Source: a virus
Lineage: Duplodnaviria > Caudoviricetes
DNA: 60,656 nt
IMG/VR virus record: IMGVR_UViG_3300044691_000256
Span: 1 to 60,656 of that record
Direction: 5' to 3' (one strand)
Shown here: positions 1 through 60,656 of the stretch, one piece after another
Numbering within the stretch: position 1 is the stretch's first letter
Layout of the letters: each line of letters starts with the position of its first letter
Program-made: the position numbers and the translations under genes
The notes under the pieces: model-generated
What the model was told of the DNA's origin: nothing
Databases searched by the model: none
Seen by the model: the letters and a program-made list of their open reading frames with translations, nothing else

Positions 1-136
1 TTGCCCGATTGCCTTTGATATTGCGTAATCGCCTTCACAGAAGATTAGATCCCCCCACACCAGCGAGGAATAGAACTGGTCTTTGCTGGCGTGGGGGATA
101 CTGGAGGAGCGGATGGAGGTTATGTGGCCAGCCATC

Positions 137-520
137 TTACGCGCCGGTTGGTACGGCCTGAACGTTCATGATAGCCACAATCGCAGAAATAAGGTTCTGG
201 ATGTAAGATGTGTCCGCGTGAATACCGGCCTGCGCCAGCAAGGACGTGACTGCCTGTTCGGACAAGAGAAGAACTTCCGCCGTTTTCTGCTGTCCGGTTC
301 CGTTCTGAACTCCCGACGCGGCGTACTTCTGCTCTACCAACAGAATTGCACTCTGGAGCAGGGTGGTTGCGCCCACAGCGGCGGTAGCTTCGGGGGCGAG
401 AGTGGGAAACAGCAGAGCTACCAATTTCTCAACAGGGATCGCATACTTGACTGCGAATCCCAGTCCCTTGAGAAAGTCCTTGCCTACTGCTTCGAGAAAA
501 CCGATAAACTTATTTGCCAT
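137..520 (-). CDS. Hypothetical protein, possibly holin-like
   Basis: 127 aa amphipathic ORF with RBS; G.QK motif loosely like LL-H-type holins. Confidence 0.4.
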   Translation of the reverse strand: MANKFIGFLEAVGKDFLKGLGFAVKYAIPVEKLVALLFPTLAPEATAAVGATTLLQSAILLVEQKYAASGVQNGTGQQKTAEVLLLSEQAVTSLLAQAGIHADTSYIQNLISAIVAIMNVQAVPTGA

Positions 521-950
521 TTGTTGCTCCTTGGAGTTTCAGGTTGAATTTCGTTATGTATCGCGCGGCGGCTTCCATGAGGGTGGGGTTATCCCGCCAC
601 TTGGCCAAACCTGAGTTACAGGCCCAGCAAAGAAGGCCGCGATTCGCGTTACGGGTAAGTAACCTCTTGACTGCTTTCTTTGCTTCTGATCTTGTGTGGC
701 CGGTTGCTTCGAAGTGCGGAGGGTCGAGTAAGCTGGTACTGGCAGTCCATTTTCCGGACGGGAGTTTCGACGCTGTTATCCTCTTGCGAACGAATTTGTG
801 ATCGTGATCCACGTGCAAACGCTTGCCTGTAGGCTCTTTGTAGCAGATGGCACAACAACCGTCTTGATCTTGAAGCATCACTTCGTATTCAACCAACGTG
901 ATGTTGTAGACCCGAACCAGCCGGGCGTTTACCTCCTTGTCCGTTGCCAT
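510..950 (-). CDS. Recombination endonuclease VII family protein
   Basis: Q.G.CAIC, LHVDHDH and RGLLC..CN..L motifs. Confidence 0.9.
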   Translation of the reverse strand: MATDKEVNARLVRVYNITLVEYEVMLQDQDGCCAICYKEPTGKRLHVDHDHKFVRKRITASKLPSGKWTASTSLLDPPHFEATGHTRSEAKKAVKRLLTRNANRGLLCWACNSGLAKWRDNPTLMEAAARYITKFNLKLQGATNGK

Positions 951-1014
951 TATTTACCTTTGTGGATGTAACGAGTTGCCCAGATCCAAAGCAGAATGAG
1001 ACTGATGAAGATTG

Positions 1015-1185
1015 CTAATGCCAAGGGCCACCCCTGCCCCAAACGAATTTGCTGGGTATTTCTATCTGCCTTTCAGTGTCGCCATCAAGACAGTCTGGGC
1101 ATATTGGCGGAGGACTGTCCATTTTATGGACAAGGCGGTCAAACACTCTCAGGCAGTTTTCACACTTGTATGTGTAAATGGGCAT
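1015..1185 (-). CDS. FmdB-family zinc ribbon protein (not in ORF track)
   Basis: Translated by hand: MPIYTYKCENC...CPDC...GRGGPWH*, 56 aa. Confidence 0.8.
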   Translation of the reverse strand: MPIYTYKCENCLRVFDRLVHKMDSPPPICPDCLDGDTERQIEIPSKFVWGRGGPWH

Positions 1186-1191
1186 CGCGAC

Positions 1192-1464
1192 CTACTTCTT
1201 GACTGGGGTTTCGGGTTTGGCCGGGGTAGCCGCTTTCTGATTGGCCGCCTGGACCTCTTTGTTGAACTCTGCGATCTCCTGCTGGGTCTTCAGAAAGTCC
1301 TGAAATTCGGTCAAATCGCGGAGCTTGTTGTAGCTGACGTTGTACTTGTTCTGGAGCGCTTCGTAGTGTTTCTGGAACTCTGTCTGCTGGGCCGGGGTGA
1401 GTTGGGCGTAGACGGGAAACGAGAGGATAGAGAGCGTGAGGACTGCGGCGAGTTTTAGCTTCAT
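1192..1464 (-). CDS. Secreted hypothetical protein
   Basis: Sec-type signal peptide (MKLKLAAVL...VYA|Q), helical body. Confidence 0.6.
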   Translation of the reverse strand: MKLKLAAVLTLSILSFPVYAQLTPAQQTEFQKHYEALQNKYNVSYNKLRDLTEFQDFLKTQQEIAEFNKEVQAANQKAATPAKPETPVKK

Positions 1465-1964
1465 TTAGTTTCTCCTAGAAAGTATTTGGCTAGTTCTGGG
1501 TTGTCGTGAATCAAAGTGGTTGTTACGGAAGCAATCTTATCGAATGCCGGATGTGTACCGTATTCTTTGGAGTTGTAGTAGTCGTTGTGAGCCTCATTCG
1601 TTTCGTCGCAGGTGTGTGCGTGGAGCAGTTCGTGGAACACGGTTTCCTGTTGGATGGAATAGTCGAGACCTGATGAAATCCAGATTTGGTGGAGTTCGCA
1701 CGAGGTAATCGCCAACGCATCCATAAATTTCAACTCGACATCATTTTGACCGATCATTATGTTCCATCGCTCCCCGTGGACAATGACTTGTAGTGTTGTT
1801 TTGTTGGGAAGAATCTGCGGATATGGGGTGTGCGGATTCGGCCACGCCGCCAGCACGAGGACACCCGCGACCAAAGAGGTACCAAGACATCCCATCAAGA
1901 ACCCACCCATTCCGTTGATCTTCATACCTTCCTCCGATAAAAAGTAACCTGGCCCACCTGACAC
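1461..1964 (-). CDS. Membrane-anchored HExxH metallopeptidase-like protein
   Basis: N-terminal hydrophobic segment; ETVFHELLHA; start uncertain. Confidence 0.6.
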   Translation of the reverse strand: MSGGPGYFLSEEGMKINGMGGFLMGCLGTSLVAGVLVLAAWPNPHTPYPQILPNKTTLQVIVHGERWNIMIGQNDVELKFMDALAITSCELHQIWISSGLDYSIQQETVFHELLHAHTCDETNEAHNDYYNSKEYGTHPAFDKIASVTTTLIHDNPELAKYFLGETK

Positions 1965-2275
1965 GTTCGTTCACCTTCGAATACCTTGTCCGAGTCCGTC
2001 CAGTCTGTAGCCCCGCCGGTTCTATCTGGTGTCGTGTCTGAGTAGATACCGTCAAGCACGGACAATAAGGACTGGAACTGTGGCTCGCGGGCGTCTGGCC
2101 ACCCCTTGGATTCGTCCAGAAAATGGACAGACTCTTCGTACATCGACTTACCAGAGATAGCCGATAGATTCCGCAGCGCCATCGCCCCGAAGCTCATCCC
2201 TCGGTACTGTTCATTTTTGAGCGACCGCCAGCAAGCCAGAGCGACGACAGCTTTCTCGAAGTCAAGACCTGTCAT
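1922..2275 (-). CDS. SleB/Hydrolase_2-like cell wall hydrolase, possibly degenerate
   Basis: LAL.CWR, D.TGGAT.W and QVG.VTFY pattern. Confidence 0.55.
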   Translation of the reverse strand: MTGLDFEKAVVALACWRSLKNEQYRGMSFGAMALRNLSAISGKSMYEESVHFLDESKGWPDAREPQFQSLLSVLDGIYSDTTPDRTGGATDWTDSDKVFEGERTCQVGQVTFYRRKV

Positions 2276-2443
2276 CGCGACCGCCTCAATGCTCCATCAA
2301 TGTGACCCGACATAGCGGCCAGAATCACAACCGATACAACCAAACCTGTCGCGCTGTATTCCGGAGAATGACCTGACTTAGTCCAAAAATCTCCCAGAAG
2401 AAAACCAAAGATGAAGTTTAGAATGTAGAAGCACAATCTTTCA

Positions 2444-2884
2444 CTACTCATCGCCGCCTCCGTTATATCCCGTACCGTCTGAAATACTCACTACCTTGCT
2501 GGAAAGTCGTTGTTCTCGCGGCGACCGCAGCGGAGTCAGAGTCTTAGCATGGGTAACCAAGCACTTGATCCCGCAGAACGCCAGTTGTGTTCCGTCGAAT
2601 AGTTCCAGTTTGGCCGTCCGCCACAAACCGTCAGGTAGCAGATCATTGTCCGCCGCTGTTTGTTCCTGGTTCCAGCTTAGGACTTGTGGCACGGGGCAGG
2701 CCGGGTTATCACACTGGAACTGTACGTCGGTAGAGGAGATGATAGGCTCCTTCTTGTCGATGAAGGCAAAATGACCTTCTACGGTTTTGACGCGGACAAC
2801 CTGTTTGATCTCTTCGTTGACGATCTGGACATCATCGCCCTCTGTGGTTCTTACAGTCAGGGTTTGTTTGAATTGGACTGGCAT
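2444..2884 (-). CDS. Hypothetical protein (Cys motifs)
   Basis: ORF coupled to upstream gene; CD...C and FC..KC. Confidence 0.55.
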   Translation of the reverse strand: MPVQFKQTLTVRTTEGDDVQIVNEEIKQVVRVKTVEGHFAFIDKKEPIISSTDVQFQCDNPACPVPQVLSWNQEQTAADNDLLPDGLWRTAKLELFDGTQLAFCGIKCLVTHAKTLTPLRSPREQRLSSKVVSISDGTGYNGGGDE

Positions 2885-4131
2885 TAGCAGGCGACCTCTT
2901 CTAGTTCGTCCATTTTCTGGACAGGCTTGGTGATGAATAGCGGGACTGCCTTTTGGATTCGCGTATGTGACAGTTCAACGTACTCCGGGTTCAACTCAAT
3001 GCCGATGTAGTTCCGTTCGTTGCTTAGAGCGACCACGCCTGTTGTGCCGCTGCCGCTGAAAGGATCGAGTACCGTGCCACCCTTCGGGCATCCCGCCAAC
3101 ACGCAAGGTTCGATTAGCTTAGTCGGAAAGGTTGCGAAGTGGGCACCTTTGTACGGTGAAGTTGTAACCGTCCACACGCTACGTTTGTTCCGGCCTTTCG
3201 TGGGGTCGCCGTACTGTGTCCTGCCGTCGTGTAGACCCGCTGTTGACCTGTTCCCTTGTTCTACCAAATGTGCAGTCTTGTGCTTCGAGGTACCGGAGTT
3301 GTACGTCCTGTCGGGATAAGTAAAAGGCTCCCGGATCGCGTCGGCATCGTAAAAGTAAGTCTTAGACTTGGACAAGAGAAAGATGTATTCGTGGGATTTA
3401 GTGCATCGGTCGGTTACACTTTCTGGCATTGCGTTGGGTTTCTCCCAAATTATGTCCTGCCTCAAATACCATCCGGCAGATCTCAGCGCAAAAGCCAACA
3501 TCCAAGGAACTCCGACTAAGTCTTTCGGCTTGCATACGCGCACAGAGTCCATCCGAGCAGGAACACTATCAACATCCAAATCGCCATGTTGTACATTTCC
3601 GCCATCGCAAAGGGAACTCCCAAGACTGATATCAGGCATAGCCACCCGCCCGACCGGAACAGAAGCAAATCCACGCCTTTCATTCCCGTAAGACCCACCA
3701 CCACCTTTTCCGCCTCCCGCATATGTATCTCCCATGTTGACCCAAATGGTTCCATCGTTCCGTAGAACCCGCCGTACTTCGCTAAAAACCGAGACCAGAC
3801 GTGCAATAAACTCGTCAGGCGAGGCTTCCAAACCAATCTGGTTATCTACCCTAGACGCCCCGCATTTTCCGCAAAGTTTCTTGTAGCTTGCTTCCTGAAG
3901 ATGACCCTGCGAATCCTTAGAACCGACTAGCGTTGACTTCGCGACTGCTTTTTCCGCATCTACGCGACTCGGAAGAAGATGATCGCATTCCGCAGAACCG
4001 CCAACCCAAGAGGCTGTTCCGTAGTCCCGTAAACCCCAATAGGGTGGGCTAGTCACCACACAGTTCACGGATTCATCAGGCAATGTCCGCAGTTTCTCTA
4101 TTACATCGCCCTGTAAGATTTGATACTCCAC
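2884..4131 (-). CDS. N4/N6 DNA methyltransferase (beta class)
   Basis: TSPPY, LRQDIIW.K, HFATFP and VLDPFSGSGTT. Confidence 0.95.
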   Translation of the reverse strand: MEYQILQGDVIEKLRTLPDESVNCVVTSPPYWGLRDYGTASWVGGSAECDHLLPSRVDAEKAVAKSTLVGSKDSQGHLQEASYKKLCGKCGASRVDNQIGLEASPDEFIARLVSVFSEVRRVLRNDGTIWVNMGDTYAGGGKGGGGSYGNERRGFASVPVGRVAMPDISLGSSLCDGGNVQHGDLDVDSVPARMDSVRVCKPKDLVGVPWMLAFALRSAGWYLRQDIIWEKPNAMPESVTDRCTKSHEYIFLLSKSKTYFYDADAIREPFTYPDRTYNSGTSKHKTAHLVEQGNRSTAGLHDGRTQYGDPTKGRNKRSVWTVTTSPYKGAHFATFPTKLIEPCVLAGCPKGGTVLDPFSGSGTTGVVALSNERNYIGIELNPEYVELSHTRIQKAVPLFITKPVQKMDELEEVAC

Positions 4132-4134
4132 GGT

Positions 4135-4647
4135 CTACCTCTTCTCGAAATACCTTCTAAGCATGTCTACTGCTTCTGTCTTCTGTACCCGGACCCAGTG
4201 CCTTGACTTGTTGACTGACTTTGCTACTTCTCTTTCAGTCATGCCCATGAAGTAGATTCTTCGAATTACGTACTTCTTGAACTTAGGCAGCGACTCCACG
4301 GCCCCCTCCAGATCCTGCTCGGTTGGGGATATTAGCATCAGAGATTTCATCCACGAGTCGTCACCTTTTTCTTCATAGCTAAGAGCGTCTACGGACATGG
4401 AGTTCTCGATGACGTTGCTGGCCGAGTTCGGTCTTCGCATCTCTACTACCGTGTTGTAAACGACGGTGTACGCGGCTCCGGCGGCTGCATCCTCACCTTC
4501 CCGCAGCATCCTGTCCAAGTAGTCCGACGCCTCAATCAAGGCAACGAAGCAGTTCTGCTTGAAGTCCTGCTTGTCCTCGTAAGTCATCCCTTTGCAGAGT
4601 TTGTTTACCGCGAGGTCGACTTGTTTTTCATACTTAAGTACGTCCAT
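4135..4647 (-). CDS. Sigma-70-family (ECF-like) sigma factor
   Basis: Region 2-like EDKQDFKQ; region 4 LP......I..IY..GMTEREVA HTH; likely start MDVLK at 4647. Confidence 0.75.
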   Translation of the reverse strand: MDVLKYEKQVDLAVNKLCKGMTYEDKQDFKQNCFVALIEASDYLDRMLREGEDAAAGAAYTVVYNTVVEMRRPNSASNVIENSMSVDALSYEEKGDDSWMKSLMLISPTEQDLEGAVESLPKFKKYVIRRIYFMGMTEREVAKSVNKSRHWVRVQKTEAVDMLRRYFEKR

Positions 4648-4648
4648 G

Positions 4649-5038
4649 TTATTTGTCGATCCTTGCTGTTTGCCAACGTCTATTGGCGTGCTGGGCTGAA
4701 TCCCCTGTTGTGTGGCAGGGTTTGCATAGAAACGTGGAATTATCGAGGCTGTATTCTCCGTACTGTCCATTTCGCAGTTCGCCTCTGGGGTGCTTCTCGT
4801 GCATCTCGCCTGTTGTCCTGTCTACCCATCGCCCACATATTTCGCATTTGTTATTGCAGCGGACAAATATCTGTTCTCTGATTGCCTTTACCGCTTCACC
4901 CTTGGGCCAGAGAGCTATCTTCCCGCCACCCAGTTCGAAAGCTATTGCGTCTTTGTTGTTCTTGAAGATTCTGGTGGGGTTTCCCGCGTCGTCCGCCGCT
5001 ACATACGATCTGCTAACTCCCACTGCCCGCGTCCTCAT
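4649..5038 (-). CDS. HNH-like endonuclease
   Basis: CEICG...EMHEKH...N..LCKPCH. Confidence 0.7.
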   Translation of the reverse strand: MRTRAVGVSRSYVAADDAGNPTRIFKNNKDAIAFELGGGKIALWPKGEAVKAIREQIFVRCNNKCEICGRWVDRTTGEMHEKHPRGELRNGQYGEYSLDNSTFLCKPCHTTGDSAQHANRRWQTARIDK

Positions 5039-5426
5039 CTATGGGGTATGTTCCCTTGGTTTGTACCTTCCACCACTCTTTGAAGTAGGTAGCAGACTCG
5101 TGGGGTTCGCTCACGACCATCAGGCGGCTGGGCGCAAGTGGCCCCTTGAAATGTAGAATCTCAAGGTAAATATCTGCACCTTCCGCGACAGCCTTTCTCT
5201 GTGCCTCAGTGAGATGAAAGCGGGAAATCGCACTGTTCCCTTGTTCTCCGGGCAACGTGCGGAGCGGCAAGTACTCAGGTTGATCTTTGGCGTAAACCGT
5301 TTCGTACTTTTCTAGGCCGCCTACAACCGGACCGTCGTGTGAAGTCAAATAATCAAACATTAGTCGACTCCTCCTCTTGTAAAGTTGCCAGCAGTCTTGA
5401 TCGCTTCCTGATTTGTCCGCCCTCAC
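5013..5426 (-). CDS. Hypothetical phage protein
   Basis: AKDQPEYLPL motif; true start probably MFDY. Confidence 0.6.
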   Translation of the reverse strand: MRADKSGSDQDCWQLYKRRSRLMFDYLTSHDGPVVGGLEKYETVYAKDQPEYLPLRTLPGEQGNSAISRFHLTEAQRKAVAEGADIYLEILHFKGPLAPSRLMVVSEPHESATYFKEWWKVQTKGTYPIDEDAGSGS

Positions 5427-5611
5427 TTCTGTAGTACTTCTTTGGATCTAGAGGCCGTAGGGAGAGTCGGTGTCTGGGGGTGCGGGGCGTTTTGGGTTCG
5501 GTTGGCGGGTCGTCGCGGTACGGCTTAAAACTGCCCCCAAGGTCGTGCAACCACATCATCCACAAATTAAAGTTGTCTTGCTTCACTTGTTACCTCTGTC
5601 CATTTTCTGGA

Positions 5612-6280
5612 TTATTTACTGTAAGTACCCAGGAACTCTCTTGCAAATGCCAACAGTACGTCGCGGCGGATCATGTGGTCTGGAAGATTAGGGTCGATTG
5701 GAACCTCTCTCTTCGCGACTTCTGCCGCTTGTTGAATCTCGGCCCACTGGTCGGGTTCGTAGTACGCCCCCCAGTCCCGCCAAACACCTTTTATGTCTTC
5801 TGTCTGCTTGAGTGAATTATACACAATTGTTTTTAATTGCGCAACTGTGACTGTGTCGTCGAGGGCCGAGGCCAGAAGTCCCGGTTCCACGCGGCGTCCT
5901 GACTGCTGGACATAGCGTTTCAGGAGCGAGGCTTTGCTGATTCCCATCGTCTCCAAATCTGCCTGAGATATCTGCGGCAGGAGTTTCTGGGAGATCGCCG
6001 CGAACTCATATACGGCTGATCTCTGGCGGCCTATGCGGGCACAGATAGAGTCTACGAACGCCCCGGAGGACTCGTAGCCCCAGCCGATCCAGCACCGGCC
6101 CTGGATAGCCTTATCAGTCAGAAGCCCCAGCCGCACGTACGACCTAGATAGAGTTTTTTCATGTCTGCCGATTTCGTCCAGAAGTGACTCGACCTCTTCT
6201 TTGAGAACAGAGGCTTGTGACTTCTCTTCAAATCCCCAAGCCTCTATCTCTCCCTGCCCTATATCTAGTAGCTCTGTCAT
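5612..6280 (-). CDS. Hypothetical protein
   Basis: 222 aa ORF within operon. Confidence 0.65.
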   Translation of the reverse strand: MTELLDIGQGEIEAWGFEEKSQASVLKEEVESLLDEIGRHEKTLSRSYVRLGLLTDKAIQGRCWIGWGYESSGAFVDSICARIGRQRSAVYEFAAISQKLLPQISQADLETMGISKASLLKRYVQQSGRRVEPGLLASALDDTVTVAQLKTIVYNSLKQTEDIKGVWRDWGAYYEPDQWAEIQQAAEVAKREVPIDPNLPDHMIRRDVLLAFAREFLGTYSK

Positions 6281-6928
6281 CTAGGCCGCCTTGCCCAAAT
6301 CGAAATAGGACTGCGGTTCCCGCCTATTCTTGGCTTGATTCTCTTTGGCCCACAGAGGTTGAAGATTCATGTAATGGCAGCACAACAAAACGTGCTGGCG
6401 GTTGGTCAAGTCGAAATCCTTCATAGAAGTTCGGTGGTCAATATTCCATTGATCGGCGTAGCGACCGTAGTTATCCCAAGTCATGCCTGGTTTGAACAAG
6501 GATTCGAGGTACACCCTTAATTCGGGTATGGAACACCCCAAATCCGCAACAAACTCTACCGTTTTCCTATTATTCCAAAGCGCGTGGTGGAGCTGGATTC
6601 TAAGAGAAGAAGAAATATGCGCCTGGGTTCCTTTTACCGGCGGTTTACGTACCCGATTGAGCCGGATTCTTCCGTTCTTCTCTAGATACGCCCTTGCATA
6701 ATCGTTGTCGCACGGAGCACATGTGTTGCTCCTCAGCCTAAACTTAACTTCGAGGCTGGAAACACCGCATCTCGAACAAAAGCGGACCTTATCTTTGTTC
6801 TTCTCTGCTAGAGCACGTTTTTGATCTCTGCGTACTGCTTTGTGGCACGAAGCACAAAGTCTTCTGCCGGGGATATACTCATCGTCTGTGGGAACTGTGC
6901 CACAGATCTTACAAGGTTTACGGGGCAT
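6281..6928 (-). CDS. HNH-type endonuclease with N-terminal zinc fingers
   Basis: CxxC repeats; GMTWDNYG, WNIDH and NLQPLWAKEN. Confidence 0.85.
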   Translation of the reverse strand: MPRKPCKICGTVPTDDEYIPGRRLCASCHKAVRRDQKRALAEKNKDKVRFCSRCGVSSLEVKFRLRSNTCAPCDNDYARAYLEKNGRIRLNRVRKPPVKGTQAHISSSLRIQLHHALWNNRKTVEFVADLGCSIPELRVYLESLFKPGMTWDNYGRYADQWNIDHRTSMKDFDLTNRQHVLLCCHYMNLQPLWAKENQAKNRREPQSYFDLGKAA

Positions 6929-6937
6929 AAAAATAAC

Positions 6938-7972
6938 CTAACTTGCCAAAACGGCTAGCAACATTCTTTTAGTACCGGCTTCGATCCAGATGGGTTGGCG
7001 GGGTCCGTTCAAACTTATACTTACCGGCCCAGAGATATTTGCGAAGAAGCTGAGTAAGTGATCTATGTTGACCTTAATAGTTGCCGGGGTTGGTTCGAAG
7101 TTCTCATCTGGTTCAAGTTGGACATAGTCTGCTTGATCGGTCGCGGCCCCGGCTAGGTCTGTTACCGTCACAACATTGTCGAGAAAATGGACAGCGATTC
7201 CCGGCTCGCCCTGATCTGACACTAAGGGCCGGACCGTCAACAGGGCGTTCTTGAACATGTCCGCGTCCACCCGATACTTCACCCCGAAAGATTTGGGGAT
7301 GAACGATTGGTAGTTGGGATATTCCCGACTAACGCGGTTTGCGTAAATATCAACGCTATTTGCGTAGAAGTGAAGGTAGCGGTCTGTTGACTCTACTTCT
7401 ACGGTGTCGCCTTCTAGGTTTACCAAGGCTTGGACGGCGGACATGGGAATCGTTAGGTCGAGGACAAAGTATCCTGTACAAACAGTCTTGGCTAGGGCCA
7501 GCCGCGCCCCGTCGGTCCCTGCGGCCTGTAGAACCCCATCCTTCGCCGTCAGCTTGACCACACCCCCAAACTGCTCCGCTATGTTCTTCGAAACCGACAC
7601 CGATGTGTAGGCCAGTAGTGACTTGACCTCTGGTAGAGGAAGGATAGTCGCGTCCTTCGTTGCAGGGGCCACAAACGGCTTTGCTGGCTTTGTCTCCAAC
7701 TTCACTGTGGCCCGCGCCGATTTCAGGACCAACGCCGCATCGTCTAGGTGGATTGCTATCTCCCCGCTCATTCTGGCTACGACTTGGAAAAGTTTGCGTC
7801 CGTCGGTCAAAATTACGAAGGGGTTCCTTGAGACAAAATTTGCTGTCCGCGCCGAGATCGTCAATTCAGGGCTGATACTAGTGATAGTGCCCAACTTCGA
7901 ATCTAGGAGGACATCACCTTTGGCGGACACGGATTTCAGAAGTCTTTTGAGGTCGGGCGCGGAAATTATCAT
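6938..7972 (-). CDS. dnaN: DNA polymerase III beta sliding clamp homolog
   Basis: 344 aa; AGTDGARLA and EYPNYQSFIP clamp motifs. Confidence 0.85.
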   Translation of the reverse strand: MIISAPDLKRLLKSVSAKGDVLLDSKLGTITSISPELTISARTANFVSRNPFVILTDGRKLFQVVARMSGEIAIHLDDAALVLKSARATVKLETKPAKPFVAPATKDATILPLPEVKSLLAYTSVSVSKNIAEQFGGVVKLTAKDGVLQAAGTDGARLALAKTVCTGYFVLDLTIPMSAVQALVNLEGDTVEVESTDRYLHFYANSVDIYANRVSREYPNYQSFIPKSFGVKYRVDADMFKNALLTVRPLVSDQGEPGIAVHFLDNVVTVTDLAGAATDQADYVQLEPDENFEPTPATIKVNIDHLLSFFANISGPVSISLNGPRQPIWIEAGTKRMLLAVLAS

Positions 7973-8349
7973 TCGTGCACCGTCTTAGGCACAGGTTTGA
8001 ATAGTACAACCGGATGCTCGGCTCCCGCTTTGACATACATATAGCTCAGGACTTCACGTTTCGCGTCCGACCCAAAGGCGAGTTGCAGCAGAATTCGTTC
8101 CTCAACAGGTAGCTCCCGATCAAGAGTCAGAACTTTATGTCTGTTGCCGCTCTTGCTACGCCACTCCTCTGTACGGATAATCCCAAGCTGAGAACCAAAC
8201 TGCTGCTTCATCTCTTCGAACGTCTGCATACTGTCGATGTTGTCCAGATCAACCTGGAGTTGGTTTGGCTTCGCCTCGATCACTTCACACCCCTTAGAAG
8301 CAGCGGATTCCTTTATTTCTTCTAATGACCAAATGCTGAATTCACTCAT
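7969..8349 (-). CDS. Hypothetical phage protein
   Basis: D.D, SKSGNRH and LQ.AFGSD.KRE motifs. Confidence 0.6.
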   Translation of the reverse strand: MSEFSIWSLEEIKESAASKGCEVIEAKPNQLQVDLDNIDSMQTFEEMKQQFGSQLGIIRTEEWRSKSGNRHKVLTLDRELPVEERILLQLAFGSDAKREVLSYMYVKAGAEHPVVLFKPVPKTVHE

Positions 8350-10202
8350 TCTGGTTCTCCTGTATGTACGTAATCCAACGACATGAACGTTGCAAATTCT
8401 CCGACGAACATCAGCTCCGCCTGAGCAAGCCCCGCGCCTTTGTTCCGGGCCTTCAACAAAACCACTTTGGTCTTAGCTTCCAAATTGTCCCGCGCCGGAA
8501 CCCCAGAATCGTCAGATTTGACCACCTCGCGGTGCAAAGCCAGCAGCCCGTCCACATCGTCTGATGCCGTGCCAGACCCCTTCAAGTCCTGAATCTGAAC
8601 CACCTTGCCCCGCCTGGTGTTGTCCGCCTTCTTTGGTGCGCCAAGAGCAATGACAATGCATTTGTGCGTCTGAGCGATAGATTTTAGCCGCTTGTTTACT
8701 ACTGCTTGAAGAGACACTTCGTTACTTGCGCTCCGAACCATAATCGCCACATTGTCAATTACAAGAATGTCAATGTTAAGCCGCTTGATCGCAGCTTCCA
8801 TCAAGTCGAGGGCGGCCTCGGCCTCTAGCATCGGATCGTACCCGACGTAGTAGCCCACCTCGCCCATCTGCTCTGCGGCCTCTATAAAATCTTCCCGCGT
8901 GAGGTGGTTGCGGTGGCGTTTCAGTATGTGAGCCGTTGTAATAGTCGCAAACAGCGTGGGGTCCAGCTCGCACTGCCAATTAAGAACACGACGAGCGAAC
9001 GTAACCGCGTTGAATACACTCGTGTTCATCTGAAATGCAGTTTTGCCTGTGCCTGTCTGTGTTGCGAAGATACTAAGAACATCGCCAGGGACGATAATGA
9101 GCATGTCATCAACGTCTTTCCATCCGAATCTGAGCCTGTCCGGACGGTCGGCCTGTGGGCCTTTTCCTCCAGATAACATCACACCCTGAAGGGAGTAGAC
9201 ATCTTTCATCGGCTGGGCCAAAGCTTGCCCGATAAGTTTGTCCATTTTCTGGACGAAGCCGTTCTTGTCCTTTAGATACAACTCGTTGGCATCTTTTGAA
9301 TCACCCCAGTCTACGAGAAATGTGCGTTCCCCTAATTGGTTCCAGAGCTTGGTCATAGCCGCCCTGCCTGGATCATCATTATCCCCAGCCAGAACCACAC
9401 GGTTGGCGGACATCAACCTATCTTTTTCAGTCGGCCCTAGAGAGGTGCTTGCCGATGCCAAACTCACGGATCGAAACCCGGCCTGCTCAAGCGCCATTAC
9501 ATCCAGTTCACCCTCACATACCAACACGTCCGAGAATGGATCTATCGTGTCCGAGTTGTAAAGTGCGGTAGCCATCCCAGCCTGTTTGGAGAACGCCTTG
9601 CGCCCCGCCACAACTGACCTGTACTTCAGACTGACGACTTTGTTGTCCACGAGACAGGGAAAAACCAGCCACCCCCTATCCGAAATATCAAGGTTCTTGT
9701 CGTCGTCGCGCATCTTCAAGGTCTGTCGGAACCCCGTATGCAGCCTCTGAGCAGTCTCCAGAGATATCCCCCGGCCCGCCAGCCATGCCTGAGCTTCCTT
9801 ACTGTTAGCCAGATTGCGTTCGTAGACTCCGTATTCTTGGAGACTGAATACCTTGTAGCTCTTTGCGGCATCTTGCACCGCTGGCTTAAAGACCCTGTCG
9901 ACCGCTGCTGCCTGTTCTGCGTATTTGCTTGGCCCCACGCCCACTATGTTTTTCACCTTGTCCACTGCTTCACGAAACGAAATACCGTCTGCCTTCTCTA
10001 CGACCTGGATTACGTTGAATGACCCACAGCCAGCAAAGCAGTGACTGAGCATGTCTTTCTCGTACACAACGAAGGAGGAGACATTGTCCTTATGGAACGG
10101 GCATGACCCCATCCACTTATTCCCTTCCTTCCTGAGCTTTGTGTAGAGGCTGTAGACTTTCAGGACCGAGGGTGAATGCTTGAGGCTGTCTAGGTCTTCC
10201 AT
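8346..10202 (-). CDS. Bifunctional primase-helicase (CHC2 zinc finger, TOPRIM, DnaB-like)
   Basis: CPFH..HCFAGC; CEGELD and GDND TOPRIM; TGTGKT Walker A, LVID, DLKGSG; start MEDL. Confidence 0.92.
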   Translation of the reverse strand: MEDLDSLKHSPSVLKVYSLYTKLRKEGNKWMGSCPFHKDNVSSFVVYEKDMLSHCFAGCGSFNVIQVVEKADGISFREAVDKVKNIVGVGPSKYAEQAAAVDRVFKPAVQDAAKSYKVFSLQEYGVYERNLANSKEAQAWLAGRGISLETAQRLHTGFRQTLKMRDDDKNLDISDRGWLVFPCLVDNKVVSLKYRSVVAGRKAFSKQAGMATALYNSDTIDPFSDVLVCEGELDVMALEQAGFRSVSLASASTSLGPTEKDRLMSANRVVLAGDNDDPGRAAMTKLWNQLGERTFLVDWGDSKDANELYLKDKNGFVQKMDKLIGQALAQPMKDVYSLQGVMLSGGKGPQADRPDRLRFGWKDVDDMLIIVPGDVLSIFATQTGTGKTAFQMNTSVFNAVTFARRVLNWQCELDPTLFATITTAHILKRHRNHLTREDFIEAAEQMGEVGYYVGYDPMLEAEAALDLMEAAIKRLNIDILVIDNVAIMVRSASNEVSLQAVVNKRLKSIAQTHKCIVIALGAPKKADNTRRGKVVQIQDLKGSGTASDDVDGLLALHREVVKSDDSGVPARDNLEAKTKVVLLKARNKGAGLAQAELMFVGEFATFMSLDYVHTGEPE

Positions 10203-11238
10203 CAACTTCTCTCCAGTCCCAAAGCATCTTCTAGCGCGTGGCCCTCTTCGGTTGCTATCAGGTCGACACACCCAGCCAGCGCGAACCGGGCGGCGGCGTC
10301 CAGTTTCTGGAATCGAATGACGAGTTTGTCATACTCAGTTGCACCCACCCAATATCCTGGGGGAGTGTCGTTCCACGGATGCCTTATTACCTTGTCTGGA
10401 TCAAACATTGTCATATCTCTCCAACGGGTTCTTCATCATCAACTGCGTTATCATTTCTCCCGAATAATCCGTGGTCAGTGTGTACAGGTCACCGTTGCCA
10501 TCTACGCCGATTATCTGGTCCCGCCAAGACATAAGCTGAATAAAGCGGTGCGGATAAGAATAGTCTCCGTTGAGGCCGAGCCAGTTGCGGATTATTCTCT
10601 TGAGACCTTTCATTTCCAATCTCCTTGACCATAATTTCTGAACTCAAATCGATTGCGTTTTCCCACCCGTAGTGAACCATAAACTTCATCCCGCGCAGTT
10701 CTAAAAACCTACAGGCGAAGAGTATGTCCTCTTGGAATCGTTTTTGGTAGTACCGGCAGTACTGTTGGTAGTCCATTCATTCCTTAAGGCGCGGACATGT
10801 TTAGGGCGGTTTGTCCAGAAAATGGACGGTTTACAAATCGTAAGAACCGGGCGGGACGATCTCCCCGCAATCGAGGCAGATGTTGACGTTGTGTTCTTCT
10901 GGACTTGGCCGGGCATAGATTGTCATTCCGTGGTAGCAGGGGTGTTTCGGCTCGCCAATTTTCGTCTCGACCCACACAATTTTGGTTGTGAAATACGATG
11001 TTACTTTACTCACCGGCCCTCCTTTGTCCAGAAAATGGATTAGTTAGTCGTTGTAATTTTCGCCATACATGACACATCCAACCGAAGCCAAAACCGTCCA
11101 GCCCCAGAAAGATAGGTCTGTAAGGTGCAGTAAATAACTGTGACCAAATCCGACAAAAACCAGCAGCATTCCAATAAATCTCAGAAGGGTCTTCATGTTT
11201 CTCCTATGTCCGCTCGGGACGATTTCCTATGTGTCTTG

Positions 11239-11268
11239 ATTATAGCAAAACTGTTTATAATTTGTCAA
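11239..11268 (-). promoter_or_regulatory. Sigma-70 promoter
   Basis: TTGACA-18-TATAAT with extended TG. Confidence 0.75.
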
Positions 11269-11482
11269 ATAGCGTCGGTGGCCCCGCAGAACGGACACTG
11301 CAACTTTACAGTTCGATCCCGCCACATACAGTAAATACCTACGACCTTGCTGTAGAACAGGAACCGTCCGTCATCCTCTGTGCCGTAAGGCAGGTAGAAG
11401 GGACGACTCGCCTTCGGGATCTCCTGTGCGATCAGGTTAGCTTCGCAATGCGGACACGTCTGTGAGGTTGTGGTTAGTCGGG

Positions 11483-12007
11483 TCATTTGCCACCTTCGTC
11501 CATTTTCTGGATAATTCTCTTCTTCAAATCTTCCAAAGCGACCGGCGTGTAATCAACGACCTCAACACAGACGTTGTAATACTTCGGCCCGTAGTCTCGC
11601 GGCGGCACGTGAACATGTCCGTGTACGTTGGCGTGGTGTTTCCCTATGCTTTCAGGATGGACTGGGATGTGCGAGAACAGCATGTGGTCCAGAACTCGGG
11701 TCGCGTAGATTTCCTCAAAATACTTGAGATACTCCTTGATTGGGTGGGTGTCGTGATTTCCCCGTACAAGACGTTTGTGACCATTACACCTCCCTACCGT
11801 CGCGATACTGTGTTTGGCCATAGCTACGTCGCCCAGGTGGTACACCTTGTCCTGTGGCCGCACGACCGAATTCCACCGCTCGACCATTATTTCGTCCATC
11901 TCTTCGACCGAGGAGAATACACGGAGCGGCGACCCGTCCCCTCGTTTGAAATTGAGGATACCCGCGTGCCCGAAGTGTGTGTCCGAGATTATGAAGACGT
12001 TGGCCAT
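11483..12007 (-). CDS. Calcineurin-like metallophosphoesterase
   Basis: SDTHFGH, LGD, GNHD and HGHVH. Confidence 0.92.
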   Translation of the reverse strand: MANVFIISDTHFGHAGILNFKRGDGSPLRVFSSVEEMDEIMVERWNSVVRPQDKVYHLGDVAMAKHSIATVGRCNGHKRLVRGNHDTHPIKEYLKYFEEIYATRVLDHMLFSHIPVHPESIGKHHANVHGHVHVPPRDYGPKYYNVCVEVVDYTPVALEDLKKRIIQKMDEGGK

Positions 12008-12294
12008 CAGTTACTCCTTGTCGAACAGTCCTTTGCTTGGTTTGGGGTACAGCACCGTGCCGATCAGCCCGTAAGCCTCGGCGATGTCATCCCAGTTACC
12101 GTGAGAGCACAGCTTTTGTGCCCGTTCTAGTGTTTTCCGATCCTCTGGACTCAAAATCGTCGTCATTTTTCTCCTTGTCCATTTTCTGGACGCGGCCACA
12201 GCCCTCCAGGACGCGCCGCTAATTTCGTAACCATGTCCACGTACCTTTTCAACCCTTCCAACGCAGCCAGCAAAGATCCAGCACCCAAATCCGG

Positions 12295-13407
12295 CTACTC
12301 CAGTACGTCCTCAATCAACGCTTCCTCGGCTTCTTTGGCTTTACGACGTTCTTCTCTGTCTGACACTGACTCTGCCACCATGACTTCTCGGGCGCGGTCT
12401 GCTGCTGCTTGTTCAGACAGGCGGACATGTTGTTGCTTGCGGCGGGTGTAGCAAGATGCGTCAGCGCCCTCTACGAAGTCCTTAGCCGCGTAGCCCATCT
12501 TTTTGTCATCGTTGGTGTCCATTTTCTGGAAAAACTCCCGGAACGCTCCGATAACTTCGGGTTCGGTGTAATCGCTGAGCAATTTAGCCAGTGTGGTCTT
12601 CTGCTTATCGTTGAAAAGCACGGTGTTTCCAGACAAGAAGGTCATCTCTCGTGTGATGTTGATCACAGCCTTGTCGGCGGAGGGGCTAAAAGTTCCGTTG
12701 AAAAGGCCCGGAGCAATCCGCAGAAAGTCCGTGATGGGGTTGTTACTTGTCCCACCGACATTCGCCTCCGCCCATTCCTGAAACATTCGACCTACGGCGG
12801 TTCCTCCGTGGACAGTTGAATACTCCCGAAGCTTCTTTTTGTCGCTGTCCCAGATGTGCGGATCTAGGCCTAAGGTGAGATTGCAGATTTTCTTGATTTC
12901 CGTCAATGCGTTCATGTCCGTGTCCTTTTCGAAAATGGGTTCGGCGGGGTGCTCTTGCTTATGCTCCTGCTCTTGCTCTGCTAATGCTCTGCTATATGGC
13001 AAAGGCTTAGCTTCTGCTTGGCTTGGCTTAGCCCCGGCTTCCTCGTCGTTTAGTTTGTGCAACTTAGCTATACCGCCACGCCGACCGCTATCCGCCAGTT
13101 GGACTCTGGTGAGATCCTGTGCCGTGCGCTGAGTTTCCATCTTTTTGTTGACCAGCCGACCGTCTGGACGCTCCTGGAAGTAGGTACGAATCTCCTCCCA
13201 GTGTTCCTGCACGACGGCCACAGAGCACCCGCAAATCTCCGCCAGTTCGGACAATTCGTTTGGGATCGACCCTTCCGACCACTGTTCGTCCAGCAGCTCG
13301 CGATAGAGGCCACGGGCAATGAAGTGCATCCTCTGGACCTTACGACTTGCCCGCCAGTCACGCCAGAGCCATTTGTAGTACGGGAGTGCGTCTAAAACCT
13401 TGGCCAC
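12295..13407 (-). CDS. DUF1376/YdaU-family putative replication initiator
   Basis: LPYYKW...RGLYRELLD.QW.EGSIP...LA.I N-terminal domain. Confidence 0.75.
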   Translation of the reverse strand: MAKVLDALPYYKWLWRDWRASRKVQRMHFIARGLYRELLDEQWSEGSIPNELSELAEICGCSVAVVQEHWEEIRTYFQERPDGRLVNKKMETQRTAQDLTRVQLADSGRRGGIAKLHKLNDEEAGAKPSQAEAKPLPYSRALAEQEQEHKQEHPAEPIFEKDTDMNALTEIKKICNLTLGLDPHIWDSDKKKLREYSTVHGGTAVGRMFQEWAEANVGGTSNNPITDFLRIAPGLFNGTFSPSADKAVINITREMTFLSGNTVLFNDKQKTTLAKLLSDYTEPEVIGAFREFFQKMDTNDDKKMGYAAKDFVEGADASCYTRRKQQHVRLSEQAAADRAREVMVAESVSDREERRKAKEAEEALIEDVLE

Positions 13408-13409
13408 GT

Positions 13410-14612
13410 TTATTCCTCACCAAATCCGAAGCTATCGTCGTCAACTTCTTCAGGTGCTGCGTCCATTTTCTGGACAAGGAGTTGATCCACGAGTGACTTA
13501 TCCCCGAGGCACAGGCCCCGGTGTGAGCAATAGAGGCAGCGCGTGTCTGGGAATCTTACGCCGGGGTTGCGGGGCCACGAGTCGGTCTGGTGGGCTGCGT
13601 GAATCTCTACGAGGTCTTTGGCTATCTGATCTCCGGCTTCCTGCTTCGCTTCGTCGTTGATGACCACAGCCAGGAACTGGACCTTCTGTTTGGTAAAGTT
13701 ATCGGAGTGCGCGGTCAGCAGGTCACCGAACATGATACGTTCCTGAATGATTGCTTCCTTGCGCTCAGTCGACCCCTTCCCTTTTACCTCGGCCAACATC
13801 TCCGCTATCTTCTGTAGCCCAGCCTCGCTGCTGAGAAGTGCGGTTTTTGTTTCCTCGTCGTACTTGAATATGGTCGCTTTGTCCCCGGAGGTCCAGTCGG
13901 CTGTGGATGTGAGAAATGTGACTTCAACACCCTTCTGGAAACTGTCGACAATCGACTTGGTGAACCACAGGAAGGCCCAAGTGTCGACGCCTGATAGCCA
14001 CGCATACGAGCGAATTTGCATGTCGAGGGCAAGAAGCCCGGCAGTCAGGTTTAGCTCCGCACCGCCAGTTTTGATATCGATTCCGATTGGTCGATGAGAC
14101 GCCCCGCCTGGAATCTTGACCTTCGGCAAAAGCGGGTGGACCCACGGACCCTTACTTAACATGTCCACGAACCCCCCTTGTTCTAGTCCCGAAAGGTCAG
14201 TTCCTGGAAAAACCTCTTTAGAATAAGACAGTTGAAACACAGGCGACACGATAGGAAACGTGGGCAGCAGGATTTCGTACAGCTTTAGCATCTGCGCCCC
14301 AGCCACGTACAGGTTCTGCCAGGATTGATCCCGTTTTGTGTACACAAGTTCGGTGTCATCCTTGTGCTTCAGGAACAGCAGCTTGAAATGATCGACGCCC
14401 GAATCTGGTTTGAGACCGTTGTCGTGGTAGTACTGGATCGCATCTTCCAGCGCCTTCCCGAACTGCATCGCCCCGGACTTCTCTTTGCGACGAATGCCGA
14501 GGATCTTCTCCTGCTTGTATTTGTAGCGGCAGGAGTTGAATAGCTGGCTGGAACTGTACGACCCCCGAGTGACTGGGTTGCCTTTTGGGTTGGTGTATAA
14601 AATTGCGCTCAT
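13410..14612 (-). CDS. PD-(D/E)XK (RecB-like) exonuclease
   Basis: SYSS...C, GFVD, IDIKTG, Q..SY and C-terminal C..C.....C. Confidence 0.85.
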   Translation of the reverse strand: MSAILYTNPKGNPVTRGSYSSSQLFNSCRYKYKQEKILGIRRKEKSGAMQFGKALEDAIQYYHDNGLKPDSGVDHFKLLFLKHKDDTELVYTKRDQSWQNLYVAGAQMLKLYEILLPTFPIVSPVFQLSYSKEVFPGTDLSGLEQGGFVDMLSKGPWVHPLLPKVKIPGGASHRPIGIDIKTGGAELNLTAGLLALDMQIRSYAWLSGVDTWAFLWFTKSIVDSFQKGVEVTFLTSTADWTSGDKATIFKYDEETKTALLSSEAGLQKIAEMLAEVKGKGSTERKEAIIQERIMFGDLLTAHSDNFTKQKVQFLAVVINDEAKQEAGDQIAKDLVEIHAAHQTDSWPRNPGVRFPDTRCLYCSHRGLCLGDKSLVDQLLVQKMDAAPEEVDDDSFGFGEE

Positions 14613-15907
14613 GCGAATGCTGCCTCCAATTCGTCCATTTCCCGGACGGGGTTTACGAACTCAATTCTTTTGCGTGCAATCTCTATGTACGTTTCGTCCT
14701 GCTCAATCCCGATGAAGTCAAACCCCTCAAGTACCGCTGCCTTGCCTGTGCTGCCACTTCCAGTAAAAGGGTCTAGCACGACGCCGCCCGGAGGGGTAAT
14801 CAACCGGCACAGATACCGCATAAGTTCGGTTGGCTTAACTGTAGGGTGACTGTTGCTACTGTTGCTACTGTTGCTACTGTTGCGCTGGTAAGCGTTGTCA
14901 ATCGAAACAACACGTCCGTCGTGGCTGTACTGCTTCGCCTCTAAATCCTCACAGCCTTCATTCCTGTCCGTCTTGTTCGCTTTAGCACAATAGAAAAACC
15001 GGGCCGGGCTACCCTTGTCATCATACTCGGAACCTGTGGCTGTCATACCCCACCCCAAACCGGCGGACACTGACTTGCGCGGTCTGCCCTTCTTGCTGGT
15101 CGATTCCCCGTACTTAGCAAACTCTTTCAGAACCTCGTCTGATCCGTCATGAATCAGATTGGCCGGAAACCTTCCCTCATTGTTCACAGTCGCCTTATAG
15201 TCTGGCCTCTTCTCTTCCCCAAACCCCGACCACTTTTCCAGTACGTTGATGGGGATTGGCTCACCGGGAACCCGGCAGGCGTCAATATTGATTGCTCCCG
15301 TTCCGTGTTCAAGAACTGTCTGAATAACGGTTCCGATCAGCGGCTTACGTGCGAGAACAATTGGCTCGTGTGCTGGCTTCAGTGCTGTTCCCCACCCGTC
15401 CCACTTCTTTGCATCGTCGGTGGCAGGGGCGGTAAGATCGGGGCGAAATCCACTATTCAGGTGGTCGTTGTCTTGGCCATATATTTGCGAGGTTGCGTTG
15501 TGTTTGTATTCTTTCTTATCACCGAGTCGTATACGCGGACCAGTCACCTCCCGCTCGGCACCGGCAGACTTATCAACGGCCTTGGACACATCCATACTTT
15601 TCGGAAAGCCTGATCCGTAAACCCACATGATCTGGTCGCGAATCTGGAACCCAGCGTCTTCAATAGCTGAAGCCATGCGGTGATACGTCCGACTACCGCC
15701 AAAACTCAAAAGGTGTCCGCCCGGCTTCAGAACCCGCAAACACTCCTTCCACATGTCCACGTTGTACGCAATCCCAGTCGAGTCCCACCCCTTCCCCATA
15801 AACCCTAGTTCGTAGGGTGGATCGCAAATGAGACTGTCGATACTGTTATCGGCGATAGTAGGCAGTATGCTTCGACAATCACCTAGAACTAACTTATAAT
15901 GACTCAT
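14609..15907 (-). CDS. N4/N6 DNA methyltransferase
   Basis: DPPY, GSGFPK, HPTVKP and LDPFTGSGSTG. Confidence 0.95.
   Translation of the reverse strand: MSHYKLVLGDCRSILPTIADNSIDSLICDPPYELGFMGKGWDSTGIAYNVDMWKECLRVLKPGGHLLSFGGSRTYHRMASAIEDAGFQIRDQIMWVYGSGFPKSMDVSKAVDKSAGAEREVTGPRIRLGDKKEYKHNATSQIYGQDNDHLNSGFRPDLTAPATDDAKKWDGWGTALKPAHEPIVLARKPLIGTVIQTVLEHGTGAINIDACRVPGEPIPINVLEKWSGFGEEKRPDYKATVNNEGRFPANLIHDGSDEVLKEFAKYGESTSKKGRPRKSVSAGLGWGMTATGSEYDDKGSPARFFYCAKANKTDRNEGCEDLEAKQYSHDGRVVSIDNAYQRNSSNSSNSSNSHPTVKPTELMRYLCRLITPPGGVVLDPFTGSGSTGKAAVLEGFDFIGIEQDETYIEIARKRIEFVNPVREMDELEAAFA
14850..14883. repeat. 9-bp tandem repeat (CTGTTGCTA), about 3.7 copies
   Basis: Encodes (NSS)3 in the methyltransferase. 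Confidence 0.9.
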
Positions 15908-16370
15908 TTACCGCTCCTATTTCTTTTAGTGCCGCTTCGAGTGGGTAATCAAAGAAATACTTGCCAGTTCTGTTCCCAGCGTATTTGGACGGTTTTCCTT
16001 CGGCACCTGTTCTGATGTGAACAGTCCCCCTCAATTGGCTCGGCGGGAGATAGGCTATTTGCTTGCAGTCTGTGGCAACAAGTGCTAGTAGATCGAAGTC
16101 ATTGGGTTTATAGACTCTTTTTCCACCCTTCCCGGCACGTCTAACGAAGAACATATAAGAGGATCGGTGATGTTTTATTTGGGGAATCTTCTTGACGCGG
16201 CGTGTGGACTTTATTTGCACCCTCACCAATCGACCATCAATATCCACAGCTATGTCATAGGCGCAATTTTGATCTGTGAGGAAAGCGTTGTACCCGCGAA
16301 GCAGGAGATCCGCACAAACCAAATGTTCTGCCGCAGTGCCCAAAGCTAGGTCAGTAATTTCTGTAATCAT
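15894..16370 (-). CDS. PD-(D/E)XK endonuclease (PDDEXK_5-like)
   Basis: G..AE.LV..DL...GY, YDI..D and RVQIKS. Confidence 0.85.
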   Translation of the reverse strand: MITEITDLALGTAAEHLVCADLLLRGYNAFLTDQNCAYDIAVDIDGRLVRVQIKSTRRVKKIPQIKHHRSSYMFFVRRAGKGGKRVYKPNDFDLLALVATDCKQIAYLPPSQLRGTVHIRTGAEGKPSKYAGNRTGKYFFDYPLEAALKEIGAVNESL

Positions 16371-16376
16371 AATCTT

Positions 16377-18158
16377 CTAGTTGAATGCCTCTTCTATCTC
16401 TGGTTTTGCGACGATCAAATCTTTCAAAAATACCGAGGGTTTGCCGTGGTATGACAGGTGTAGCTCTCTGGCCGCTCGGCTTATCCCGACGAAGAATATG
16501 TTGGCCTCTTCTTTTGGCTCTCCGAGCTTGTGTGGAAGAACTTCGTCGTTACAGGCCACCAAAAATACTCTCGGCCACTCTAACCCCTTACTGCTATGAA
16601 TTGTTCCTATCGCCACTGCTTTCTTCGACTTAGAGGCGGCGGACACTCGGCGAATGTACTCAAGAAATTCTTTCAGAGTAGGAAACCGGGCACTAATCCG
16701 TATCAGCTCTGAAAGGTTCTCGCGGGGCGAAGAGTCCGGAGTAGCTTCATCCGCGTAGTAATCGAACGCTTTCAAGTCTTGTAAGATATTTGCTACAGCT
16801 TTCTGACATGGCACGTCTTTGTATCGGGTCAGGGTATGTAAGAACTGGACGAAGTTGCCAAGATTCTTGTCGGGCAGCGAGTTGAGAATTGACCACGCAG
16901 ACGGTTTGGGGTCAGCCTCCTGACGTTTCTTGACGGTTGCGGCGATTTCGGTTTTCTTCAGGAACTTCGAAGGGTGGAACGGGGAGCGTAGTGCGCCCAT
17001 AACGTTTCCGTCGTGTAGAGCCACGGCGCAGCCTAAGAAGGAGACTGCGCTTCTAACTTCTGGCTGTCCCCAAAAGCCGCTGCCCCCGAGTAATTTGTAC
17101 TTTACCCCGGCGGTGCTGAGTGCGTCCTCAAAACTTCGGAGCATCCGGTTGGTTCGGGCTAGGATAGCGGTATCAGACACGGTAACTTTGCTGGCTACGT
17201 CTTTAGCCTCGTACGCCGCCGAAGCGTACCCAGTCACCACAGGACGTTCACCCTCCGCGTTAGTCGTGTGAAACTTGTCCGCCAGTTCCCTTACGGACCC
17301 GTACTTCTTGCAGAGATCGACTATCTGGGGTGACGAGCGAAAATTCCTAGACAGGTACAAGGTCTTCGCGCCGGGGAACATGACTCCGAAGTTCATAAAC
17401 AGGTCGCCAGCGGCTCCACGGAAGGAGTAAATCCCCTGTGCCGCATCGCCGACGGCTAGAAGATTCCCGTGCTGTTTGGACACGAGTTGCAGGAGCCGCC
17501 ACTCCAAAACGCTGTTATCTTGGGATTCGTCGGATTGGCAGAATTTGTATTGCCACCGACCCGCGACCGCCGGATTCTTCTCTAACAGGTTCACCATCTC
17601 GACCAATAAACTATCGAAATCGAGTACGCCTTCAGAGCGAAGCCGACTGTCATAGGCTTTAAACGAGAGAGCCAGCTTCTCATTCTTTCCTTCTTTCTCT
17701 GCGATCTTGATAGCTTCGGTAGGGGTGATCCGGTTGCGTTTTTGAAGGCTGATGTAGTTCGGCAACTCCTTCCAGCTTACGTCGAACTTCCGGGCCAGTT
17801 CGTTGATGATCTTGTTCGCCACAGGAGGGGTCGCCAATGGAAAATCTGCCAATTTGAACGGAAAGCTGTCTCGCTCCTCCGAGGCGAACTTCAGGGCGAT
17901 GGAGTGGAATGTTCCCCACCCAGCCACTCTGTCCATTTTCTGGACACCGATCTCTGCCTCCGACTTGTCCCGCATCGATTTGGCAGCCTGACTGGTGAAG
18001 GTCATAGACAACACGTCGTCGGGCGACACGCCTTCTTGGATCAGACGGACATACCGCAGGACCAGGCAAGTGCTTTTTGAGCCGCCCGGCCCCGCGAGGC
18101 ACCTAAAGTACCCATTGTCCGCGTCCACCACTTTTTTCTGCTCATCTGAAAGTTGCAT
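16377..18158 (-). CDS. uvrD: UvrD/Rep-family helicase
   Basis: AGPG, TFT..AA, TFHS, DESQD, VGD..Q.IYSFRGA, NFRS and TIHSSKGLEW. Confidence 0.95.
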   Translation of the reverse strand: MQLSDEQKKVVDADNGYFRCLAGPGGSKSTCLVLRYVRLIQEGVSPDDVLSMTFTSQAAKSMRDKSEAEIGVQKMDRVAGWGTFHSIALKFASEERDSFPFKLADFPLATPPVANKIINELARKFDVSWKELPNYISLQKRNRITPTEAIKIAEKEGKNEKLALSFKAYDSRLRSEGVLDFDSLLVEMVNLLEKNPAVAGRWQYKFCQSDESQDNSVLEWRLLQLVSKQHGNLLAVGDAAQGIYSFRGAAGDLFMNFGVMFPGAKTLYLSRNFRSSPQIVDLCKKYGSVRELADKFHTTNAEGERPVVTGYASAAYEAKDVASKVTVSDTAILARTNRMLRSFEDALSTAGVKYKLLGGSGFWGQPEVRSAVSFLGCAVALHDGNVMGALRSPFHPSKFLKKTEIAATVKKRQEADPKPSAWSILNSLPDKNLGNFVQFLHTLTRYKDVPCQKAVANILQDLKAFDYYADEATPDSSPRENLSELIRISARFPTLKEFLEYIRRVSAASKSKKAVAIGTIHSSKGLEWPRVFLVACNDEVLPHKLGEPKEEANIFFVGISRAARELHLSYHGKPSVFLKDLIVAKPEIEEAFN

Positions 18159-18765
18159 TAGTTAACCGTCAAGTCCTTCGGTGGAGCCGGTTCAGTTCGG
18201 CAGTGTTCGCAGACATGCTCTGATCCGTCGTCAAACCACAATTGCCGAAATTCATCGAACAAAAGAAAGGTGGCTATACCGCTGTGGAACGGAAGCATAA
18301 CTCCACCCTCGTGCCGGGCCTTGGCGACAAACTCGGCTGGTGACAGGTTTGTCTCGACGTTCCACCCATCACCGATTTCGTCTGTATGTGTTTCGATTGT
18401 TACTGAGTATGGCACTGTTCCTCCTGATTTGCGGACACGGTGTTTAGGTTATTGGCAATGCGGCGGCGTTGACTTCCGTCCATTTTCTGGACAAAGCTAA
18501 AAGGGAATCCAGTCGCTGTAACACACCTCACAACAGCAAGGCTCGTCAGTAAGGTACATCGGGTGGTGACAAACGGCACACAGGTGATGTCGGTAGAACC
18601 TCTTCATCTTCCACCGATGCCGGAGAGCGTAATAGCTGCGGAGCCACGACATCTCTCGTTCGATAAATCCGTCGTAGAGTCCCGCGCCGCACCCGACGCA
18701 GGACTGGCAATACTCATCGCAGGTACACCCCTTCAACTTACAAAGCAGTCTCATTGTCCGCGCTC

Positions 18766-19188
18766 CTAAAAGCCGTTCTCATCTGCAAACGGATCTTCAT
18801 TCGTTGTGGTTGGCCGCGCTACCGGAGCCGCAGCAGGACGTGATGCAGGGGCGGACTGGCGGGACTTCTCCCCGGACGAGGATTTGTCGAGCAGCTTGAG
18901 GTCTCGGACAATGATTTCGGCCCGGTACTGCTTCACGCCGTCTTTGTCCCAGGTCCGGGTCCGCTGGCTACCGATGATACCGATGAAGCTACCCTTCTTG
19001 AGATACTTGCCTGCGATGTCCGCCAGCTTTTCCCAAGCCACGATGTTGAACCACTCTACTGTCTTTGACTCACCATAGCCGTCGTCCACGCCCAAACTGA
19101 AGGATGCTACCGACTTGCCGCCGTTTGTGGCCCGGACCTCGACATCTTTGCCCAGCCGCCCTACCAATGTAATGTTCTGAAAACTCAC
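18766..19188 (-). CDS. ssb: Single-stranded DNA-binding protein
   Basis: LVGRLGKD, EWFNIVAW, YLKKG and acidic tail. Confidence 0.95.
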   Translation of the reverse strand: MSFQNITLVGRLGKDVEVRATNGGKSVASFSLGVDDGYGESKTVEWFNIVAWEKLADIAGKYLKKGSFIGIIGSQRTRTWDKDGVKQYRAEIIVRDLKLLDKSSSGEKSRQSAPASRPAAAPVARPTTTNEDPFADENGF

Positions 19189-19487
19189 GCTGATACCTCC
19201 TCTTTTGCTGTTTGTGCATCTGCCAAGGCAATCGCCGCCTTCAATCCTTCGTGAGAGTCAAAGTCATCGACCCACTCCAACTCCCACCCATCGGGATAGT
19301 GCTTGTCATAGTTCTCATGTTTCCAGTTAGAGCCGTCGAAACCCATGTCGTGTCGCGCCCAACCATGAGAGCAGAAGTGCCCGGCAATTGCGTGGCCGTC
19401 CTCTGAAAACGCCACCGGACACTCATCTCCATTCCTATATCGGGTGTTGACGAATACGAAAATCTTTGGTTTTCTTGCCGTTTCCAC
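19185..19487 (-). CDS. Hypothetical protein
   Basis: EDG..IAGHFCS...WARHDMG...HYPDG. Confidence 0.6.
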   Translation of the reverse strand: METARKPKIFVFVNTRYRNGDECPVAFSEDGHAIAGHFCSHGWARHDMGFDGSNWKHENYDKHYPDGWELEWVDDFDSHEGLKAAIALADAQTAKEEVSA

Positions 19488-19495
19488 GCTACCTC

Positions 19496-20638
19496 CTAAA
19501 ATTCGGGTTCTGGTTCGGGATTGATGAGTGCAAGAACCGCTTCCTTCGTACCTGCGGCCTCAAGTTGGGTCAAAACTTTCTTCCAGTCAGACTGGAGTTT
19601 TTCGGTAAGCGGTCGGCCAGCCTCGACGAATTTTTGCAGCAGACTCTTTTCGGACGCGGACAGACCTAGTTCGATCAGTGCCCGGATACGAGCCGAGTTA
19701 TCCTTTTTTTCATCATCGTTCGGAAGCCGAGCTTCGGGGTCTTGATTCTCGGCTATTTTCTCGTCGATAGCCGCCAACATGTCCTTGTGATCGGCTTCGA
19801 GCGCTGCATTCGTTTTCTCCTTCGCGGTCAGCTTCTTCGGCTTTTCAGGTTTATCCATTTTCTGGACGGTCTCTGCTGGTTTGTCCAGAATCACCTCTAC
19901 TAGAGTTTTATCGGCACCAGGTCTAGGCTCGTTTGTGGGTTGCGCGGCTTCGTGATTCACTTTGGGTACGGTTGGGGCTTTGGGGGCGGCGACCACGGCC
20001 TCGTGAGCAACGGGGATAGACTCGGCTACGTCATCCTTTTGAAGCTCCTCTTGGATGAACAAACCTGACAATTCCGAGGGAAACGCACGCGTAAGGCACG
20101 CAGATTCACTGCATTTTTCAAGCATTTCACAATTGCGACCGTTCGCGCTCCACATCGCAGTAAGTTGTGCCTCGCCGTCCTTCTTGTAAGTCTGGCAGTA
20201 GGCACCGAAGCGGCTAACCACAGTGAGAGGTATTTGAAAACCTGTCCGCAAAACAGAGGTACGAACCGCCCAAGGCTCCAGAGGAAGCATAGGATTCGTA
20301 GGGTCGGGCAAAGGAATCTCAGACTCGATGGTGGGTTGGTTCTGCGGGTCGAGGTAAATCCACTTGGTCGGGAGCTGCCCAGCATATAGTCCTGTAGCGT
20401 TGGCGATTTTCCGCTTGGCCCCGATGGTCACGATATAGATGGACTTCTTCTTTTTGACCTTGGCCTTGAGTTCCGGATCATACTCTTCTGATGTCCGAAT
20501 CTGCATAAGGATGTCGCGGACGGGGGCTAGGTTCCGATTCCGGCACTCGGCGATCCAAAGCTGAAACTGCTCATCTGTTGCGTTTGCGGCGTGTTCTTTC
20601 TTGAGGGCAGCCAGCTCCTCGGCACTATATTCCACCAT
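19496..20638 (-). CDS. RecT/Bet-family ssDNA annealing protein
   Basis: ATDEQF, R.IA..TG.YAG and ML.KC.ES..L.RAFP.ELSGLF. Confidence 0.85.
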   Translation of the reverse strand: MVEYSAEELAALKKEHAANATDEQFQLWIAECRNRNLAPVRDILMQIRTSEEYDPELKAKVKKKKSIYIVTIGAKRKIANATGLYAGQLPTKWIYLDPQNQPTIESEIPLPDPTNPMLPLEPWAVRTSVLRTGFQIPLTVVSRFGAYCQTYKKDGEAQLTAMWSANGRNCEMLEKCSESACLTRAFPSELSGLFIQEELQKDDVAESIPVAHEAVVAAPKAPTVPKVNHEAAQPTNEPRPGADKTLVEVILDKPAETVQKMDKPEKPKKLTAKEKTNAALEADHKDMLAAIDEKIAENQDPEARLPNDDEKKDNSARIRALIELGLSASEKSLLQKFVEAGRPLTEKLQSDWKKVLTQLEAAGTKEAVLALINPEPEPEF

Positions 20639-20658
20639 AGAGTTCTCCTTGAGTCTCT

Positions 20659-20687
20659 AAATTAGCATTAGTTTCGTGGCTTGTCAA
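20659..20687 (-). promoter_or_regulatory. Leftward sigma-70 promoter of a divergent pair
   Basis: TTGACA-17-TAATTT; rightward TTGCCT-17-TATTGT follows. Confidence 0.6.
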
Positions 20688-21287
20688 ACGCATTTGCCTT
20701 TCAGAAAACTCTGTGTTATTGTTTTGATTAATCCAGAAAATGGACAAAGCAAAACAGGAGACCCCATGAAAGTCCAATTCACACTGAGTATCGGGTACCC
20801 CGGTGCTGACCACGAAGAAGTGGTCGACTGCGACGACGAGGCTACCGACACGGAACTACAAGAAGCCTGGCAAGAGTGGACTTACAACTACATCGACGGC
20901 GGATACGAAAGGATGGAGAGCTAGTGAACATACTAGGACTATTCCACGCATTATCACCCGAACTCGTCCAGAAAATGGACAGTGACCTCAAAGAATCCCA
21001 AGCCGCCTGCGAGCGCCAGCACAAGACACTGGTTTCACTAGGCACAGAACTGAAACAGCTATACGCGGACAAGGATGAACTAACCAAACATCTCGGCGAA
21101 TCAATTAGCTACGGGTGTGAACTCCAGCAAAAAGTCAGTGACGCCACCCGTAGGGCCGGAGATGCCATCCTTCTGGGGGCCGAGCTAAGGCAACAACTCG
21201 AAGACCGCACCACAGCATTTGATTTTCATGCCCGCCAAATCTCTACCCTCAAAGGCCAGATCACAAAACTGAAGAAGAGGCTGGCTA

Positions 21288-21596
21288 ATGTCTAGAAGTC
21301 TTGACAAGTCCCTCGGTCGCTCCTTTTCAGAGATAGGCGAGATACTGGGTCTAACACCGAAACAAGTAGAGCATACGTATGTCAAGGCAATGATCAAGCT
21401 GCGGGCCGAAAATCCAGAAAATGGACGGTATCTTCTGGAGCAAATCAACCTAGCGGGCCGGGACTACGCCAAAGTCACAAGCTGGAAGCCACAGAGCGGA
21501 CAAGGTGAAGCTGGCGGGCGATTCGAGGCTGGAATCCCACAGCTTGAAGATCCAGAACCAGCGCACGAGGAACTACCAGAGGAGATTTATGAGTAG
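21288..21596 (+). CDS. Sigma-70 region 4-like HTH protein
   Basis: SFSEIGEILGLT..QV.....KAM.KLR. Confidence 0.7.
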   Translation: MSRSLDKSLGRSFSEIGEILGLTPKQVEHTYVKAMIKLRAENPENGRYLLEQINLAGRDYAKVTSWKPQSGQGEAGGRFEAGIPQLEDPEPAHEELPEEIYE

Positions 21597-22074
21597 ACAA
21601 CTGTTTTTAGACTGCGACGGGGTTCTCGCCAATTTCGACGCTTACGCCGAGGAAATTTTCGGTCTGCCACCCCGAGACGCCGAGAACAAACTCGGAACCA
21701 AGCGATTCTGGGTCGACCTCCAGAGCCACGATGGGTTCTATCGCAACCTGCCGCCGATGCCGGACGCCTTCGAACTGTTTGCTGCCGTGGAGCATCTGAA
21801 CCCGATCATCCTAACTGGACTACCGTTGGGAGACTGGGCCGAGCCACAGAAGCGTGAGTGGGGCGCTAAACACTTCCCGCACACAACAATGATCTGCTGC
21901 ATGTCCAAAGACAAGCGGAACCACATGAAACCGGGCGACATCCTCGTCGACGATTATCTGAAGTACCGGCATTTGTGGGAAGAGGCGGGCGGCGTATTCG
22001 TACACCATACGTCTGCAAAGTCGTCCATCGCCGCGCTGATCGAACTCGGGATTTTGAGTAGGGAGGGAAGATAA
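21589..22074 (+). CDS. HAD-family 5'(3')-deoxyribonucleotidase-like protein
   Basis: FLDCDGVLANF, ILTG and DILVDD. Confidence 0.88.
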   Translation: MSRQLFLDCDGVLANFDAYAEEIFGLPPRDAENKLGTKRFWVDLQSHDGFYRNLPPMPDAFELFAAVEHLNPIILTGLPLGDWAEPQKREWGAKHFPHTTMICCMSKDKRNHMKPGDILVDDYLKYRHLWEEAGGVFVHHTSAKSSIAALIELGILSREGR

Positions 22075-22240
22075 TGTATATACGACAGTCCAGGAAATGG
22101 TCAGATAAGAACCGCTTCGCAGATCGTTTCGGTGGCGGATGGCGCTGGAAGTTTGGATTTCAGGCATCCGCCGGATTCCGTACGGTCATTGTTGACTTGT
22201 TCGCTTGGTCTTACCGAATTGAGCGCGGGGGACCGCCCAA

Positions 22241-23197
22241 ATGACACAAATTCTCTCCCTTTCACTCAGGCCCCAAAATCTCGCTTCATTCATCGGGAAC
22301 CCCAACGTGGTGTCCGCCATAGAAAACCAACTAGCCGAGAGAATCCCTGTAGGCATCTGGCTTTCGGGCGACCCCGGCACGGGCAAGACCACCCTGTCCA
22401 AGATCATCGCAAGGATGGTAAACGCGGGGATCGACGAGTCTCAACTGGACATTCAGGAGGTTAATGGGTCGAGCGAGAATGGGATCGACATGATCCGGGA
22501 GCTTGTCGAGCACGCGAAGTTCCGTCCATTTTCTGGAAGGCGTGTGTACATCCTGAACGAATTTCAGGGACTTACCGGCGCTGCCAAGCAAGCTTTACTC
22601 GCGCCTTTGGAGAGTACGAACGAGTCTACGTTGTGGATCTTCACTTCGATGACCGACCGGCTGGACAAGGATGAGAAGCTGGATAAGGCCCTCCGCCGCC
22701 GCCTCACACACTACGCTCTAAAAACCATGTCCGAGCTTGAAGTCCGCGCACTCTGCCAACGGGCGGCTGAAAACACTTCGGTTCAACTCGATACCACCTC
22801 GTTTATCACCCTGATGGTGAAATCCAAGATCGGGAGCGCGGGTGAAATTCTTGCGGCCTGGGAATTGTATGCGTCTGGAATCCCGCTGGCTGGCTGCGTT
22901 ACCTCAGCGGCCCATAACGCGGATTACAGGGAAATCGCTTCTTCAGTCCTTAAGGGGGATTGGAACCGATGCCGTGAACTTCTGGCTGGAATCCCTAACG
23001 CGGATAGTCGGGGGCTGCGGTCGATGATAAGCGGGTATCTTCGGTCTGCGCTGTTGAAATCCGAGGCCGGGCCGCGAGCTGACTCCTTAGCTAATTGTCT
23101 GGTCGGTTTAGGATCTGTCCAGTTCGAGGATGGCGTGGCGTTTGGTGTGTTGTGTGGTTTGTTGCAGAAGACTTGTAAGCAGATGGGAGGAAAATAA
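22241..23197 (+). CDS. Clamp-loader AAA+ ATPase (DnaX-like)
   Basis: LRP....FIG, GDPGTGKTT, E.N.S...GID.IR and A.QALL..LE. Confidence 0.85.
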   Translation: MTQILSLSLRPQNLASFIGNPNVVSAIENQLAERIPVGIWLSGDPGTGKTTLSKIIARMVNAGIDESQLDIQEVNGSSENGIDMIRELVEHAKFRPFSGRRVYILNEFQGLTGAAKQALLAPLESTNESTLWIFTSMTDRLDKDEKLDKALRRRLTHYALKTMSELEVRALCQRAAENTSVQLDTTSFITLMVKSKIGSAGEILAAWELYASGIPLAGCVTSAAHNADYREIASSVLKGDWNRCRELLAGIPNADSRGLRSMISGYLRSALLKSEAGPRADSLANCLVGLGSVQFEDGVAFGVLCGLLQKTCKQMGGK

Positions 23198-23380
23198 TGT
23201 CTTTCTATGTCTGGTGCGAGATCGTATGTGCCAAATGCAGCCGGACGTGCGCAGGTACATTTGCAACTCGGGACATTCCGAGGAAGTCCATGTCTGAAGA
23301 GGCAAAGAAGCGAGGGTGGGTTGCACGCGGCGAGAATTACTTCTGCCCGTTCTGTGAACTAGTTTCAAAGGAGGCCGTAC

Positions 23381-23845
23381 ATGTGGACTGACGGAGATGT
23401 AGTTAGGTATCGACCAACGCAAGATTGGTGCCATCACGGGATCGCGATTGTGCGAGTTCCAGAAAATGGACAGCTTTGGGCCACAGACACCTACTGGGGT
23501 AACAGTCCTACGGATGGTAGCTACGTGGACGTAGAGTGCTTGGTCCCGGCCAACATCATCGGCAATACCCACACCTTCGGCAAAATACCCTACCCGCACG
23601 ATTACGACGACTTCAACGACGCGGACAAGTATTGGATACCGATGGGCGGCGGGTCAGCATACCAGAGGGTGAGGATCGGGGCCGCGCCCAACGTAGAGCT
23701 AAAGACATCCAGGCTCAAGTACGAAGTGGAAAAGGCTGAAGCCAAAATCCGCTCCGCCGAAAGCAGCCTGCGTTGGGCAATCAGGCAACTCGACGAATAC
23801 CTTGAAAGCTTGTCCGCAAAGGAGACCACCCATGTCCCGTTCTAA
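23381..23845 (+). CDS. Hypothetical protein
   Basis: 154 aa ORF with RBS. Confidence 0.6.
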   Translation: MWTDGDVVRYRPTQDWCHHGIAIVRVPENGQLWATDTYWGNSPTDGSYVDVECLVPANIIGNTHTFGKIPYPHDYDDFNDADKYWIPMGGGSAYQRVRIGAAPNVELKTSRLKYEVEKAEAKIRSAESSLRWAIRQLDEYLESLSAKETTHVPF

Positions 23846-24308
23846 AGAAGAATTAGCTTTGGAAATTCATCGGCTCCTCTCAGAACAAAGCTGGGTAGGA
23901 GACCTCAACAACCACACAATAGATGACATGACTGTGAATGGCTACTTTGACCTTGAGGTTGTTGCGGCGGGGCTGCTGGATTACCTCAGCCAATCTTAAC
24001 CTCGCTGGTGTCGAAGCTTACGTCTCTGGGGTGGTACGGGCCACACCCCTCTGGTATAAACTCTTTGCCCCGCAGCTTCCCCAAAACCCCACAGTGACAG
24101 CAAACCAGTTCCTTCATTGGGGGCCACAGAGTCACCACGACTCCTATTTCATGCCAGCAGTGCTTACATTCTGGCGGGACTCGGAGAGCACTCCTCAGAA
24201 CGGAGTCAAAATCTCCTTCCAGTGTTTTGGGTTTCGTCGACTTGGCCATGAGGAATTATATCCCACCTGCCCCGTTCATTTTCTGGACGGGCGCGGTGGC
24301 AGGGGTTG

Positions 24309-24563
24309 CTAGATTTTCTCGCTTGACGGCACGTACATGTAGAGAGTAACTGTCTCTTTTGACCAATCCGGCGTAGGCTTGCAAATCGCGGACAGCGGAA
24401 TCTGGTGCTTGAGCGTAGAGTCTCCTCGCCACGTGTAGTAGGTGTACATCGGTTCGTCCATTTTCTGGATAGCCGGGGCTACAGGCAACACACTCAACCA
24501 CTTGTCCGCTACAGGTGATAGCGCAGTCCCGAATCCCAGGCGGAAGAAAGATCGTCTGTTCAT
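24309..24563 (-). CDS. Small protein with twin-arginine-like N-terminus
   Basis: MNRRSFF. Confidence 0.5.
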   Translation of the reverse strand: MNRRSFFRLGFGTALSPVADKWLSVLPVAPAIQKMDEPMYTYYTWRGDSTLKHQIPLSAICKPTPDWSKETVTLYMYVPSSEKI

Positions 24564-24895
24564 TTCAAAACCGTGCTAAAGAACTGGATAGTCTTGCCTG
24601 TGTTCAGCGGCAGTGATTTCGTTGTGTGGAAAGCCGTGGGTGCCGTAAGGTTGGTCATGAACATCCTGTTAAACATCTGGCTGGTTTTGAACTGAGCCTC
24701 GGTCAGCGGCCCGTGCCACTCGCCGGGGTCTCCAACATCTGCGTTCGGGTCCAGATCCAGTTCAAACTCTTCGATTTCGTTGTACTCCTCATACTTCATG
24801 TGCCATGAGTTTTCAGCCGCCGCGCGTGTCGAATACACTCCGTACACTTGTCCGCTTTCATACTCGGGTAGAGAAACTACTAGGTAGATGGTCAT
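24560..24895 (-). CDS. Hypothetical protein
   Basis: IY.V...GVYST..AA...IEEFELD common phage domain. Confidence 0.6.
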   Translation of the reverse strand: MTIYLVVSLPEYESGQVYGVYSTRAAAENSWHMKYEEYNEIEEFELDLDPNADVGDPGEWHGPLTEAQFKTSQMFNRMFMTNLTAPTAFHTTKSLPLNTGKTIQFFSTVLK

Positions 24896-25027
24896 TTCAG
24901 AACCTCCTGAACTCTCTTCTCATAAGACTCAATCAACTTCGGCGTTGCGGTTGCGTGGACTAAGCACTCTCTAAATCTCGTCCAGATTTCTTCAAATAGC
25001 TTGCGTTCTTTGTCGGTCATAAGTCCT

Positions 25028-25856
25028 CTATGCTGCAAATGCGTCTTCTAACATCAGTGAGTGGGTGTAGATCCGGCGGACCCAGTTGAGAAAGTCTTCC
25101 AAAGGCATATTTTTCTTGGCGAAATTGCACGTGAAACAAGCAGGTCGCACATTTCCTTCTACGTAGCCCAGGTTGGAGTCGATGCGGTCGATACCGGTAT
25201 ATAGAATTGTCGGCCATCGACTCTTAGGTCTGGCTCTTTCTGCGGGAGTTCTGTTGCTAATTTTGGAAGGTATTTTCCTAGAAGGCGGAAGACCACAATA
25301 CGAGCAGTTTTTTCCAATCAGCTCTATAAAGCGTTCCCGAGTAAGCTCAAACACAAAGTTTCGGCTTTTGGCTCCGGTTTTATATTCGGTAATCAGCGTG
25401 TTTATTACCGCGTCTTCCTTAAAGGGTAAACAGACCGCCTTGAGCATCAGACATCCGCAACTGGTAGTGAGACCCCGCCTTATGTTGGTCCAAAGGGCGG
25501 TTGTGTCGGCTCCACAAGCGCATTTGCAAGCGAAGCACACATATCCTTTCTTGTGGGGAATTCGTTCCACAATAGTTAAGTTCCTGTACACCTGACCGAT
25601 GAGAGTTTCGTAGGCGATCTTAGGCGGGCGTCCTATTCTATCTAGGTTTGGAGCAATTGAAGTATTGATGGGTCTGGGTTTATCTGCATTTTTCTCTCGG
25701 TTCTTGGCGGATGATATCTTTTTCATTTCTCGACAATCGCCGCAGTGGTTGATGTTTTCCAAGGGAGGATTTTTGCCACATAATGGGGCACATACCGTCG
25801 GCTATCCGCCGATCTTGTAGATCCTTTTGATACTGACTTTCTTTGGTTGTTCTCAT
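25028..25856 (-). pseudogene. HNH endonuclease, apparently frameshifted near N-terminus
   Basis: CKCACG, SCGC, C.YCG and GIDRIDS..GY..GNV.P.C..CN; ATG at 25856 joins only if one base of GGGG at 25785-25788 is removed. Confidence 0.65.
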
Positions 25857-25873
25857 AAGACATTTACCTTCAT

Positions 25874-27919
25874 CTATTTACGGTAGTAAGTTCCCAAATA
25901 GCCGCTTGCGTCCAGCGGCATGTCGAAATTCATCCAAGCTGGTTTGGAGGTCATGCACCGACGGAGTGTATCGACCCCAAGCGGCGATCCTACCGGCACT
26001 AAAGCAATGATCTCGTCATGCACATGGCCCACCACGGACATTCCAACCCTGTCCGCTTCGATCATCCCATTGATGAGGATGTCTCTGGCGATTGCTTGCA
26101 CGAGGTTCTCGCAAATCTTCGGGCCACCTGTGGCTATACGAGACCAAGCTCTGGTTCCCTGCTCTCTGCCTTCATAACTGAGCTGTGCCCGTTTGTATGG
26201 TCCGAACTTACCGTCGTGCTCTCGCATCTCCACAAGAGGGTGCATGTAGCTAAGGGAGCGTCCGGACGGCAGGTTTAGGCTGAGGAGAGTCTTGCCGGTA
26301 GCCCTGAAGCTGACGACACCCACGGGGAACTCCTGACCTGGATTGCGGACAGCAGAGATGGCGGCTTCTTGAAGATCCTTCCACAGCACCGGAACTTCTG
26401 GATACATCTTTCTAAAAACATCGACCGCCTTTGCTGATTCTTCCTGCGTAAGTTCAATATTCATCGCCGCCGCGTAGCCCCAGAGCCCCGAGCGGACAAT
26501 ATCCCCGTCCTCGGTCGTTTGTTCTTCTCCCCCGCCAAGACCATACGAACAGCCTAAAACCGGGGCCTTAGCTTTAGTTCTTTCCTCTTTGGTTACTTCT
26601 TCGTAGGGCTTATTGAACATTCGGGCTGCAAAGGTGATATACGGATCAAGACCCTGACGGAAAATATCCAACATTGGTTCACACCTAGCAGCCGCCCCCG
26701 CTACGCGAGACTCGATGGATGCAAGATCAACTACGACCAGATTGTTACCTTCGGGAGCGCGGAAGCTGGATCGAATAGTCGAGGTGATGACATCGAGCGG
26801 TTGGGTGAACTCGGCGATAATGGCGGCGTAGTCCATTTTCTGGACAAGTTCAATCGCCCTATCCATATTCTTTTCAACTTCTTTGGTCGGTCTCGGCAAA
26901 TTCTGGAGTTGAGCATCCCTTCCTGAAAATCTTCCGGTCCTCGCCGCACCATAGAACACGAATTGGTTGCGCAATCGACCGTCGGCGGACACGTTACGTG
27001 CAATTGCCGTGAACTTCCGAACCGAACTCTTCGAGGTCATTTTGCGGATTTCGAGAGCCTTACGCGCCCTGTCCGTAAGCTGGCACTCTCCGTTCATGGC
27101 CCGCTCTACGAACGCCTTGCCCAGACCGCCGAAGGTGTACCCCTCATTCTTAAGCCATCCCAAGATTTGATCGTTGCTGTTGCAATTATCTAGGTTCGTG
27201 AGTTCTTTGAGTTGTCCGCGCAGTTTTTCAAGTTCCCGGTCGGCGATGTCCTGCGCCCCTCTAATCAGAGGTAGGTCCACGGGCATTCCGGCAGCATTCA
27301 CCTTCTCGTTCAACTCCCAGCCCTGCCGCTCCAGTTCTGGCACTGGAAACCGAGCCATCTTCTTCATAATCGTCCGCTCGGCCTCAACGTCCCGGACGCA
27401 GTAATCAAGTAGTAACTGCCAGTCTTGGGGGTCGGTCGACCAGTCGCGGAAAGTCGGTTTAGATACGCCGAACAGGGTTTGCACCCCGCCCAAAGTTTGG
27501 GGTTCCGAGAACATCTTTAGTAACCGCTTACCATCCCGCAGCTTGGCCTCGTCTTCCTTTAATCCCAAAATTTTACCGGCATCCTCCAAACTGCCGGGCA
27601 TCGAAAGGTATCTGGCTTGGATGGAAGGGTCTACCCACTCCGAGGTCGGCTTGTCCATTTTCTGGACAAACTTGGTGATCGACCGTTCGAAGGGGCTATT
27701 CCATGCGGCAACTTGTACGAACGGATCTTCGATAACTTCGCGTAACTCGGCGGGCATCTTAGGCTCAAGATGAGGCTGCCACACGCGCACCTTGTTATCT
27801 CCTTCTGCGAATGCAGCACAAAGGATCGATGTCGTCGGATCGGTCGCATAATTGTGTAACCCCCGTGTTTGCAGGTCGCAACAACTCCGCGACTCATAGT
27901 CGAGGTGATAAAGAGTCAT
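25874..27919 (-). CDS. Family A DNA polymerase with 3'-5' exonuclease
   Basis: LDYE, AWN..FE, ARTGRFSG, QNLPR, DLASIE, K...LG.SYG, ENLVQAIARD and HVHDE. Confidence 0.95.
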   Translation of the reverse strand: MTLYHLDYESRSCCDLQTRGLHNYATDPTTSILCAAFAEGDNKVRVWQPHLEPKMPAELREVIEDPFVQVAAWNSPFERSITKFVQKMDKPTSEWVDPSIQARYLSMPGSLEDAGKILGLKEDEAKLRDGKRLLKMFSEPQTLGGVQTLFGVSKPTFRDWSTDPQDWQLLLDYCVRDVEAERTIMKKMARFPVPELERQGWELNEKVNAAGMPVDLPLIRGAQDIADRELEKLRGQLKELTNLDNCNSNDQILGWLKNEGYTFGGLGKAFVERAMNGECQLTDRARKALEIRKMTSKSSVRKFTAIARNVSADGRLRNQFVFYGAARTGRFSGRDAQLQNLPRPTKEVEKNMDRAIELVQKMDYAAIIAEFTQPLDVITSTIRSSFRAPEGNNLVVVDLASIESRVAGAAARCEPMLDIFRQGLDPYITFAARMFNKPYEEVTKEERTKAKAPVLGCSYGLGGGEEQTTEDGDIVRSGLWGYAAAMNIELTQEESAKAVDVFRKMYPEVPVLWKDLQEAAISAVRNPGQEFPVGVVSFRATGKTLLSLNLPSGRSLSYMHPLVEMREHDGKFGPYKRAQLSYEGREQGTRAWSRIATGGPKICENLVQAIARDILINGMIEADRVGMSVVGHVHDEIIALVPVGSPLGVDTLRRCMTSKPAWMNFDMPLDASGYLGTYYRK

Positions 27920-28040
27920 AACTGTTTCGGACTATTAAACTATAACAGATTTCACTGGTTCTGACAAGCGAAACGCCACCCGGAGGGGGGCAGCGTGGCT
28001 TTCGGACCTGGGAGAGTGTCAATACAACAAAAGTGGTAGA

Positions 28041-28220
28041 TCAGGAGGCGGCGGCGAGCTGCGGAGTGCTTCTGGCTTCAATTCTGGCAAATGCGGTCGT
28101 AGTGAGCCAATCAGTGACCGCTTCTTCAATGCAACTTTCGGTTGTGTTTCCTGTTAGGTCGGCGTACTTTTCCACGGCAGATAAAAGACGGGCGTCGAGT
28201 GTAACTCTGTGTGCGTCCAA
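28041..28220 (-). CDS. Ribbon-helix-helix-like small regulator
   Basis: RBS + TTG at 28220; RVTLDARLL..VEKYA..TG.T..S.IEEAV; upstream TTGACA-16-TACTAT. Confidence 0.55.
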   Translation of the reverse strand: MDAHRVTLDARLLSAVEKYADLTGNTTESCIEEAVTDWLTTTAFARIEARSTPQLAAAS

Positions 28221-28423
28221 AGGTGTTTCCCTTTCACTACGTAAGTGCGGCGGGAGTGTATCAAACAGACCACTTTCGTCGTGTAGAAAAGATAGTACCA
28301 TAGTAACGGAAGTTGTCAAGTGTGGATTAGATTGCGCCCGGCCTGAATTAGTTGTATCGATTTCTGTGAAGATTTCAATCTTCCTGGTTACCTAAGAGTG
28401 AAACTATTTGCAGCTTAAAGTGG

Positions 28424-28452
28424 TTGACATCTCGCTTAATTATTATTAGCAT
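28424..28452 (+). promoter_or_regulatory. Sigma-70 promoter
   Basis: TTGACA-17-TAGCAT, followed by the 15-bp motif at 28473. Confidence 0.65.
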
Positions 28453-28512
28453 CTGTTTAGTAAACAAAATTTGTCCAGAAAATGGACGAACCGAAGGAGA
28501 AAGGAATATCAA

Positions 28513-29238
28513 ATGCAGAGCAACAATTTAATGCGTAGGAGTTTACTCAGCGCACTGCCCGGATGGTCTGAATTGGACCCTAAGATACAGACTGTACTGG
28601 AAACCGAAACCCAAGCCCTGGGTACGGCCTTGAGCAACGTCGTGACCTCGCGTCTCGATGCAGGCGTACACCTGGCTAAAATCCAAACGGAGTTGGAACC
28701 AAGACGTATGTTCGGTAAGTTTCTGAAACTGGTAAACTTGAAACGCTCGTGGGCCTACAGTCAGATTCAGGCTTCAAAAAATGCTAGAGAGAGCGGTCTT
28801 CTTCCAGAACTTGCACTTAAGATCGCGGCGGCCAGAAATATACCCATGCTAGGAATCGATCCAAAGATGCCGCTGGGAGTTTATACCAGTATTGTCAAAC
28901 GCAACCCTCCGCCCCGCACCGAGGACTCTCACAAACTGAACCTCTGGCTGGACGAAGTCGAAGAACTCCGCAAGCGGCGCGAACGCAATGAAGTCCCCAA
29001 AAGCATCCAAGAAGACCCCGAAGTGTTGTTGAAAATGTGCTATCGCTATATCAATGTCCGCATGAGAAAACTCCCAAGGAACTCAAAAACCAGACGGGCC
29101 TTCATAGACAAGTTGTTCGGTTACGTTCTTGCAGATTTAGGAGTCAGCAGTGACGTAAGTTTTTCACCTCAGGCTAGGCCCCAGGACTTCGAACCAGTTG
29201 TCGGTCGCCCAGTAAAAATCATAGAAGCGGCGGCGTAG
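28513..29238 (+). CDS. Hypothetical, possibly DNA-binding (DUF3102-like) protein
   Basis: G.HL......F.KFL......RS.AY; own promoter and terminator. Confidence 0.55.
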   Translation: MQSNNLMRRSLLSALPGWSELDPKIQTVLETETQALGTALSNVVTSRLDAGVHLAKIQTELEPRRMFGKFLKLVNLKRSWAYSQIQASKNARESGLLPELALKIAAARNIPMLGIDPKMPLGVYTSIVKRNPPPRTEDSHKLNLWLDEVEELRKRRERNEVPKSIQEDPEVLLKMCYRYINVRMRKLPRNSKTRRAFIDKLFGYVLADLGVSSDVSFSPQARPQDFEPVVGRPVKIIEAAA

Positions 29239-29257
29239 CAGCCCCCTCCCCAGAACT

Positions 29258-29299
29258 AAATCCCTCCGAGCAATAGACCGCAGGAGGGATTTGTGTTTT
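29258..29299 (+). terminator. Intrinsic terminator
   Basis: AAATCCCTCC...GGAGGGATTT stem + T tract. Confidence 0.75.
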
Positions 29300-29409
29300 A
29301 ACGGGCGTTTAAAGCACGGACATGACTATAGCTTTCGTGGCCCGGCGAAACATTTGTCCATTTTCTGGATTTATGAGATAATTGTTTTGAATTATAGGAG
29401 AGCGACCTG

Positions 29410-29700
29410 GTGAGCATTATTGTTCAGGAAATTACGGCGAGGGGGAACTTAGACCCGATCACGGTTTATTGGCACGACACGGACATCGGCAAAGGTAGCG
29501 TCACCATTACGTGTTATGGCAATGCGTGGACCTCTTGGTGGGGCGCGATGGGCGGAAACACAGTCAAGGAATTCTTTCTCCGCTGCGATGAAGGCTACCT
29601 GTTCAACAACCTTGCCAACAATCAGGTGCTCAAGCAGAACATCCTCGCGCATACGTATATCAAGAAGATCATCGCGACCATAAAAGCAGAGGGCAAATGA
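29410..29700 (+). CDS. Hypothetical phage protein
   Basis: LDPITVY...G..TITCYG.AW...WGAMG. Confidence 0.65.
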   Translation: MSIIVQEITARGNLDPITVYWHDTDIGKGSVTITCYGNAWTSWWGAMGGNTVKEFFLRCDEGYLFNNLANNQVLKQNILAHTYIKKIIATIKAEGK

Positions 29701-29897
29701 ACGAGTCTTTATTCACACCACAAGAAATTGCTCTTCAACTGAAGGTTCACCCCAAGACGATCCAACGGATGTTCATGGACGAACCTGGCGTTGTGGTCTT
29801 AGGCGAAGAGGACCGCAGAGATGGCAAGCGGCAGTATGTCACCCTCAGAATCCCCGAATCGGTGGTTCAGCGCGTCCTCAAAAGCAAAACGCGGTAA
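29697..29897 (+). CDS. xis: Excisionase-like HTH protein
   Basis: FTPQEIA..L.VHP.TI.R.F..EPGV, directly upstream of integrase. Confidence 0.75.
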   Translation: MNESLFTPQEIALQLKVHPKTIQRMFMDEPGVVVLGEEDRRDGKRQYVTLRIPESVVQRVLKSKTR

Positions 29898-29924
29898 TCA
29901 TCGGCGGCATAGTATCATAAAGCC

Positions 29925-31046
29925 ATGTCCTCCTCCATCTTTCGACGGCACACCCCAAACTGTCCGCATTCTTCCAAAGGCCGGGATTTTCTCAAATGCA
30001 GTTGCCCGCTCTGGGCCGACGGCTATGTCGACGGCAAGCGAGTCCTCAGAAAGTCTCTTAGGACGCGGGACATGGCTAGGGGTCGCAAGAAGGCTGCCGC
30101 CCTTGAGACGCAGGACACTCGCCTGCTCAAGTCAATCGTGGAGGCCGTGGATTCCTTCCTGACGCACTGCAAGAGCAACGGGGTGCAGGACTCTTCCTGG
30201 AGAAAGTACCGGGCAACAATGGAGATCCTGAAAGCCTTCTGCAAGCAAGCGGAGCTGGAAACCGTAGCAGAGATGGATGTGGACTTCCTCGACGCCTTCC
30301 GAGCCAGCCGATCATTAGCCCCGATCACCGCCGTATCGGAGCTTCGTTTGCTGCGTCAGTTCTTTACCTATTGCTTTGACCGGCGTTGGGTGGAGACGAA
30401 CCCGGCCAAGGCTATCAAACTGCCGAGCGGCCTGAAACCGACGGATAAGGAACCCTATACTCCCTCTGAGATGGCAGCCATCATCGCGGCCTGTGACCGG
30501 ATTGGGCACAGTGCCTATGAGCGTCTAAGGTCAAGGGCGATGGTCCTGCTCCTACGCTATACCGCTCTGCGCATCGGAGACGTAGCCCTGCTCGCCTGCA
30601 ACCGTATCAGTTCGGACGGCAAGACTTGGCGCATCTTCCTGAGAACAGAGAAAAGTGGCAAGCCGATCTTCCTGCCCATTCCCCAGGAGTTGAGAGACGC
30701 ACTAGAGGCTGTCCCCAAGCGGAGCGAGACCCATTTCTTCTGGGGCGGGGTCAACTCCGAGCGGACCATGAAAGGCATTGCCCAGAGAGTGATGCGCTCG
30801 GTCTTCCGTCGATCCAAGGTGGAGCTAGCCCACGCCCACCGATTCCGCCATACTCTGGCTACCGAGCTGCTGGTCAAGGGTGCTACCTTTGAAGAGGTGG
30901 CTGACATTCTGGGCAACACTCCAGATGTCGTCCGCAGACACTACGCCAAGTGGTGTGTGGGTCGGCAGACCCGGATTGATGAGCTTATGGCGCGGGTCCA
31001 CGATACGGCAGAGTACACGGTTCCGAGGCCCCAATTGGTGAATTGA
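29925..31046 (+). CDS. int: Tyrosine integrase 1
   Basis: TALRIGD, K, HRFRHT, ILGN and HY catalytic residues. Confidence 0.95.
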   Translation: MSSSIFRRHTPNCPHSSKGRDFLKCSCPLWADGYVDGKRVLRKSLRTRDMARGRKKAAALETQDTRLLKSIVEAVDSFLTHCKSNGVQDSSWRKYRATMEILKAFCKQAELETVAEMDVDFLDAFRASRSLAPITAVSELRLLRQFFTYCFDRRWVETNPAKAIKLPSGLKPTDKEPYTPSEMAAIIAACDRIGHSAYERLRSRAMVLLLRYTALRIGDVALLACNRISSDGKTWRIFLRTEKSGKPIFLPIPQELRDALEAVPKRSETHFFWGGVNSERTMKGIAQRVMRSVFRRSKVELAHAHRFRHTLATELLVKGATFEEVADILGNTPDVVRRHYAKWCVGRQTRIDELMARVHDTAEYTVPRPQLVN

Positions 31047-31048
31047 GT

Positions 31049-31239
31049 TGGGCACGATTTAGGCACACAGGTTTTGAACTATCACTAAGTTATTGAATAT
31101 AAAGGAGAATACAATGTATCCAGAGATTATGGTGAACTTGGTCACCCCACGTAGACTCAGTAACTTATTGAAAACGTTAGGGACTAGAATCTAAAAATAG
31201 CCTCAAAAGACAGGGTGTGGGTACAATTTGGGCACACAG
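31049..31239. other. attP-like region
   Basis: 22-bp imperfect direct repeats at 31049-31070 and 31218-31239 enclosing two IHF-like sites (TAAGTTATTGAAT, TAACTTATTGAAA). Confidence 0.7.
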
Positions 31240-31241
31240 AT

Positions 31242-31763
31242 TCATGCGGATCGTGCGAACTCTCCGTGATACTTCTTGGAAGCGACAATATAAACGTCAT
31301 GAGCCTCTTCTGGAGTATCGAAAGTTCCGAAATAGTGCCTCTTACCGTCGGCCATTATCGAAACGCGCCACCTGCCTTGCTTTTTGGACACTCCCTTAAA
31401 TCCACTCGTATTGTTGCTATGCCTCTTTTGGTTTCTCAGGTTTTCTGCGGTTGTCGCGACGCGAAGATTTGCCCTTCGATTATCCAACCTGTTCCCGTTG
31501 ACATGATCTATTGCGGGCGTGACGGTCCCCATCAGGAATCGGTGCATTTTTATATGTGACTTTTGGCTAAGGCTGAGAATATTTCGAACCGCATAATGGC
31601 CTCCTGGTTTTTCGTGAGCGCACCAGTTATACGGAGAAACGAGAGGGATATCCGCAGCGTCGATCAGCGCGTAGAGTCCCTTAGTCAGGGTTACATAGGC
31701 GATAGAGGGGCCTACGGGGAAAATTATAGGCTTTATGGGGCGGGTATACTTGGTCTTAGGCAT
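31242..31763 (-). CDS. HNH-AP2 endonuclease
   Basis: MHR, IDHVNGNRLDNRRANLR and SGFKGV...FGTFDTPEEA. Confidence 0.92.
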   Translation of the reverse strand: MPKTKYTRPIKPIIFPVGPSIAYVTLTKGLYALIDAADIPLVSPYNWCAHEKPGGHYAVRNILSLSQKSHIKMHRFLMGTVTPAIDHVNGNRLDNRRANLRVATTAENLRNQKRHSNNTSGFKGVSKKQGRWRVSIMADGKRHYFGTFDTPEEAHDVYIVASKKYHGEFARSA

Positions 31764-31832
31764 CGGTTCTCTCCAGCAGAGATTTGCGCCACAGGGGCTT
31801 GTCAGAGCCACCAGCGACGATGCTTCTTTTAT

Positions 31833-31860
31833 GAAAAGCCCCTAACCGAAGTCAGGGGCC
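31833..31860 (-). terminator. Intrinsic terminator
   Basis: GGCCCCTGAC-TTCG-GTTAGGGGCTTTT. Confidence 0.75.
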
Positions 31861-32112
31861 GATGTATTTTCCGGACGGCTACCGCCCGTGCAACTCGATC
31901 TTCACATTCTTCAAATCAACCCCGTCCAGCAGGGCTACGATGTCCTCCAAGGCTCCAAGGTTGATGGTGACGCGCTGGTTCCCCAGGTGCATAAACTTCA
32001 ACCCCCGGATCTCTGCTACTGTGGCTACGTGGTTGTTTCCTGTACCTTCAAATGTTAGAGTTCCAATCATTGGTGCTCTCCTTTGCGATTGGTGCTGTTA
32101 GGATAGTGTACT

Positions 32113-32718
32113 TTATTCGTAAACAACGTCTTCCATCTGGGCTTTGGTGTAGCGCCGGAACACGATCTTTACCTCTTCACCCTCCTCAAGAGAGTCCAGC
32201 GAGGTCTCGATGTGCTCTAGGGCGTCCTTCATCGTCGTGCAAACAAGAAAGTCCCAGCCGCTGCGTCCGGCGCACGAGCCATACACTTCGTAGACATCCG
32301 TGAGATTCGGCTCAGGCACACGAGGGGCAGCGTAAGTAGATGTTTGACTGGCGCACCGGCTCTGTTGGAATTCTGTGTGAACCCAATAGTCAGCAGCGAT
32401 ACTTGTGTTTAGCCTTATTGGCTCGCCGCACCACTTGCATACTGTCGCTTGCTCTAGCTTCGGCTGTGCAACCGCTTCCTCTGCAATCTCTTGGATGAAG
32501 CTCTCGATAATGTCTTGCATGTGTGCGCTGTAGTTCCAGATGCGGTAGGCTTGGCTGAAGAACTCCCTGACCTTGTCGTACACGTTCGGAGACACGCACC
32601 GCCACAGTTCGATTCGAGCGTTTCTACCGTCATCGTTGCAGTAGTAGGCTTTGATCTTATACCCGCGATACTCGTCAGTCTCGTAGGCTAGTTTCTCTAG
32701 GAGTTCGTCTGTGCTCAT
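32113..32718 (-). CDS. Hypothetical protein
   Basis: 201 aa, coupled to integrase 2. Confidence 0.6.
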   Translation of the reverse strand: MSTDELLEKLAYETDEYRGYKIKAYYCNDDGRNARIELWRCVSPNVYDKVREFFSQAYRIWNYSAHMQDIIESFIQEIAEEAVAQPKLEQATVCKWCGEPIRLNTSIAADYWVHTEFQQSRCASQTSTYAAPRVPEPNLTDVYEVYGSCAGRSGWDFLVCTTMKDALEHIETSLDSLEEGEEVKIVFRRYTKAQMEDVVYE

Positions 32719-33797
32719 TTCTCCTCCAGTAATCCCCTAAGCCTGGACCGCAGCTCGGGCACAAACGGTGTATAGTGCTTTTCGGCTACGGCTGTTGTGA
32801 TCCCTAACATTTTGGCTACGTCGTACATGGTGCCGCCGCGCAGCAAAATTGTTACGGCCAGCGTGTCACGAAACCTGTGGGGGCGGCAACCTGGAACTTT
32901 AGCACGGTCTCCCAAAGCGCGGACAAGGTTGTAGAGTTGAGTCCGGGTAGACGCCACGCCGTCTAGGACGAACCCCTCGTCCATCTTCTCCCGCATCAAC
33001 CATCTCACGAGGTACGCTTGGACCGGAATAACGACCTCCTTGCCTGTCTTGAGCATCGTCCGTCGTATCTCTTCGCTGTTGAAGTTGACTTCAGACCATT
33101 TCAGATCCACAGCATCCGACCCACGCAGTCCGGTCCACCGCAGAAGAGTGATAGCAAACTGTTCTTTGTCGGTCGCGCAGGCCGTCATTCGATCCATATC
33201 TTCATCCGTAAAAGGCTGCGTCACACTTCTCTCCGCTGTCGACTTCACTTTCTTGACCGGGTTCGCGCCGACCATATTTTCCTCCTTCGCAAAGCTGAAC
33301 ACCCCGCGTAACAGGTCCATCTCTTTTTCGAGCGCAGCCCCGTTACGGTATTGTGGTTTTGAGGCTGTTTCCGTTTCACGCCGGGAGCGGTATTTTTCCA
33401 TAACAGACTTGGTTATATATGTCAAGGGGGTACTGGCGGCGTTCGGTAGACTCTCTTCGAAGGTCTTGAGGTATCGGTCGTAGGCCCGCGCTGTGGATTT
33501 GGCCCATCCCTTGATGTGCTCTTTCCAATAAATGGACAACAGGTCGCCCCAGGTGCCGAGGGGCCGCACATCTACACCAACATGTCCGCTGAATCTTTTC
33601 CACGTCTGAGGAGGTAAGCTAGGCTCAAGGTCTATCCAGGCTTGACTACGCGGACCATCGGACATGGCAAAGCTGATTCGTGTCGCCAGCCGCTTCGCCG
33701 ACTTAGGATCTGAAGTCCCGAGCGGACCTCGTAAGCGCACCGGGCCAGACACGTAGTCTACGTGGTAGAGGTTGCCGCGCTTGCGAGTGGTGATCAC
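32715..33797 (-). CDS. int: Tyrosine integrase/recombinase 2
   Basis: TGLRGSD, KTG, HRFRDT, MLG and EKHY. Confidence 0.93.
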   Translation of the reverse strand: MITTRKRGNLYHVDYVSGPVRLRGPLGTSDPKSAKRLATRISFAMSDGPRSQAWIDLEPSLPPQTWKRFSGHVGVDVRPLGTWGDLLSIYWKEHIKGWAKSTARAYDRYLKTFEESLPNAASTPLTYITKSVMEKYRSRRETETASKPQYRNGAALEKEMDLLRGVFSFAKEENMVGANPVKKVKSTAERSVTQPFTDEDMDRMTACATDKEQFAITLLRWTGLRGSDAVDLKWSEVNFNSEEIRRTMLKTGKEVVIPVQAYLVRWLMREKMDEGFVLDGVASTRTQLYNLVRALGDRAKVPGCRPHRFRDTLAVTILLRGGTMYDVAKMLGITTAVAEKHYTPFVPELRSRLRGLLEEK

Positions 33798-34035
33798 GTC
33801 AAGCTCCCTACCTCTTCCTTAAGGGTGGTGCGCCTATCAGCATAAGCAAACGCGGCCTCCCAAGAATCCCCGTTGAACATGGGGCGAGCGCCTCCTGCTC
33901 CTACTACAAAATCAAAGATACCCGGTGTACCTGCTGTCGATGGTCTGTGAAGTGCAATGGCGTGTCCGCCCCATCGTCTTTGCGCTTCCGTCAACGCTTC
34001 CTCGTGTGTCATATCCCGCTCCTAAATTCAAATCA

Positions 34036-34063
34036 ATTATACCAAGCCCCGCGCTAAAAGCAA
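34036..34063 (-). promoter_or_regulatory. Sigma-70 promoter for the integrase 2 operon
   Basis: TTGCTT-16-TATAAT with extended TG; 15-bp motif 8 nt upstream. Confidence 0.65.
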
Positions 34064-34168
34064 GCTAATTCGTCCAGAAAATGGACAACCGGGCCACATA
34101 CGCTAAAGCCATGTCCGCGTCTTACCCTCCCTTGCTACTTAGTTGATGATGGGGTCGTGGACGGCTGG

Positions 34169-37100
34169 TTACTTGATTGCGGAATGGATTTTGTCCCACA
34201 TTTCTCTGCAATCTCGCATGCTTTGCCGGTGCGTGGGATCATATGACTCGTTTTGAGCCAAGTTGAAGCAAATATTAGACATCATCTGTCCACACTGGTG
34301 GCGGTGCATGAGTTCGTTCCGAACGGTAGCGAATAGTTTTCGCAGTTCCCTATTTTCAGATCTTGCATGGCGAAGCTGTGTTTCCGGCGATTGCTTTCTC
34401 ATCTAGTTCTCCTCTCCTGCATTTGTAGCTACGGGCTTGGCCTTGGGTTCAAGTAGGGAGTCAGCCCATCTGCAAATGAGGCAACGGTCATCACACAGGC
34501 CCAGTCCGGGATAATTGACGCCCTTCTTGCACGTCGATGAGTGGTGTACGCGACTCGGATTTTCTCGGTATTCCTTCACAACCTGCCGCAGGCCCTGGTG
34601 CAACTCCCTTTCTCTCGCTAACTCGATTACTAGCCTATGGTGCGCAATGCCGAATGCCATGATTCTCGCCTCGGCTTCTAATTCAGGCTCGAAATCCGTG
34701 GGCAGTTCTGAATCCACCATCACATACCGAAGCTGCAACTCTTGAAGTTTATTTCTGGTGCGTGCCAGTTCTTCCGCTGTGAATGGGAACCAAGTAGCAA
34801 GACTTGAATCCTCCCGCCACTTCGCTGGGTAATGGCTAAGTTCTCCCTTCAGCCTCTCCCTCTCTGCTTCTGATTGGGCTAGAGATGCGAGAGCGGTGCG
34901 GAGCTCGTCTTCTCTTTGCTTCAATGCCATCCTCCAGCGCTCCAGTCCAGACAGGTAGGGCGGCTGGATCTTGCACGTTTCGTCGCCACCTACAAGGTCG
35001 CAATCGCATACTCCGGGGTTGTGGTTTTGGGCCGGTATATCCAACTCGGGCAGTACCTGCTGTTCACTCATCGTCCCTCCGCTAGCAGTTGTAGAATCAG
35101 TTTTAGGACTAGGTAGGTCACCGCAAAGAATATCCCCGTTGCCACTATTGCGCCCACGACTATCTTTACTAGGTTCATCACTCGTTCCATCGTCCCTCCG
35201 CTGCTTCAAATGTGATTCGCTGGTGCCTAACACCGCAGACTAGTTCGTTGCGTTCATGCCAACACTTAGGGCAGCCGTTTGTGTATTCGGCATAGACTGC
35301 ACCACACTCTGGATTCTCACAAACCCAACCTTGTAAATGCTCCATCGTTCCTCCGTCATGCTTGGCTGCGCTCTTCTTTGATGGCTTCTCTCAACGTGTA
35401 TCCCTCTTTGAGGTATTGCTCCCATACTTCCTTAGGTGTCTGCCTCACGAGGTCGTCAAACAGGTTGTCATAGAATGCTGGATTTTCGTTCGCGTATGTA
35501 ATTTCGTCATGTATGGGTGATTTAGTCTTCATGGGTGGCCTCGGCATAGATCGCATCCACTATGGGTGCCAATCGTTTCAGGCACCTCATACACTTCCCC
35601 GCAACCGAATCGTTTTCATCCATGAACAGGTCAAGCGTCCAGCCGTAGTGCGGAACGATGCCACACGCAGAGCCAACTCTTTTGAGCTTCAATTCTTTTA
35701 ATGATCCGTTCGGTTCGGCCACAACCGCATGAAATTTCCACGCGGAGCGGCCAGCATTAAAGCCCGCCGAAGGTAGATCGGGGTTGGTTTCGCAGTTCAG
35801 CCATTGATAGCCTGCAGGTGTGGGCGTTTTCCCGTAAATCTCTCGGTCGCGCTCTCGCCGCTGCATATTAGTTTTATTACGTTCGGCTATTTTGGCGTTC
35901 AGTTCGGGCAATGATCGGTTGTAGTCATCGACCCATTTACGGCGCAAGGACTCCGACCACAAGAAGAAACCTTTGGGTAATTGAGGTTTACGGCTCATCT
36001 ATTTGGCCTTCCCTTCTATGTGGTCCAACAGTCGCAGTATGGCATCAGGCGAGGCCGCATGGATGTATGCCCGCTTACGCGAGTCCGTTACGGTATATCT
36101 ATAGCGCCAATCCCAATCGTCTTCGGATGCCTCTTTTGCTGCTTTGGCAAATTCCCGCAAACTCCCCATCAATAGCTCCATCTCGGCTGTCCTCTCCGGT
36201 ACTGGGGTCTCCAGCGCGGCGTGTGCTATCGGGGCGAGTCTATGGTAGGTCTCGGTTGGGAGTTCATTAATATGCGGCATGATTGCAAGCAATGCGGCCC
36301 GTAACCCGTTGGCGGATGTCTTGGTATCAAGTTCATTGCAACTCTGAATATGCCCATGAGGTAGTGAGCAGTTTTCGTAGTCACAGTGCCACTGTGTCCT
36401 CTCCTCTACTGCAGGCTTGTTTTCACGGAATGCGGCCAGTTCTGATTCGGACTCTTCAGCTCTCTTCCTCCATGCAGCGTGCATAGCCTGTTCTGTCTGA
36501 AGCATGACCCGCCAGCGCAATCCGCAGGTACAGCTTCCCCCGGCATCGTATCCATGCACATCCTTCCACGCAGCACAGTTGCGCTTATGATCTAGCTCCT
36601 CTACTGGTGCATCAGCGGAGGGACGGAGACGCTTGTTTTCAGCCCCTAGGCGGACAACTTCATCTAAGAGTGTGCTGTAGTTGTCCAATGCCACTTGCAG
36701 AGGCGGCAACTCCTCGGGTGACTCTAGGGCTTCCGGTTTGGGTAGCTTGGCGGATGACCCTAGCGGGGCATAGGATTTCGGCATAAATCCCGTACACATG
36801 CAGGGCTTACCTTCGCCAACTCCAGCAAAAATCCTAAGATGCGCCATGCAACACGAGTTGAACTCATCTTCCCATTCGTGAACGGATACACTATGACCGC
36901 ATATGCAATTCTCTGAAGCGAAGGACTTCGCATAAGCCGGGGAAGAAGGCTTGGCGCAATACCAGCCAGCTCTTAGTCTTTCCTGACCCAAGCAAGGGGA
37001 CGCGCCACATAGGCATTTTCTTAGTAACGCCTGCTCGGCACTCATCCCATCTTCTACGGCAATGTACGATTTTGGTTCAGCAACATGCTCCCCATCCGCA

Positions 37101-39276
37101 CACTGCTGATGTAGGCCGCTGCCAAACTCAGCGACGTGGAGCCATTTGCCCTGACGCCAATGGATTACGCACCCACACCAGCAACACGGCGGATACCACG
37201 TCCACGGCTTTTGGGGGTCGCTTCCTTCCATCCGTACTGGCATCCCACCTTCTACGGTCTTAGTGTTCATAAATTGTCTCCAGTTCTTCAATAAACTTCT
37301 CGCGGGGCATCACCTTGCAATTCCCAATAATGTTCGCCATGACTTCACAAGCTGCCTCGGATTCGCCGCGCCAATGAATCCCCGCATCGCTTATGAACAC
37401 TACGATGTGGCTAGTGTTTACAGCCTTCACCTGCTCAATGAGCGGCTTTAGTTCGCTTGCGGTCCCATCTTCTACGCTAAGGGGTTTCACTGATTTATTC
37501 ATTGACGGCCTCCGAAAACTGGCATCACGACGGCATTCAGTTCCCATTGGTTATGGTTCAATGGGTTCTTCCAAGGAACATAAACAGCGCCGCAACCTTC
37601 TGGGCAGTTGAACGGCTTCATGCCATCTTTGACTTCTAGTGTTAGATCGCCTTCAGCGCCGCATTCTTCGCACTCACATGCGAACTCAAAGACAATGTTC
37701 ACCAGATCGGCATAGGTTGCTACGTTCTTAGCCTGTGTTCTCATTACTTGCTCTCCCCTAGAGGTGGAAATTGGGCTACTTGGTTACATGCGGTGCTGGC
37801 AATTTTCCTTCAGCTATGCGGCGTTCCAAGAACCTCTTCGCTTCACGCCACGCCTTCGCTCGACTTGACGTTCCATAGGCTAGATAGCGGTCATTGTAGT
37901 CATCATCGATGCAGTGATGTCCCGCTAGGTTCATATACCGGGCCTGCGGAATTACGTGCAGCACGAAACTCCTGTCGCTCATAATCTCCCTTTCAGTTAT
38001 CAAGAATGGTGGTCTACTCTGCTTCGTCTTTGATCTGATCCAGCTTCTTCCCAGTGAAGGTCTGCCAATTATGATCCCCGCCGTTCGCGCAATTTCCCAG
38101 GGTTACTATGTCCTTAGCTACAGCAACAGGGAGCGTTGCCACGTTGATTGCGGTTGCTACGATCTTGCCGAATAATCCCATAATTCCTCCGTTTGTGGTC
38201 TACTCTGCTTCAGGTGGGGCGGTGGTGCGCCAACCATCCAATGTCTGACTTAAAAGTGTAGCAGCGCAGCTAACTCCACAAATGTGTTTCAGCCGGGTAT
38301 CGCCGGTTTCGTGGTCTTCCCAAGGTTTGAAGGTTATTCCACCAGTTGCGGACGCGGACATTAACCAATGATTACTCGGCCCGCGAAGGACTCCGCACTG
38401 GTCACACTTGAATGCATCAACTCGCACGTTTCGACTCCTTGGGGATCGCTTGCGGACATAGATAAAGCCTGGGGCGCGGGGTCCGGTCGTCCATTTTCTG
38501 GACAGGCTTGGTGATGAATCTAAATTCTATGGTTAGTTTCATTTGCTAGCCTCTCGTCTTTCTAGTTCCGCTTGAATACGGGGGATTCTTTGATCTATCG
38601 TTTCGACAGCATCTGCATCAGCCCAGTCGTTTCCTCGTCCAGCCTGCGCACACTTCTCCAATGCGCCCAAAACAATCATCAGTTGGACGGCGGAGTAACG
38701 GTTAACTGGTTTCATTATCTTTTTCATGCCTGCCTTGTGTTCCCATGTTTCAGAGGAGAGCACGGTCCACTATGATTTATTTCCAATCCACAAAAACAGG
38801 GTTCCATCGAAAAGGTCTCACATATGCAGTCTTCACAGTCTCTGCCGCAGATATTCGGGTCGCAGGGACAAGGATGAGTGTGCGGTGCCGCAGAGATTTT
38901 CATGTCCGCTTCTTCGCATTCTTCTCTCGTCTAGCAGCCTCAACAGCCTGTTTCACGGCCAGGTCATAAACCGAGGCCCAGCTAATCTCGTACCCCGACC
39001 GCATACCCTTAAGGCGGACAACGGCATGATAGGGGTGAGCTTCCAGCAGGATTTCGCGGTTGCGCCCGGACTCACGCTTGCATTCCGATGTCTCGATCCG
39101 TAGCCGCGACCGTCTTTCGCTTAGAGCTGTCATCGCGCCACCACCTTGAAAATCTCGTAAAACAACACAGCCCAGAACCCCGCCCCGCTCAGCAGAACCA
39201 GGATTACAGGCAGATTGATCTTGTGGTGGGTCTTTACTCCGAGGTTCTGACGATCCAAGCTTTCGTACATAAACAT
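34169..39276 (-). other. Operon of small and mosaic hypothetical genes
   Basis: Tightly coupled leftward ORFs (e.g. 34169-34402, 35522-35998, 35999-37291, 37499-37744, 38200-38427); no recognisable functions. Confidence 0.6.
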
Positions 39277-39322
39277 GTTTCCTCCAGTACAGCGGACATG
39301 TTGTTGATTCTGTGGCGGTTGT

Positions 39323-39462
39323 GCAAATTCGTAGAACCATTGGCGTGCTCACGCGAGAATCAGTTTGCCCACAAATGTGGTGCTGTCCTCTTAGGTCTTA
39401 CGGCTATCGGGGTTGTAATAAGACCCGGCCTTGTGAGCACACCAATCGTCCTACGAATCTAC
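39323..39462 (-). ncRNA. Candidate structured RNA, about 140 nt
   Basis: About 28-bp closing stem with G-U pairs on the minus strand, internal hairpins, begins at the predicted TSS. Confidence 0.6.
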
Positions 39463-39466
39463 GATG

Positions 39467-39494
39467 ATTATACACAAGACGAAACAGTTGTCAA
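39467..39494 (-). promoter_or_regulatory. Consensus sigma-70 promoter
   Basis: TTGACA-16-TATAAT; 15-bp motif 9 nt upstream. Confidence 0.8.
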
Positions 39495-40545
39495 TATCCA
39501 CTCGTCCAGAAAATGGATTATTTAACCCGGACCAGCCGGTGAACTGGCTTTCCATGTTCGATACAGTAGACACAATCCAGGCAGACATCCCGCAAGACTG
39601 TGGCCCCAGACTCCCTCCATTCAGCCGAGAGTTCTACTCTGATCCCCGGCCCGGCTCCACATATTTCGCAATCGTGTTTGGAGAAGAAAGGTTTGAGCGG
39701 TTCGTCTATCTCGTCTACCGCTCTTTGGACATCTCTGGTTTTGGAAGTGAACGAATCTACCTTCTTGCAATATTTTGTAAGCGCGCTGTAAGGCATTACA
39801 ACCTCCTTTGAAATGTCGTGCCGAGGCTAGGCCGCTTTGTCCAGAAAATGGACAGGTTTGGCCCGATCCCCGAAATTCAGGGTACGAATGTAATCCCGAT
39901 TAACTTTTACTTGGTGCCAGTTGCGGATGATAGAGGCCCGTGTTCCCGGCTCGGCTAAGGATGCCCGAACGAATAAGTTCTCTAGGTGGTATCGGCAGTA
40001 ACGGAGTGCTTCAGTTTTCAACGTACTTCCTTTCAGATGGTTACAGCGGTTTTTACTTCAATCCGGCCCGACATCCGAGCCAACAACGCACAGTGTCCGC
40101 AGAGGTACCAGAACGGCGCGGCTCCGTTGTTCATTCCGGTAGTGGCGGGCCAATCGCAGCAGTCGCACACAATCCGGTCTGATTCGTTCTTTATCGAGTA
40201 GTCACTGGTGAAGAAGTTGTTAGACATGTTGGTTCCTTTTCCACTCAAACCACCCCAATGCTTGAGAGATGGTTTCGTAGAGGCCGCCAAAACTACGGCC
40301 ATCGCTAACCTGCCAGCCGTCGAATGTGTAGTGATTGGAGCAATGCCCTTTTGGAAGCCACTGGATGACGCGGTATTGCTGCGGGTTGTCAGCAGGAGCT
40401 ATGCACAACGCGGGCAGCCATTCTTGACGTTCCATATCTCCAGCCTTTACTTTGATGGCCTTGTCCAGATAACGGACAACAGTGAATCCGGCACGGTCCA
40501 AGGCGGCGAGATGTGATTCAGGTAAAGCGACCACTACAGGTTTTT

Positions 40546-41121
40546 TCATGCCCGTTTCCTTGCCGCCTGAAGGTAGGCACCCAACACCGGGAACCGATCT
40601 TCAATCTCGCCCCAAGTGGGGTACTGACCGTGTTCCTTGCCGTATTCGCTGGGCCAAGCGGTGCTCGCCTTGTACTCAGTCTTGTATTGTTTGCGGGCAG
40701 CCAGCAGAGCTGCGAAATGTCCATCCAATTCGCGTAAAAGTGATTTCGTTCCCCACTCAGGCTCGCACGCCGTTAGCGACGGATAACCGTATCCACTCGC
40801 GCCGCAGACAGGAACCTTGCGCGGTAGTTCGATTCCGAACGCATTCTGATACTTGGCCACATCCTCGGTATCGTGATCGTAGACCCTCACGTTGCAATGA
40901 TCGTGGTGAGCAATGCAGCCATAACGAGACAACACCTCAAAATCGGCGGATGGGATCTTCGTCTCGAAATAGACGGCTATGGTCTCGGCAACCTCTGCCG
41001 CGCGTGCAGGGCTGGCGATACGATCCTGATAGTCCTGCCAAGCCTCTTGAACAACCTTGGACAGCAGCCCAGCATCAGCGCGGGGCTTGAAACGAGCTTT
41101 GCGGGTAATAGTTGTATCCAT
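40546..41121 (-). CDS. Hypothetical protein
   Basis: True start MDTT after RBS; the longer track ORF overlaps the ribozyme. Confidence 0.6.
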   Translation of the reverse strand: MDTTITRKARFKPRADAGLLSKVVQEAWQDYQDRIASPARAAEVAETIAVYFETKIPSADFEVLSRYGCIAHHDHCNVRVYDHDTEDVAKYQNAFGIELPRKVPVCGASGYGYPSLTACEPEWGTKSLLRELDGHFAALLAARKQYKTEYKASTAWPSEYGKEHGQYPTWGEIEDRFPVLGAYLQAARKRA

Positions 41122-41139
41122 GTCCACTCTCTTTCTCAA

Positions 41140-41205
41140 TCCCATTAGCCCCGGAGTAATCCAGGTTTCTAGCCACACTGCGTAGAAGTTGGGAGTATCG
41201 TGGCC
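41140..41205 (-). ncRNA. HDV-like self-cleaving ribozyme
   Basis: P1 GGCCAC/GUGGCU, P2 UCCCA/UGGGA, P3 ACU/AGU, L3 UCUACGC, P4 CCUGGA/UCCGGG, J4/2 GCUAA. Confidence 0.85.
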
Positions 41206-42426
41206 GCGTCCAGAAAATGGACGGGTTGTGTTACCGAACGTGACAGAGGGCCACAAAGTCAGCTTTAGAGAGATCGCGCAACTCCTCCGCGAACTTCTGG
41301 TTGCCAAATTCGTGGGTCCAGGTCGACCGGCCAAGCGCGCGCTCCGCGTATTCTTGAATATCTGCAAACGGGCCACATGTGAAACCTGTGTACGCCCCGA
41401 TGATCGCCGCCTGTTCCTTAGTAAGTTGTTCCATGTCCGTTATCCTTTCCTCATGTCCTGATCCAACTGCAACGCAACCGCAAGCTGTTCCAGGTACCGT
41501 CTGTTTAACGTCGTTAGTGTTTTCTCAAACTCTTCGCTTGAGAGTCCGTCTGGGCAGTTCCAGCCGCGATACTCCCACTCACGGCGGATGATATTGGCTA
41601 GCTCGTCCTTTTGTAAGAGGGACATTTTGATAGACCTTTGTTATTCAGAAGTGTTTCATAAACCTTGCGCCGTGGCAATACTTATTATGGGCAAAATCGC
41701 GTCTTTATTCGGTGATCGCTTCGCCGCGCAGCCCGCCCGCGAGATACTGGAACCCGTTGACATCTACCACCAGCCCGTCAGCGGTTGCACCTTCCGCCAC
41801 ATCTACCGCGTACTGCATTGATTCTGTGTAAGGAACGCCTTCGTCGTCAACGTTCGATGTTAGCCAATCTCTGCCTTGATCCGAGACCCCGCAGAGAGCA
41901 TAGAAACCTTGTCCGTGGATGCTGATATCTGCCTGCATATTACCTCCGTAAATCCAGAAAATGGACGAACTAGATTGACAGCATCCGTGCGTTGTTTCGG
42001 CCTTCGCGCAACAGATCGCACGCATCGCAGAGGTTTCTAAAGGCTTGGGTTCCGCTATACGCGATGACTTGGTGATCTTGCGACCGGGACCGCACCAGAT
42101 AATCATTAGCAGATATCATAATGCGCTCTGCTTCCCGTGCGGCTACACGCGTAACCTTTCTCTTTGTGTTTTCCATGTCCGTATCCTCTCAGTTTGGGGT
42201 TTGTCCAGAAAATGGACGAACTAGACGGGTGTTTAGTGCTTGGTTACATCCGTGATGATGGCCGCGCCGACCGACCAATTACCCCAATCGTTATTATTCT
42301 CCGGGGTCTCGTCCAGTGCACGGTTGATTGCTGTCTCTACTTCGTTTTCCCCGACCGCGGCCGGAACCGTAACAGTCAGAGTTAGTGTGATTGTTCGCAT
42401 TTTCATGTCCGTTATCCTCTCAATTT

Positions 42427-42489
42427 TTGGCTACTGCTAGGGGCTGACTACTCCCCCTTTCATCCCAGCCAAGGGAATCATCAGGCAGT
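42427..42489 (-). ncRNA. Type I hammerhead ribozyme
   Basis: ACUGC-CUGAUGA-U-UCCC/GGGA-U-GAAA-GGGG/CCCC-UA-GCAGU; loop II UUGGCU pairs with 3' AGCCAA. Confidence 0.85.
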
Positions 42490-42493
42490 TGGT

Positions 42494-42817
42494 TTATTGC
42501 TTCCAGTGGAGATCGACAGGCACCAAATCCAAGAGCTTACCGGATGCTTTAGGTTCTGATTCCATGATCTCATCAGCTTCTTTCCAGTCCTGCGCGGCGA
42601 TCATGATGTAGTCCGCCGCGTGTACAGCATCCCAGTGTGCCGCGCCGGTAATACGGTTTCCACCAATGTGTTCATGGTAGGCAATCGCCACCGCTTGCGG
42701 GGATTTCAACCCTTGTGCATCAAAGGTTCGCTTGCCAGTATCTTGGCTGTGAAAGGGGGTGCCTCCGTTGTAGGCCATCCCATACCAACCATCGGTTTGC
42801 TTCCATATTGCGAGCAT
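42494..42817 (-). CDS. Hypothetical protein between two ribozymes
   Basis: 107 aa, GAGGAG RBS. Confidence 0.7.
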   Translation of the reverse strand: MLAIWKQTDGWYGMAYNGGTPFHSQDTGKRTFDAQGLKSPQAVAIAYHEHIGGNRITGAAHWDAVHAADYIMIAAQDWKEADEIMESEPKASGKLLDLVPVDLHWKQ

Positions 42818-42831
42818 AATCTCCTCTTTTC

Positions 42832-42884
42832 CCCTCCATTAGTAGATGCTCAGGTTCGCCGCGTGAAGGCTGGAAGATGAACCC
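42832..42884 (-). ncRNA. Minimal HDV-like ribozyme (no P4)
   Basis: P1 GGGUUC/GAACCU, P2 UCUUCCA/UGGAGGG, P3 GCC/GGC, L3 UUCACGC, J4/2 CUAA. Confidence 0.8.
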
Positions 42885-42964
42885 ATTGCCTGATTACCGC
42901 TCAGGCGGGCGGGTGAGCTGTCAATGTTTACTGCTGCGGTAAATATGGCGTTTGCGGTAAATAT

Positions 42965-43309
42965 TCAGTTCCGTGCAAGCAAAGCAAGCATTTCTTCTGT
43001 AAAATCCCCCGCATCTGTAAAGACGCTGACCTCCTCCCCGTCCCTTGTTGTGGCGTACAGCGGCCAAGTGGATCGACTATTGAGCGGTCGTTCCAGATAA
43101 ATCTCCTCCCCACTCACCATAAGGCGAACATTGGAAACGGAGATTCCGCCCGTATCTTGGTTCTGGTGGATGTCGAACGGTTCTCCGTCGTGCTCCAATT
43201 CGACGCCGGGCCGATTAGCCGTCTCAAGGCAGATGTAAATGCGACCCAAGCACTTGAGCAGGTTTGATTCGTTGAATAGATCGCGGGGGATTACTCGGAG
43301 ATAGCTCAC
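42965..43309 (-). CDS. Hypothetical phage protein
   Basis: MSY.RVIPRDLFNE..LLKC.G...PLNSR..WPL. Confidence 0.7.
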   Translation of the reverse strand: MSYLRVIPRDLFNESNLLKCLGRIYICLETANRPGVELEHDGEPFDIHQNQDTGGISVSNVRLMVSGEEIYLERPLNSRSTWPLYATTRDGEEVSVFTDAGDFTEEMLALLARN

Positions 43310-44986
43310 TAGCGCACCTCCGAGATAGGATCGCCGTCGTCGTCCAGCGTAAAGCCGTTCTCTTCCAACGTCCTCAGAATGAAAGCGTCAAGAGTACCGC
43401 AGTCCAGGTTACCCGTTTCGCCGTTCAATAGCTTGCGGATACCCTGTCCAATCTCAACCCACGAATCGCCGATTAGAGGATCAGCGGTGTGTATGTCCGC
43501 CTCATAGCGTTTCCGGTGCTCATCTGCATACTTGGACCAGTACAAAAGCATACGGACAATTGGAACCTCAAAGCCTCTCGGTGTATCAATTGCTTCATTG
43601 TGCCTTACTTGCTGTTGGTCTAAAGAAACGCTGTATCCGCCCGAAATCTTTTCTGTTGCCTTTATCTTTGCCATTTGATGCTCCTTGTCTGCATATAGCG
43701 GCAAACACACTGTTTATACATCCGTCCAGAAAATGGACAACCGCCTGTAAGCTATTCCTTAACGTCCGGGAAGATGCTTCCGAAGTACCAGCATCCTCCC
43801 GTAATAAATTCGACAATGCGCCCCACATCCGACGCCTTGAAAGTGTAGGTGCGGTGGTTCATGCCTAGGTAGTGCGCCCGCGATTGTCCAACGTCTGAAG
43901 TTTCCACGGTGAATGCTTGCCGTTCGGTTACAGATGTTGCGCCCCAGCCGTTCGTTCCGGTGTGTTGCCTTTTCTCGCCTAATGCTTTCATAACTCCTCC
44001 GTTTACATCATCTTTACAAAGTTGTGTCCATTTTCTGGATGGACTAAAGTTAGTACCCCAACCATTCTAGTACAGCCCGCCCGTTATACTCAGGCAGGGT
44101 ACCCAGCTCGGCCATAAACTCTATAGGCTCATGTCCGTGCTTTACAATCTCTGCTAAAGCCTCAGACTGAGAGACCATAGGTTCATCACAAAAGACTTCT
44201 TCTAGGGACATATCAGAACTCCGATCCAGGTTAGAGATGCGTTTAGACTTCGTTTGCCGTGGCACTAATCGGCTAGTGTCAAAGCAAGCTGGTTCTGCTC
44301 GGAAATTTCGCCGTTACTGTGAATCGTAAAGTTTGGGCAGAGCTTCATCTCTGCATCTGTTAGAGAATTCCAGGCGGCCATGTACAAACGGTAGGACGGA
44401 TGCCAGTTGGTCATAGCAACCCGTTTCGCGGTCTCGGCCCATTTCTTGCAATCGGCAACACAGCACTCGCGTACCATGTCTTGATTGCCGTAATGGTCGA
44501 TACCGCAGGAGTGTTCCCCTATGTATCTGTTTGATTCGACGCAAATGTAAGGCATGATTGCTCCGTGTTTCCCTCTCCGCTTTCTTCCTGTCAGACTTGA
44601 GACTGACCATTGGCGCGTTAGGACCGCTAGACATCAGCGGTATGTGTAAATCTCGGATGGCAGAAGATGTCCCGCTCGTTTCCATTTGGGCATATCCTTC
44701 CATGGTAGGTGGTGCAGCGACAATTTTTGCACTGGGCCGATTCTCCCATCAGAGCCGCTAGATTTTGCTCGCACCAAAACGAGTTGAGCATATCGCGTGA
44801 CGGAGCCACTTTGCCGCGAAAATCCGTTAGGAGCCATGCGCGGCCATCAGGTTCGCGAAACATGAAAACGTCTTTATGTGACGGGCCAGCAAACTCGAAC
44901 CCGTATTCTTGCATGAGTTTTGGAACGTCCGCAGACTTGGCAACGGAGAGATAAGCATGTTGTGCTCGTGTCATAGATTCCTTTCA

Positions 44987-45048
44987 GCCTGTCATCTTCA
45001 GGTACGGTAGGCAAGATCCGTACTACGGGCAGGTTCGCCCGTTTCGAC
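44987..45048 (-). ncRNA. Type II hammerhead ribozyme
   Basis: GUC-GAAAC-GGGC/GCCC-GUA-GUACGG/CCGUAC-CUGAAGA-U-GAC; loop I GCCU pairs with 3' AGGC. Confidence 0.88.
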
Positions 45049-46099
45049 TAGTCGAGCACATTCCACTTGCCTACCTTGTTGCCGTTCGTGTCCATTACCA
45101 CGCCGGTGTTATCCGTTGTCAAAACTTCCTCCATCGGCGTCATGTGGAACGAATGACGGAAGGCATAAAAAACATCGTTGGCGGTTTGCATCGCATCGTT
45201 GCCCAGCTCGATCTCAAGTGTGAACTTCATTTCATCCTCAATTCTGTCCATTTTCTGGACGGTTGGCGCGGGCTATGCACTATAAGCCATGTCCGCAAGT
45301 CTATCGTTTATAAGGGTTAAGAGTAGACAGTTGAGCGGCCATAATCACAACTAAAGCCACAATAGAGGGAGAGAAGAGAAGATACATAAAGACTCCTATC
45401 GGGTTTGTACAACCATTGGTGCTCTCCTCAGAATTCGACTGAGCCGGAACCGTGTTCGCTGATTCCTTGGCTAATATCGCTAAAGAGCACCAATGGGCAT
45501 ACAGCACCCATCCTAGAGAGTTCCGCCAAAGACGTGCAGATCGCCGCGAATGATCGCAACTTCCTTAACCTTGACGCGGGTAGGGTCAACATTGACCAAC
45601 AGCTCGGAACCCCGACCCTCTTCCTGAAACTTTTCCCACTCCGTCACCGCTTCATACTGTTGGGCTGACGCGTCACCGTGAAAGGTAACACCCTCGACAT
45701 CCGAGAAGGTTTTCTCGATGCGGCCAAAGTTCAAGCTAACAAAGACTGTCATTTGCTTTTCTCCAGTAATCATGCTTACTCCATCCAATATGGACCGTCC
45801 AGATTATATTGTCAACAGTTTTTTCAACTTTATTTTCAAATCGCTCAACCAAACCGACTGCCTTATCGATGTATAAGAGTGAGCCTGTAGTACGCGCCGC
45901 GCCCTAATCACTCAAATAGGCAATCAATCGGAGTATTGCGGACCGAACCCATGCGGTAAATACAGCGTCCAGGCTCACACTTTAATCCAGAAAATGGACA
46001 GTAAACTGTCTCAGCTCGCACGATAGACTAGTGGGGAAGTACCAAAAGGTAAGGCCACCCCGATTAGAGATGGCCAAAGACTGCGGACAGGGTAAAGAC

Positions 46100-46495
46100 T
46101 TACTCTGGTAATCCTTCTGATGCAAGCTCTGCCTCAACTACACGCCGATACTCGCGGGTTGGATCAATGATGGCCCCAAGGGATGCAACCACGCCACCTT
46201 CGGAGTTATAGGCCACACAAGAATAGATTTCGTGCTCGTGTTCTTCGCCATTTTTCTCCGCGTCACACCAGTAGGCGTGATCTCCCAAAGCATCTTCGTA
46301 TGGAATGGAGTTTTCAAACTCCCACTCGAACGTGTAACCAAGTGCTGATGCGTCTCTTTCTGCCTTTGCCAGAGCACGGGCACATTTAGCCCGCCCCTGT
46401 CTAGGAGTTTCGGTCTTAGGATCGTAGGAGAAACCAGCATTCTTCAGAAAGAAGTAGAATGCTGCCTGTTTGGGAGAGAGAGTCTTAGAGTTCAT
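46100..46495 (-). CDS. Hypothetical phage protein
   Basis: FF.KNAG.SYDP..ET, ASLG.I, YRRVVEAELA.E. Confidence 0.7.
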   Translation of the reverse strand: MNSKTLSPKQAAFYFFLKNAGFSYDPKTETPRQGRAKCARALAKAERDASALGYTFEWEFENSIPYEDALGDHAYWCDAEKNGEEHEHEIYSCVAYNSEGGVVASLGAIIDPTREYRRVVEAELASEGLPE

Positions 46496-47039
46496 TTTCG
46501 CTCACCTCCAACACGATACCCAAGTCCGCTATAAGCTTTGGCGTCAATCGGTCTAACGAGTCACCGTTCAAGTCTTTTGAGTAAATGCCATGCTTGTGAG
46601 TGTCGCGAACGTTAGGACCACTCGGACGAAACCTGAACCCCTCTTGAAACAGTTCGTTTTCCATCCAACCGTCTGAATCTGGAGTTTCCACTGTTTCCCA
46701 CCTCACAAACTCAGGTACCAGTTTGCCATTCGGGTAATCACGTGGGTATTCGGCTGGACGCTTGCCGTTCTCATCCCGCACTATCTTGACGTGGTCTCGC
46801 TTGAAACCGTACTCTTTTACGATCTCTTCAATCGTTTCGTCCGCTTCAGGAAAAAACTCATCCTCACAGATAGAGTAAGCTTCTTCCCAAGTTTGAGCAC
46901 GAACGATCCCGTTTATGCCCATGCTGTCGCGTGATATCCACAATGGGCCGAACCCATCATCGTAGGTTGGGATTTCATAACCAGAGCCATACTTCGCTCC
47001 AATCAACTGTTGGTCGTCTGTAATTACTTTGGTGGCCAT
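46485..47039 (-). CDS. Hypothetical protein
   Basis: Acidic ORF, RBS before MATK. Confidence 0.65.
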   Translation of the reverse strand: MATKVITDDQQLIGAKYGSGYEIPTYDDGFGPLWISRDSMGINGIVRAQTWEEAYSICEDEFFPEADETIEEIVKEYGFKRDHVKIVRDENGKRPAEYPRDYPNGKLVPEFVRWETVETPDSDGWMENELFQEGFRFRPSGPNVRDTHKHGIYSKDLNGDSLDRLTPKLIADLGIVLEVSENEL

Positions 47040-47080
47040 TTCTCTCACCTTTCAGATTGTAGTGACTTGCTTCTGTACCT

Positions 47081-47109
47081 AAGATGCACCTATCTGGGGA
47101 GGATGTCAA
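47081..47109 (-). promoter_or_regulatory. Sigma-70 promoter
   Basis: TTGACA-17-CATCTT; 15-bp motif at 47135. Confidence 0.55.
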
Positions 47110-47190
47110 CATAATTCTTCAGAGTTTGCAAGTTGTCCAGAAAATGGACGGATCTACCGGCGCGGACCACTGGCCTAACGAACGGACAAT

Positions 47191-47370
47191 ATGCCAGTCA
47201 ATAACGCCCAACGTCTCGCCAGAGTGCTACTCAAGATAGCAGAATCACCTGATGCGACAATAGAACAGAGACTCGCGGCCACCGCGCAAATGATTGAATT
47301 AACACAGCCTAAGAAGCCACGAGTAGGGCGGCCAAAGAAGCCAGTCTCTAGCCTATTAGGGAGTAAGTAG
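47191..47370 (+). CDS. Small basic protein with AT-hook-like motif (not in ORF track)
   Basis: Translated by hand: MPVNNAQRL...KKPRVGRPKKP...*, 59 aa. Confidence 0.5.
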   Translation: MPVNNAQRLARVLLKIAESPDATIEQRLAATAQMIELTQPKKPRVGRPKKPVSSLLGSK

Positions 47371-48035
47371 ATCGTCTCAGCTCGCACGATAGGGTGCGGT
47401 AACTGTCCATTTATTGGACGACGGCGCGGCCAGCCACATAATCTGAAGCCATGTCCGTGCTTTAGAGCAAACTAAAAGGCCACCCCGAAGGATGACCTTA
47501 GTACAGCGGACAGGTAAGAGCTTAGTTTGATTTCACCTTAACCAGACCTACTCCGTTGCAAGTAGAGCAACGCGGCCCAGATTCCCGCAGTGAACTACCA
47601 TAACCGTTGCAATTGGAACATACGATAAGCCCATGCTTCTCGGGTTCCATCATCATTTGAAAGGTGATTGCGATAGACATTGTGTTTCCTCCAGTGTGGT
47701 TAGACTTCCGTTAGAAGGTGTATCTCAGAGACGGGCCAAAACTCTGTGATGATGTGTCCAAAGGGTAGCGATTCGCTGGAAGGTGTAATGAACTGAACGG
47801 TGACACCAGCGTCATTGATGCGGATAACCTCACCAATCGCCTTTGGATGTTCGATGCTGGTTACCAGTGTCCCGACTTTCATGTCTCACCTCGATTGATA
47901 CCGTCTCATGAGCTGGTTTTATTGTCAAGGATTATTTTCTTGTCCATTTTCTGGATTCTTGAGGTGTGGTAAAAAGCTGGCCCGCCCCATACATATTCAA
48001 GTCATGTCCGCTTACAAGTAAGGGAGTAGAACAGA

Positions 48036-48320
48036 ATGCTAGTCCAAGTCTCAGCCTGTAAATGTGACGCTTGCGGTCATATATGGCTGAAACCTGCTGT
48101 TATTCCTACTCATTGCGCCAAGTGTCACTCCCGCCAATGGAACAAGGGTAAGGCAGAGCGTGACGAATCAGCACAGGCTAGTGTGACAGTTGAGCACGTT
48201 GCCTTATCGTTGCCTCCGCTAGTTCACACGGCGACACTCAAAGTACCGTCAATGCTTCGACGTGTCCACAATAAGCGAGACTGCCGAGTTTATAAGTGTG
48301 GATTGTGCGCTGCTGCCTGA
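48036..48320 (+). CDS. Zinc-ribbon protein
   Basis: C.CDACGH.W......P..CAKC.S..WN. Confidence 0.65.
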   Translation: MLVQVSACKCDACGHIWLKPAVIPTHCAKCHSRQWNKGKAERDESAQASVTVEHVALSLPPLVHTATLKVPSMLRRVHNKRDCRVYKCGLCAAA

Positions 48321-48771
48321 CTAGGGTTACGTGGATTAAGCGAGACTGATTTTTTCTCCGCAATTTGTCTAAGTTTTGTGGACACTGTGAGTTAGCCTGA
48401 GATTTTAAACGGCACGTTAGTCTATCACAAATAGAATCAACGATATAGCAACGTGTTGTGACAGTTTTGAGCCAGTTTGCAACGAAATGACGACCCAAGC
48501 GAGGGAGATTCGGCCAGTATCGACGCGGTTTTAGGGGTATCTGGCTATAGATATGCCCTCTGTGTTGTGACGCAGGTTGTTGATTGCAGATGGGTTAGCT
48601 CTGCCTGACCCGTCTAGGAGTCCCAGAAGCCGAAGGTGATGTACCCGGCATGTCCCCTCGACCGGCTTGCTACTCCTTCACTTCACCTAGCAATGGCCTA
48701 CTTCGATTTCTGGACGCCATCCGGACGAAAAAATAATTTTATATTTCTGGACGAAAAATGGACGGAGAACA

Positions 48772-48936
48772 ATGGCAAAGGTAAAAGAGGTAAAAGGCTT
48801 CAAGGCAAACCAGGCGAAGATCGCCAAATCTGAAGGCGTATCTCCAAAGTCAGCCGGAGCGATCATGGCAAGTTCTACCCGCAAGGCAAGTCCTGCGGCC
48901 AAGAAACGCAACCCCTCACTCAAAAAAGTCAAGTAA
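48772..48936 (+). CDS. Small basic protein (not in ORF track)
   Basis: GGAG RBS; MAKVKEVKGFK...KKRNPSLKKVK*, 54 aa. Confidence 0.7.
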   Translation: MAKVKEVKGFKANQAKIAKSEGVSPKSAGAIMASSTRKASPAAKKRNPSLKKVK

Positions 48937-48950
48937 AGAAGGAGCCTGAT

Positions 48951-49238
48951 ATGGCCGCGTACGACGATCCAAGCGTTTACCCCAAAGAGTACTACAACTA
49001 CGGACCCACAAGCACGGACAAGACTTATAGCGGTGGCATTTTTGGTAGCCTCGCGGGCAACAACGCGCAGTCCCGTGCCCCGAAGTTCAAACTGGAACTG
49101 GCTTCGGGACCAATTACGGTAGAAGCTGTCGACATCAGGTGGGAAGACCGCTTCGTCAAGTTCTTCAAGACCGCAAACACTCTGGCCTTAGCCGTTCCGG
49201 ATCAAGATATCCGCACGATTCAGTTGGTAGTCGAGTAA
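48951..49238 (+). CDS. Hypothetical protein
   Basis: AAGGAG RBS, 95 aa. Confidence 0.6.
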   Translation: MAAYDDPSVYPKEYYNYGPTSTDKTYSGGIFGSLAGNNAQSRAPKFKLELASGPITVEAVDIRWEDRFVKFFKTANTLALAVPDQDIRTIQLVVE

Positions 49239-49361
49239 AGGGAATATGGAACCGATCCTCATCCTCGCCGAGTTCGCACTCATTGTCTACCTTGCCTACG
49301 AGAACCGCGAGTTGAAACTGGCTGCGCCGAAGCGGGATAAGACTGGGAAGTTCGCACCGAA

Positions 49362-49784
49362 ATGACTCTCCAGGAAGCCATCGCGCACGAGGAAGGGTTT
49401 TACGATCCGCACTCTCGGTCAGGCCGCAATCATAATCCCGGCGATCTGAACTACGGTGACTTCGCACAAAAGCACGGAGCTACCCGGCTTGAGGTCATCC
49501 CACCCGGCTACAGTTCGAAGCCTCGGTTCGCTTACTTCCCAGACGACGTTACCGGGTTTGCTGCGATGACCGCACTCCTCCGACTTCCGGGCAAGTTCGA
49601 GACACACCCCGGACCCCCTGTAGTTAGAAAGCTGGTCGCGGGCTACGCAGGATCTACCGTGAGCGAATGCCTGAACCGCTGGGCACCACCTTCAGACGGA
49701 AACGATACAAGCGCGTACGAAGCCAACGTCTGTAAATGGGTTGGGTGTGGGCCGACGGACATCATAGATCATTTGTTGGGGTAG
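49362..49784 (+). CDS. Lysozyme-like protein (endolysin or virion muramidase)
   Basis: AIA.EEG, RNHNPG.L, FA.F and RWAPP.D.NDT.AY. Confidence 0.8.
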   Translation: MTLQEAIAHEEGFYDPHSRSGRNHNPGDLNYGDFAQKHGATRLEVIPPGYSSKPRFAYFPDDVTGFAAMTALLRLPGKFETHPGPPVVRKLVAGYAGSTVSECLNRWAPPSDGNDTSAYEANVCKWVGCGPTDIIDHLLG

Positions 49785-49786
49785 CC

Positions 49787-50161
49787 GTGACGAAGCCCGA
49801 GGAGATGTTTCACCTTTACAATAGCCGATACTTCCGGAACTCCCTGCCTAAATGCAAGATCGTGTGGGCGGACATGGATAGCTTTGGTGAATACTGCCCG
49901 GTCTATCACAAAGCTTATAAAACGGAGGCAGAGGCCAAGAAAGCTATTCGCACCGGAGAGTTCGCAACCAACGGTAAAGTTACCCACTGTATAAAACTTG
50001 CGCGCTGGTCTAAGAAGCAACGCAGACAATGGATGTTTACTCTGATCCACGAAATGGTACACGTTAAACTCCGCAACGAACCCGGCGATTACCACGGGCA
50101 TAAATTCCAGCGGGAAATGAAACGTTTGGCAAATTGTGGCGCGTTTGGTTATCTGTGGTAG
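49787..50161 (+). CDS. SprT-like zinc metalloprotease domain protein
   Basis: YN..YF...LP, TLIHEMVH and HG.KF..EM.RL. Confidence 0.85.
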   Translation: MTKPEEMFHLYNSRYFRNSLPKCKIVWADMDSFGEYCPVYHKAYKTEAEAKKAIRTGEFATNGKVTHCIKLARWSKKQRRQWMFTLIHEMVHVKLRNEPGDYHGHKFQREMKRLANCGAFGYLW

Positions 50162-50509
50162 GTTATGGTCGGCTACTCTGAATCCCCGCATCCAGATATG
50201 GTCGATTCCTGGCGTTGTACTAGCTGCGACCGACTGATCTACAACACCTCCGTAGTCGACGGTCAGACCGTGCCTCGTCAAGGCGCTCCGTTACCGCTGT
50301 GGGCCGATAAGAATTTTCCCTCGGTTTGCAGCCTGTGCTACGAGATGTACTCGGCACTGGACAAAATCAAATCTGGATACTGGAGAGGTAGTACTGGTAG
50401 TACCACGAGTAAACCTCTCAACTCCGACAATTCATTCGACGTGTTCCTGAAACATGAGGGAACGGTCAAAAAATCAACACTACTTCCCTCAAAATAAGGA
50501 ATAAAACTC

Positions 50510-51121
50510 ATGGCATCCGTAAACACCACCGTTGGTTATCAGAACCTCCCTGCCCAAGTCATCTCGACGGGTACCGAAACCGCATTGCTTGTACCCGCGC
50601 AGGGTTTGTACGCCGGTCTCCCCTCCCCCACTCTTACTGCTGGTGCGGGTCTTGCAATTGGTTTCCCGCCCGACATCGCTGGTGGCATCTATGACGGACA
50701 CCCGTTCGTCGTGAGCTTGTTTGGTAAGGTCACCACAGGCGGTTCCCTCACGTTCCTGCCCAACATCTACCAAGTGTCCGCCGCGACTCTGTTGGCGGGT
50801 ACCCAGGCTACGCTTGCCAATGACCACGTCGTAGTCACCACGACCGCGACTACCGTTGCCACCACGACCGTCAACTTCTCGATCCAGGCTCAGTTCATTT
50901 GGGACTCGACTTCGAAGATTCTCGGCGGACAGGTGCTTTCTGCCGCGATCAAGGGTGTCAACATCGTAGCCAACGGCGGAACGGTTAGCACGCAGCCAGC
51001 GACGACCATCGTTACTGCTGTCGGTATCAGCGATCTGAACTTCATCCCGTCGTTCACGTTCGGCACCGCCAATGCTGCAAACTCGGTTCAGGTCACGGAA
51101 TTCGTAATCGACCGCGCATAG
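50510..51121 (+). CDS. Putative virion structural protein
   Basis: T/A/G/V-rich beta-type protein, strong RBS, late block. Confidence 0.6.
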   Translation: MASVNTTVGYQNLPAQVISTGTETALLVPAQGLYAGLPSPTLTAGAGLAIGFPPDIAGGIYDGHPFVVSLFGKVTTGGSLTFLPNIYQVSAATLLAGTQATLANDHVVVTTTATTVATTTVNFSIQAQFIWDSTSKILGGQVLSAAIKGVNIVANGGTVSTQPATTIVTAVGISDLNFIPSFTFGTANAANSVQVTEFVIDRA

Positions 51122-51196
51122 CTCTCCTGGTTAGAGGTGCTGCCCGAACCTCAATCCCCGTGTGAACCGGGGTACCTTTTCGAAAGCAAGAATTAA

Positions 51197-51949
51197 ATGG
51201 GCAATCCTTGGAAGGATCACGTCGGGTCAACATTCGGAGATTTAACCGTTGTTGCCTTACTAACTAAGACAAAGAAAACATCCAAATGGAAATGCCTTTG
51301 TAAATGTGGCTTGTATCACACGGTCAGTTCTAAGAATCTTGTGGGCGGACAAGTTACTCGTTGCTTTGAGTGCTATATCCAATCTAGGCGGAAAATACCG
51401 GAAGATTTAACAGGTAGACGATTTGGTGGGTTCGTAGTTCAGAAATATGCGGGGCGAGAAAGAACAAAAGGCGAGCATATATGGTTCTGCCTTTGTGACT
51501 GCGGGCGTACTGCGACAGTAAAGGATAGAAGACTCCACAACAACGTAGCCACTCGTTGCACCAAATGCGCCACCACAAAGCACGACCGATCTAAAAGTAA
51601 CGAATATTTTCTATTTGTCGACGCTAAATCCAGAGCCAAGAAGTATGGGATGGAGTTCACCCTTGAGTTGGACGACATCGTGGTTCCGGAATTATGCCCC
51701 TGTTTGGGAATTCCAATTCAGAGGAAAATTGAGCGCCCTGGTAATCTCTCAAAAGAAGATAGAGATAGCGGAATAAAGTATCGCCTTAACGACAATAGTG
51801 CCTCTCTGGATAGAATAGACAGTTCAAAAGACTACATCAAAGGCAATGTGTGGGTTATCAGCGCACGGGCCAACCGAATCAAAAATAACTCTACTCCGGA
51901 CGAGCTTGTTAAAATAGCGCGCGCTGTGAGACGAAGGCAAGCTGAATAA
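51197..51949 (+). CDS. HNH-type homing endonuclease
   Basis: Two G.TFG.L.V...W.C.C.CG repeats; CP.LG, SLDRIDSSK.Y.KGNVWVIS.RAN..K; lower GC. Confidence 0.88.
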   Translation: MGNPWKDHVGSTFGDLTVVALLTKTKKTSKWKCLCKCGLYHTVSSKNLVGGQVTRCFECYIQSRRKIPEDLTGRRFGGFVVQKYAGRERTKGEHIWFCLCDCGRTATVKDRRLHNNVATRCTKCATTKHDRSKSNEYFLFVDAKSRAKKYGMEFTLELDDIVVPELCPCLGIPIQRKIERPGNLSKEDRDSGIKYRLNDNSASLDRIDSSKDYIKGNVWVISARANRIKNNSTPDELVKIARAVRRRQAE

Positions 51950-51950
51950 G

Positions 51951-52280
51951 ATGGCAAATTCTTTGAACTCGCTCCCTTGTACGGTAGATCAGGATCTAGC
52001 CTCTTTTGGGGCGGGGCAGACCATGCAGTCCAAGCCCTTCGGCATCCGCGTATGGAAGATCGCTCTGGTCGCGGCTGCCGCAACAACCGCAGGCACGGTC
52101 ACAATAACGGAGCCGAACAGCGGTATTCCTCTCACCGCCCCTATGTTGGTCCCCGCTGGTTCCGCCACTGATACTGTTTTGTTCTACGACAACCCGACAC
52201 AGCTTTTGCAGTGGCGCGATTTTAAGGTCACAGGTGTTACGGCAACAGGAACACGACTCTTTATTTGGTACAGAGTGTAG
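51951..52280 (+). CDS. Putative structural protein
   Basis: 109 aa beta-rich protein in late block. Confidence 0.5.
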   Translation: MANSLNSLPCTVDQDLASFGAGQTMQSKPFGIRVWKIALVAAAATTAGTVTITEPNSGIPLTAPMLVPAGSATDTVLFYDNPTQLLQWRDFKVTGVTATGTRLFIWYRV

Positions 52281-54076
52281 TGGACAATGCACTAAAATTC
52301 GTTTTCGCGGCAACATTGCTCTTGTCTGGGGTGGCCTACGCTCAGATTCCGGTTACACCCGGAGGCGGGGGCGGAAGTTCCGCATCAGTCTGCCCGCTGA
52401 AGAATGCAACCAATATCTGCATCACCGAAGCACCGTACAACGCTGTGGGCAACGGCACGACCGATAACACCGCAGCATTTATCGCGGCCATCGCAGCACT
52501 CAACGCTCAACCAGGATGCGGAACCATTTGGGGGCCGGCTGGAGTCTTCGCTGTCAATGGTCCCTTGCTCGACACGAGCGGGGCTAACGCTGTTCTGCCC
52601 ATGCCGACGATTCCCAACTATGACCCGAATCTATGTCTGATTTCAATTCGAGGCTATCAGCCTGCAACGACTCCGAACGTGGGGTTTGTTATCAAGACTT
52701 CGCACACTGGAGGAGGGAGTTTTATCGGCGGATTCGACAGCGCTACGGGTGGGGGGTTCCCGCCATTTACCAACGTGTGGCTCGATTTGCAAGACGTTCT
52801 CCTGCTCGGACCCGATAACCCGGATTTCGTGATGGTGAACGCTCTGCACATCATCGACTTTACGCATAAAAACTTAGTCATCGAAACCGCCACGAATGCC
52901 CAACCTTCTAATGCTGCGGGATGGGGGATCAGATATCCAACTCTCGCGAACGGGACGCATCTTGTAGGGGAAGGATTCAACGCAATTCTCGGATTCTATA
53001 ACTGCCTTCAGACTGGAGAGCACCTGAACCTCTCTACGATGGATTGTGAGTTCTACGTAAATGGCATAGTAGCTGACAACGGAGCTAATATCGGAGCATA
53101 CCGGGGAAACACGGCTCACGTCACTTATGCATGGCTCGGGCCCGGAAACAATCAGATTGCCGCAGGGCCGAATAAATCAGCGCTGCAAATTGACACAGTT
53201 GATTTTGAGCACGGTACGGGACTGGCCGTCAATGACCCAAGCAATTTGATTTACGGGGTGGGCAACTACAACGTTCCGGAACCTATTGGCGCATACAACT
53301 ATTGCGCTATCCCCGTAAGCGGGGGAACAAACTTCACATTGAAGTCTTTGTGGTGCCCCGCCGTTACAAGCACCTTTGTTCCGACCCTAAATCTAGTGGA
53401 CAATTGGCAGTCTCAAGATGGTTCGGGCACAACTCTTGCTAATACGGGTTCGGATTCAACCAACTCCGCAGCAACTACTAGTGTGACGTGGGTATCCGCA
53501 ACCGGATTTACCGGTAATGTAGCTACCTACAACGGAACCTCGTCGCTTGCCACCGCGACGAGCGCGGCGAGTACTAATTTTGACGGGACGACGCCCTTCT
53601 CTGTCTGCGCATGGATCAACGTAAGCTCTTATGCGTTCAACGCAGCTTTCATCGCCGACAATTTGAATTCAACCGCAACGACAGGGTGGGGCCTTGGCAT
53701 ATTCGGCACGACGAGCGGTACTGCCGGAAGGATCATAGCCGACGTTATGAGCGCTTCGGGAAATGGGATTTTCATGCAGACTACCGCCGCCACCATCCCA
53801 GCAACCGGCACCCTGAATCTCGCCTGCATGACTTATGATGCAACGAAAACCGCAGCCGGGACTCTCGTTTACGTAAATGGATCTGTGGCGGCGACCACGG
53901 CCAGCCAAAACAACCTTACTGGGTCTATAGCCAGTGGACAGTCTGTGATGTTGGGAGAGTCGCGTTTTGGTGGGCAATTCTTCCCTGGAGCTATTGGCCG
54001 GGTGCGAGTATACAGCAGGTTGCTGTCTGCATCCGACATCTCGCAAATGTTCGCCCTTGGACCTAATACGTTCTAG
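52280..54076 (+). CDS. Tailspike/adhesin-like protein (beta-helix + C-terminal LamG)
   Basis: YNAVGNGTTDNTAAF..AI; FSVCAWIN...YVNG...F.GAI..VRVYSR.LSA.DI. Confidence 0.8.
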   Translation: MDNALKFVFAATLLLSGVAYAQIPVTPGGGGGSSASVCPLKNATNICITEAPYNAVGNGTTDNTAAFIAAIAALNAQPGCGTIWGPAGVFAVNGPLLDTSGANAVLPMPTIPNYDPNLCLISIRGYQPATTPNVGFVIKTSHTGGGSFIGGFDSATGGGFPPFTNVWLDLQDVLLLGPDNPDFVMVNALHIIDFTHKNLVIETATNAQPSNAAGWGIRYPTLANGTHLVGEGFNAILGFYNCLQTGEHLNLSTMDCEFYVNGIVADNGANIGAYRGNTAHVTYAWLGPGNNQIAAGPNKSALQIDTVDFEHGTGLAVNDPSNLIYGVGNYNVPEPIGAYNYCAIPVSGGTNFTLKSLWCPAVTSTFVPTLNLVDNWQSQDGSGTTLANTGSDSTNSAATTSVTWVSATGFTGNVATYNGTSSLATATSAASTNFDGTTPFSVCAWINVSSYAFNAAFIADNLNSTATTGWGLGIFGTTSGTAGRIIADVMSASGNGIFMQTTAATIPATGTLNLACMTYDATKTAAGTLVYVNGSVAATTASQNNLTGSIASGQSVMLGESRFGGQFFPGAIGRVRVYSRLLSASDISQMFALGPNTF

Positions 54077-54315
54077 AGCGGCTTGTCGCTTATCTTGATG
54101 CCGTCATAGCCGCAGACGTTTTTAGCAAACGAGAGAGCGTCTTTCTCTTCTACGAATATTGCTGTATCCACTTTGTTGTAGACGTTCCATTCACCAAGGC
54201 TTTCATTCCACGAAACAACGGCGCATTGTCCTCTGCTTGGCGTGGAAAAGTACTGAGTGGCATGGTGCCGGTTGCATCCGCAGAGGAGCAGTAAGAGTAT
54301 CACACATCTTCGCAT
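54073..54315 (-). CDS. Small lipoprotein, antisense to the late block
   Basis: MRR.hydrophobic.LCGC lipobox-like. Confidence 0.55.
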   Translation of the reverse strand: MRRCVILLLLLCGCNRHHATQYFSTPSRGQCAVVSWNESLGEWNVYNKVDTAIFVEEKDALSFAKNVCGYDGIKISDKPL

Positions 54316-54374
54316 CCCGATATTCTAGCACGGCGCGTCCATTTTCTGGATAAAAGTTCTTCTAAAGGAATCTC

Positions 54375-54638
54375 ATGAAAGAAACACGTTCTAAATCAGG
54401 TATGGGCGGCGGCAAGAAGAAGTCAGGCAAGAAAGCCCATCACGTCTCCATCCATCACGCCAAAGGCGGCGGCTACATTATGAAACATCACTCGGCGGCT
54501 GAAGAGTCTGCCGAGGATGAGATGAGTCCCGCACCCGACATGGCTTCCCTTCAACAGCAACTACAGGGAGCAATGGCACAGCCCGGCGCGGCCCCGGCAC
54601 CCGCTGGTCCCCCGGCTGGCGCACCTCCGGGAATGTAA
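54375..54638 (+). CDS. Hypothetical phage protein
   Basis: His/Lys-rich N-terminus, Pro/Ala tail. Confidence 0.65.
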   Translation: MKETRSKSGMGGGKKKSGKKAHHVSIHHAKGGGYIMKHHSAAEESAEDEMSPAPDMASLQQQLQGAMAQPGAAPAPAGPPAGAPPGM

Positions 54639-54642
54639 CTGA

Positions 54643-56583
54643 ATGGCTGTAACTTTTGACAACCTAGTCCACCAGTATGAAGACGCTTGGCGGATACCGT
54701 CTAACGAGCTTTTCGATTATCTCCTCCTGAGCTACGAGGATTTGATCAACGAAGCCAAGCTGGGCATGGACCGAATCCCCAACTCCCCTCTTGGCCGAGA
54801 AGTACGCCGTCGTTGCAAGCAAGACCTCTTTTTTTTGGCTAGGTATTTCACGTGGGTCACGAACCCAGCTTTTACGGGTGTCGGAGTTGAGAATAATCTA
54901 ATTGACGAGGCGCATTACAAAGTTGTCTGCGACCTGTTTGTCGAAAAAGACGACCGCCGTGCGATTGTAGATCAGTCAAAATTTAAGACCCGCCTCTTGC
55001 TGTGGCCCCGTTCGGGCATGAAGTCGACCATCGACCACGTCGACACGGTTCAGTGGATCTTGAATTTCCCCGAGATCCGCATCCTGTACCTCACGGCCAG
55101 CGAAGACCTCGCCGAAGGTTTCGTTCAGGAGATCAAGGGTCACTTTGTTATCCAGCAAGACAATCCAAGCTGGATGGTATTGTTCTTCCCGGAGTTTTGT
55201 GTTGCTGAAAAAGACTTGGGTGCGGCAAACACCTTTACCTGTCCTGTGTGGGCGGCCAAACAAAGAAAAAGAAAAGAACCCACGGTATTCGCCGGATCGG
55301 TCGGGAAAAACAAATCGGGTTGGCACTACGAACTCATCAAGGCCGACGACGCTGTATCGGACAAGAATTCTGAAAGTTCCGAGCAGTGCGAAACGATTTC
55401 GAAGAAGTTGTACCTTGCCGAGAAACTGCTTGTCCTCGGAGGAGTGTACATTGACTACGTCGGCACACGATATTCGCCAGAAGACCACTACGGAAAAATC
55501 CTGGAGAAGAACCTGGGTGATCCTGACATCAAAGTTACGGAGGGTCAGAACTGGACTCTGTGGACGAACGAGACTACAGGCGTCAAGATTCTTGTCGGGG
55601 TAGCAATCAAGATAAAACTAGAGGTTGTCCAGAAACTGGAAGCCGAAGGTAAGCAAGCGACTTTTCAAACCGCCGGTGCGGATGGATGCAGTTATCTCCT
55701 CCCGCACATCATGTCTTACAACTGGCTGATGCAGGACTTGGCCAAGGACGAAAAGAGTTTTGAAGGACAGCGTAACCAGAACCCCCGAGTCACTTCTTCG
55801 ATTGTCTTTGATCGAATTACTTTGCTCAAACAGACTCGCCCTTGGTCTGAGATGCCGGTTCAAGGTCCGGTTTCACAGGTGTGGGACTTTGCCTTCAGCT
55901 CTAAGAAGGGCAGAGACTACTCCACCGCCTGTTCGATTATGTGGGGCGAGGACAAAGAAAAAAAGGTCTCGGTCGGATTCGTTCAGCAGATCGTTCGCGA
56001 CAAGTTCAATCACTACACTCTGGCGCAGGCAATCGTCGATCTTGCGATACGATACAGACCTTTTGTTATCGGAGTAGAAGATGCGGCGGGTTCTCGGTTT
56101 CTCGAACCCACGATCCTGGCGGCGGCCATCAAGACCAAAGACGCGCACATCATCCAACTGTGCAGCCACATAGACTGGATAACTCCGGATAATCAGAAGG
56201 ATGCAAAGAAAGTCCGCATGGCTTCCCTGTATCCCTGGCTCAAAGAGGATCGTCTCCGCTTTCTCAATACGTGCATGGCCCCGAACAGCATGGATGTCCT
56301 GTACGGAGAGTTCGAAAAGTGTCTCACCAGCCACCACCACGACGATATCCCCGACGTTCTTTCCATGCAGCCGCGCTACGCCCCCCGAGCAACACAGGCG
56401 ATTGTAGAGAACAACGAAGAGATGATGAGTAGGTCAGACACTCTCTGGAACATGATCTACACCGAGGGTACCGACCAATTCGGCAGAGTAGGCTACGGCC
56501 CGGCACCAGTCCCCTTCAACCCAGAGCAGGAAGACATGCTAGAGGATGAGCCGAACGTCGATAGTTATTTTCAGTTTAGCTAG
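54643..56583 (+). CDS. terL: Terminase large subunit
   Basis: PRSGMKST Walker A, G.HY...KADD, VGTRY..ED.YG, WDFA...DYS and HDDIPD. Confidence 0.92.
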   Translation: MAVTFDNLVHQYEDAWRIPSNELFDYLLLSYEDLINEAKLGMDRIPNSPLGREVRRRCKQDLFFLARYFTWVTNPAFTGVGVENNLIDEAHYKVVCDLFVEKDDRRAIVDQSKFKTRLLLWPRSGMKSTIDHVDTVQWILNFPEIRILYLTASEDLAEGFVQEIKGHFVIQQDNPSWMVLFFPEFCVAEKDLGAANTFTCPVWAAKQRKRKEPTVFAGSVGKNKSGWHYELIKADDAVSDKNSESSEQCETISKKLYLAEKLLVLGGVYIDYVGTRYSPEDHYGKILEKNLGDPDIKVTEGQNWTLWTNETTGVKILVGVAIKIKLEVVQKLEAEGKQATFQTAGADGCSYLLPHIMSYNWLMQDLAKDEKSFEGQRNQNPRVTSSIVFDRITLLKQTRPWSEMPVQGPVSQVWDFAFSSKKGRDYSTACSIMWGEDKEKKVSVGFVQQIVRDKFNHYTLAQAIVDLAIRYRPFVIGVEDAAGSRFLEPTILAAAIKTKDAHIIQLCSHIDWITPDNQKDAKKVRMASLYPWLKEDRLRFLNTCMAPNSMDVLYGEFEKCLTSHHHDDIPDVLSMQPRYAPRATQAIVENNEEMMSRSDTLWNMIYTEGTDQFGRVGYGPAPVPFNPEQEDMLEDEPNVDSYFQFS

Positions 56584-56678
56584 ATCAGACGGCCCCGTTC
56601 GTTCACACGGGCAGAGGAAGGCAGCCTAAAACTGTCCATCCTGCGCCCGATTGGAACGTCGGGACACATTCAAAGTTT

Positions 56679-56785
56679 TGCTGAGTGAGTGGAGAAACGG
56701 CATTCCACCTCGTTCAACATCAGAGGCGGGCCGCCCGAGGTTATGCGGCAACGGCTCGTGTGCAGGTTCGAATCCTGCCTCAGCA
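56679..56785 (+). ncRNA. tRNA-like RNA (atypical anticodon arm)
   Basis: Acceptor TGCTGAG/CTCAGCA, T arm GCAGG-TTCGAAT-CCTGC, D-like stem GTGGA/TCCAC, long variable arm. Confidence 0.65.
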
Positions 56786-56948
56786 GAAATTTAATAAGTG
56801 TGGTGGCACCTGATCGGGTAAGTAGTTTTCCACCAGGGGCAGAATAAGCGCCCCAAAGTTTCGTGGCCGAGAAGTGGCCACGGTAGTCCATTTTCTGGAC
56901 AAAACATAAATTCACTAAATTCCCAATTAAAGTACTAAGAAAGCATCC

Positions 56949-57224
56949 ATGTCCGAAGATTTGATTAAACTTAGCCCCGCGATGGCCGATCCCGGCTCTG
57001 TCAGCGGTAAAGATTTCAAGGTAGCGGTTCCCAAAGCTGGCGAGGCTGGCGGCGCGAACGAGTTGGTAAAACTCTCCAAGTCCCAGGAGTCCCCGCGTGA
57101 CGTGGACGGTAAGGACTTCTCGGTCACGACCGCCAAGAGCGACGGAACCAGTGTTTCAATCGGCGCGTCTGTGGATTTCAAGACCGGCCTCGTTACCCCA
57201 TGCACTGTGACTTCCAAGAAATAG
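56949..57224 (+). CDS. Small protein with internal duplication
   Basis: (DLIKLS...GKDFKV)/(ELVKLS...GKDFSV). Confidence 0.65.
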   Translation: MSEDLIKLSPAMADPGSVSGKDFKVAVPKAGEAGGANELVKLSKSQESPRDVDGKDFSVTTAKSDGTSVSIGASVDFKTGLVTPCTVTSKK

Positions 57225-57251
57225 TCTCACCCTCCAAACAACAAGGCTGAG

Positions 57252-59321
57252 ATGATCATAGAAGCGCAGGTCCACGATACTGCTTTACCTATCACCCCGG
57301 AAGAGGCGAAGGCGGCACTGTCTACCGGATTATTCGCTGACGACCCTGCCCTCCGGTTGGTGGTTCAGGATACCGAACGCGCTGAATCCCACGAGATGAC
57401 GAAGTCGTGGATTTTGGGGTGGGACTCTGCCCGCCAGCTATACCAGTCGCCCCGCCGCCCCCGCTACTGGAGTGGTGGAACTACCGAAGCGGCCAGCATC
57501 AGCTTTTTCACGGTAGCTACGGCGGTCAACTCTCTGGTCCCCCAGATCATCGGTGGACTCTTTGCGGACAATCCTCCGTTCATGATCGAGGAGCACTCCG
57601 GAACGACCGACCAGGAAGCCCAGGCTATCGGCGGGGTACTCGCGTACCAGTTGGAAGATATCAACTTCCGCGAAGAACTTCGGCTGGGTGTTACGAACGC
57701 ATGTCTGTTCGGCACCACGATCTTCAAATGGGGCTGGGAGACTTACACCAAAGACCGGAAGATTTACAAGCGCAAAGCACCCGCAGTCACGATGCCCGCG
57801 CAGATCCCCGGAACTCCCGATATCCAGATAATGGACGACGACCTCGATGTAGAGATCGTCAAGGAAGTAATCGACCGGCCAACATTTGAGCACATAGTCA
57901 ACCTGAGACAAGTATTGGTTGACCCCAGCCTGAACGTACCGGACATTCGTAAAGCAAAGTACGTCATCCACCGGATGTTCATGACCTACCGCGATCTTGA
58001 GAAGCTTCGAGATCGGCCCGGCTTCGAGATTCCGTCCAAAGAGACAGTCCTCGAATGGTTCCTGCCGCCGGTTGAAGAGGCAGAGGGCGCGCCGCAAGAG
58101 CAGGGTGCTACAAACCCGCTGTACGACGCAAAAGCCGAACCGCGCTACGTCGATACTACTGTCAATCCCTTCGAACAGCCCTTAGAGGTTTTGGAGCGCT
58201 GGGATAATGGAAGCTACATCGTCGTACTGCAAAAGAAATTGACCATCTGCAACACCGAGAATCCCTACGGTAAGATCCCGTTCCTCTCGGTCGGCTGGTG
58301 GGACGTGCCGGAAGCGTTCTGGGGCCTCGGCCTTGGAAGAACAATCGGCAACGAACAGGAATTGCAAAAGGGTATCACGGATATCGCGCTCGACCAGGCG
58401 ACCCTCAACCTCAACGGCGTGTATGTCCGCGTTAGAGGAAAAAACATCCCGACCCAGAGCATACGAATTGCACCGGGCAAGATTATTGAAGTTGACGACA
58501 AAGACGGGTTCAAACCGCTTGATCGTCAGCCTGCCGTACCAGAAGCACAACAATTTCTGGCTATGTCGCAGGCGCGAGCTGAACAGGTATCGGGAGCAAA
58601 CGAAGCTTCCTCACAAGGTATCGCGGGCCAGTCAGGTCACTCCAACATGGCCCGGAGTTCAGCAGGCGCTCAGATTCTTGCCTCGGGCGCAAGCAACAGA
58701 GTTGAGGACTTCCTTGAGAAGTTGGCAGGACAAGTCCTCGTTCCGTTCCTCTACGAGATGTATGAAATGGATCGCGGGATGCTTCCGTTATCTCAACTGC
58801 GGTACATCCTCAACGATGAGTTGCAGCATGAGTTCGTCAAGGATGGTGGAGACTTAGTAGACCTGTTGAACGCCAAGGTGAAGTTCAGTATTCTCGCCGG
58901 GTCCAAGATGCAGGTCAAGCGGACAATGGCCCAGAGCCTCCCGCTGCTCACGCAGTACCTGATGAACCAGCAGACTCAAGAACAGTTGGCCTTGCAGAAT
59001 AAGAAGGTCGATGTTCTAGAGATATCCAGGATGTATTTTCGAATGAGCGGATGGACCACGGGCAATGACATTATTGTCGACATGACTCCGCAAGATCAGC
59101 AGAGACTGCAAGCCATGAATCCTGGGGCCGCAGCGCAGGCTAAACAGCAGGCACAGTTGCAGGGTCAATCTCAACTCCAGCAGCAGAAGTTTGAAAATGA
59201 ACAGCGCATTCTTGATCAAAGGAACACCGCGAAAGCCGCCGACGAAGTATTGCGACAAGTATTCGAAAAAGAGGCCACACCTCTAGCAGTCAACGGCGAA
59301 CCTAGCGCGACAGGACTCTAA
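57252..59321 (+). CDS. Portal protein (P22-like)
   Basis: 689 aa after terL; FGT.I.K.GW, .VDP, NPYGKIPF, FWG.G and Q-rich tail. Confidence 0.9.
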   Translation: MIIEAQVHDTALPITPEEAKAALSTGLFADDPALRLVVQDTERAESHEMTKSWILGWDSARQLYQSPRRPRYWSGGTTEAASISFFTVATAVNSLVPQIIGGLFADNPPFMIEEHSGTTDQEAQAIGGVLAYQLEDINFREELRLGVTNACLFGTTIFKWGWETYTKDRKIYKRKAPAVTMPAQIPGTPDIQIMDDDLDVEIVKEVIDRPTFEHIVNLRQVLVDPSLNVPDIRKAKYVIHRMFMTYRDLEKLRDRPGFEIPSKETVLEWFLPPVEEAEGAPQEQGATNPLYDAKAEPRYVDTTVNPFEQPLEVLERWDNGSYIVVLQKKLTICNTENPYGKIPFLSVGWWDVPEAFWGLGLGRTIGNEQELQKGITDIALDQATLNLNGVYVRVRGKNIPTQSIRIAPGKIIEVDDKDGFKPLDRQPAVPEAQQFLAMSQARAEQVSGANEASSQGIAGQSGHSNMARSSAGAQILASGASNRVEDFLEKLAGQVLVPFLYEMYEMDRGMLPLSQLRYILNDELQHEFVKDGGDLVDLLNAKVKFSILAGSKMQVKRTMAQSLPLLTQYLMNQQTQEQLALQNKKVDVLEISRMYFRMSGWTTGNDIIVDMTPQDQQRLQAMNPGAAAQAKQQAQLQGQSQLQQQKFENEQRILDQRNTAKAADEVLRQVFEKEATPLAVNGEPSATGL

Positions 59322-59327
59322 AGACTT

Positions 59328-59696
59328 ATGCAACCAGATGATAACGGTTTACTAAACGATATCGAGCAACTAAACGGCGCACCACTAGACGACGCAGACT
59401 ATGACGACGTTGCCCAGTGGCAGCGTGGGTTGGAACTACGAGGCGTAGTAACTACCCCGGCTTGGGAGATCATCCTCAACTCCCTCCAGTCTTACGCTGA
59501 TAAGGCCGCCGCAGCACTTCTTCAATTGCCCCCCGGCGACGAGCGAGTGATGTACGCACATGCCGCAGCCTCTGCCGCCGCGCAGATCAACACCAACTTT
59601 AGACTAGATGTCCAATCCGCGATAGAAGCGGCCAGCCAAGTCCCCGAAGTTCTCAAGCGAGGTCTCAGAAATGACATTACCCGAAGCGAGGGATAA
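59328..59696 (+). CDS. Hypothetical protein following portal
   Basis: L...PAW.II motif typical of post-portal genes. Confidence 0.65.
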   Translation: MQPDDNGLLNDIEQLNGAPLDDADYDDVAQWQRGLELRGVVTTPAWEIILNSLQSYADKAAAALLQLPPGDERVMYAHAAASAAAQINTNFRLDVQSAIEAASQVPEVLKRGLRNDITRSEG

Positions 59697-60099
59697 GGCT
59701 AGAGAAAAGGGATTGACCACGTACTTCGGCTACATGCACGGCCAACAAGTAATCACCTACGAGCTGGGCTTTTTAGAACCGGCGGACAAATGTAACGTAG
59801 GTCTGTTGTGCGCGATGCCCGACGGATACTTCCGCTGGGTGGCGATGGGCCGAGGTAATAGCTGGGAACAAGCCTTCACAGATGTAGATTCACGAATCAA
59901 CTGAACCGTCCAGAAAATGGACAAAAATCTCCGCTCCGCCCGGATTGGCGAAGGACAAAGTAAACATGGCAACTAACATAGACGAACTACGAACATTGGC
60001 ACAAGCACTGCTCGACGATACGCTCTCGGGATCGGCCAAAACCTCGGCAATCCGCACAATAAGTAAATATATGCTCGATGCCATTCGGGGAGGCAAATA

Positions 60100-60656
60100 A
60101 TGGCAACGACCCCACAGACAGACCCTTGGCTTGACACAGAATTTGGAACCGTAGACTTCCAGCACTACGCCGAGGACAAACTCCTCGAACCCGATACCGA
60201 AACCGCGATGATCCAGCCGGACTTCGGACAGGTGACTGCCCCCGCTGAAGTTGTGACGAACGTCCCGGCCCCCGAGCCAGAACCAATCGTGGTCGAAGTC
60301 GAACCCGAAGGCCCCGAAGTAATCGACCTCGGCGACGGCTCTCGCATCGAGATTGAAAAGTCAAGCAAAGGCTGGAAGGCTTCCCTGCTCACAGGCACAG
60401 GCGGCGCAGAAAACTTCTACGGCAAGACCAAGAACGAGCTGATCCAGAACATCGCCGTGGGCAAGTTGAACGCCACCAAGAAAATTCGTGAGCTGAACAA
60501 GCAGGTCAAGTTCGGGACTGGTAAAGATTCGACCCCGGCCACACGGCCCGTCATCGCACAACCTAAAACCTTGTCCGCTGACGAAGTCTTCTCTATCAAA
60601 ACAAAGCTGGAGAGTAACCCCGACCTTGCGTTAGAAGAGTGGTTCCAGGCCAAGAC
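60100..60656 (+). CDS. Putative scaffolding protein, truncated by window end
   Basis: GGAGG RBS, MATTPQTDPW..., acidic/Pro-rich, open to the end. Confidence 0.55.
   Translation, partial: MATTPQTDPWLDTEFGTVDFQHYAEDKLLEPDTETAMIQPDFGQVTAPAEVVTNVPAPEPEPIVVEVEPEGPEVIDLGDGSRIEIEKSSKGWKASLLTGTGGAENFYGKTKNELIQNIAVGKLNATKKIRELNKQVKFGTGKDSTPATRPVIAQPKTLSADEVFSIKTKLESNPDLALEEWFQAK

Follow-up and report, generated by a model that had tools for sequence, protein, structure and literature searches.

A Dispersed 15-bp Palindrome in a Soil Phage: Putative Sites for a Dimeric Helix-Turn-Helix Protein

Introduction

Why does one 15-bp palindromic word recur along a phage genome, in genes as well as between them? 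The window, by which we mean the whole stretch of DNA analysed (60,656 nucleotides), covers about 57% of a soil-metagenome phage genome of roughly 106 kb. An earlier note on this DNA had read the word as genome-wide sites for a dimeric protein. This is still the best-supported reading, given the arrays in O-like genes, the conservation in a phage family and the amino-acid cost within genes. We put at about one in two the probability that the 15-mer copies are scattered sites on duplex DNA at which a dimeric helix-turn-helix protein binds.

Results and Discussion

Copies of the Motif and Excess over Chance

We counted GTCCAGAAAATGGAC in the 60.7-kb window and found 22 exact copies, versus 0.00 in 100 dinucleotide shuffles. 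At up to two mismatches there were 50 copies (shuffle mean 0.22, maximum 2; Table 1). The 13-mer TCCAGAAAATGGA matched at 39 places, 18 of them forward and 21 reverse, and its reversed control pattern at 0. These matches are the 39 starts that the earlier note listed as exact-core copies, 22 being exact for the full 15-mer, and its nine variants are all among the 50; its total of about 48 was sound but missed two sites, at 40463 and 57822.

The 15-mer has 5-bp inverted arms, GTCCA and TGGAC, whose centres are one helical turn apart, with an A-tract spacer between them. Its logo, yy[G/A]TCC[A]GAAAATGGAC[A/G][A/G], includes two flanking positions on each side, with little information beyond. Site density was estimated from 46 window sites, defined as matches to NTCCRGAAAATGGAC with at most one mismatch. 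The values per kb were 0.98 (1-28500), 0.20 (28501-38400), 1.25 (38401-48000) and 0.32 (48001-60656). The recombinase segment falls in 28.5-38.4 kb, where the density of 0.20 compares with 0.98-1.25 in other non-structural parts. An inverted repeat with the motif copies at 29356 and 34072 encloses this 4.7-kb segment.

The earlier note raised the matter of raw reads. The motif also occurs in assembled public data: Logan contigs from a single soil-metagenome DNA run span window positions 10001-20000 at a word depth of ~80-160, with 0 indels and 15 single-letter differences only. Some loose contig ends coincide with motif copies (e.g., 10828 and 18493), and the end at 10828 runs on with the letters found after the copy at 42203. 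This run may be the source sample of the window, and it therefore lends the motif no independent support.

Table 1. Motif copies and other features in the window. Mismatches are to the 15-mer; RBS, ribosome-binding site.
Feature	Position	Strand	Mismatches	Context
Motif	745..759	−	1	GTCCGGAAAATGGAC; endonuclease VII gene 510-950, sense, frame 2
Motif	1117..1131	−	1	intergenic
Motif	2114..2128	+	exact	antisense in ORF 1922-2275, read as VHFLD
Motif	2908..2922	−	exact	methyltransferase gene 2884-4131, last codons (VQKMD); next start codon 23-24 nt on
Motif	5598..5612	−	1	adjoins stop codon of gene 5612-6280; GTG start and RBS 11 nt downstream
Candidate reader protein P0113	5612..6280	−		222 aa, all-helical; helix-turn-helix ~residues 72-100
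Motif	7178..7192	+	1	antisense in sliding-clamp gene 6938-7972
Motif	9240..9254	−	exact	mid primase-helicase gene, sense frame 0 (VQKMD); other residues in orthologues
Motif	10298..10312	−	2	primase-helicase start 27 nt downstream
Motif	10813..10827	+	exact	intergenic
Motif	11026..11040	+	1	intergenic
Motif	11498..11512	−	1	phosphoesterase gene 3' end (IQKMD); next start 11 nt on
Motif	12177..12191	−	exact	AAGGAG directly after, ATG 10 nt on
Putative replication initiator	12295..13407	−		YdaU/DUF1376 N-terminal domain; window phage's own
Motif	12517..12531	−	1	within YdaU/DUF1376 initiator gene (FQKMD)
Tandem array	12950..12998			~four 11-12-bp units TGCTCTGCTAA; within DUF1376 gene
Motif	13461..13475	−	exact	PD-(D/E)XK nuclease gene 3' end; DUF1376 gene start 54 nt downstream
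Motif	14633..14647	−	2	second methyltransferase gene, last codons; next start 20-21 nt on
Motif	17931..17945	−	exact	helicase gene, sense frame 0
Motif	18478..18492	−	exact	intergenic
Motif	19853..19867	−	1	RecT-like gene, sense frame 0
Motif	20731..20745	+	1	intergenic; RBS and ATG 20 nt downstream
Motif	20966..20980	+	exact	ORF 20876-21295, sense frame 0
Motif	21412..21426	+	1	ORF 21288-21596, sense frame 1
Motif	22088..22102	+	2	intergenic
Motif	22524..22538	−	1	clamp-loader gene, antisense
Motif	23457..23471	+	1	ORF 23381-23845, sense frame 1
Motif	24274..24288	−	1	intergenic or antisense in ORF 23938-24312
Motif	24456..24470	−	1	ORF 24309-24563, sense frame 0
Motif	26831..26845	−	exact	mid DNA polymerase I gene, sense frame 0 (VQKMD)
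Motif	27653..27667	−	exact	DNA polymerase I gene, sense frame 0
Motif	28473..28487	+	exact	3' of sigma-70-like promoter 28424-28452; RBS and ATG (28513) of gene 28513-29238 follow
Motif	29356..29370	−	1	left arm, inner end, of recombinase-segment inverted repeat
Motif	34072..34086	+	exact	right arm, inner end, of same repeat
Motif	38489..38503	−	exact	small ORF, sense frame 0
Motif	39504..39518	+	1	-35 hexamer of sigma-70-like (12/12) minus-strand promoter (39494 to 39467) 10 bp downstream
Motif	39839..39853	+	exact	small ORF, antisense
Motif	40463..40477	+	2
Motif	41208..41222	+	exact	ORF 40546-41376, antisense
Motif	41952..41966	+	1	ORF 41705-42106, antisense
Motif	42203..42217	+	exact	intergenic; extended flank GAACTAGA common to copies 2908 and 41952
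Motif	43724..43738	+	exact	intergenic
Motif	44026..44040	−	1	intergenic; start codon 34 nt on
Motif	45246..45260	−	exact	RBS and ATG 15 nt downstream
Motif	45985..45999	+	1	intergenic
Motif	47135..47149	+	exact	intergenic
Motif	47405..47419	−	2	intergenic
Motif	47942..47956	−	1	intergenic; TTGACA hexamer 13 nt downstream
Motif	54337..54351	−	1	intergenic; upstream of opposite-strand 54375-54638
Motif	55627..55641	+	2	large terminase gene
Motif	56886..56900	−	exact	intergenic
Motif	57822..57836	+	2	portal gene
Motif	59908..59922	+	exact	intergenic

Placement of the Sites

An intergenic excess was found: 90 of 183 sites were within the 14-24% of each genome without called genes (crude gene finder; binomial p-values per genome from 4 × 10−3 to 2 × 10−9). 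Sixty of the 183 preceded a ribosome-binding site and start codon by 5-25 nt, versus 15.8 for random positions (standard deviation 3.8, maximum 27, 200 draws; SD-led starts of ORFs of at least 40 aa). These 60 are split 35 versus 25 in orientation, as expected of a symmetric dimer. The local gene strand was followed by 117 of the 183 sites (p-value 2 × 10−4), and genic sites were sense in 67 of 93. This bias is not explained by a purely symmetric reader protein; coding constraints might account for it. The likeness to stoperators drawn in the earlier note is weaker than claimed, because only that share of the sites follows the gene strand and those at gene starts point both ways.

The motif had also been described as lying on promoters. 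Around the three best sigma-70-like promoters it stands in three differing relative positions or not nearby, and the clustering is instead just upstream of ribosome-binding sites. Because the sites have no fixed tie to promoters, it is only their placement that suggests a transcriptional role. Sites are also written into coding sequence with amino-acid changes. We examined seven VQKMD/FQKMD sites in the polymerase, primase-helicase, helicase, nuclease, DUF1376 and RecT genes; all align without gaps to orthologues, which have different residues (VRKGD or LTAVD for the DNA polymerase I copy at 26831..26845). Judged from these alignments, the in-gene sites arose by amino-acid-changing substitutions, the orthologues being without them, and selection on them acts at the DNA level. 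The low density in 28.5-38.4 kb counts towards the same selection.

Distribution in Relatives and Bacteria

At least four diverged relatives carry the motif in 24-65 copies each (PolA 41-53% identical, GC content 39-52%). G001, G002 and G003 (106-109 kb; GC 39.5-50%; PolA again 41-53% identical to that of the window) have 48, 24 and 65 sites, respectively; applied to the window, this count gives 46. The copies of G001 are mostly GTCCGGAAAATGGAC, and nearly all of the 36 copies in G315 have the spacer GATAA. By sequence comparison, the spacer variants are lineage-specific across this diverged phage family, and such concerted change fits a reader protein encoded by each phage.

The earlier note had pointed to related phages, in which the motif proves family-wide, and to a generic repeat of host DNA; in the 301 Acidobacteriota genomes sampled the motif is scarce and does not behave as a repeat. 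Among the IMG/VR loci with at least two sites, 30 of 34 have proteins in common with the window's phage family. Prophage silencing, segregation, self-marking and titration are hypothetical roles put forward in the earlier note; a search of 401 genomes turned up no prophage of this family.

Arrays in Small Elements and the Origin-Iteron Reading

Six small, unrelated phages or satellites (L044, L096, L105, L320, L321 and L322) contain the same 15-mer in tight arrays (3-6 copies, spacing 17-54 bp). In 6/6 of them an O-like winged-helix ORF holds the array, internally or at its 3' end. The ORF of L044 matches Pfam Phage_rep_O (E-value 2.3 × 10−9, 38.1 bits, cut-off 28.7), and an AT-rich stretch comes after its array. 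As described in PMC7466680, each iteron of the lambda origin is an imperfect inverted repeat to which O dimers bind, and the iterons sit midway through gene O, by an AT-rich tract. The small elements have the same arrangement, with iterons in or beside an O-like gene and, in L044, an AT-rich tract. Because the tight arrays occupy or adjoin a lambda-O-like initiator gene, the 15-mer is an origin iteron in these elements. Arrays of this word with lambda-O-like initiator genes in six small elements are new in this analysis, and they support the protein-binding nature of the motif.

In the large phages the YdaU/DUF1376 initiator gene has 11-bp repeats unlike the 15-mer. That the 15-mer is also the window phage's own origin iteron is countered by its own putative DUF1376 initiator; the TGCTCTGCTAA units in that gene are probably its origin iterons. 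Among six-frame ORFs of G000-G003, a 3-sequence HMM of the O-like domain gave noise only (E-value at least 2.9) and a 6-sequence HMM gave nothing at E-values up to 0.1. Profile comparison found no relation of the O-like alignment to the DUF1376 family (probability 0.2) or to the family of P0113 (probability 0.1).

Candidate Reader Protein

P0113 is our candidate for the dimeric reader of the 15-mer in the large phages. It has homologues in G001-G003 and in G315 (locus L279), with 215 cluster representatives. In its AlphaFold2 model (mean pLDDT 93.3), residues 43-160 were aligned to the ParB-family DNA-binding domain 6s6h_B (Z 5.9, rmsd 3.9, 98 aligned) and to KorB 8qa8_A (Z 5.7, rmsd 3.3, 95 aligned), a weak likeness below the tool's level of meaning. 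The top row of this comparison was an unrelated ORC chain (Z 6.1), and the best Foldseek match had E 0.27, none reaching 0.001.

P0113 is predicted to form a homodimer (score 0.72, best control 0.00), with at least 95% of contacts agreeing between runs and partner pLDDT of at least 80. Among proteins solved as pairs of one chain, 20 of 30 attained that mark, and among those solved as single chains 1 of 23 did; these counts are rough only, a custom alignment having been used. Two distant homologues, 27-28% identical, are in 20.6-kb loci (L323 and L324) without the motif at up to two mismatches, and none was found in the whole 93-kb record G314, which contains L324. G003 and G315 differ in spacer (GAAAA and GATAA, respectively) but hardly in the helix-turn-helix region of P0113, which therefore does not track the spacer variant.

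Of the readers put forward in the earlier note, those at 28041-28220, 28513-29238 and 21288-21596 are not supported: they have no homologue in the three motif-bearing relatives. The sigma-like protein at 4135-4770 does have a similar protein in two relatives, but at only 22-29% identity.

Proposed Mechanism and Comparison with Known Systems

In the mechanism we propose, the operator-like 15-mer would be read on duplex DNA by a dimeric (winged-)helix-turn-helix protein. In this phage family its sites are spread over the whole ~106-kb genome, preferring short gaps just 5' of ribosome-binding sites, and are put into coding sequence where needed. A phage-encoded dimer, possibly P0113, would occupy the sites in large phages, and this occupancy may act genome-wide upon the phage's own DNA. 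Gene expression might thereby be damped or timed at gene starts, via roadblock or occlusion, which can be likened to L5 stoperators, P1 C1 operators or KorB. Alternatively, occupancy might organise and coat the phage genome.

The dispersed-palindrome pattern is already known from a few other phages, where its role is putative. The nearest published analogue is a repeat of 17 bp in Cluster O mycobacteriophages, for which the authors, in section 8 of PMC4351075, consider a transcriptional role "unlikely".

Copy Number, Consensus and Assembly Support

We scanned the window for the 15-mer, in which 5-bp inverted arms (GTCCA and TGGAC) enclose the asymmetric spacer GAAAA. GTCCAGAAAATGGAC occurred in 22 exact copies in the 60,656 bases and in none of 100 dinucleotide-preserving shuffles. 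With up to two mismatches, the 15-mer was found 50 times against a shuffle mean of 0.22. The 13-mer core matched at 39 places (18 forward and 21 reverse), and the same letters read backwards gave 0 matches. All 48 motif positions listed in the earlier note were confirmed by the mismatch-tolerant scan, which added two weak copies at 40463 and 57822. The consensus of the aligned copies is yy[G/A]TCCAGAAAATGGAC[A/G][A/G], with little information outside the two flanking positions on each side, and the logo showed that the loop is as conserved as the stem. The closest pair of window sites lies 182 bp apart.

Logan contigs of one public soil-metagenome run, which may be the source sample, cover positions 10001–20000 without indels; this soil DNA run was the only public run matched over that interval, and no RNA run was among the matches. 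Copies of the word break k-mer assemblies, and some loose ends of the Logan contigs coincide with copies, for example at 10828 and 18493. Two joints in these contigs (window 10799–11227 and 10178–10622) skip 427 and 443 bases. The 427-base joint, whose depth is high (88.5), starts some 14 bp upstream of the copy at 10813. Such joints could be assembly artefacts at the repeat or deletion variants in the population.

The Phage Family and Conservation of the Word

The CheckV completeness of the window record is 57%. Its gene content, as determined by PHROG and Pfam scans, is summarized in the table together with the other features of the window. A megablast search of window 25874–33797 against 50,697 phage records gave no match, and the best matches of the window DNA polymerase I (PolA) were siphophage polymerases with about 38% identity.

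Coordinates and strands of the window features considered in this analysis
Feature	Position	Strand	Remarks
Replication module	0.5–28 kb	−	I: endonuclease VII, two N6/N4 DNA methyltransferases, sigma-region-4 protein, sliding clamp, primase-helicase, phosphoesterase; II: YdaU/DUF1376 protein, PD-(D/E)XK nuclease, helicase, SSB, RecT-like protein, clamp loader, DNA polymerase I (PHROG/Pfam)
Recombinase segment	29.4–34.1 kb		two tyrosine recombinases and HNH gene (PHROG/Pfam)
Small genes	38–48 kb	−	without assigned function
Lysis and structural genes	from 48 kb		transglycosylase-like, SprT-like, large terminase, portal (PHROG/Pfam)
Homing-type nuclease genes	510–950; 4649–5038; 6281–6928; 25028–25762; 31242–31811; 51197–51949		endonuclease VII, HNH
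Paralogous N6/N4 DNA methyltransferases	2884–4131; 14609–15907		the motif closes both genes, in one and the same frame (KPVQKMDELE, NPVREMDELE)
Sigma-like factor	4135–4770		sigma-70 region 4
P0113	5612–6280	−	222 aa, candidate reader
YdaU/DUF1376 gene	12295–13407	−	likely initiator
11-bp tandem array	12950–12998		about four units, in the DUF1376 gene
Sigma-70-like promoter	28424–28452	+	10 of 12 matches; site downstream, before ribosome-binding site
Sigma-70-like promoter	39494–39467	−	12 of 12 matches; site 10 bp upstream of −35 hexamer
Sigma-70-like promoter	11268–11239	−	12 of 12 matches; no site within 200 bp
Sigma-70-like promoter	27967–27939	−	10 of 12 matches
Imperfect inverted repeat, about 65 bp	29303–29369; 34073–34131		16 bp perfect, then 43 nt at 74%
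Tyrosine recombinase of 4.7-kb segment	29925–31046	+	segment also holds HNH endonuclease and small ORFs
Tyrosine recombinase of 4.7-kb segment	32715–33797	−	

Three diverged relatives were compared with the window phage: G001 (109 kb, GC content 39.5%), G002 (106.5 kb, GC content 44.9%, with terminal repeats and rated 100% complete), and G003 (105.8 kb, GC content 49.7%, rated 98% complete, with an SU10-type portal). A replication and structural core is common to the four phages at 25–58% identity (PolA, 41–53%), and RecT-like annealing proteins are encoded across the family. Using one rule (NTCCRGAAAATGGAC, up to one mismatch), we found 46 sites in the window, 48 in G001, 24 in G002, and 65 in G003, and these 183 sites were pooled. 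The word drifts by lineage. G001 carries mostly GTCCGGAAAATGGAC plus a form with a GTAAA spacer, and G315, a 93-kb record, has 36 copies with the spacer GATAA in nearly all of them. A whole-record search showed that the 15-mer is absent from G314, a more distant 93-kb record.

The exact 15-mer was found in at least 115 IMG/VR stretches. Among the matches listed, 34 of the 115 carried at least two sites, and 30 of these 34 encode proteins related to the window phage; the word is accordingly a sharp marker for fragments of this family in metagenomes. The 81 single-site loci among the matches listed included 68 unrelated to the window phage, which are probably chance matches.

Some other features of these genomes were observed. 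G003 has a second over-represented word, a 13–16-mer with GCTGGTGG (CGCTGGTGGCCGA and overlapping forms), in about 20 copies genome-wide, and it is absent from the top k-mers of the window. The portal and C5 methyltransferase of G003 (L245:15551-18697 and L248:7353-9197) carry Hint and LAGLIDADG domains, which suggests inteins in both. PolA appears split in G001, and a UvrD-like helicase appears split in G003. In both window methyltransferases, the Pfam domain (221 positions) is spread over about 370–390 residues, which indicates a large insertion in each.

Placement, Orientation and Coding Imprint

Ninety of the 183 sites were located in the 14–24% of sequence left uncalled by a crude gene finder (per-genome binomial p-values from 4 × 10−3 to 2 × 10−9 in the four genomes). 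Sixty sites lay 5–25 nt from an SD-led start of at least 40 codons, compared with 15.8 for random positions (sd 3.8, maximum 27, 200 draws). Among these start-proximal sites, the GAAAA strand pointed toward the gene in 35 and away from it in 25 (p-value 0.25). By crude gene calls, 117 of all sites were co-oriented with the local gene strand and 66 were opposed to it (p-value 2 × 10−4); the window alone gave 28 of 46. This bias was driven mostly by the genic sites (67 sense versus 26 antisense). In the window, the plus-strand sites at 39.5–43.7 kb form a block against minus-strand ORFs.

The sense genic copies are mostly in one frame, which reads V-Q-K-M-D (15 of 20 in the window). We compared six core proteins with orthologues that lack the sites, and found that the sites substitute unrelated residues without gaps. 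Thus, selection acts on the nucleotides. The replication module is the region with the densest sites (0.98 per kb).

In the best-supported account, to which we give a probability of about one half, a dimeric phage protein uses the word as a dispersed operator that tolerates either orientation and is located mainly at gene starts. Occupancy of the sites would block or time expression, or would organise the DNA.

A further arrangement was seen in G001 at about 34–70 kb (L257–L259), where a run of minus-strand copies lies within a region of plus-strand genes. In these copies, the GGAC side is followed by a conserved stretch (AT..GCAGGATTA-like), and on the opposite side a ribosome-binding site and a start codon are found 11–23 nt away.

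Origin Arrays in Other Elements

The same 15-mer forms tight arrays in other mobile elements. In L044, a 41-kb phage, six copies 21–45 bp apart lie inside a gene with an N-terminal Pfam Phage_rep_O match (E 2.3 × 10−9), and an AT-rich stretch follows the array. In L096 and L105, arrays of three to four copies are found at the 3' end of homologous winged-helix ORFs. A pattern scan of IMG/VR for two close copies gave five stretches, namely L044, L105, and the new L320, L321, and L322, and each of the three new arrays is beside an O-like ORF (E 1 × 10−16 to 1 × 10−22). An O-like domain therefore accompanies six of the six arrays found. In phage lambda, the iterons are imperfect inverted repeats in the middle of gene O, bound by O dimers and next to an AT-rich tract (PMC7466680). 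The constant company of an O-like domain and the lambda-type arrangement indicate that the word is a true target, as duplex DNA, of a dimeric winged-helix protein.

We searched for an O-like domain in the six-frame ORFs of the window and G001–G003 (two of them 98–100% complete), and obtained HMM noise only (E 2.9 or more). For the same ORFs, a second O-like HMM found nothing at E up to 0.1 and Pfam Phage_rep_O gave no match. A profile comparison of the O-like alignment with the DUF1376 and P0113 families was empty.

The most interesting alternative to the dimeric-operator account, although an unlikely one, places the reader outside the phage: O-like initiators encoded by satellites or temperate phages that share its hosts would bind the sites. 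The sites would then be decoys of the phage, or a competitor's handle against it. As decoys, the 24–65 copies, multiplied by the copy number of the phage genome, would sequester or handcuff the competitor's initiator and stall the replication of the competitor. The O-like proteins of other elements are the only readers that can be assigned to the exact word, in all six arrays, and the large phages, without a detectable O-like domain, have a different initiator with different repeats. Three of the array-bearing loci have a satellite-like appearance: a tyrosine recombinase is encoded in L096, L105, and L322, an AlpA-type regulator in L105, and a capsid gene in L096 and L105. In addition, ectopic copies of ori-lambda arrest lambda replication (PMC4488673).

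However, no IMG/VR arrays were found for the lineage variants (0 stretches each for the GATAA spacer and the GTCCGG arm). Arrays can mix several spacers (GAAAA, GAAAT, GAAAC, GAAAG) within a single array, whereas each large phage is nearly uniform (the window logo; G315), which points to a different, stricter reader. The placement next to start codons is not needed by decoys. Finally, L105 has a dataset number in common with a contig of the window family (L009/L040/L067), but such sharing was found for only one of the six array elements. Readings of the sites as promoters, replication sites, recombination motifs, or host repeats are weaker still.

A Candidate Reader

P0113 is the remaining conserved protein of the replication arm without an assigned function, with homologues in G001–G003 and in L279, a locus of G315. 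It has 215 cluster representatives in public data. Its confident model is all-helical (pLDDT 93.3), with a helix-turn-helix at about residues 72–100. Residues 43–160 weakly resemble the DNA-binding domains of ParB, KorB, Spo0J, VirB, and SopB (weak fold matches 8qa8, 1r71, and 6s6h), with Z of 4.5–5.9, below the tool's meaningful level. Foldseek gave E of 0.27–1.6 against ParB-type domains and none at 0.001 or better, and a look-up in the ESM Atlas gave the same ParB-type lead. By sequence, there were 0 matches to solved structures at E up to 1, and the Pfam scan of the window ORFs gave no match for this protein. The model lacks an N-terminal ParB (CTPase) domain, and we saw no ParA partner.

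The two-copy model of P0113 scored 0.72 against 0.00 for the best control. That score was reached by 20 of 30 proteins solved as one-chain pairs and by 1 of 23 solved as single chains, counts that are only a rough benchmark here since P0113 was run with an alignment of our own. The two-copy runs had at least 95% contact agreement and a partner pLDDT of at least 80. The predicted interface consists of the long N-terminal helix and the C-terminal helices, which would leave the helix-turn-helix free. Two observations stand against P0113 as the reader: its distant homologues occur in loci and records without the word, including the only two distant loci found in an IMG/VR scan of the family (8-row alignment), and its recognition region shows no difference between lineages with the GAAAA spacer and those with GATAA.

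The product of 28513–29238, which the earlier note had put forward as a candidate, dropped out. It has no Pfam or PHROG match, no homologue in G001–G003, and no profile link to the P0113 family.

A Possible RNA Hairpin

The word could also work in the transcript, as a 5–6-bp hairpin just 5' of the ribosome-binding site that affects mRNA stability, processing, or translation; we regard this as quite improbable. The word with its usual flanks folds at −8.1 kcal/mol (z −4.4) and the reverse orientation at −7.2 kcal/mol, so a hairpin forms either way. The 60 sites located 5–25 nt before a start codon and the sense orientation of 67 of the 93 genic sites agree with such a role, as does the commonest variant, an A to G change at arm position 5, by which pairing is retained as G-U on the GAAAA strand (64 of the 183 sites). 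However, 34 sites have a disrupted outer pair (A-C or other), and there are no compensatory double changes beyond a single site; covariation gives no support, and this test is uninformative because the stem hardly varies. It is also difficult to reconcile a hairpin with a loop conserved as much as the stem and with 66 sites antisense to local genes, and the use of the identical word as a duplex-DNA iteron elsewhere would be left as a coincidence.

Possible Replication-Linked Sites

The DUF1376 protein is likely the initiator of the window phage. The name YdaU was given by JGI to homologues of this protein, and YdaU is the prophage Rac counterpart of O. The window gene contains a tandem array of TGCTCTGCTAA units with an 11-bp period, just after the conserved N-terminal domain. 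The G003 gene (L248, about 6470–6545) has five CTCAGCGGAGA units and one inverted unit after the same domain, and in many other DUF1376 loci similar repeated 11-mers (AGCAGAGCAGA, AGAAGAGAAGA) rank first among the words. These 11-bp arrays are probably origins inside the initiator gene. Of 41 other phage loci whose DUF1376 homologues are 32–56% identical in the N-domain, 40 had no site at up to two mismatches, or a single weak one. The own arrays of these genes and the loci lacking the 15-mer together indicate that the 15-mer is not the origin iteron of the window phage. For the same two reasons, the DUF1376 N-domain was rejected as the reader.

A replication protein of the phage could still use the dispersed sites, as many secondary origins, as points where the replisome is loaded, or as polar barriers to the fork. 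This is very doubtful. The word is an origin iteron in other elements, and the sites are densest in the replication module. One co-oriented copy lies in every DUF1376 gene of the window and G001–G003 (4 of 4), but one copy per 1.1-kb gene is about the background density. Moreover, the dispersed sites form no tight arrays, even the closest pair being 182 bp apart, and have no adjacent AT-rich tract, and both the 11-bp arrays and the 40 DUF1376 loci speak against this role.

Recombination

A recombination boundary motif has been proposed for the indel-flanking repeats of Cluster O mycobacteriophages, and recombination between repeats is reported for them (PMC4351075). Applied here, the short intergenic words would promote exchange, insertion, and loss of gene cassettes. 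The imperfect inverted repeat listed in the table brackets a 4.7-kb segment with two recombinase genes, and each repeat arm has a motif copy as its inner end. This segment is a possible invertible or mobile cassette. The wider region (28.5–38.4 kb) is poor in motif copies. The inverted site pair with its approximately 45 bases of 74% complementary flank, the 8 further bases common to the copies at 2908, 41952, and 42203, and the RecT-like proteins of the family are in line with a recombination motif. However, 15 bp is short for homologous exchange, and the sites in conserved genes arose by point substitution and not by junction formation. Recombination would then be a by-product of the sites and not their selected function, and the chance that it explains them is slight.

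Promoters

The three strongest sigma-70-like promoters of the window have no common relation to the sites. The four near-consensus sequences listed in the table suggest a host with canonical TTGACA/TATAAT promoters, and likely mark early transcription units. In most 20-kb blocks, scans for terminator-like and sigma-70-like elements gave counts no higher than the mean of the shuffles.

We also considered the word as the promoter of the phage-encoded sigma-like factor, with the spacer (GAAAAT or GATAAT) as a −10-like element and fixed bases around it. The spacer and the next T resemble TATAAT, most closely in G315 (GATAAT), purines directly follow the site, and a sigma-70 region-4 protein is encoded in the window, G002, and G003. 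However, this protein is only 22–29% identical among relatives that share the word, and BLAST found none in G001. A promoter is also hard to reconcile with both orientations among the start-proximal sites (35 versus 25), the 66 of 183 sites that oppose the local gene strand, the lack of a second element at a fixed distance in the logo, and a leader of only about 10 nt where many sites abut the ribosome-binding site. Since the iteron arrays would also be left without explanation, we consider this reading highly improbable, and the same evidence makes the sigma-like protein an unlikely reader. A small sigma-region-4 ORF of L044 showed only a generic helix-turn-helix likeness to window ORFs.

Host Genomes

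The earlier note had raised the question of whether the motif is equally frequent in host DNA. In 301 genomes of Acidobacteriota, the phylum of the metagenome-assembled genome (MAG) G005, the 14-mer TCCRGAAAATGGAC occurred 56 times in 46 genomes, compared with 22 times for the reversed control. The 46 include one unpublished genome, G062, on which only this tally rests. The maximum per genome was 4, and five genomes chosen from exact GTDB matches had 1–3 copies each. The word is thus not at phage-like density in the Acidobacteriota genomes sampled, although the true host may differ from these. The GTDB-wide scan gave, among the matches listed, scattered single matches in many phyla; we estimated from the collection size that about a thousand chance matches are expected. 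No O-like ORF was found in 12 Acidobacteriota loci or in at least 120 GTDB loci, each with at most two nearby sites.

To our knowledge, no uptake, Chi, or REP-like signal is as long as 15 conserved bases. The density of the word in the window, about 1 per 1.2 kb, resembles that of uptake sequences, but the low copy numbers in the bacterial genomes sampled and the scattered single matches, as chance predicts, make a generic repeat common to phage and host (an uptake sequence, Chi-like site, or REP-like element) scarcely credible.

The window encodes two tyrosine recombinases. A search for its portal in 401 genomes, all of the phylum of G005, gave no match. The four copies in G005, an Acidobacteriales MAG, lie in a low-GC island of about 12 kb (L275, about 2500–15800; contig 6, 192.5–205.8 kb), with a GC content of 47–52% against 58–60% in the flanks. 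The island carries genes for a tyrosine integrase, a serine resolvase, a CHC2 primase, and an AAA_25 helicase, and it is an integrated element that uses the word without an array. In one GTDB bin labelled Oscillospiraceae, three short contigs (L140, L204, and L227) each have the exact 15-mer, two copies in L227. These may be fragments of a phage of the window family binned with a bacterial genome.

Significance

Among dispersed phage repeats, we know of a mechanism only for stoperators. Dyad repeats of this dispersed kind are known from a few phage groups, namely Cluster O, T1-like, Cluster A, and Cluster K phages (PMC4351075, PMC6550527, PMC11447400, PMC3203893). Our literature searches, which were aimed at analogues and not at the motif itself, found no paper on the motif or the phage family.

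Three aspects are new: the conservation is deep and accompanied by concerted variants, the coding sequences are strongly imprinted, and the word is identical to an O-type iteron of other elements. In these uncultured soil phages it has persisted through about 50% protein divergence and a 13-point range of GC content, and it rewrites residues in the genes of the polymerase, primase, and helicase. Its use elsewhere as an O-type origin iteron gives a first handle on the type of protein that reads such words, and a short list of candidate readers can be offered. A reader encoded by the phage itself would make the system a compact model of how a large, lytic-looking phage exerts genome-wide control at its gene starts. 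A reader from competing elements would instead point to a new form of conflict among mobile elements, with a built-in decoy against satellites and prophages.

Comparison with Known Systems

The KorB operators of RK2, the ParB parS sites, and the Noc sites are scattered palindromes of 13–16 bp, with dimeric helix-turn-helix readers, that serve the global regulation or organisation of DNA. The word of the window phage is a scattered palindrome like them, but differs in its asymmetric conserved spacer. In phage P1, which has a genome of about 94 kb and a plasmid-prophage lifestyle, the operators of the C1 repressor are likewise dispersed and number more than a dozen. Dispersal over a phage genome is common to both, whereas the P1 site is an asymmetric 17-mer, has fewer copies, and is found at promoters.

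Conserved short words upstream of many start codons are also known from other phages. The T1-like phage TLS has 21-nt intergenic direct repeats about 76 nt upstream of starts (PMC11447400), and Cluster K mycobacteriophages have start-associated sequences that overlap the translation-start region (PMC3203893). In contrast to our word, those of TLS and Cluster K lack symmetry, keep almost always to one orientation, and lie at other distances from the starts.

The stoperators of L5-type (Cluster A) phages resemble our sites in their tens of genome-wide copies, in short gaps between genes and in genes, and in a consensus that varies between related phages. According to PMC6550527 and PMC9283540, they are asymmetric, read by a monomeric immunity repressor, and mostly in one orientation to transcription. 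The earlier note had proposed stoperators as the established analogue. This analogy holds for the tens of dispersed copies (50 in the window and 24–65 in the relatives), but the one-orientation rule does not carry over (117 of 183 sites co-oriented; start-proximal sites 35:25), and the arms of our word are palindromic. No repressor-annotated match was found among 82 and 86 window ORFs by PHROG and Pfam, the window being 57% of the genome.

Like the word, the lambda iterons are imperfect inverted repeats with an A-rich centre (unit length 15–19 bp), and their reader is a dimeric winged-helix initiator (PMC7466680). A tight lambda-type array of four to six units in the initiator gene with an AT-rich tract is not present in the window but occurs in L044, and an array beside an O-like ORF was found in L096, L105, L320, L321, and L322. 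Unlike those of lambda, the window copies are dispersed, at least 182 bp apart, without an AT-rich tract or an O-like gene, and the initiator gene has other repeats.

The nearest published case is the 17-bp repeat of the Cluster O mycobacteriophages (Corndog and relatives; PMC4351075), TGTTCGGNNNCCGAACA, which has 34 copies and mostly TTT/AAA in the centre. It occurs between genes, near their starts, and inside them, and shows a slight orientation preference. The host genomes named in that paper lack it, and the authors interpret the copies as binding sites of a dimeric regulator with an unclear consequence. The two words agree in having more than 30 dispersed copies, inverted arms, an A/T-rich asymmetric spacer, mixed intergenic, 5'-proximal, and intragenic positions, and a weak orientation preference. 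In addition, our word is scarce in the bacterial genomes sampled, and the Cluster O repeat is absent from the hosts named. Their sequences and geometry differ, with 5-bp arms and a 5-bp spacer here against 7-bp arms and a 3-bp spacer in Cluster O. In addition, identity with an origin iteron in other elements is not reported for Cluster O. Unlike the Cluster O repeat, our word belongs to an unrelated lineage of about 106 kb, shows deeper conservation (PolA 41–53%) and lineage-specific spacer variants, and leaves a heavy imprint inside the core replication genes of the family.

Follow-up and report, generated by a model that had tools for sequence, protein, structure and literature searches.

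An unusually dense, mixed-class block of candidate self-cleaving ribozymes in an uncultured soil phage

The early transcripts of phage T7 are polycistronic RNAs that the host enzyme RNase III cuts between genes at hairpins, leaving 5'-phosphate and 3'-OH ends. The role that self-cleaving ribozymes play in bacteria and in phages is described in a review (PMC6765202) as still unknown, with the exception of glmS; that review also points to unrelated ribozyme classes in equivalent places in bacteria, and concludes that what counts is the cleavage, not the particular motif. For clustered prophage hammerheads, whose cleavage of a polycistronic RNA of ~2 kb is seen in E. coli as well as in vitro, Perreault et al. 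2011 (PMC3088659) proposed the processing of long transcripts into single-gene mRNAs; in their account circular products were considered and were not detected. Among minimal HDV-like RNAs, Kienbeck et al. 2024 (PMC10879173), who describe the theta ribozymes of Caudoviricetes, report 526 matches that have no tRNA association and whose function is given there as unknown.

We describe here a block of small genes, 4 kb in length, from an uncultured phage of soil origin, in which two HDV-like, two hammerhead and one twister candidate all lie on the minus strand of the window (that is, of the whole 60,656-nt stretch of DNA that was analysed). All five motifs are intergenic and in the sense orientation, and are located just 5' of a ribosome-binding site. 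The block is an unusually dense, mixed-class case of a known but still unexplained phage habit. An initial annotation had reported four ribozymes of two classes; inspection of the letters recovered all four on the minus strand at the coordinates given for them, and the sequence together with the gene calls places each between an upstream stop codon and the next ribosome-binding site. Its count fell short, however, inasmuch as a twister at 44624-44569 had been overlooked, so that there are five motifs of three classes. Taken as candidates from their sequences, the HDV-like RNAs are strongly supported, the twister is well supported and both hammerheads are moderately supported. Comparison with Rfam models, which the annotation had put forward as a check on its four motifs, turned out negative at the level of the gathering score, which no match within the window reached.

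Anatomy of the five motifs

The features of the block are given below in the direction of transcription, with the kind of evidence in brackets; G003 is a related 106-kb phage genome (98% complete).

45815-45787, minus strand: sigma-70-like promoter match, TTGACA-17-CATATT, 5' of the ribozyme block
45048-44987, minus strand: candidate type II hammerhead (sequence, descriptor)
44974-44627, minus strand: gene B, 115 aa, between hammerhead II and the twister
44624-44569, minus strand: candidate type-P1 twister without P3 (Rfam sub-threshold match, parse, relatives)
42905-42889, minus strand: hairpin CCUGA-GCGGUAA-UCAGG, 4 nt 5' of the predicted HDV-like b cut
42884-42832, minus strand: HDV-like b, minimal, 53 nt (sequence, G003 homologue, covariation, model R1)
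42817-42494, minus strand: gene H, 107 aa, between HDV-like b and hammerhead I
42489-42427, minus strand: candidate type I hammerhead (sequence, descriptor)
41222-41208, minus strand: copy of a phage-wide hairpin, GUCCAUUUUCUGGAC, ending 2 nt before the predicted HDV-like a cut
41205-41140, minus strand: HDV-like a, 66 nt (sequence, covariation, model R1)

Both HDV-like RNAs have the nested double pseudoknot P1/P1.1/P2/P3 with the cut predicted at the 5' end of P1. In copy a, P1 is GGCCAC/GUGGCU, P2 is UCCCA/UGGGA, P3 is ACU/AGU with L3 UCUACGC, P1.1 consists of AG with CU, and there is a P4 of 6 bp (CCUGGA/UCCGGG); J4/2 reads CUAA, the putative catalytic C is at 41148 and the predicted cut is 5' of G41205. 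In copy b, which is without P4, P1 is GGGUUC/GAACCU, P2 is CUUCCA/UGGAGG and P3 is GCC/GGC with L3 UUCACGC; J4/2 again reads CUAA, the putative catalytic C is at 42842 and cleavage is predicted 5' of G42884. J4/2 begins with a cytosine, putatively the catalytic one that HDV-like ribozymes have at this position as described in PMC10879173, in all three sequences of an alignment that comprises copies a and b (which are paralogues) and a homologue of copy b at 62815-62866 of G003. Across these three sequences, 50 of the 51 pair cells hold standard pairs, as compared with 26-45% when the 3' partners are slid; both sides change in 12 of the 17 pairs of P1, P2, P3 and P1.1, and the cut-site G-U pair and the CUAA of J4/2 are invariant. 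Covariation in a related phage, another check that the annotation had named, is thus present, and because of it the HDV-like RNAs are more than chance resemblances. Model R1 gives 50.0 bits to copy a and 68.1 bits to copy b. The Rfam scores of copy a with drz-agam-1 (14.9 bits, E 3.1) and of copy b with HDV-F-prausnitzii (14.2 bits, E 4.7) are at chance level and under the thresholds of 37 and 44, but the alignments are in register. A loose HDV descriptor is uninformative by itself (6 loci in the window versus 6.1 in shuffles).

The upstream neighbours of the two copies are 5-bp hairpins, of which the one at 42905-42889 is kept in G003 as CCGGA-GCGUA-UCCGG, with a compensatory stem change from U-A to G-C. 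ARAGORN found no tRNA in the window; the theta arrangement, with a cut at most 5 nt from a tRNA 3' end, is accordingly absent there. A long ORF (41376-40546) that runs across HDV-like a was rejected as spurious on evidence from gene M and from the homologues of gene N: gene M (41434-41231, minus strand) encodes a DUF7736 protein, and alignments of the gene N homologues cover the ATG-41121 product only from its residue 5, none of them including the upstream extension.

The candidate twister consists of P1 (UCC/GGA), P2 (CGC/GCG), P4 (GUCAG/CUGAC), L4 UCUCAAGU and the two pseudoknots T1 (CUC with GAG) and T2 (GC with GU), that is, of the elements P1, P2, P4, T1 and T2 in the definition given by PMC5408937; its predicted cut is U44620/A44619. 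The minimum-free-energy fold returns P1, P2 and P4. The Rfam twister-P1 model scores 29.5 bits (E 0.0023 in 5.1 kb, 2.2e-4 in 490 nt) against a gathering score of 67.2 bits; the model expects P3, which is optional in twisters, and a type-P1 twister without P3 is a known active architecture by the description in PMC5408937. T1, a pseudoknot that the covariance model does not score, covaries across three phages: the window has CUC/GAG, G003 has CAC/GUG and a third phage (L145) has GAC/GUC, the family consensus being CCC/GGG.

Both hammerhead candidates match the published consensus: each has every core nucleotide, namely C3-A9 (CUGANGA), G12 A13 A14, the A15.1-U16.1 pair and, at the cut site, an H17 that is not G (CUGAUGA...GAAA...UA in I, CUGAAGA...GAAA...UA in II), three stems in one of the three circular permutations (5/4/5 bp for type I, 6/3/7 bp for type II) and a loop-to-tail pairing like those described in bacterial hammerheads. 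In hammerhead I, stem I is ACUGC/GCAGU (5 bp) and is followed by CUGAUGA (42484-42478); stem II (42476-42463, 4 bp) is adjoined by a U10.1/U11.1 mismatch; and GAA (42461-42459, within the GAAA of the core) precedes stem III (42458-42439, 5 bp) and A17 (42438), the predicted cut being 42438/42437. Its tail AGCCAA (42432-42427) can pair along its whole length with loop II UUGGCU, in six Watson-Crick pairs (chance p ~0.0009). In hammerhead II, the 3' strand of stem II, GUC (45048-45046), overlaps the TAG stop codon of gene A and pairs with the 5' strand GAC (44993-44991, 3 bp); GAA (45045-43, again within GAAA) precedes stem III (45042-45025), which has 7 bp including a closing G-U wobble (6 bp were entered in model R3); A17 is 45024, with the cut predicted at 45024/45023; and the stem I hairpin (45023-45002, 6 bp) precedes CUGAAGA (45001-44995). 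An extra U (44994) stands between A9 and G10.1, and there is precedent for an extra U after A9 in hammerheads. AGGC (44990-44987) is complementary to loop I GCCU (45012-45009; 4 bp, chance p ~0.07), and pairing of loop I with the tail is a hallmark of type II hammerheads as described in PMC3088659.

The annotation had also described gene H as bracketed, which it is, by HDV-like b on one side and hammerhead I on the other; given the twister, gene B is bracketed too. The predicted cuts are 45024/45023, 44620/44619, 42885/42884, 42438/42437 and 41206/41205, from which the excised RNA of gene B would be 45023-44620 (404 nt) and that of gene H 42884-42438 (447 nt). Neither gene matched a known family; gene H has one homologue (77% identity, on a 995-nt contig) and gene B has 7 besides itself.

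One relative carries a different set in a comparable block. In G003 a single strand has, inside 3.2 kb, a twister, a hammerhead and an HDV-like RNA, each followed by a Shine-Dalgarno sequence and an ATG, which is the same arrangement as in the window; the twister there matches Twister-P5 with 57.3 bits (threshold 37.6), and the hammerhead, in the equivalent block, is a canonical type III at 61889-61943. In the third phage (L145/G008), where related twisters score 41.1 and 39.3 bits, the element in front of the gene B homologue (76% identity) is a twister; at that place the window has a hammerhead.

Processing of the transcript and other readings

The best explanation of these observations, and in our judgement a probable one, is that the transcript of the block is cut in cis by the five ribozymes. 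Transcription of the minus-strand small genes from ~45.8 to 40.5 kb would yield a single long RNA, or a few, along which hammerhead II would cut first in order of position, followed by the twister, HDV-like b, hammerhead I and lastly HDV-like a; the pieces would hold gene A with the genes before it, gene B by itself (404 nt), genes C-G (1735 nt), gene H by itself (447 nt), genes I-M (1232 nt) and everything from gene N on. Downstream pieces would begin with a 5'-OH, upstream pieces would end in a 2',3'-cyclic phosphate, and at least one new end at each cut would be structured: the downstream mRNA would keep the HDV-like or twister fold at its 5' end, just ahead of the Shine-Dalgarno sequence, and the upstream RNA would keep at its 3' end either stems II and III of a hammerhead or a conserved hairpin, such as that at 42889-42905, which would form this end after cleavage by HDV-like b. 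Ribozyme processing of a polycistronic transcript was the annotation's own proposal; it is plausible, in that both the anatomy (sense, intergenic, 5' of a ribosome-binding site) and the arrangement in G003 fit it, but it is not novel, having been proposed in 2011.

Joint transcription of the genes, in vivo cleavage and any influence on translation or on stability are what we infer from this arrangement; the sole public run that holds DNA of this phage is a DNA run. The label "early operon" is a reading of gene content and of promoter-like sites. Promoter-like sites in this region are not enriched relative to shuffles and, because of this, the match at 45787-45815 is a lead only; internal promoters within the block are a possible alternative to co-transcription.

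It is less likely, though worth serious consideration, that the ribozymes chiefly insulate exchangeable cassettes by way of a fixed, context-independent 5' leader, with mRNA stabilisation being secondary; and we attach the same rather low likelihood to a module of ribozyme and Shine-Dalgarno sequence that is retained, or moves, as the genes on either side are exchanged. The HDV-like homologue in G003 speaks for such insulation, since its upstream hairpin, the linker GAGCAUCUACUAA and the distance to the Shine-Dalgarno sequence are all preserved between two flanking genes that are both unrelated to those in the window, as does gene B, which keeps an upstream ribozyme, of a different class, in L145/G008. 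Contigs of the source sample also contain joints that skip whole genes and whose ends are at stop codons or hairpins; these are weak evidence because their flanks are short (23-29 nt), and the tool flags this type of joint as unreliable. Moreover, insulation overlaps with cutting of the transcript in cis and does not exclude it.

The hammerheads raise a separate question, namely whether the HDV-like RNAs and the twister are real and one or both hammerheads are chance look-alikes or decayed, inactive copies; we consider this unlikely. Neither candidate matched Rfam RF00163 or RF02276 (Hammerhead_1 and Hammerhead_II) at E<=10; a search of 1.0 Mb of loci, some related and some not, returned no homologues, and two loop-anchored scans of viral contigs gave chance matches only, for which reason there is no covariation to draw upon. 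Both are non-canonical at the G10.1-C11.1 closing pair, the most conserved pair of stem II (I through the U-U mismatch, II through the extra U), and their folds lie 2.3 (I) and 2.5 (II) kcal/mol above the minimum-free-energy folds. With loose thresholds (stems >=4, 3, 3 bp), hammerhead-like matches are common, at 0.56-0.60 per shuffled window, and PMC3088659 itself warns of chance consensus matches and of some inactive natural variants. On the other hand, the descriptor matches in the window are exactly two, hammerheads I and II; with stems >=5, 3, 5 bp, thresholds that were set after the candidates had been seen, shuffled windows give 0.027 matches each and two such matches in only 1/1000. 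Both candidates are intergenic, in sense and at most 2.6 kb from three better-supported ribozymes; the complementarity of loop II to the tail in hammerhead I would seldom arise by chance; the U10.1-U11.1 combination is a natural variant with activity (PMC3088659); and the equivalent block of G003 has a canonical hammerhead. A related contig from the source sample differs in hammerhead I by, among the differences listed, one substitution, a 1-nt deletion in a G run and a 2-nt insertion, and those listed lie in loops II/III or leave the stems intact, sparing stems and core.

RtcB substrates have 5'-OH and 2',3'-cyclic phosphate ends, which, from the geometry of the cuts, the units of both gene H (42884-42438) and gene B (45023-44620) would bear. 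That an RtcB-type ligase joins them into circular mRNAs is nevertheless highly improbable, since neither the window nor G003 nor G008 encodes RtcB (PF01139), so that ligation would require a host enzyme, no sequence feature brings the two ends together, and circular or spliced products of prophage hammerhead clusters were, in the account of Perreault et al. (PMC3088659), sought and not found.

Comparison with described systems

Cutting in cis, the preferred reading, may have a more general form: tentatively, and with less confidence than for the block itself, ribozymes of at least three classes in a clade of ~106-kb soil phages could be interchangeable punctuation of the early transcript, kept or exchanged independently of the genes that they separate and working together with short conserved hairpins that supply new 3' ends. 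If so, the clade would offer a natural series on what ribozyme cleavage does for a phage, and the remaining structured intergenic spacers of these blocks would be promising sites in which to seek additional cleaving motifs, as yet undescribed. In any case, five candidate ribozymes of three classes within 4 kb, with two single genes predicted to be excised on both sides, constitute a compact test bed, for which a natural comparison exists in one relative, whose comparable block contains another set, and in a third phage with another class before the same gene.

As in T7, a polycistronic RNA would be cut between genes into defined mRNAs; unlike in T7, the cutting would be done by the RNA itself, with 5'-OH and cyclic-phosphate ends as the result. 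Like the prophage hammerhead clusters described in PMC3088659, the block has several sense, intergenic ribozymes, single genes that are bracketed by them and hammerheads of types I and II together, and it shares with those hammerheads the loop-tail pseudoknots, the U10.1-U11.1 variant and the same processing hypothesis. It differs from that description in that hammerheads are here mixed with HDV-like and twister RNAs, in that they belong to an uncultured soil virus known from sequence, and in that they have no Rfam-model score.

The candidate twister resembles twisters of type P1 that lack P3 and P5, among them the O. sativa construct of PMC5408937, in P1, P2, P4, T1, T2 and the conserved nucleotides of L1 and L4, and differs from twisters of that type in its short P1 and P2 (3 bp each) and in a middle T1 pair that is U-A rather than C-G; its score lies below the Rfam gathering threshold. 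The HDV-like RNAs, compared by description with those of PMC10879173, are likewise non-coding and in sense with the neighbouring gene; copy b shares with theta ribozymes the P4-less double pseudoknot of ~53 nt in a tailed phage. Unlike theta ribozymes as described there, neither copy has a tRNA beside it, the source is soil and not gut, and copy a has a P4. Minimal HDV-like ribozymes are thereby extended from gut phages to a soil phage; and, relative to the co-location summarized in PMC6765202, HDV-like ribozymes here also take part, so that HDV-like RNAs without a tRNA join a pattern previously described for hammerhead, twister, pistol and hatchet ribozymes.

Predicted ribozymes at the junctions of a small-gene block

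The initial annotation placed four self-cleaving ribozymes of two classes, two of them HDV-like RNAs and two hammerheads, within about 4 kb of the minus strand. They belong to a block of about 25 small minus-strand ORFs that separates the replication genes from the plus-strand structural genes. Reading the sequence bears out both the coordinates of the four motifs and their placement, each following a stop codon and preceding the Shine-Dalgarno sequence and ATG of the next gene. The observation is confirmed, and a twister brings the count to five ribozymes in three classes:

Ribozyme motifs and upstream promoter-like site of the block
45815-45787: sigma-70-like site, upstream of the block
45048-44987, minus strand: hammerhead II, type II
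44624-44569, minus strand: twister
42884-42832, minus strand: HDV-like b
42489-42427, minus strand: hammerhead I, type I
41205-41140, minus strand: HDV-like a

That the block is an 'early operon' can reasonably be inferred, rather than counted as a result, because of its position with respect to replication and structural genes and because of the sigma-70-like site upstream. A TTGACA at about 42925 is ruled out as a promoter by its 22-nt spacer. A long ORF (41376-40546) that would span HDV-like a is regarded as spurious, because gene M, which it overlaps, encodes a DUF7736 protein and because alignments with gene N homologues begin at residue 5 of the product that starts at ATG-41121 and never take in the upstream extension.

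Evidence for the individual classes

An Rfam search of the window, the check that had originally been suggested, yields no match at gathering score. For the HDV-like RNAs the Rfam scores are at chance level (drz-agam-1, 14.9 bits; HDV-F-prausnitzii, 14.2 bits), although the alignments are in register. The main evidence comes instead from G003, a related phage (105,825 bases, 98% complete; portal gene about 65% identical in DNA to that of the window), which was reached by scanning viral contigs for the recurrent hairpin described below and which harbors a Twister-P5, a type III hammerhead and an HDV-like homologue (L100:3415-3466) within 3.2 kb of one strand (59721-62866). This homologue of HDV-like b (62815-62866) has its P3 and its linker GAGCAUCUACUAA in common with that RNA, and L3 is almost unchanged; its P1 is GGCUCU/AGAGCU versus GGGUUC/GAACCU in HDV-like b, and its P2 AGGCAA/UUGCCU versus CUUCCA/UGGAGG. 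When it is aligned with the two window copies, standard pairs occupy 50 of 51 cells, as against 26-45% with slid partners; of the 17 pairs in P1, P2, P3 and P1.1 (the last of 2 bp), 12 differ in both partners among the three sequences; and the observed pairing score is reached by none of 500 shuffles. The cut-site G-U pair and the CUAA junction, with its putative catalytic C, are invariant. By these pairing patterns, the HDV-like RNAs of the window and of G003 are predicted to adopt the double pseudoknot given as the defining fold of the family in PMC10879173.

P4 is 6 bp long in HDV-like a and absent from HDV-like b, which in this respect resembles the minimal ribozymes described in the same source (PMC10879173). 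No tRNA adjoins either RNA, so they are not theta ribozymes in the strict sense; nor can the hairpin upstream of HDV-like b be a tRNA acceptor/T arm, since just 2-4 nt follow it. A model (R1) built from the three HDV-like sequences detects no additional member when run over 583 kb and none in G008, a third phage, and the linker pattern of HDV-like b recovers G003 plus two chance matches among viral contigs and nothing among genome contigs. A direct repeat, ATATTTACCGCA, occurs in two copies 7 nt apart (42935-42964, minus strand) directly after the gene G stop and upstream of HDV-like b.

The twister was detected in permissive Rfam scans as a twister-P1 match of 29.5 bits between the gene B stop and the gene C ribosome-binding site. 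It comprises a P1 of 3 bp, a U-A cut site, a P2 of 3 bp, and a P4 of 5 bp, and its loops carry the conserved nucleotides; P1, P2 and P4 are all recovered by the minimum-free-energy fold. The Twister-P5 of G003 (59721-59778; L100:321-378) scores 57.3 bits against a threshold of 37.6, and G008, found by means of a gene B homologue alignment, contains two P3-less, type-P1 twisters (41.1 and 39.3 bits), in which P1 is weak or absent, a condition tolerated in twisters (PMC5408937):

Paralogous twisters of G008
L145:2405-2456 and L145:3083-3135: one directly upstream of the gene B homologue, the other two genes further

The pseudoknot T1, which consists of three Watson-Crick pairs linking loop L4 with internal loop L1 (PMC5408937) and which covariance models do not score, varies from phage to phage: the family consensus is CCC/GGG, whereas the window has CUC/GAG, G003 CAC/GUG and G008 GAC/GUC; P2 and P4 likewise vary between these elements with pairing retained. 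(Three of the twisters were parsed by script, the MAFFT alignment being out of register, and the fourth, permuted sequence was read separately.) The window twister is very likely real.

Each hammerhead has a complete core and three stems, and a descriptor that admits all three permutations and allows the base of stem II a single irregularity matches exactly these two sites when both strands of the window are scanned. At loose thresholds it also finds 0.56-0.60 matches per shuffled window, which leaves a match by itself with little weight; when the stems must reach 5, 3 and 5 bp, a threshold set after the data were seen, it finds 0.027 per shuffle, and two matches in one of 1000 shuffles. Several independent points speak for them. 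Each occupies an intergenic site in the sense orientation, at most 2.6 kb from the three better-supported ribozymes. In hammerhead I the 6-nt loop II is fully complementary to the tail directly after stem I (chance about 0.0009), and in hammerhead II loop I pairs with four bases directly 3' of stem II (chance about 0.07), which is the arrangement of most type II hammerheads according to PMC3088659; a pseudoknot of at least 4 bp is by itself non-discriminating, occurring in 159 of 275 long-loop shuffle matches. Hammerhead I carries a U10.1-U11.1 mismatch, a natural variant that keeps its activity (PMC3088659), and among the differences listed for a related source-sample contig, those in this motif affect loops II/III or shorten a G run, leaving stem III unbroken.

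Against the hammerheads, their folds are less stable, by 2.3 and 2.5 kcal/mol, than the nested folds of minimum free energy; neither folding energies nor z-scores discriminate. Rfam recognizes neither site, whether five short pieces are scanned permissively or the Hammerhead_II and Hammerhead_1 models are applied directly, and the 13 and 10 stretches of viral contigs that match the loop patterns all belong to unrelated coding families, none being a hammerhead. Covariation in related phages, on which the original proposal had been made to depend, is seen for the HDV-like RNAs, through the G003 homologue; for the hammerheads, models (R2 and R3) find no homologue in 1.0 Mb. A further point in favor is the G003 hammerhead (61889-61943; L100 about 2489-2543), a canonical type III element that has the G10.1-C11.1 pair and whose stems measure 6-of-7, 4 and 4 bp; it sits just before a Shine-Dalgarno sequence, which the 3' strand of its stem III (GGG) overlaps, and because the ATG called for the following gene falls within its CUGAUGA, translation probably begins at the ATG after that. 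Each of the two window candidates is quite likely to be a selected hammerhead motif.

The phage, its relatives and a recurrent hairpin

The window (60,656 bases, the whole IMG/VR record) is an estimated 57% complete and encodes a primase/helicase, a helicase, a DNA polymerase, a RecT-like protein, two DNA methyltransferases, a terminase large subunit and a portal protein. The sole public run containing its DNA, and probably the one it came from, is a DNA run of a soil metagenome. Two tyrosine recombinases are also encoded, and the phage may be temperate:

Tyrosine recombinases of the phage-integrase family
29925-31046, plus strand
32715-33797, minus strand

ARAGORN finds no tRNA in the window, including at a stretch between the terminase and portal genes (GCAGGTTCGAATCCTGC, 56760-56790, plus strand) that resembles the T arm and acceptor 3' strand of a tRNA; it may be what is left of a tRNA, or else the core of an attachment site. 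G003 and G004 each have a group I intron, and G003 an array of 17 tRNA genes (L098:10069-10250, L104:7525-7703, L099:11871-15517); that region is absent from the 57%-complete window.

Among deposited phages, blastn gives a single 154-nt match, to a Ralstonia phage. Gene N leads to two viral and four metagenome loci, none with matching upstream genes; gene H and the DNA polymerase lead to no relatives in viral contigs; proteins A-M have no tblastn match in the collected loci, nor the gene B alignment in genome contigs. Gene H has a homologue on a 995-nt contig, and gene B has seven homologues. Source-sample contigs bridge whole genes (I+J, E and A) at joints 41972/42413, 43746/44050 and 45053/45227-45236, whose ends are stop codons or hairpins; these joints, with flanks of just 23-29 nt, a length flagged unreliable, hint that gene cassettes are present or absent among co-occurring relatives.

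The window contains 51 copies of a palindromic 15-nt hairpin, GTCCATTTTCTGGAC (core GTCCATTTTCTGGA), versus 0.57 expected (at most two mismatches, both orientations), and G003 has 27 exact copies of the core:

Example copies of GTCCATTTTCTGGA
41209-41222, minus strand
26831-26844, plus strand
27653-27666, plus strand
17931-17944, plus strand
9240-9253, plus strand

Many copies are intergenic and several lie within long ORFs, including those of the DNA polymerase, helicase and primase/helicase; a role in RNA only is insufficient to account for every copy. One copy stops 2 nt short of the HDV-like a cut site, and a variant forms P1 of the G003 Twister-P5. Both HDV-like cut sites are preceded, at 2-4 nt, by a 5-bp hairpin--the phage-wide one for a and CCUGA...UCAGG for b, the latter kept in G003 with a compensatory stem change. 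Where neighboring genes of the block are separated by a spacer, it usually contains a ribozyme or the 15-nt hairpin. The K/L spacer of 79 nt (41626-41704, minus strand) contains neither the hairpin nor a recognized ribozyme and is worth inspecting, given the co-location rule used for finding new ribozyme classes.

Transcript processing and known systems

Five cis-cleavages of a transcript spanning the whole block, if there is one, would yield six RNAs, two of them single-gene RNAs cut at both ends (gene B, 45023-44620; gene H, 42884-42438). The HDV-like and twister folds would stay as compact 5'-OH ends immediately upstream of a Shine-Dalgarno sequence, and each upstream RNA would have as its 3' end either hammerhead stems or the 5-bp hairpin near an HDV-like cut site. 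RNAs with 5'-OH ends escape 5'-monophosphate-stimulated decay, which may be relevant in this phage. The further suggestion that RtcB ligates such RNAs into circular mRNAs finds no support beyond end chemistry, because RtcB is encoded by neither the window, G003 nor G008.

The transcript-processing interpretation itself is partly supported, and as a hypothesis it already existed. In prophages, multiple hammerheads flank single genes, a polycistronic RNA of about 2 kb was cleaved in vitro and in E. coli, and single-gene mRNA processing was proposed, circles being sought and not found (Perreault et al. 2011; PMC3088659). Minimal HDV-like ribozymes in tailed phages are likewise on record, with 526 non-tRNA-associated matches left unexplained (Kienbeck et al. 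2024; PMC10879173). A partial literature search found no description of a phage gene block that combines HDV-like ribozymes with hammerheads and twisters. Given these two precedents and that search, the block is a new, dense, mixed-class case of an already known kind of arrangement.
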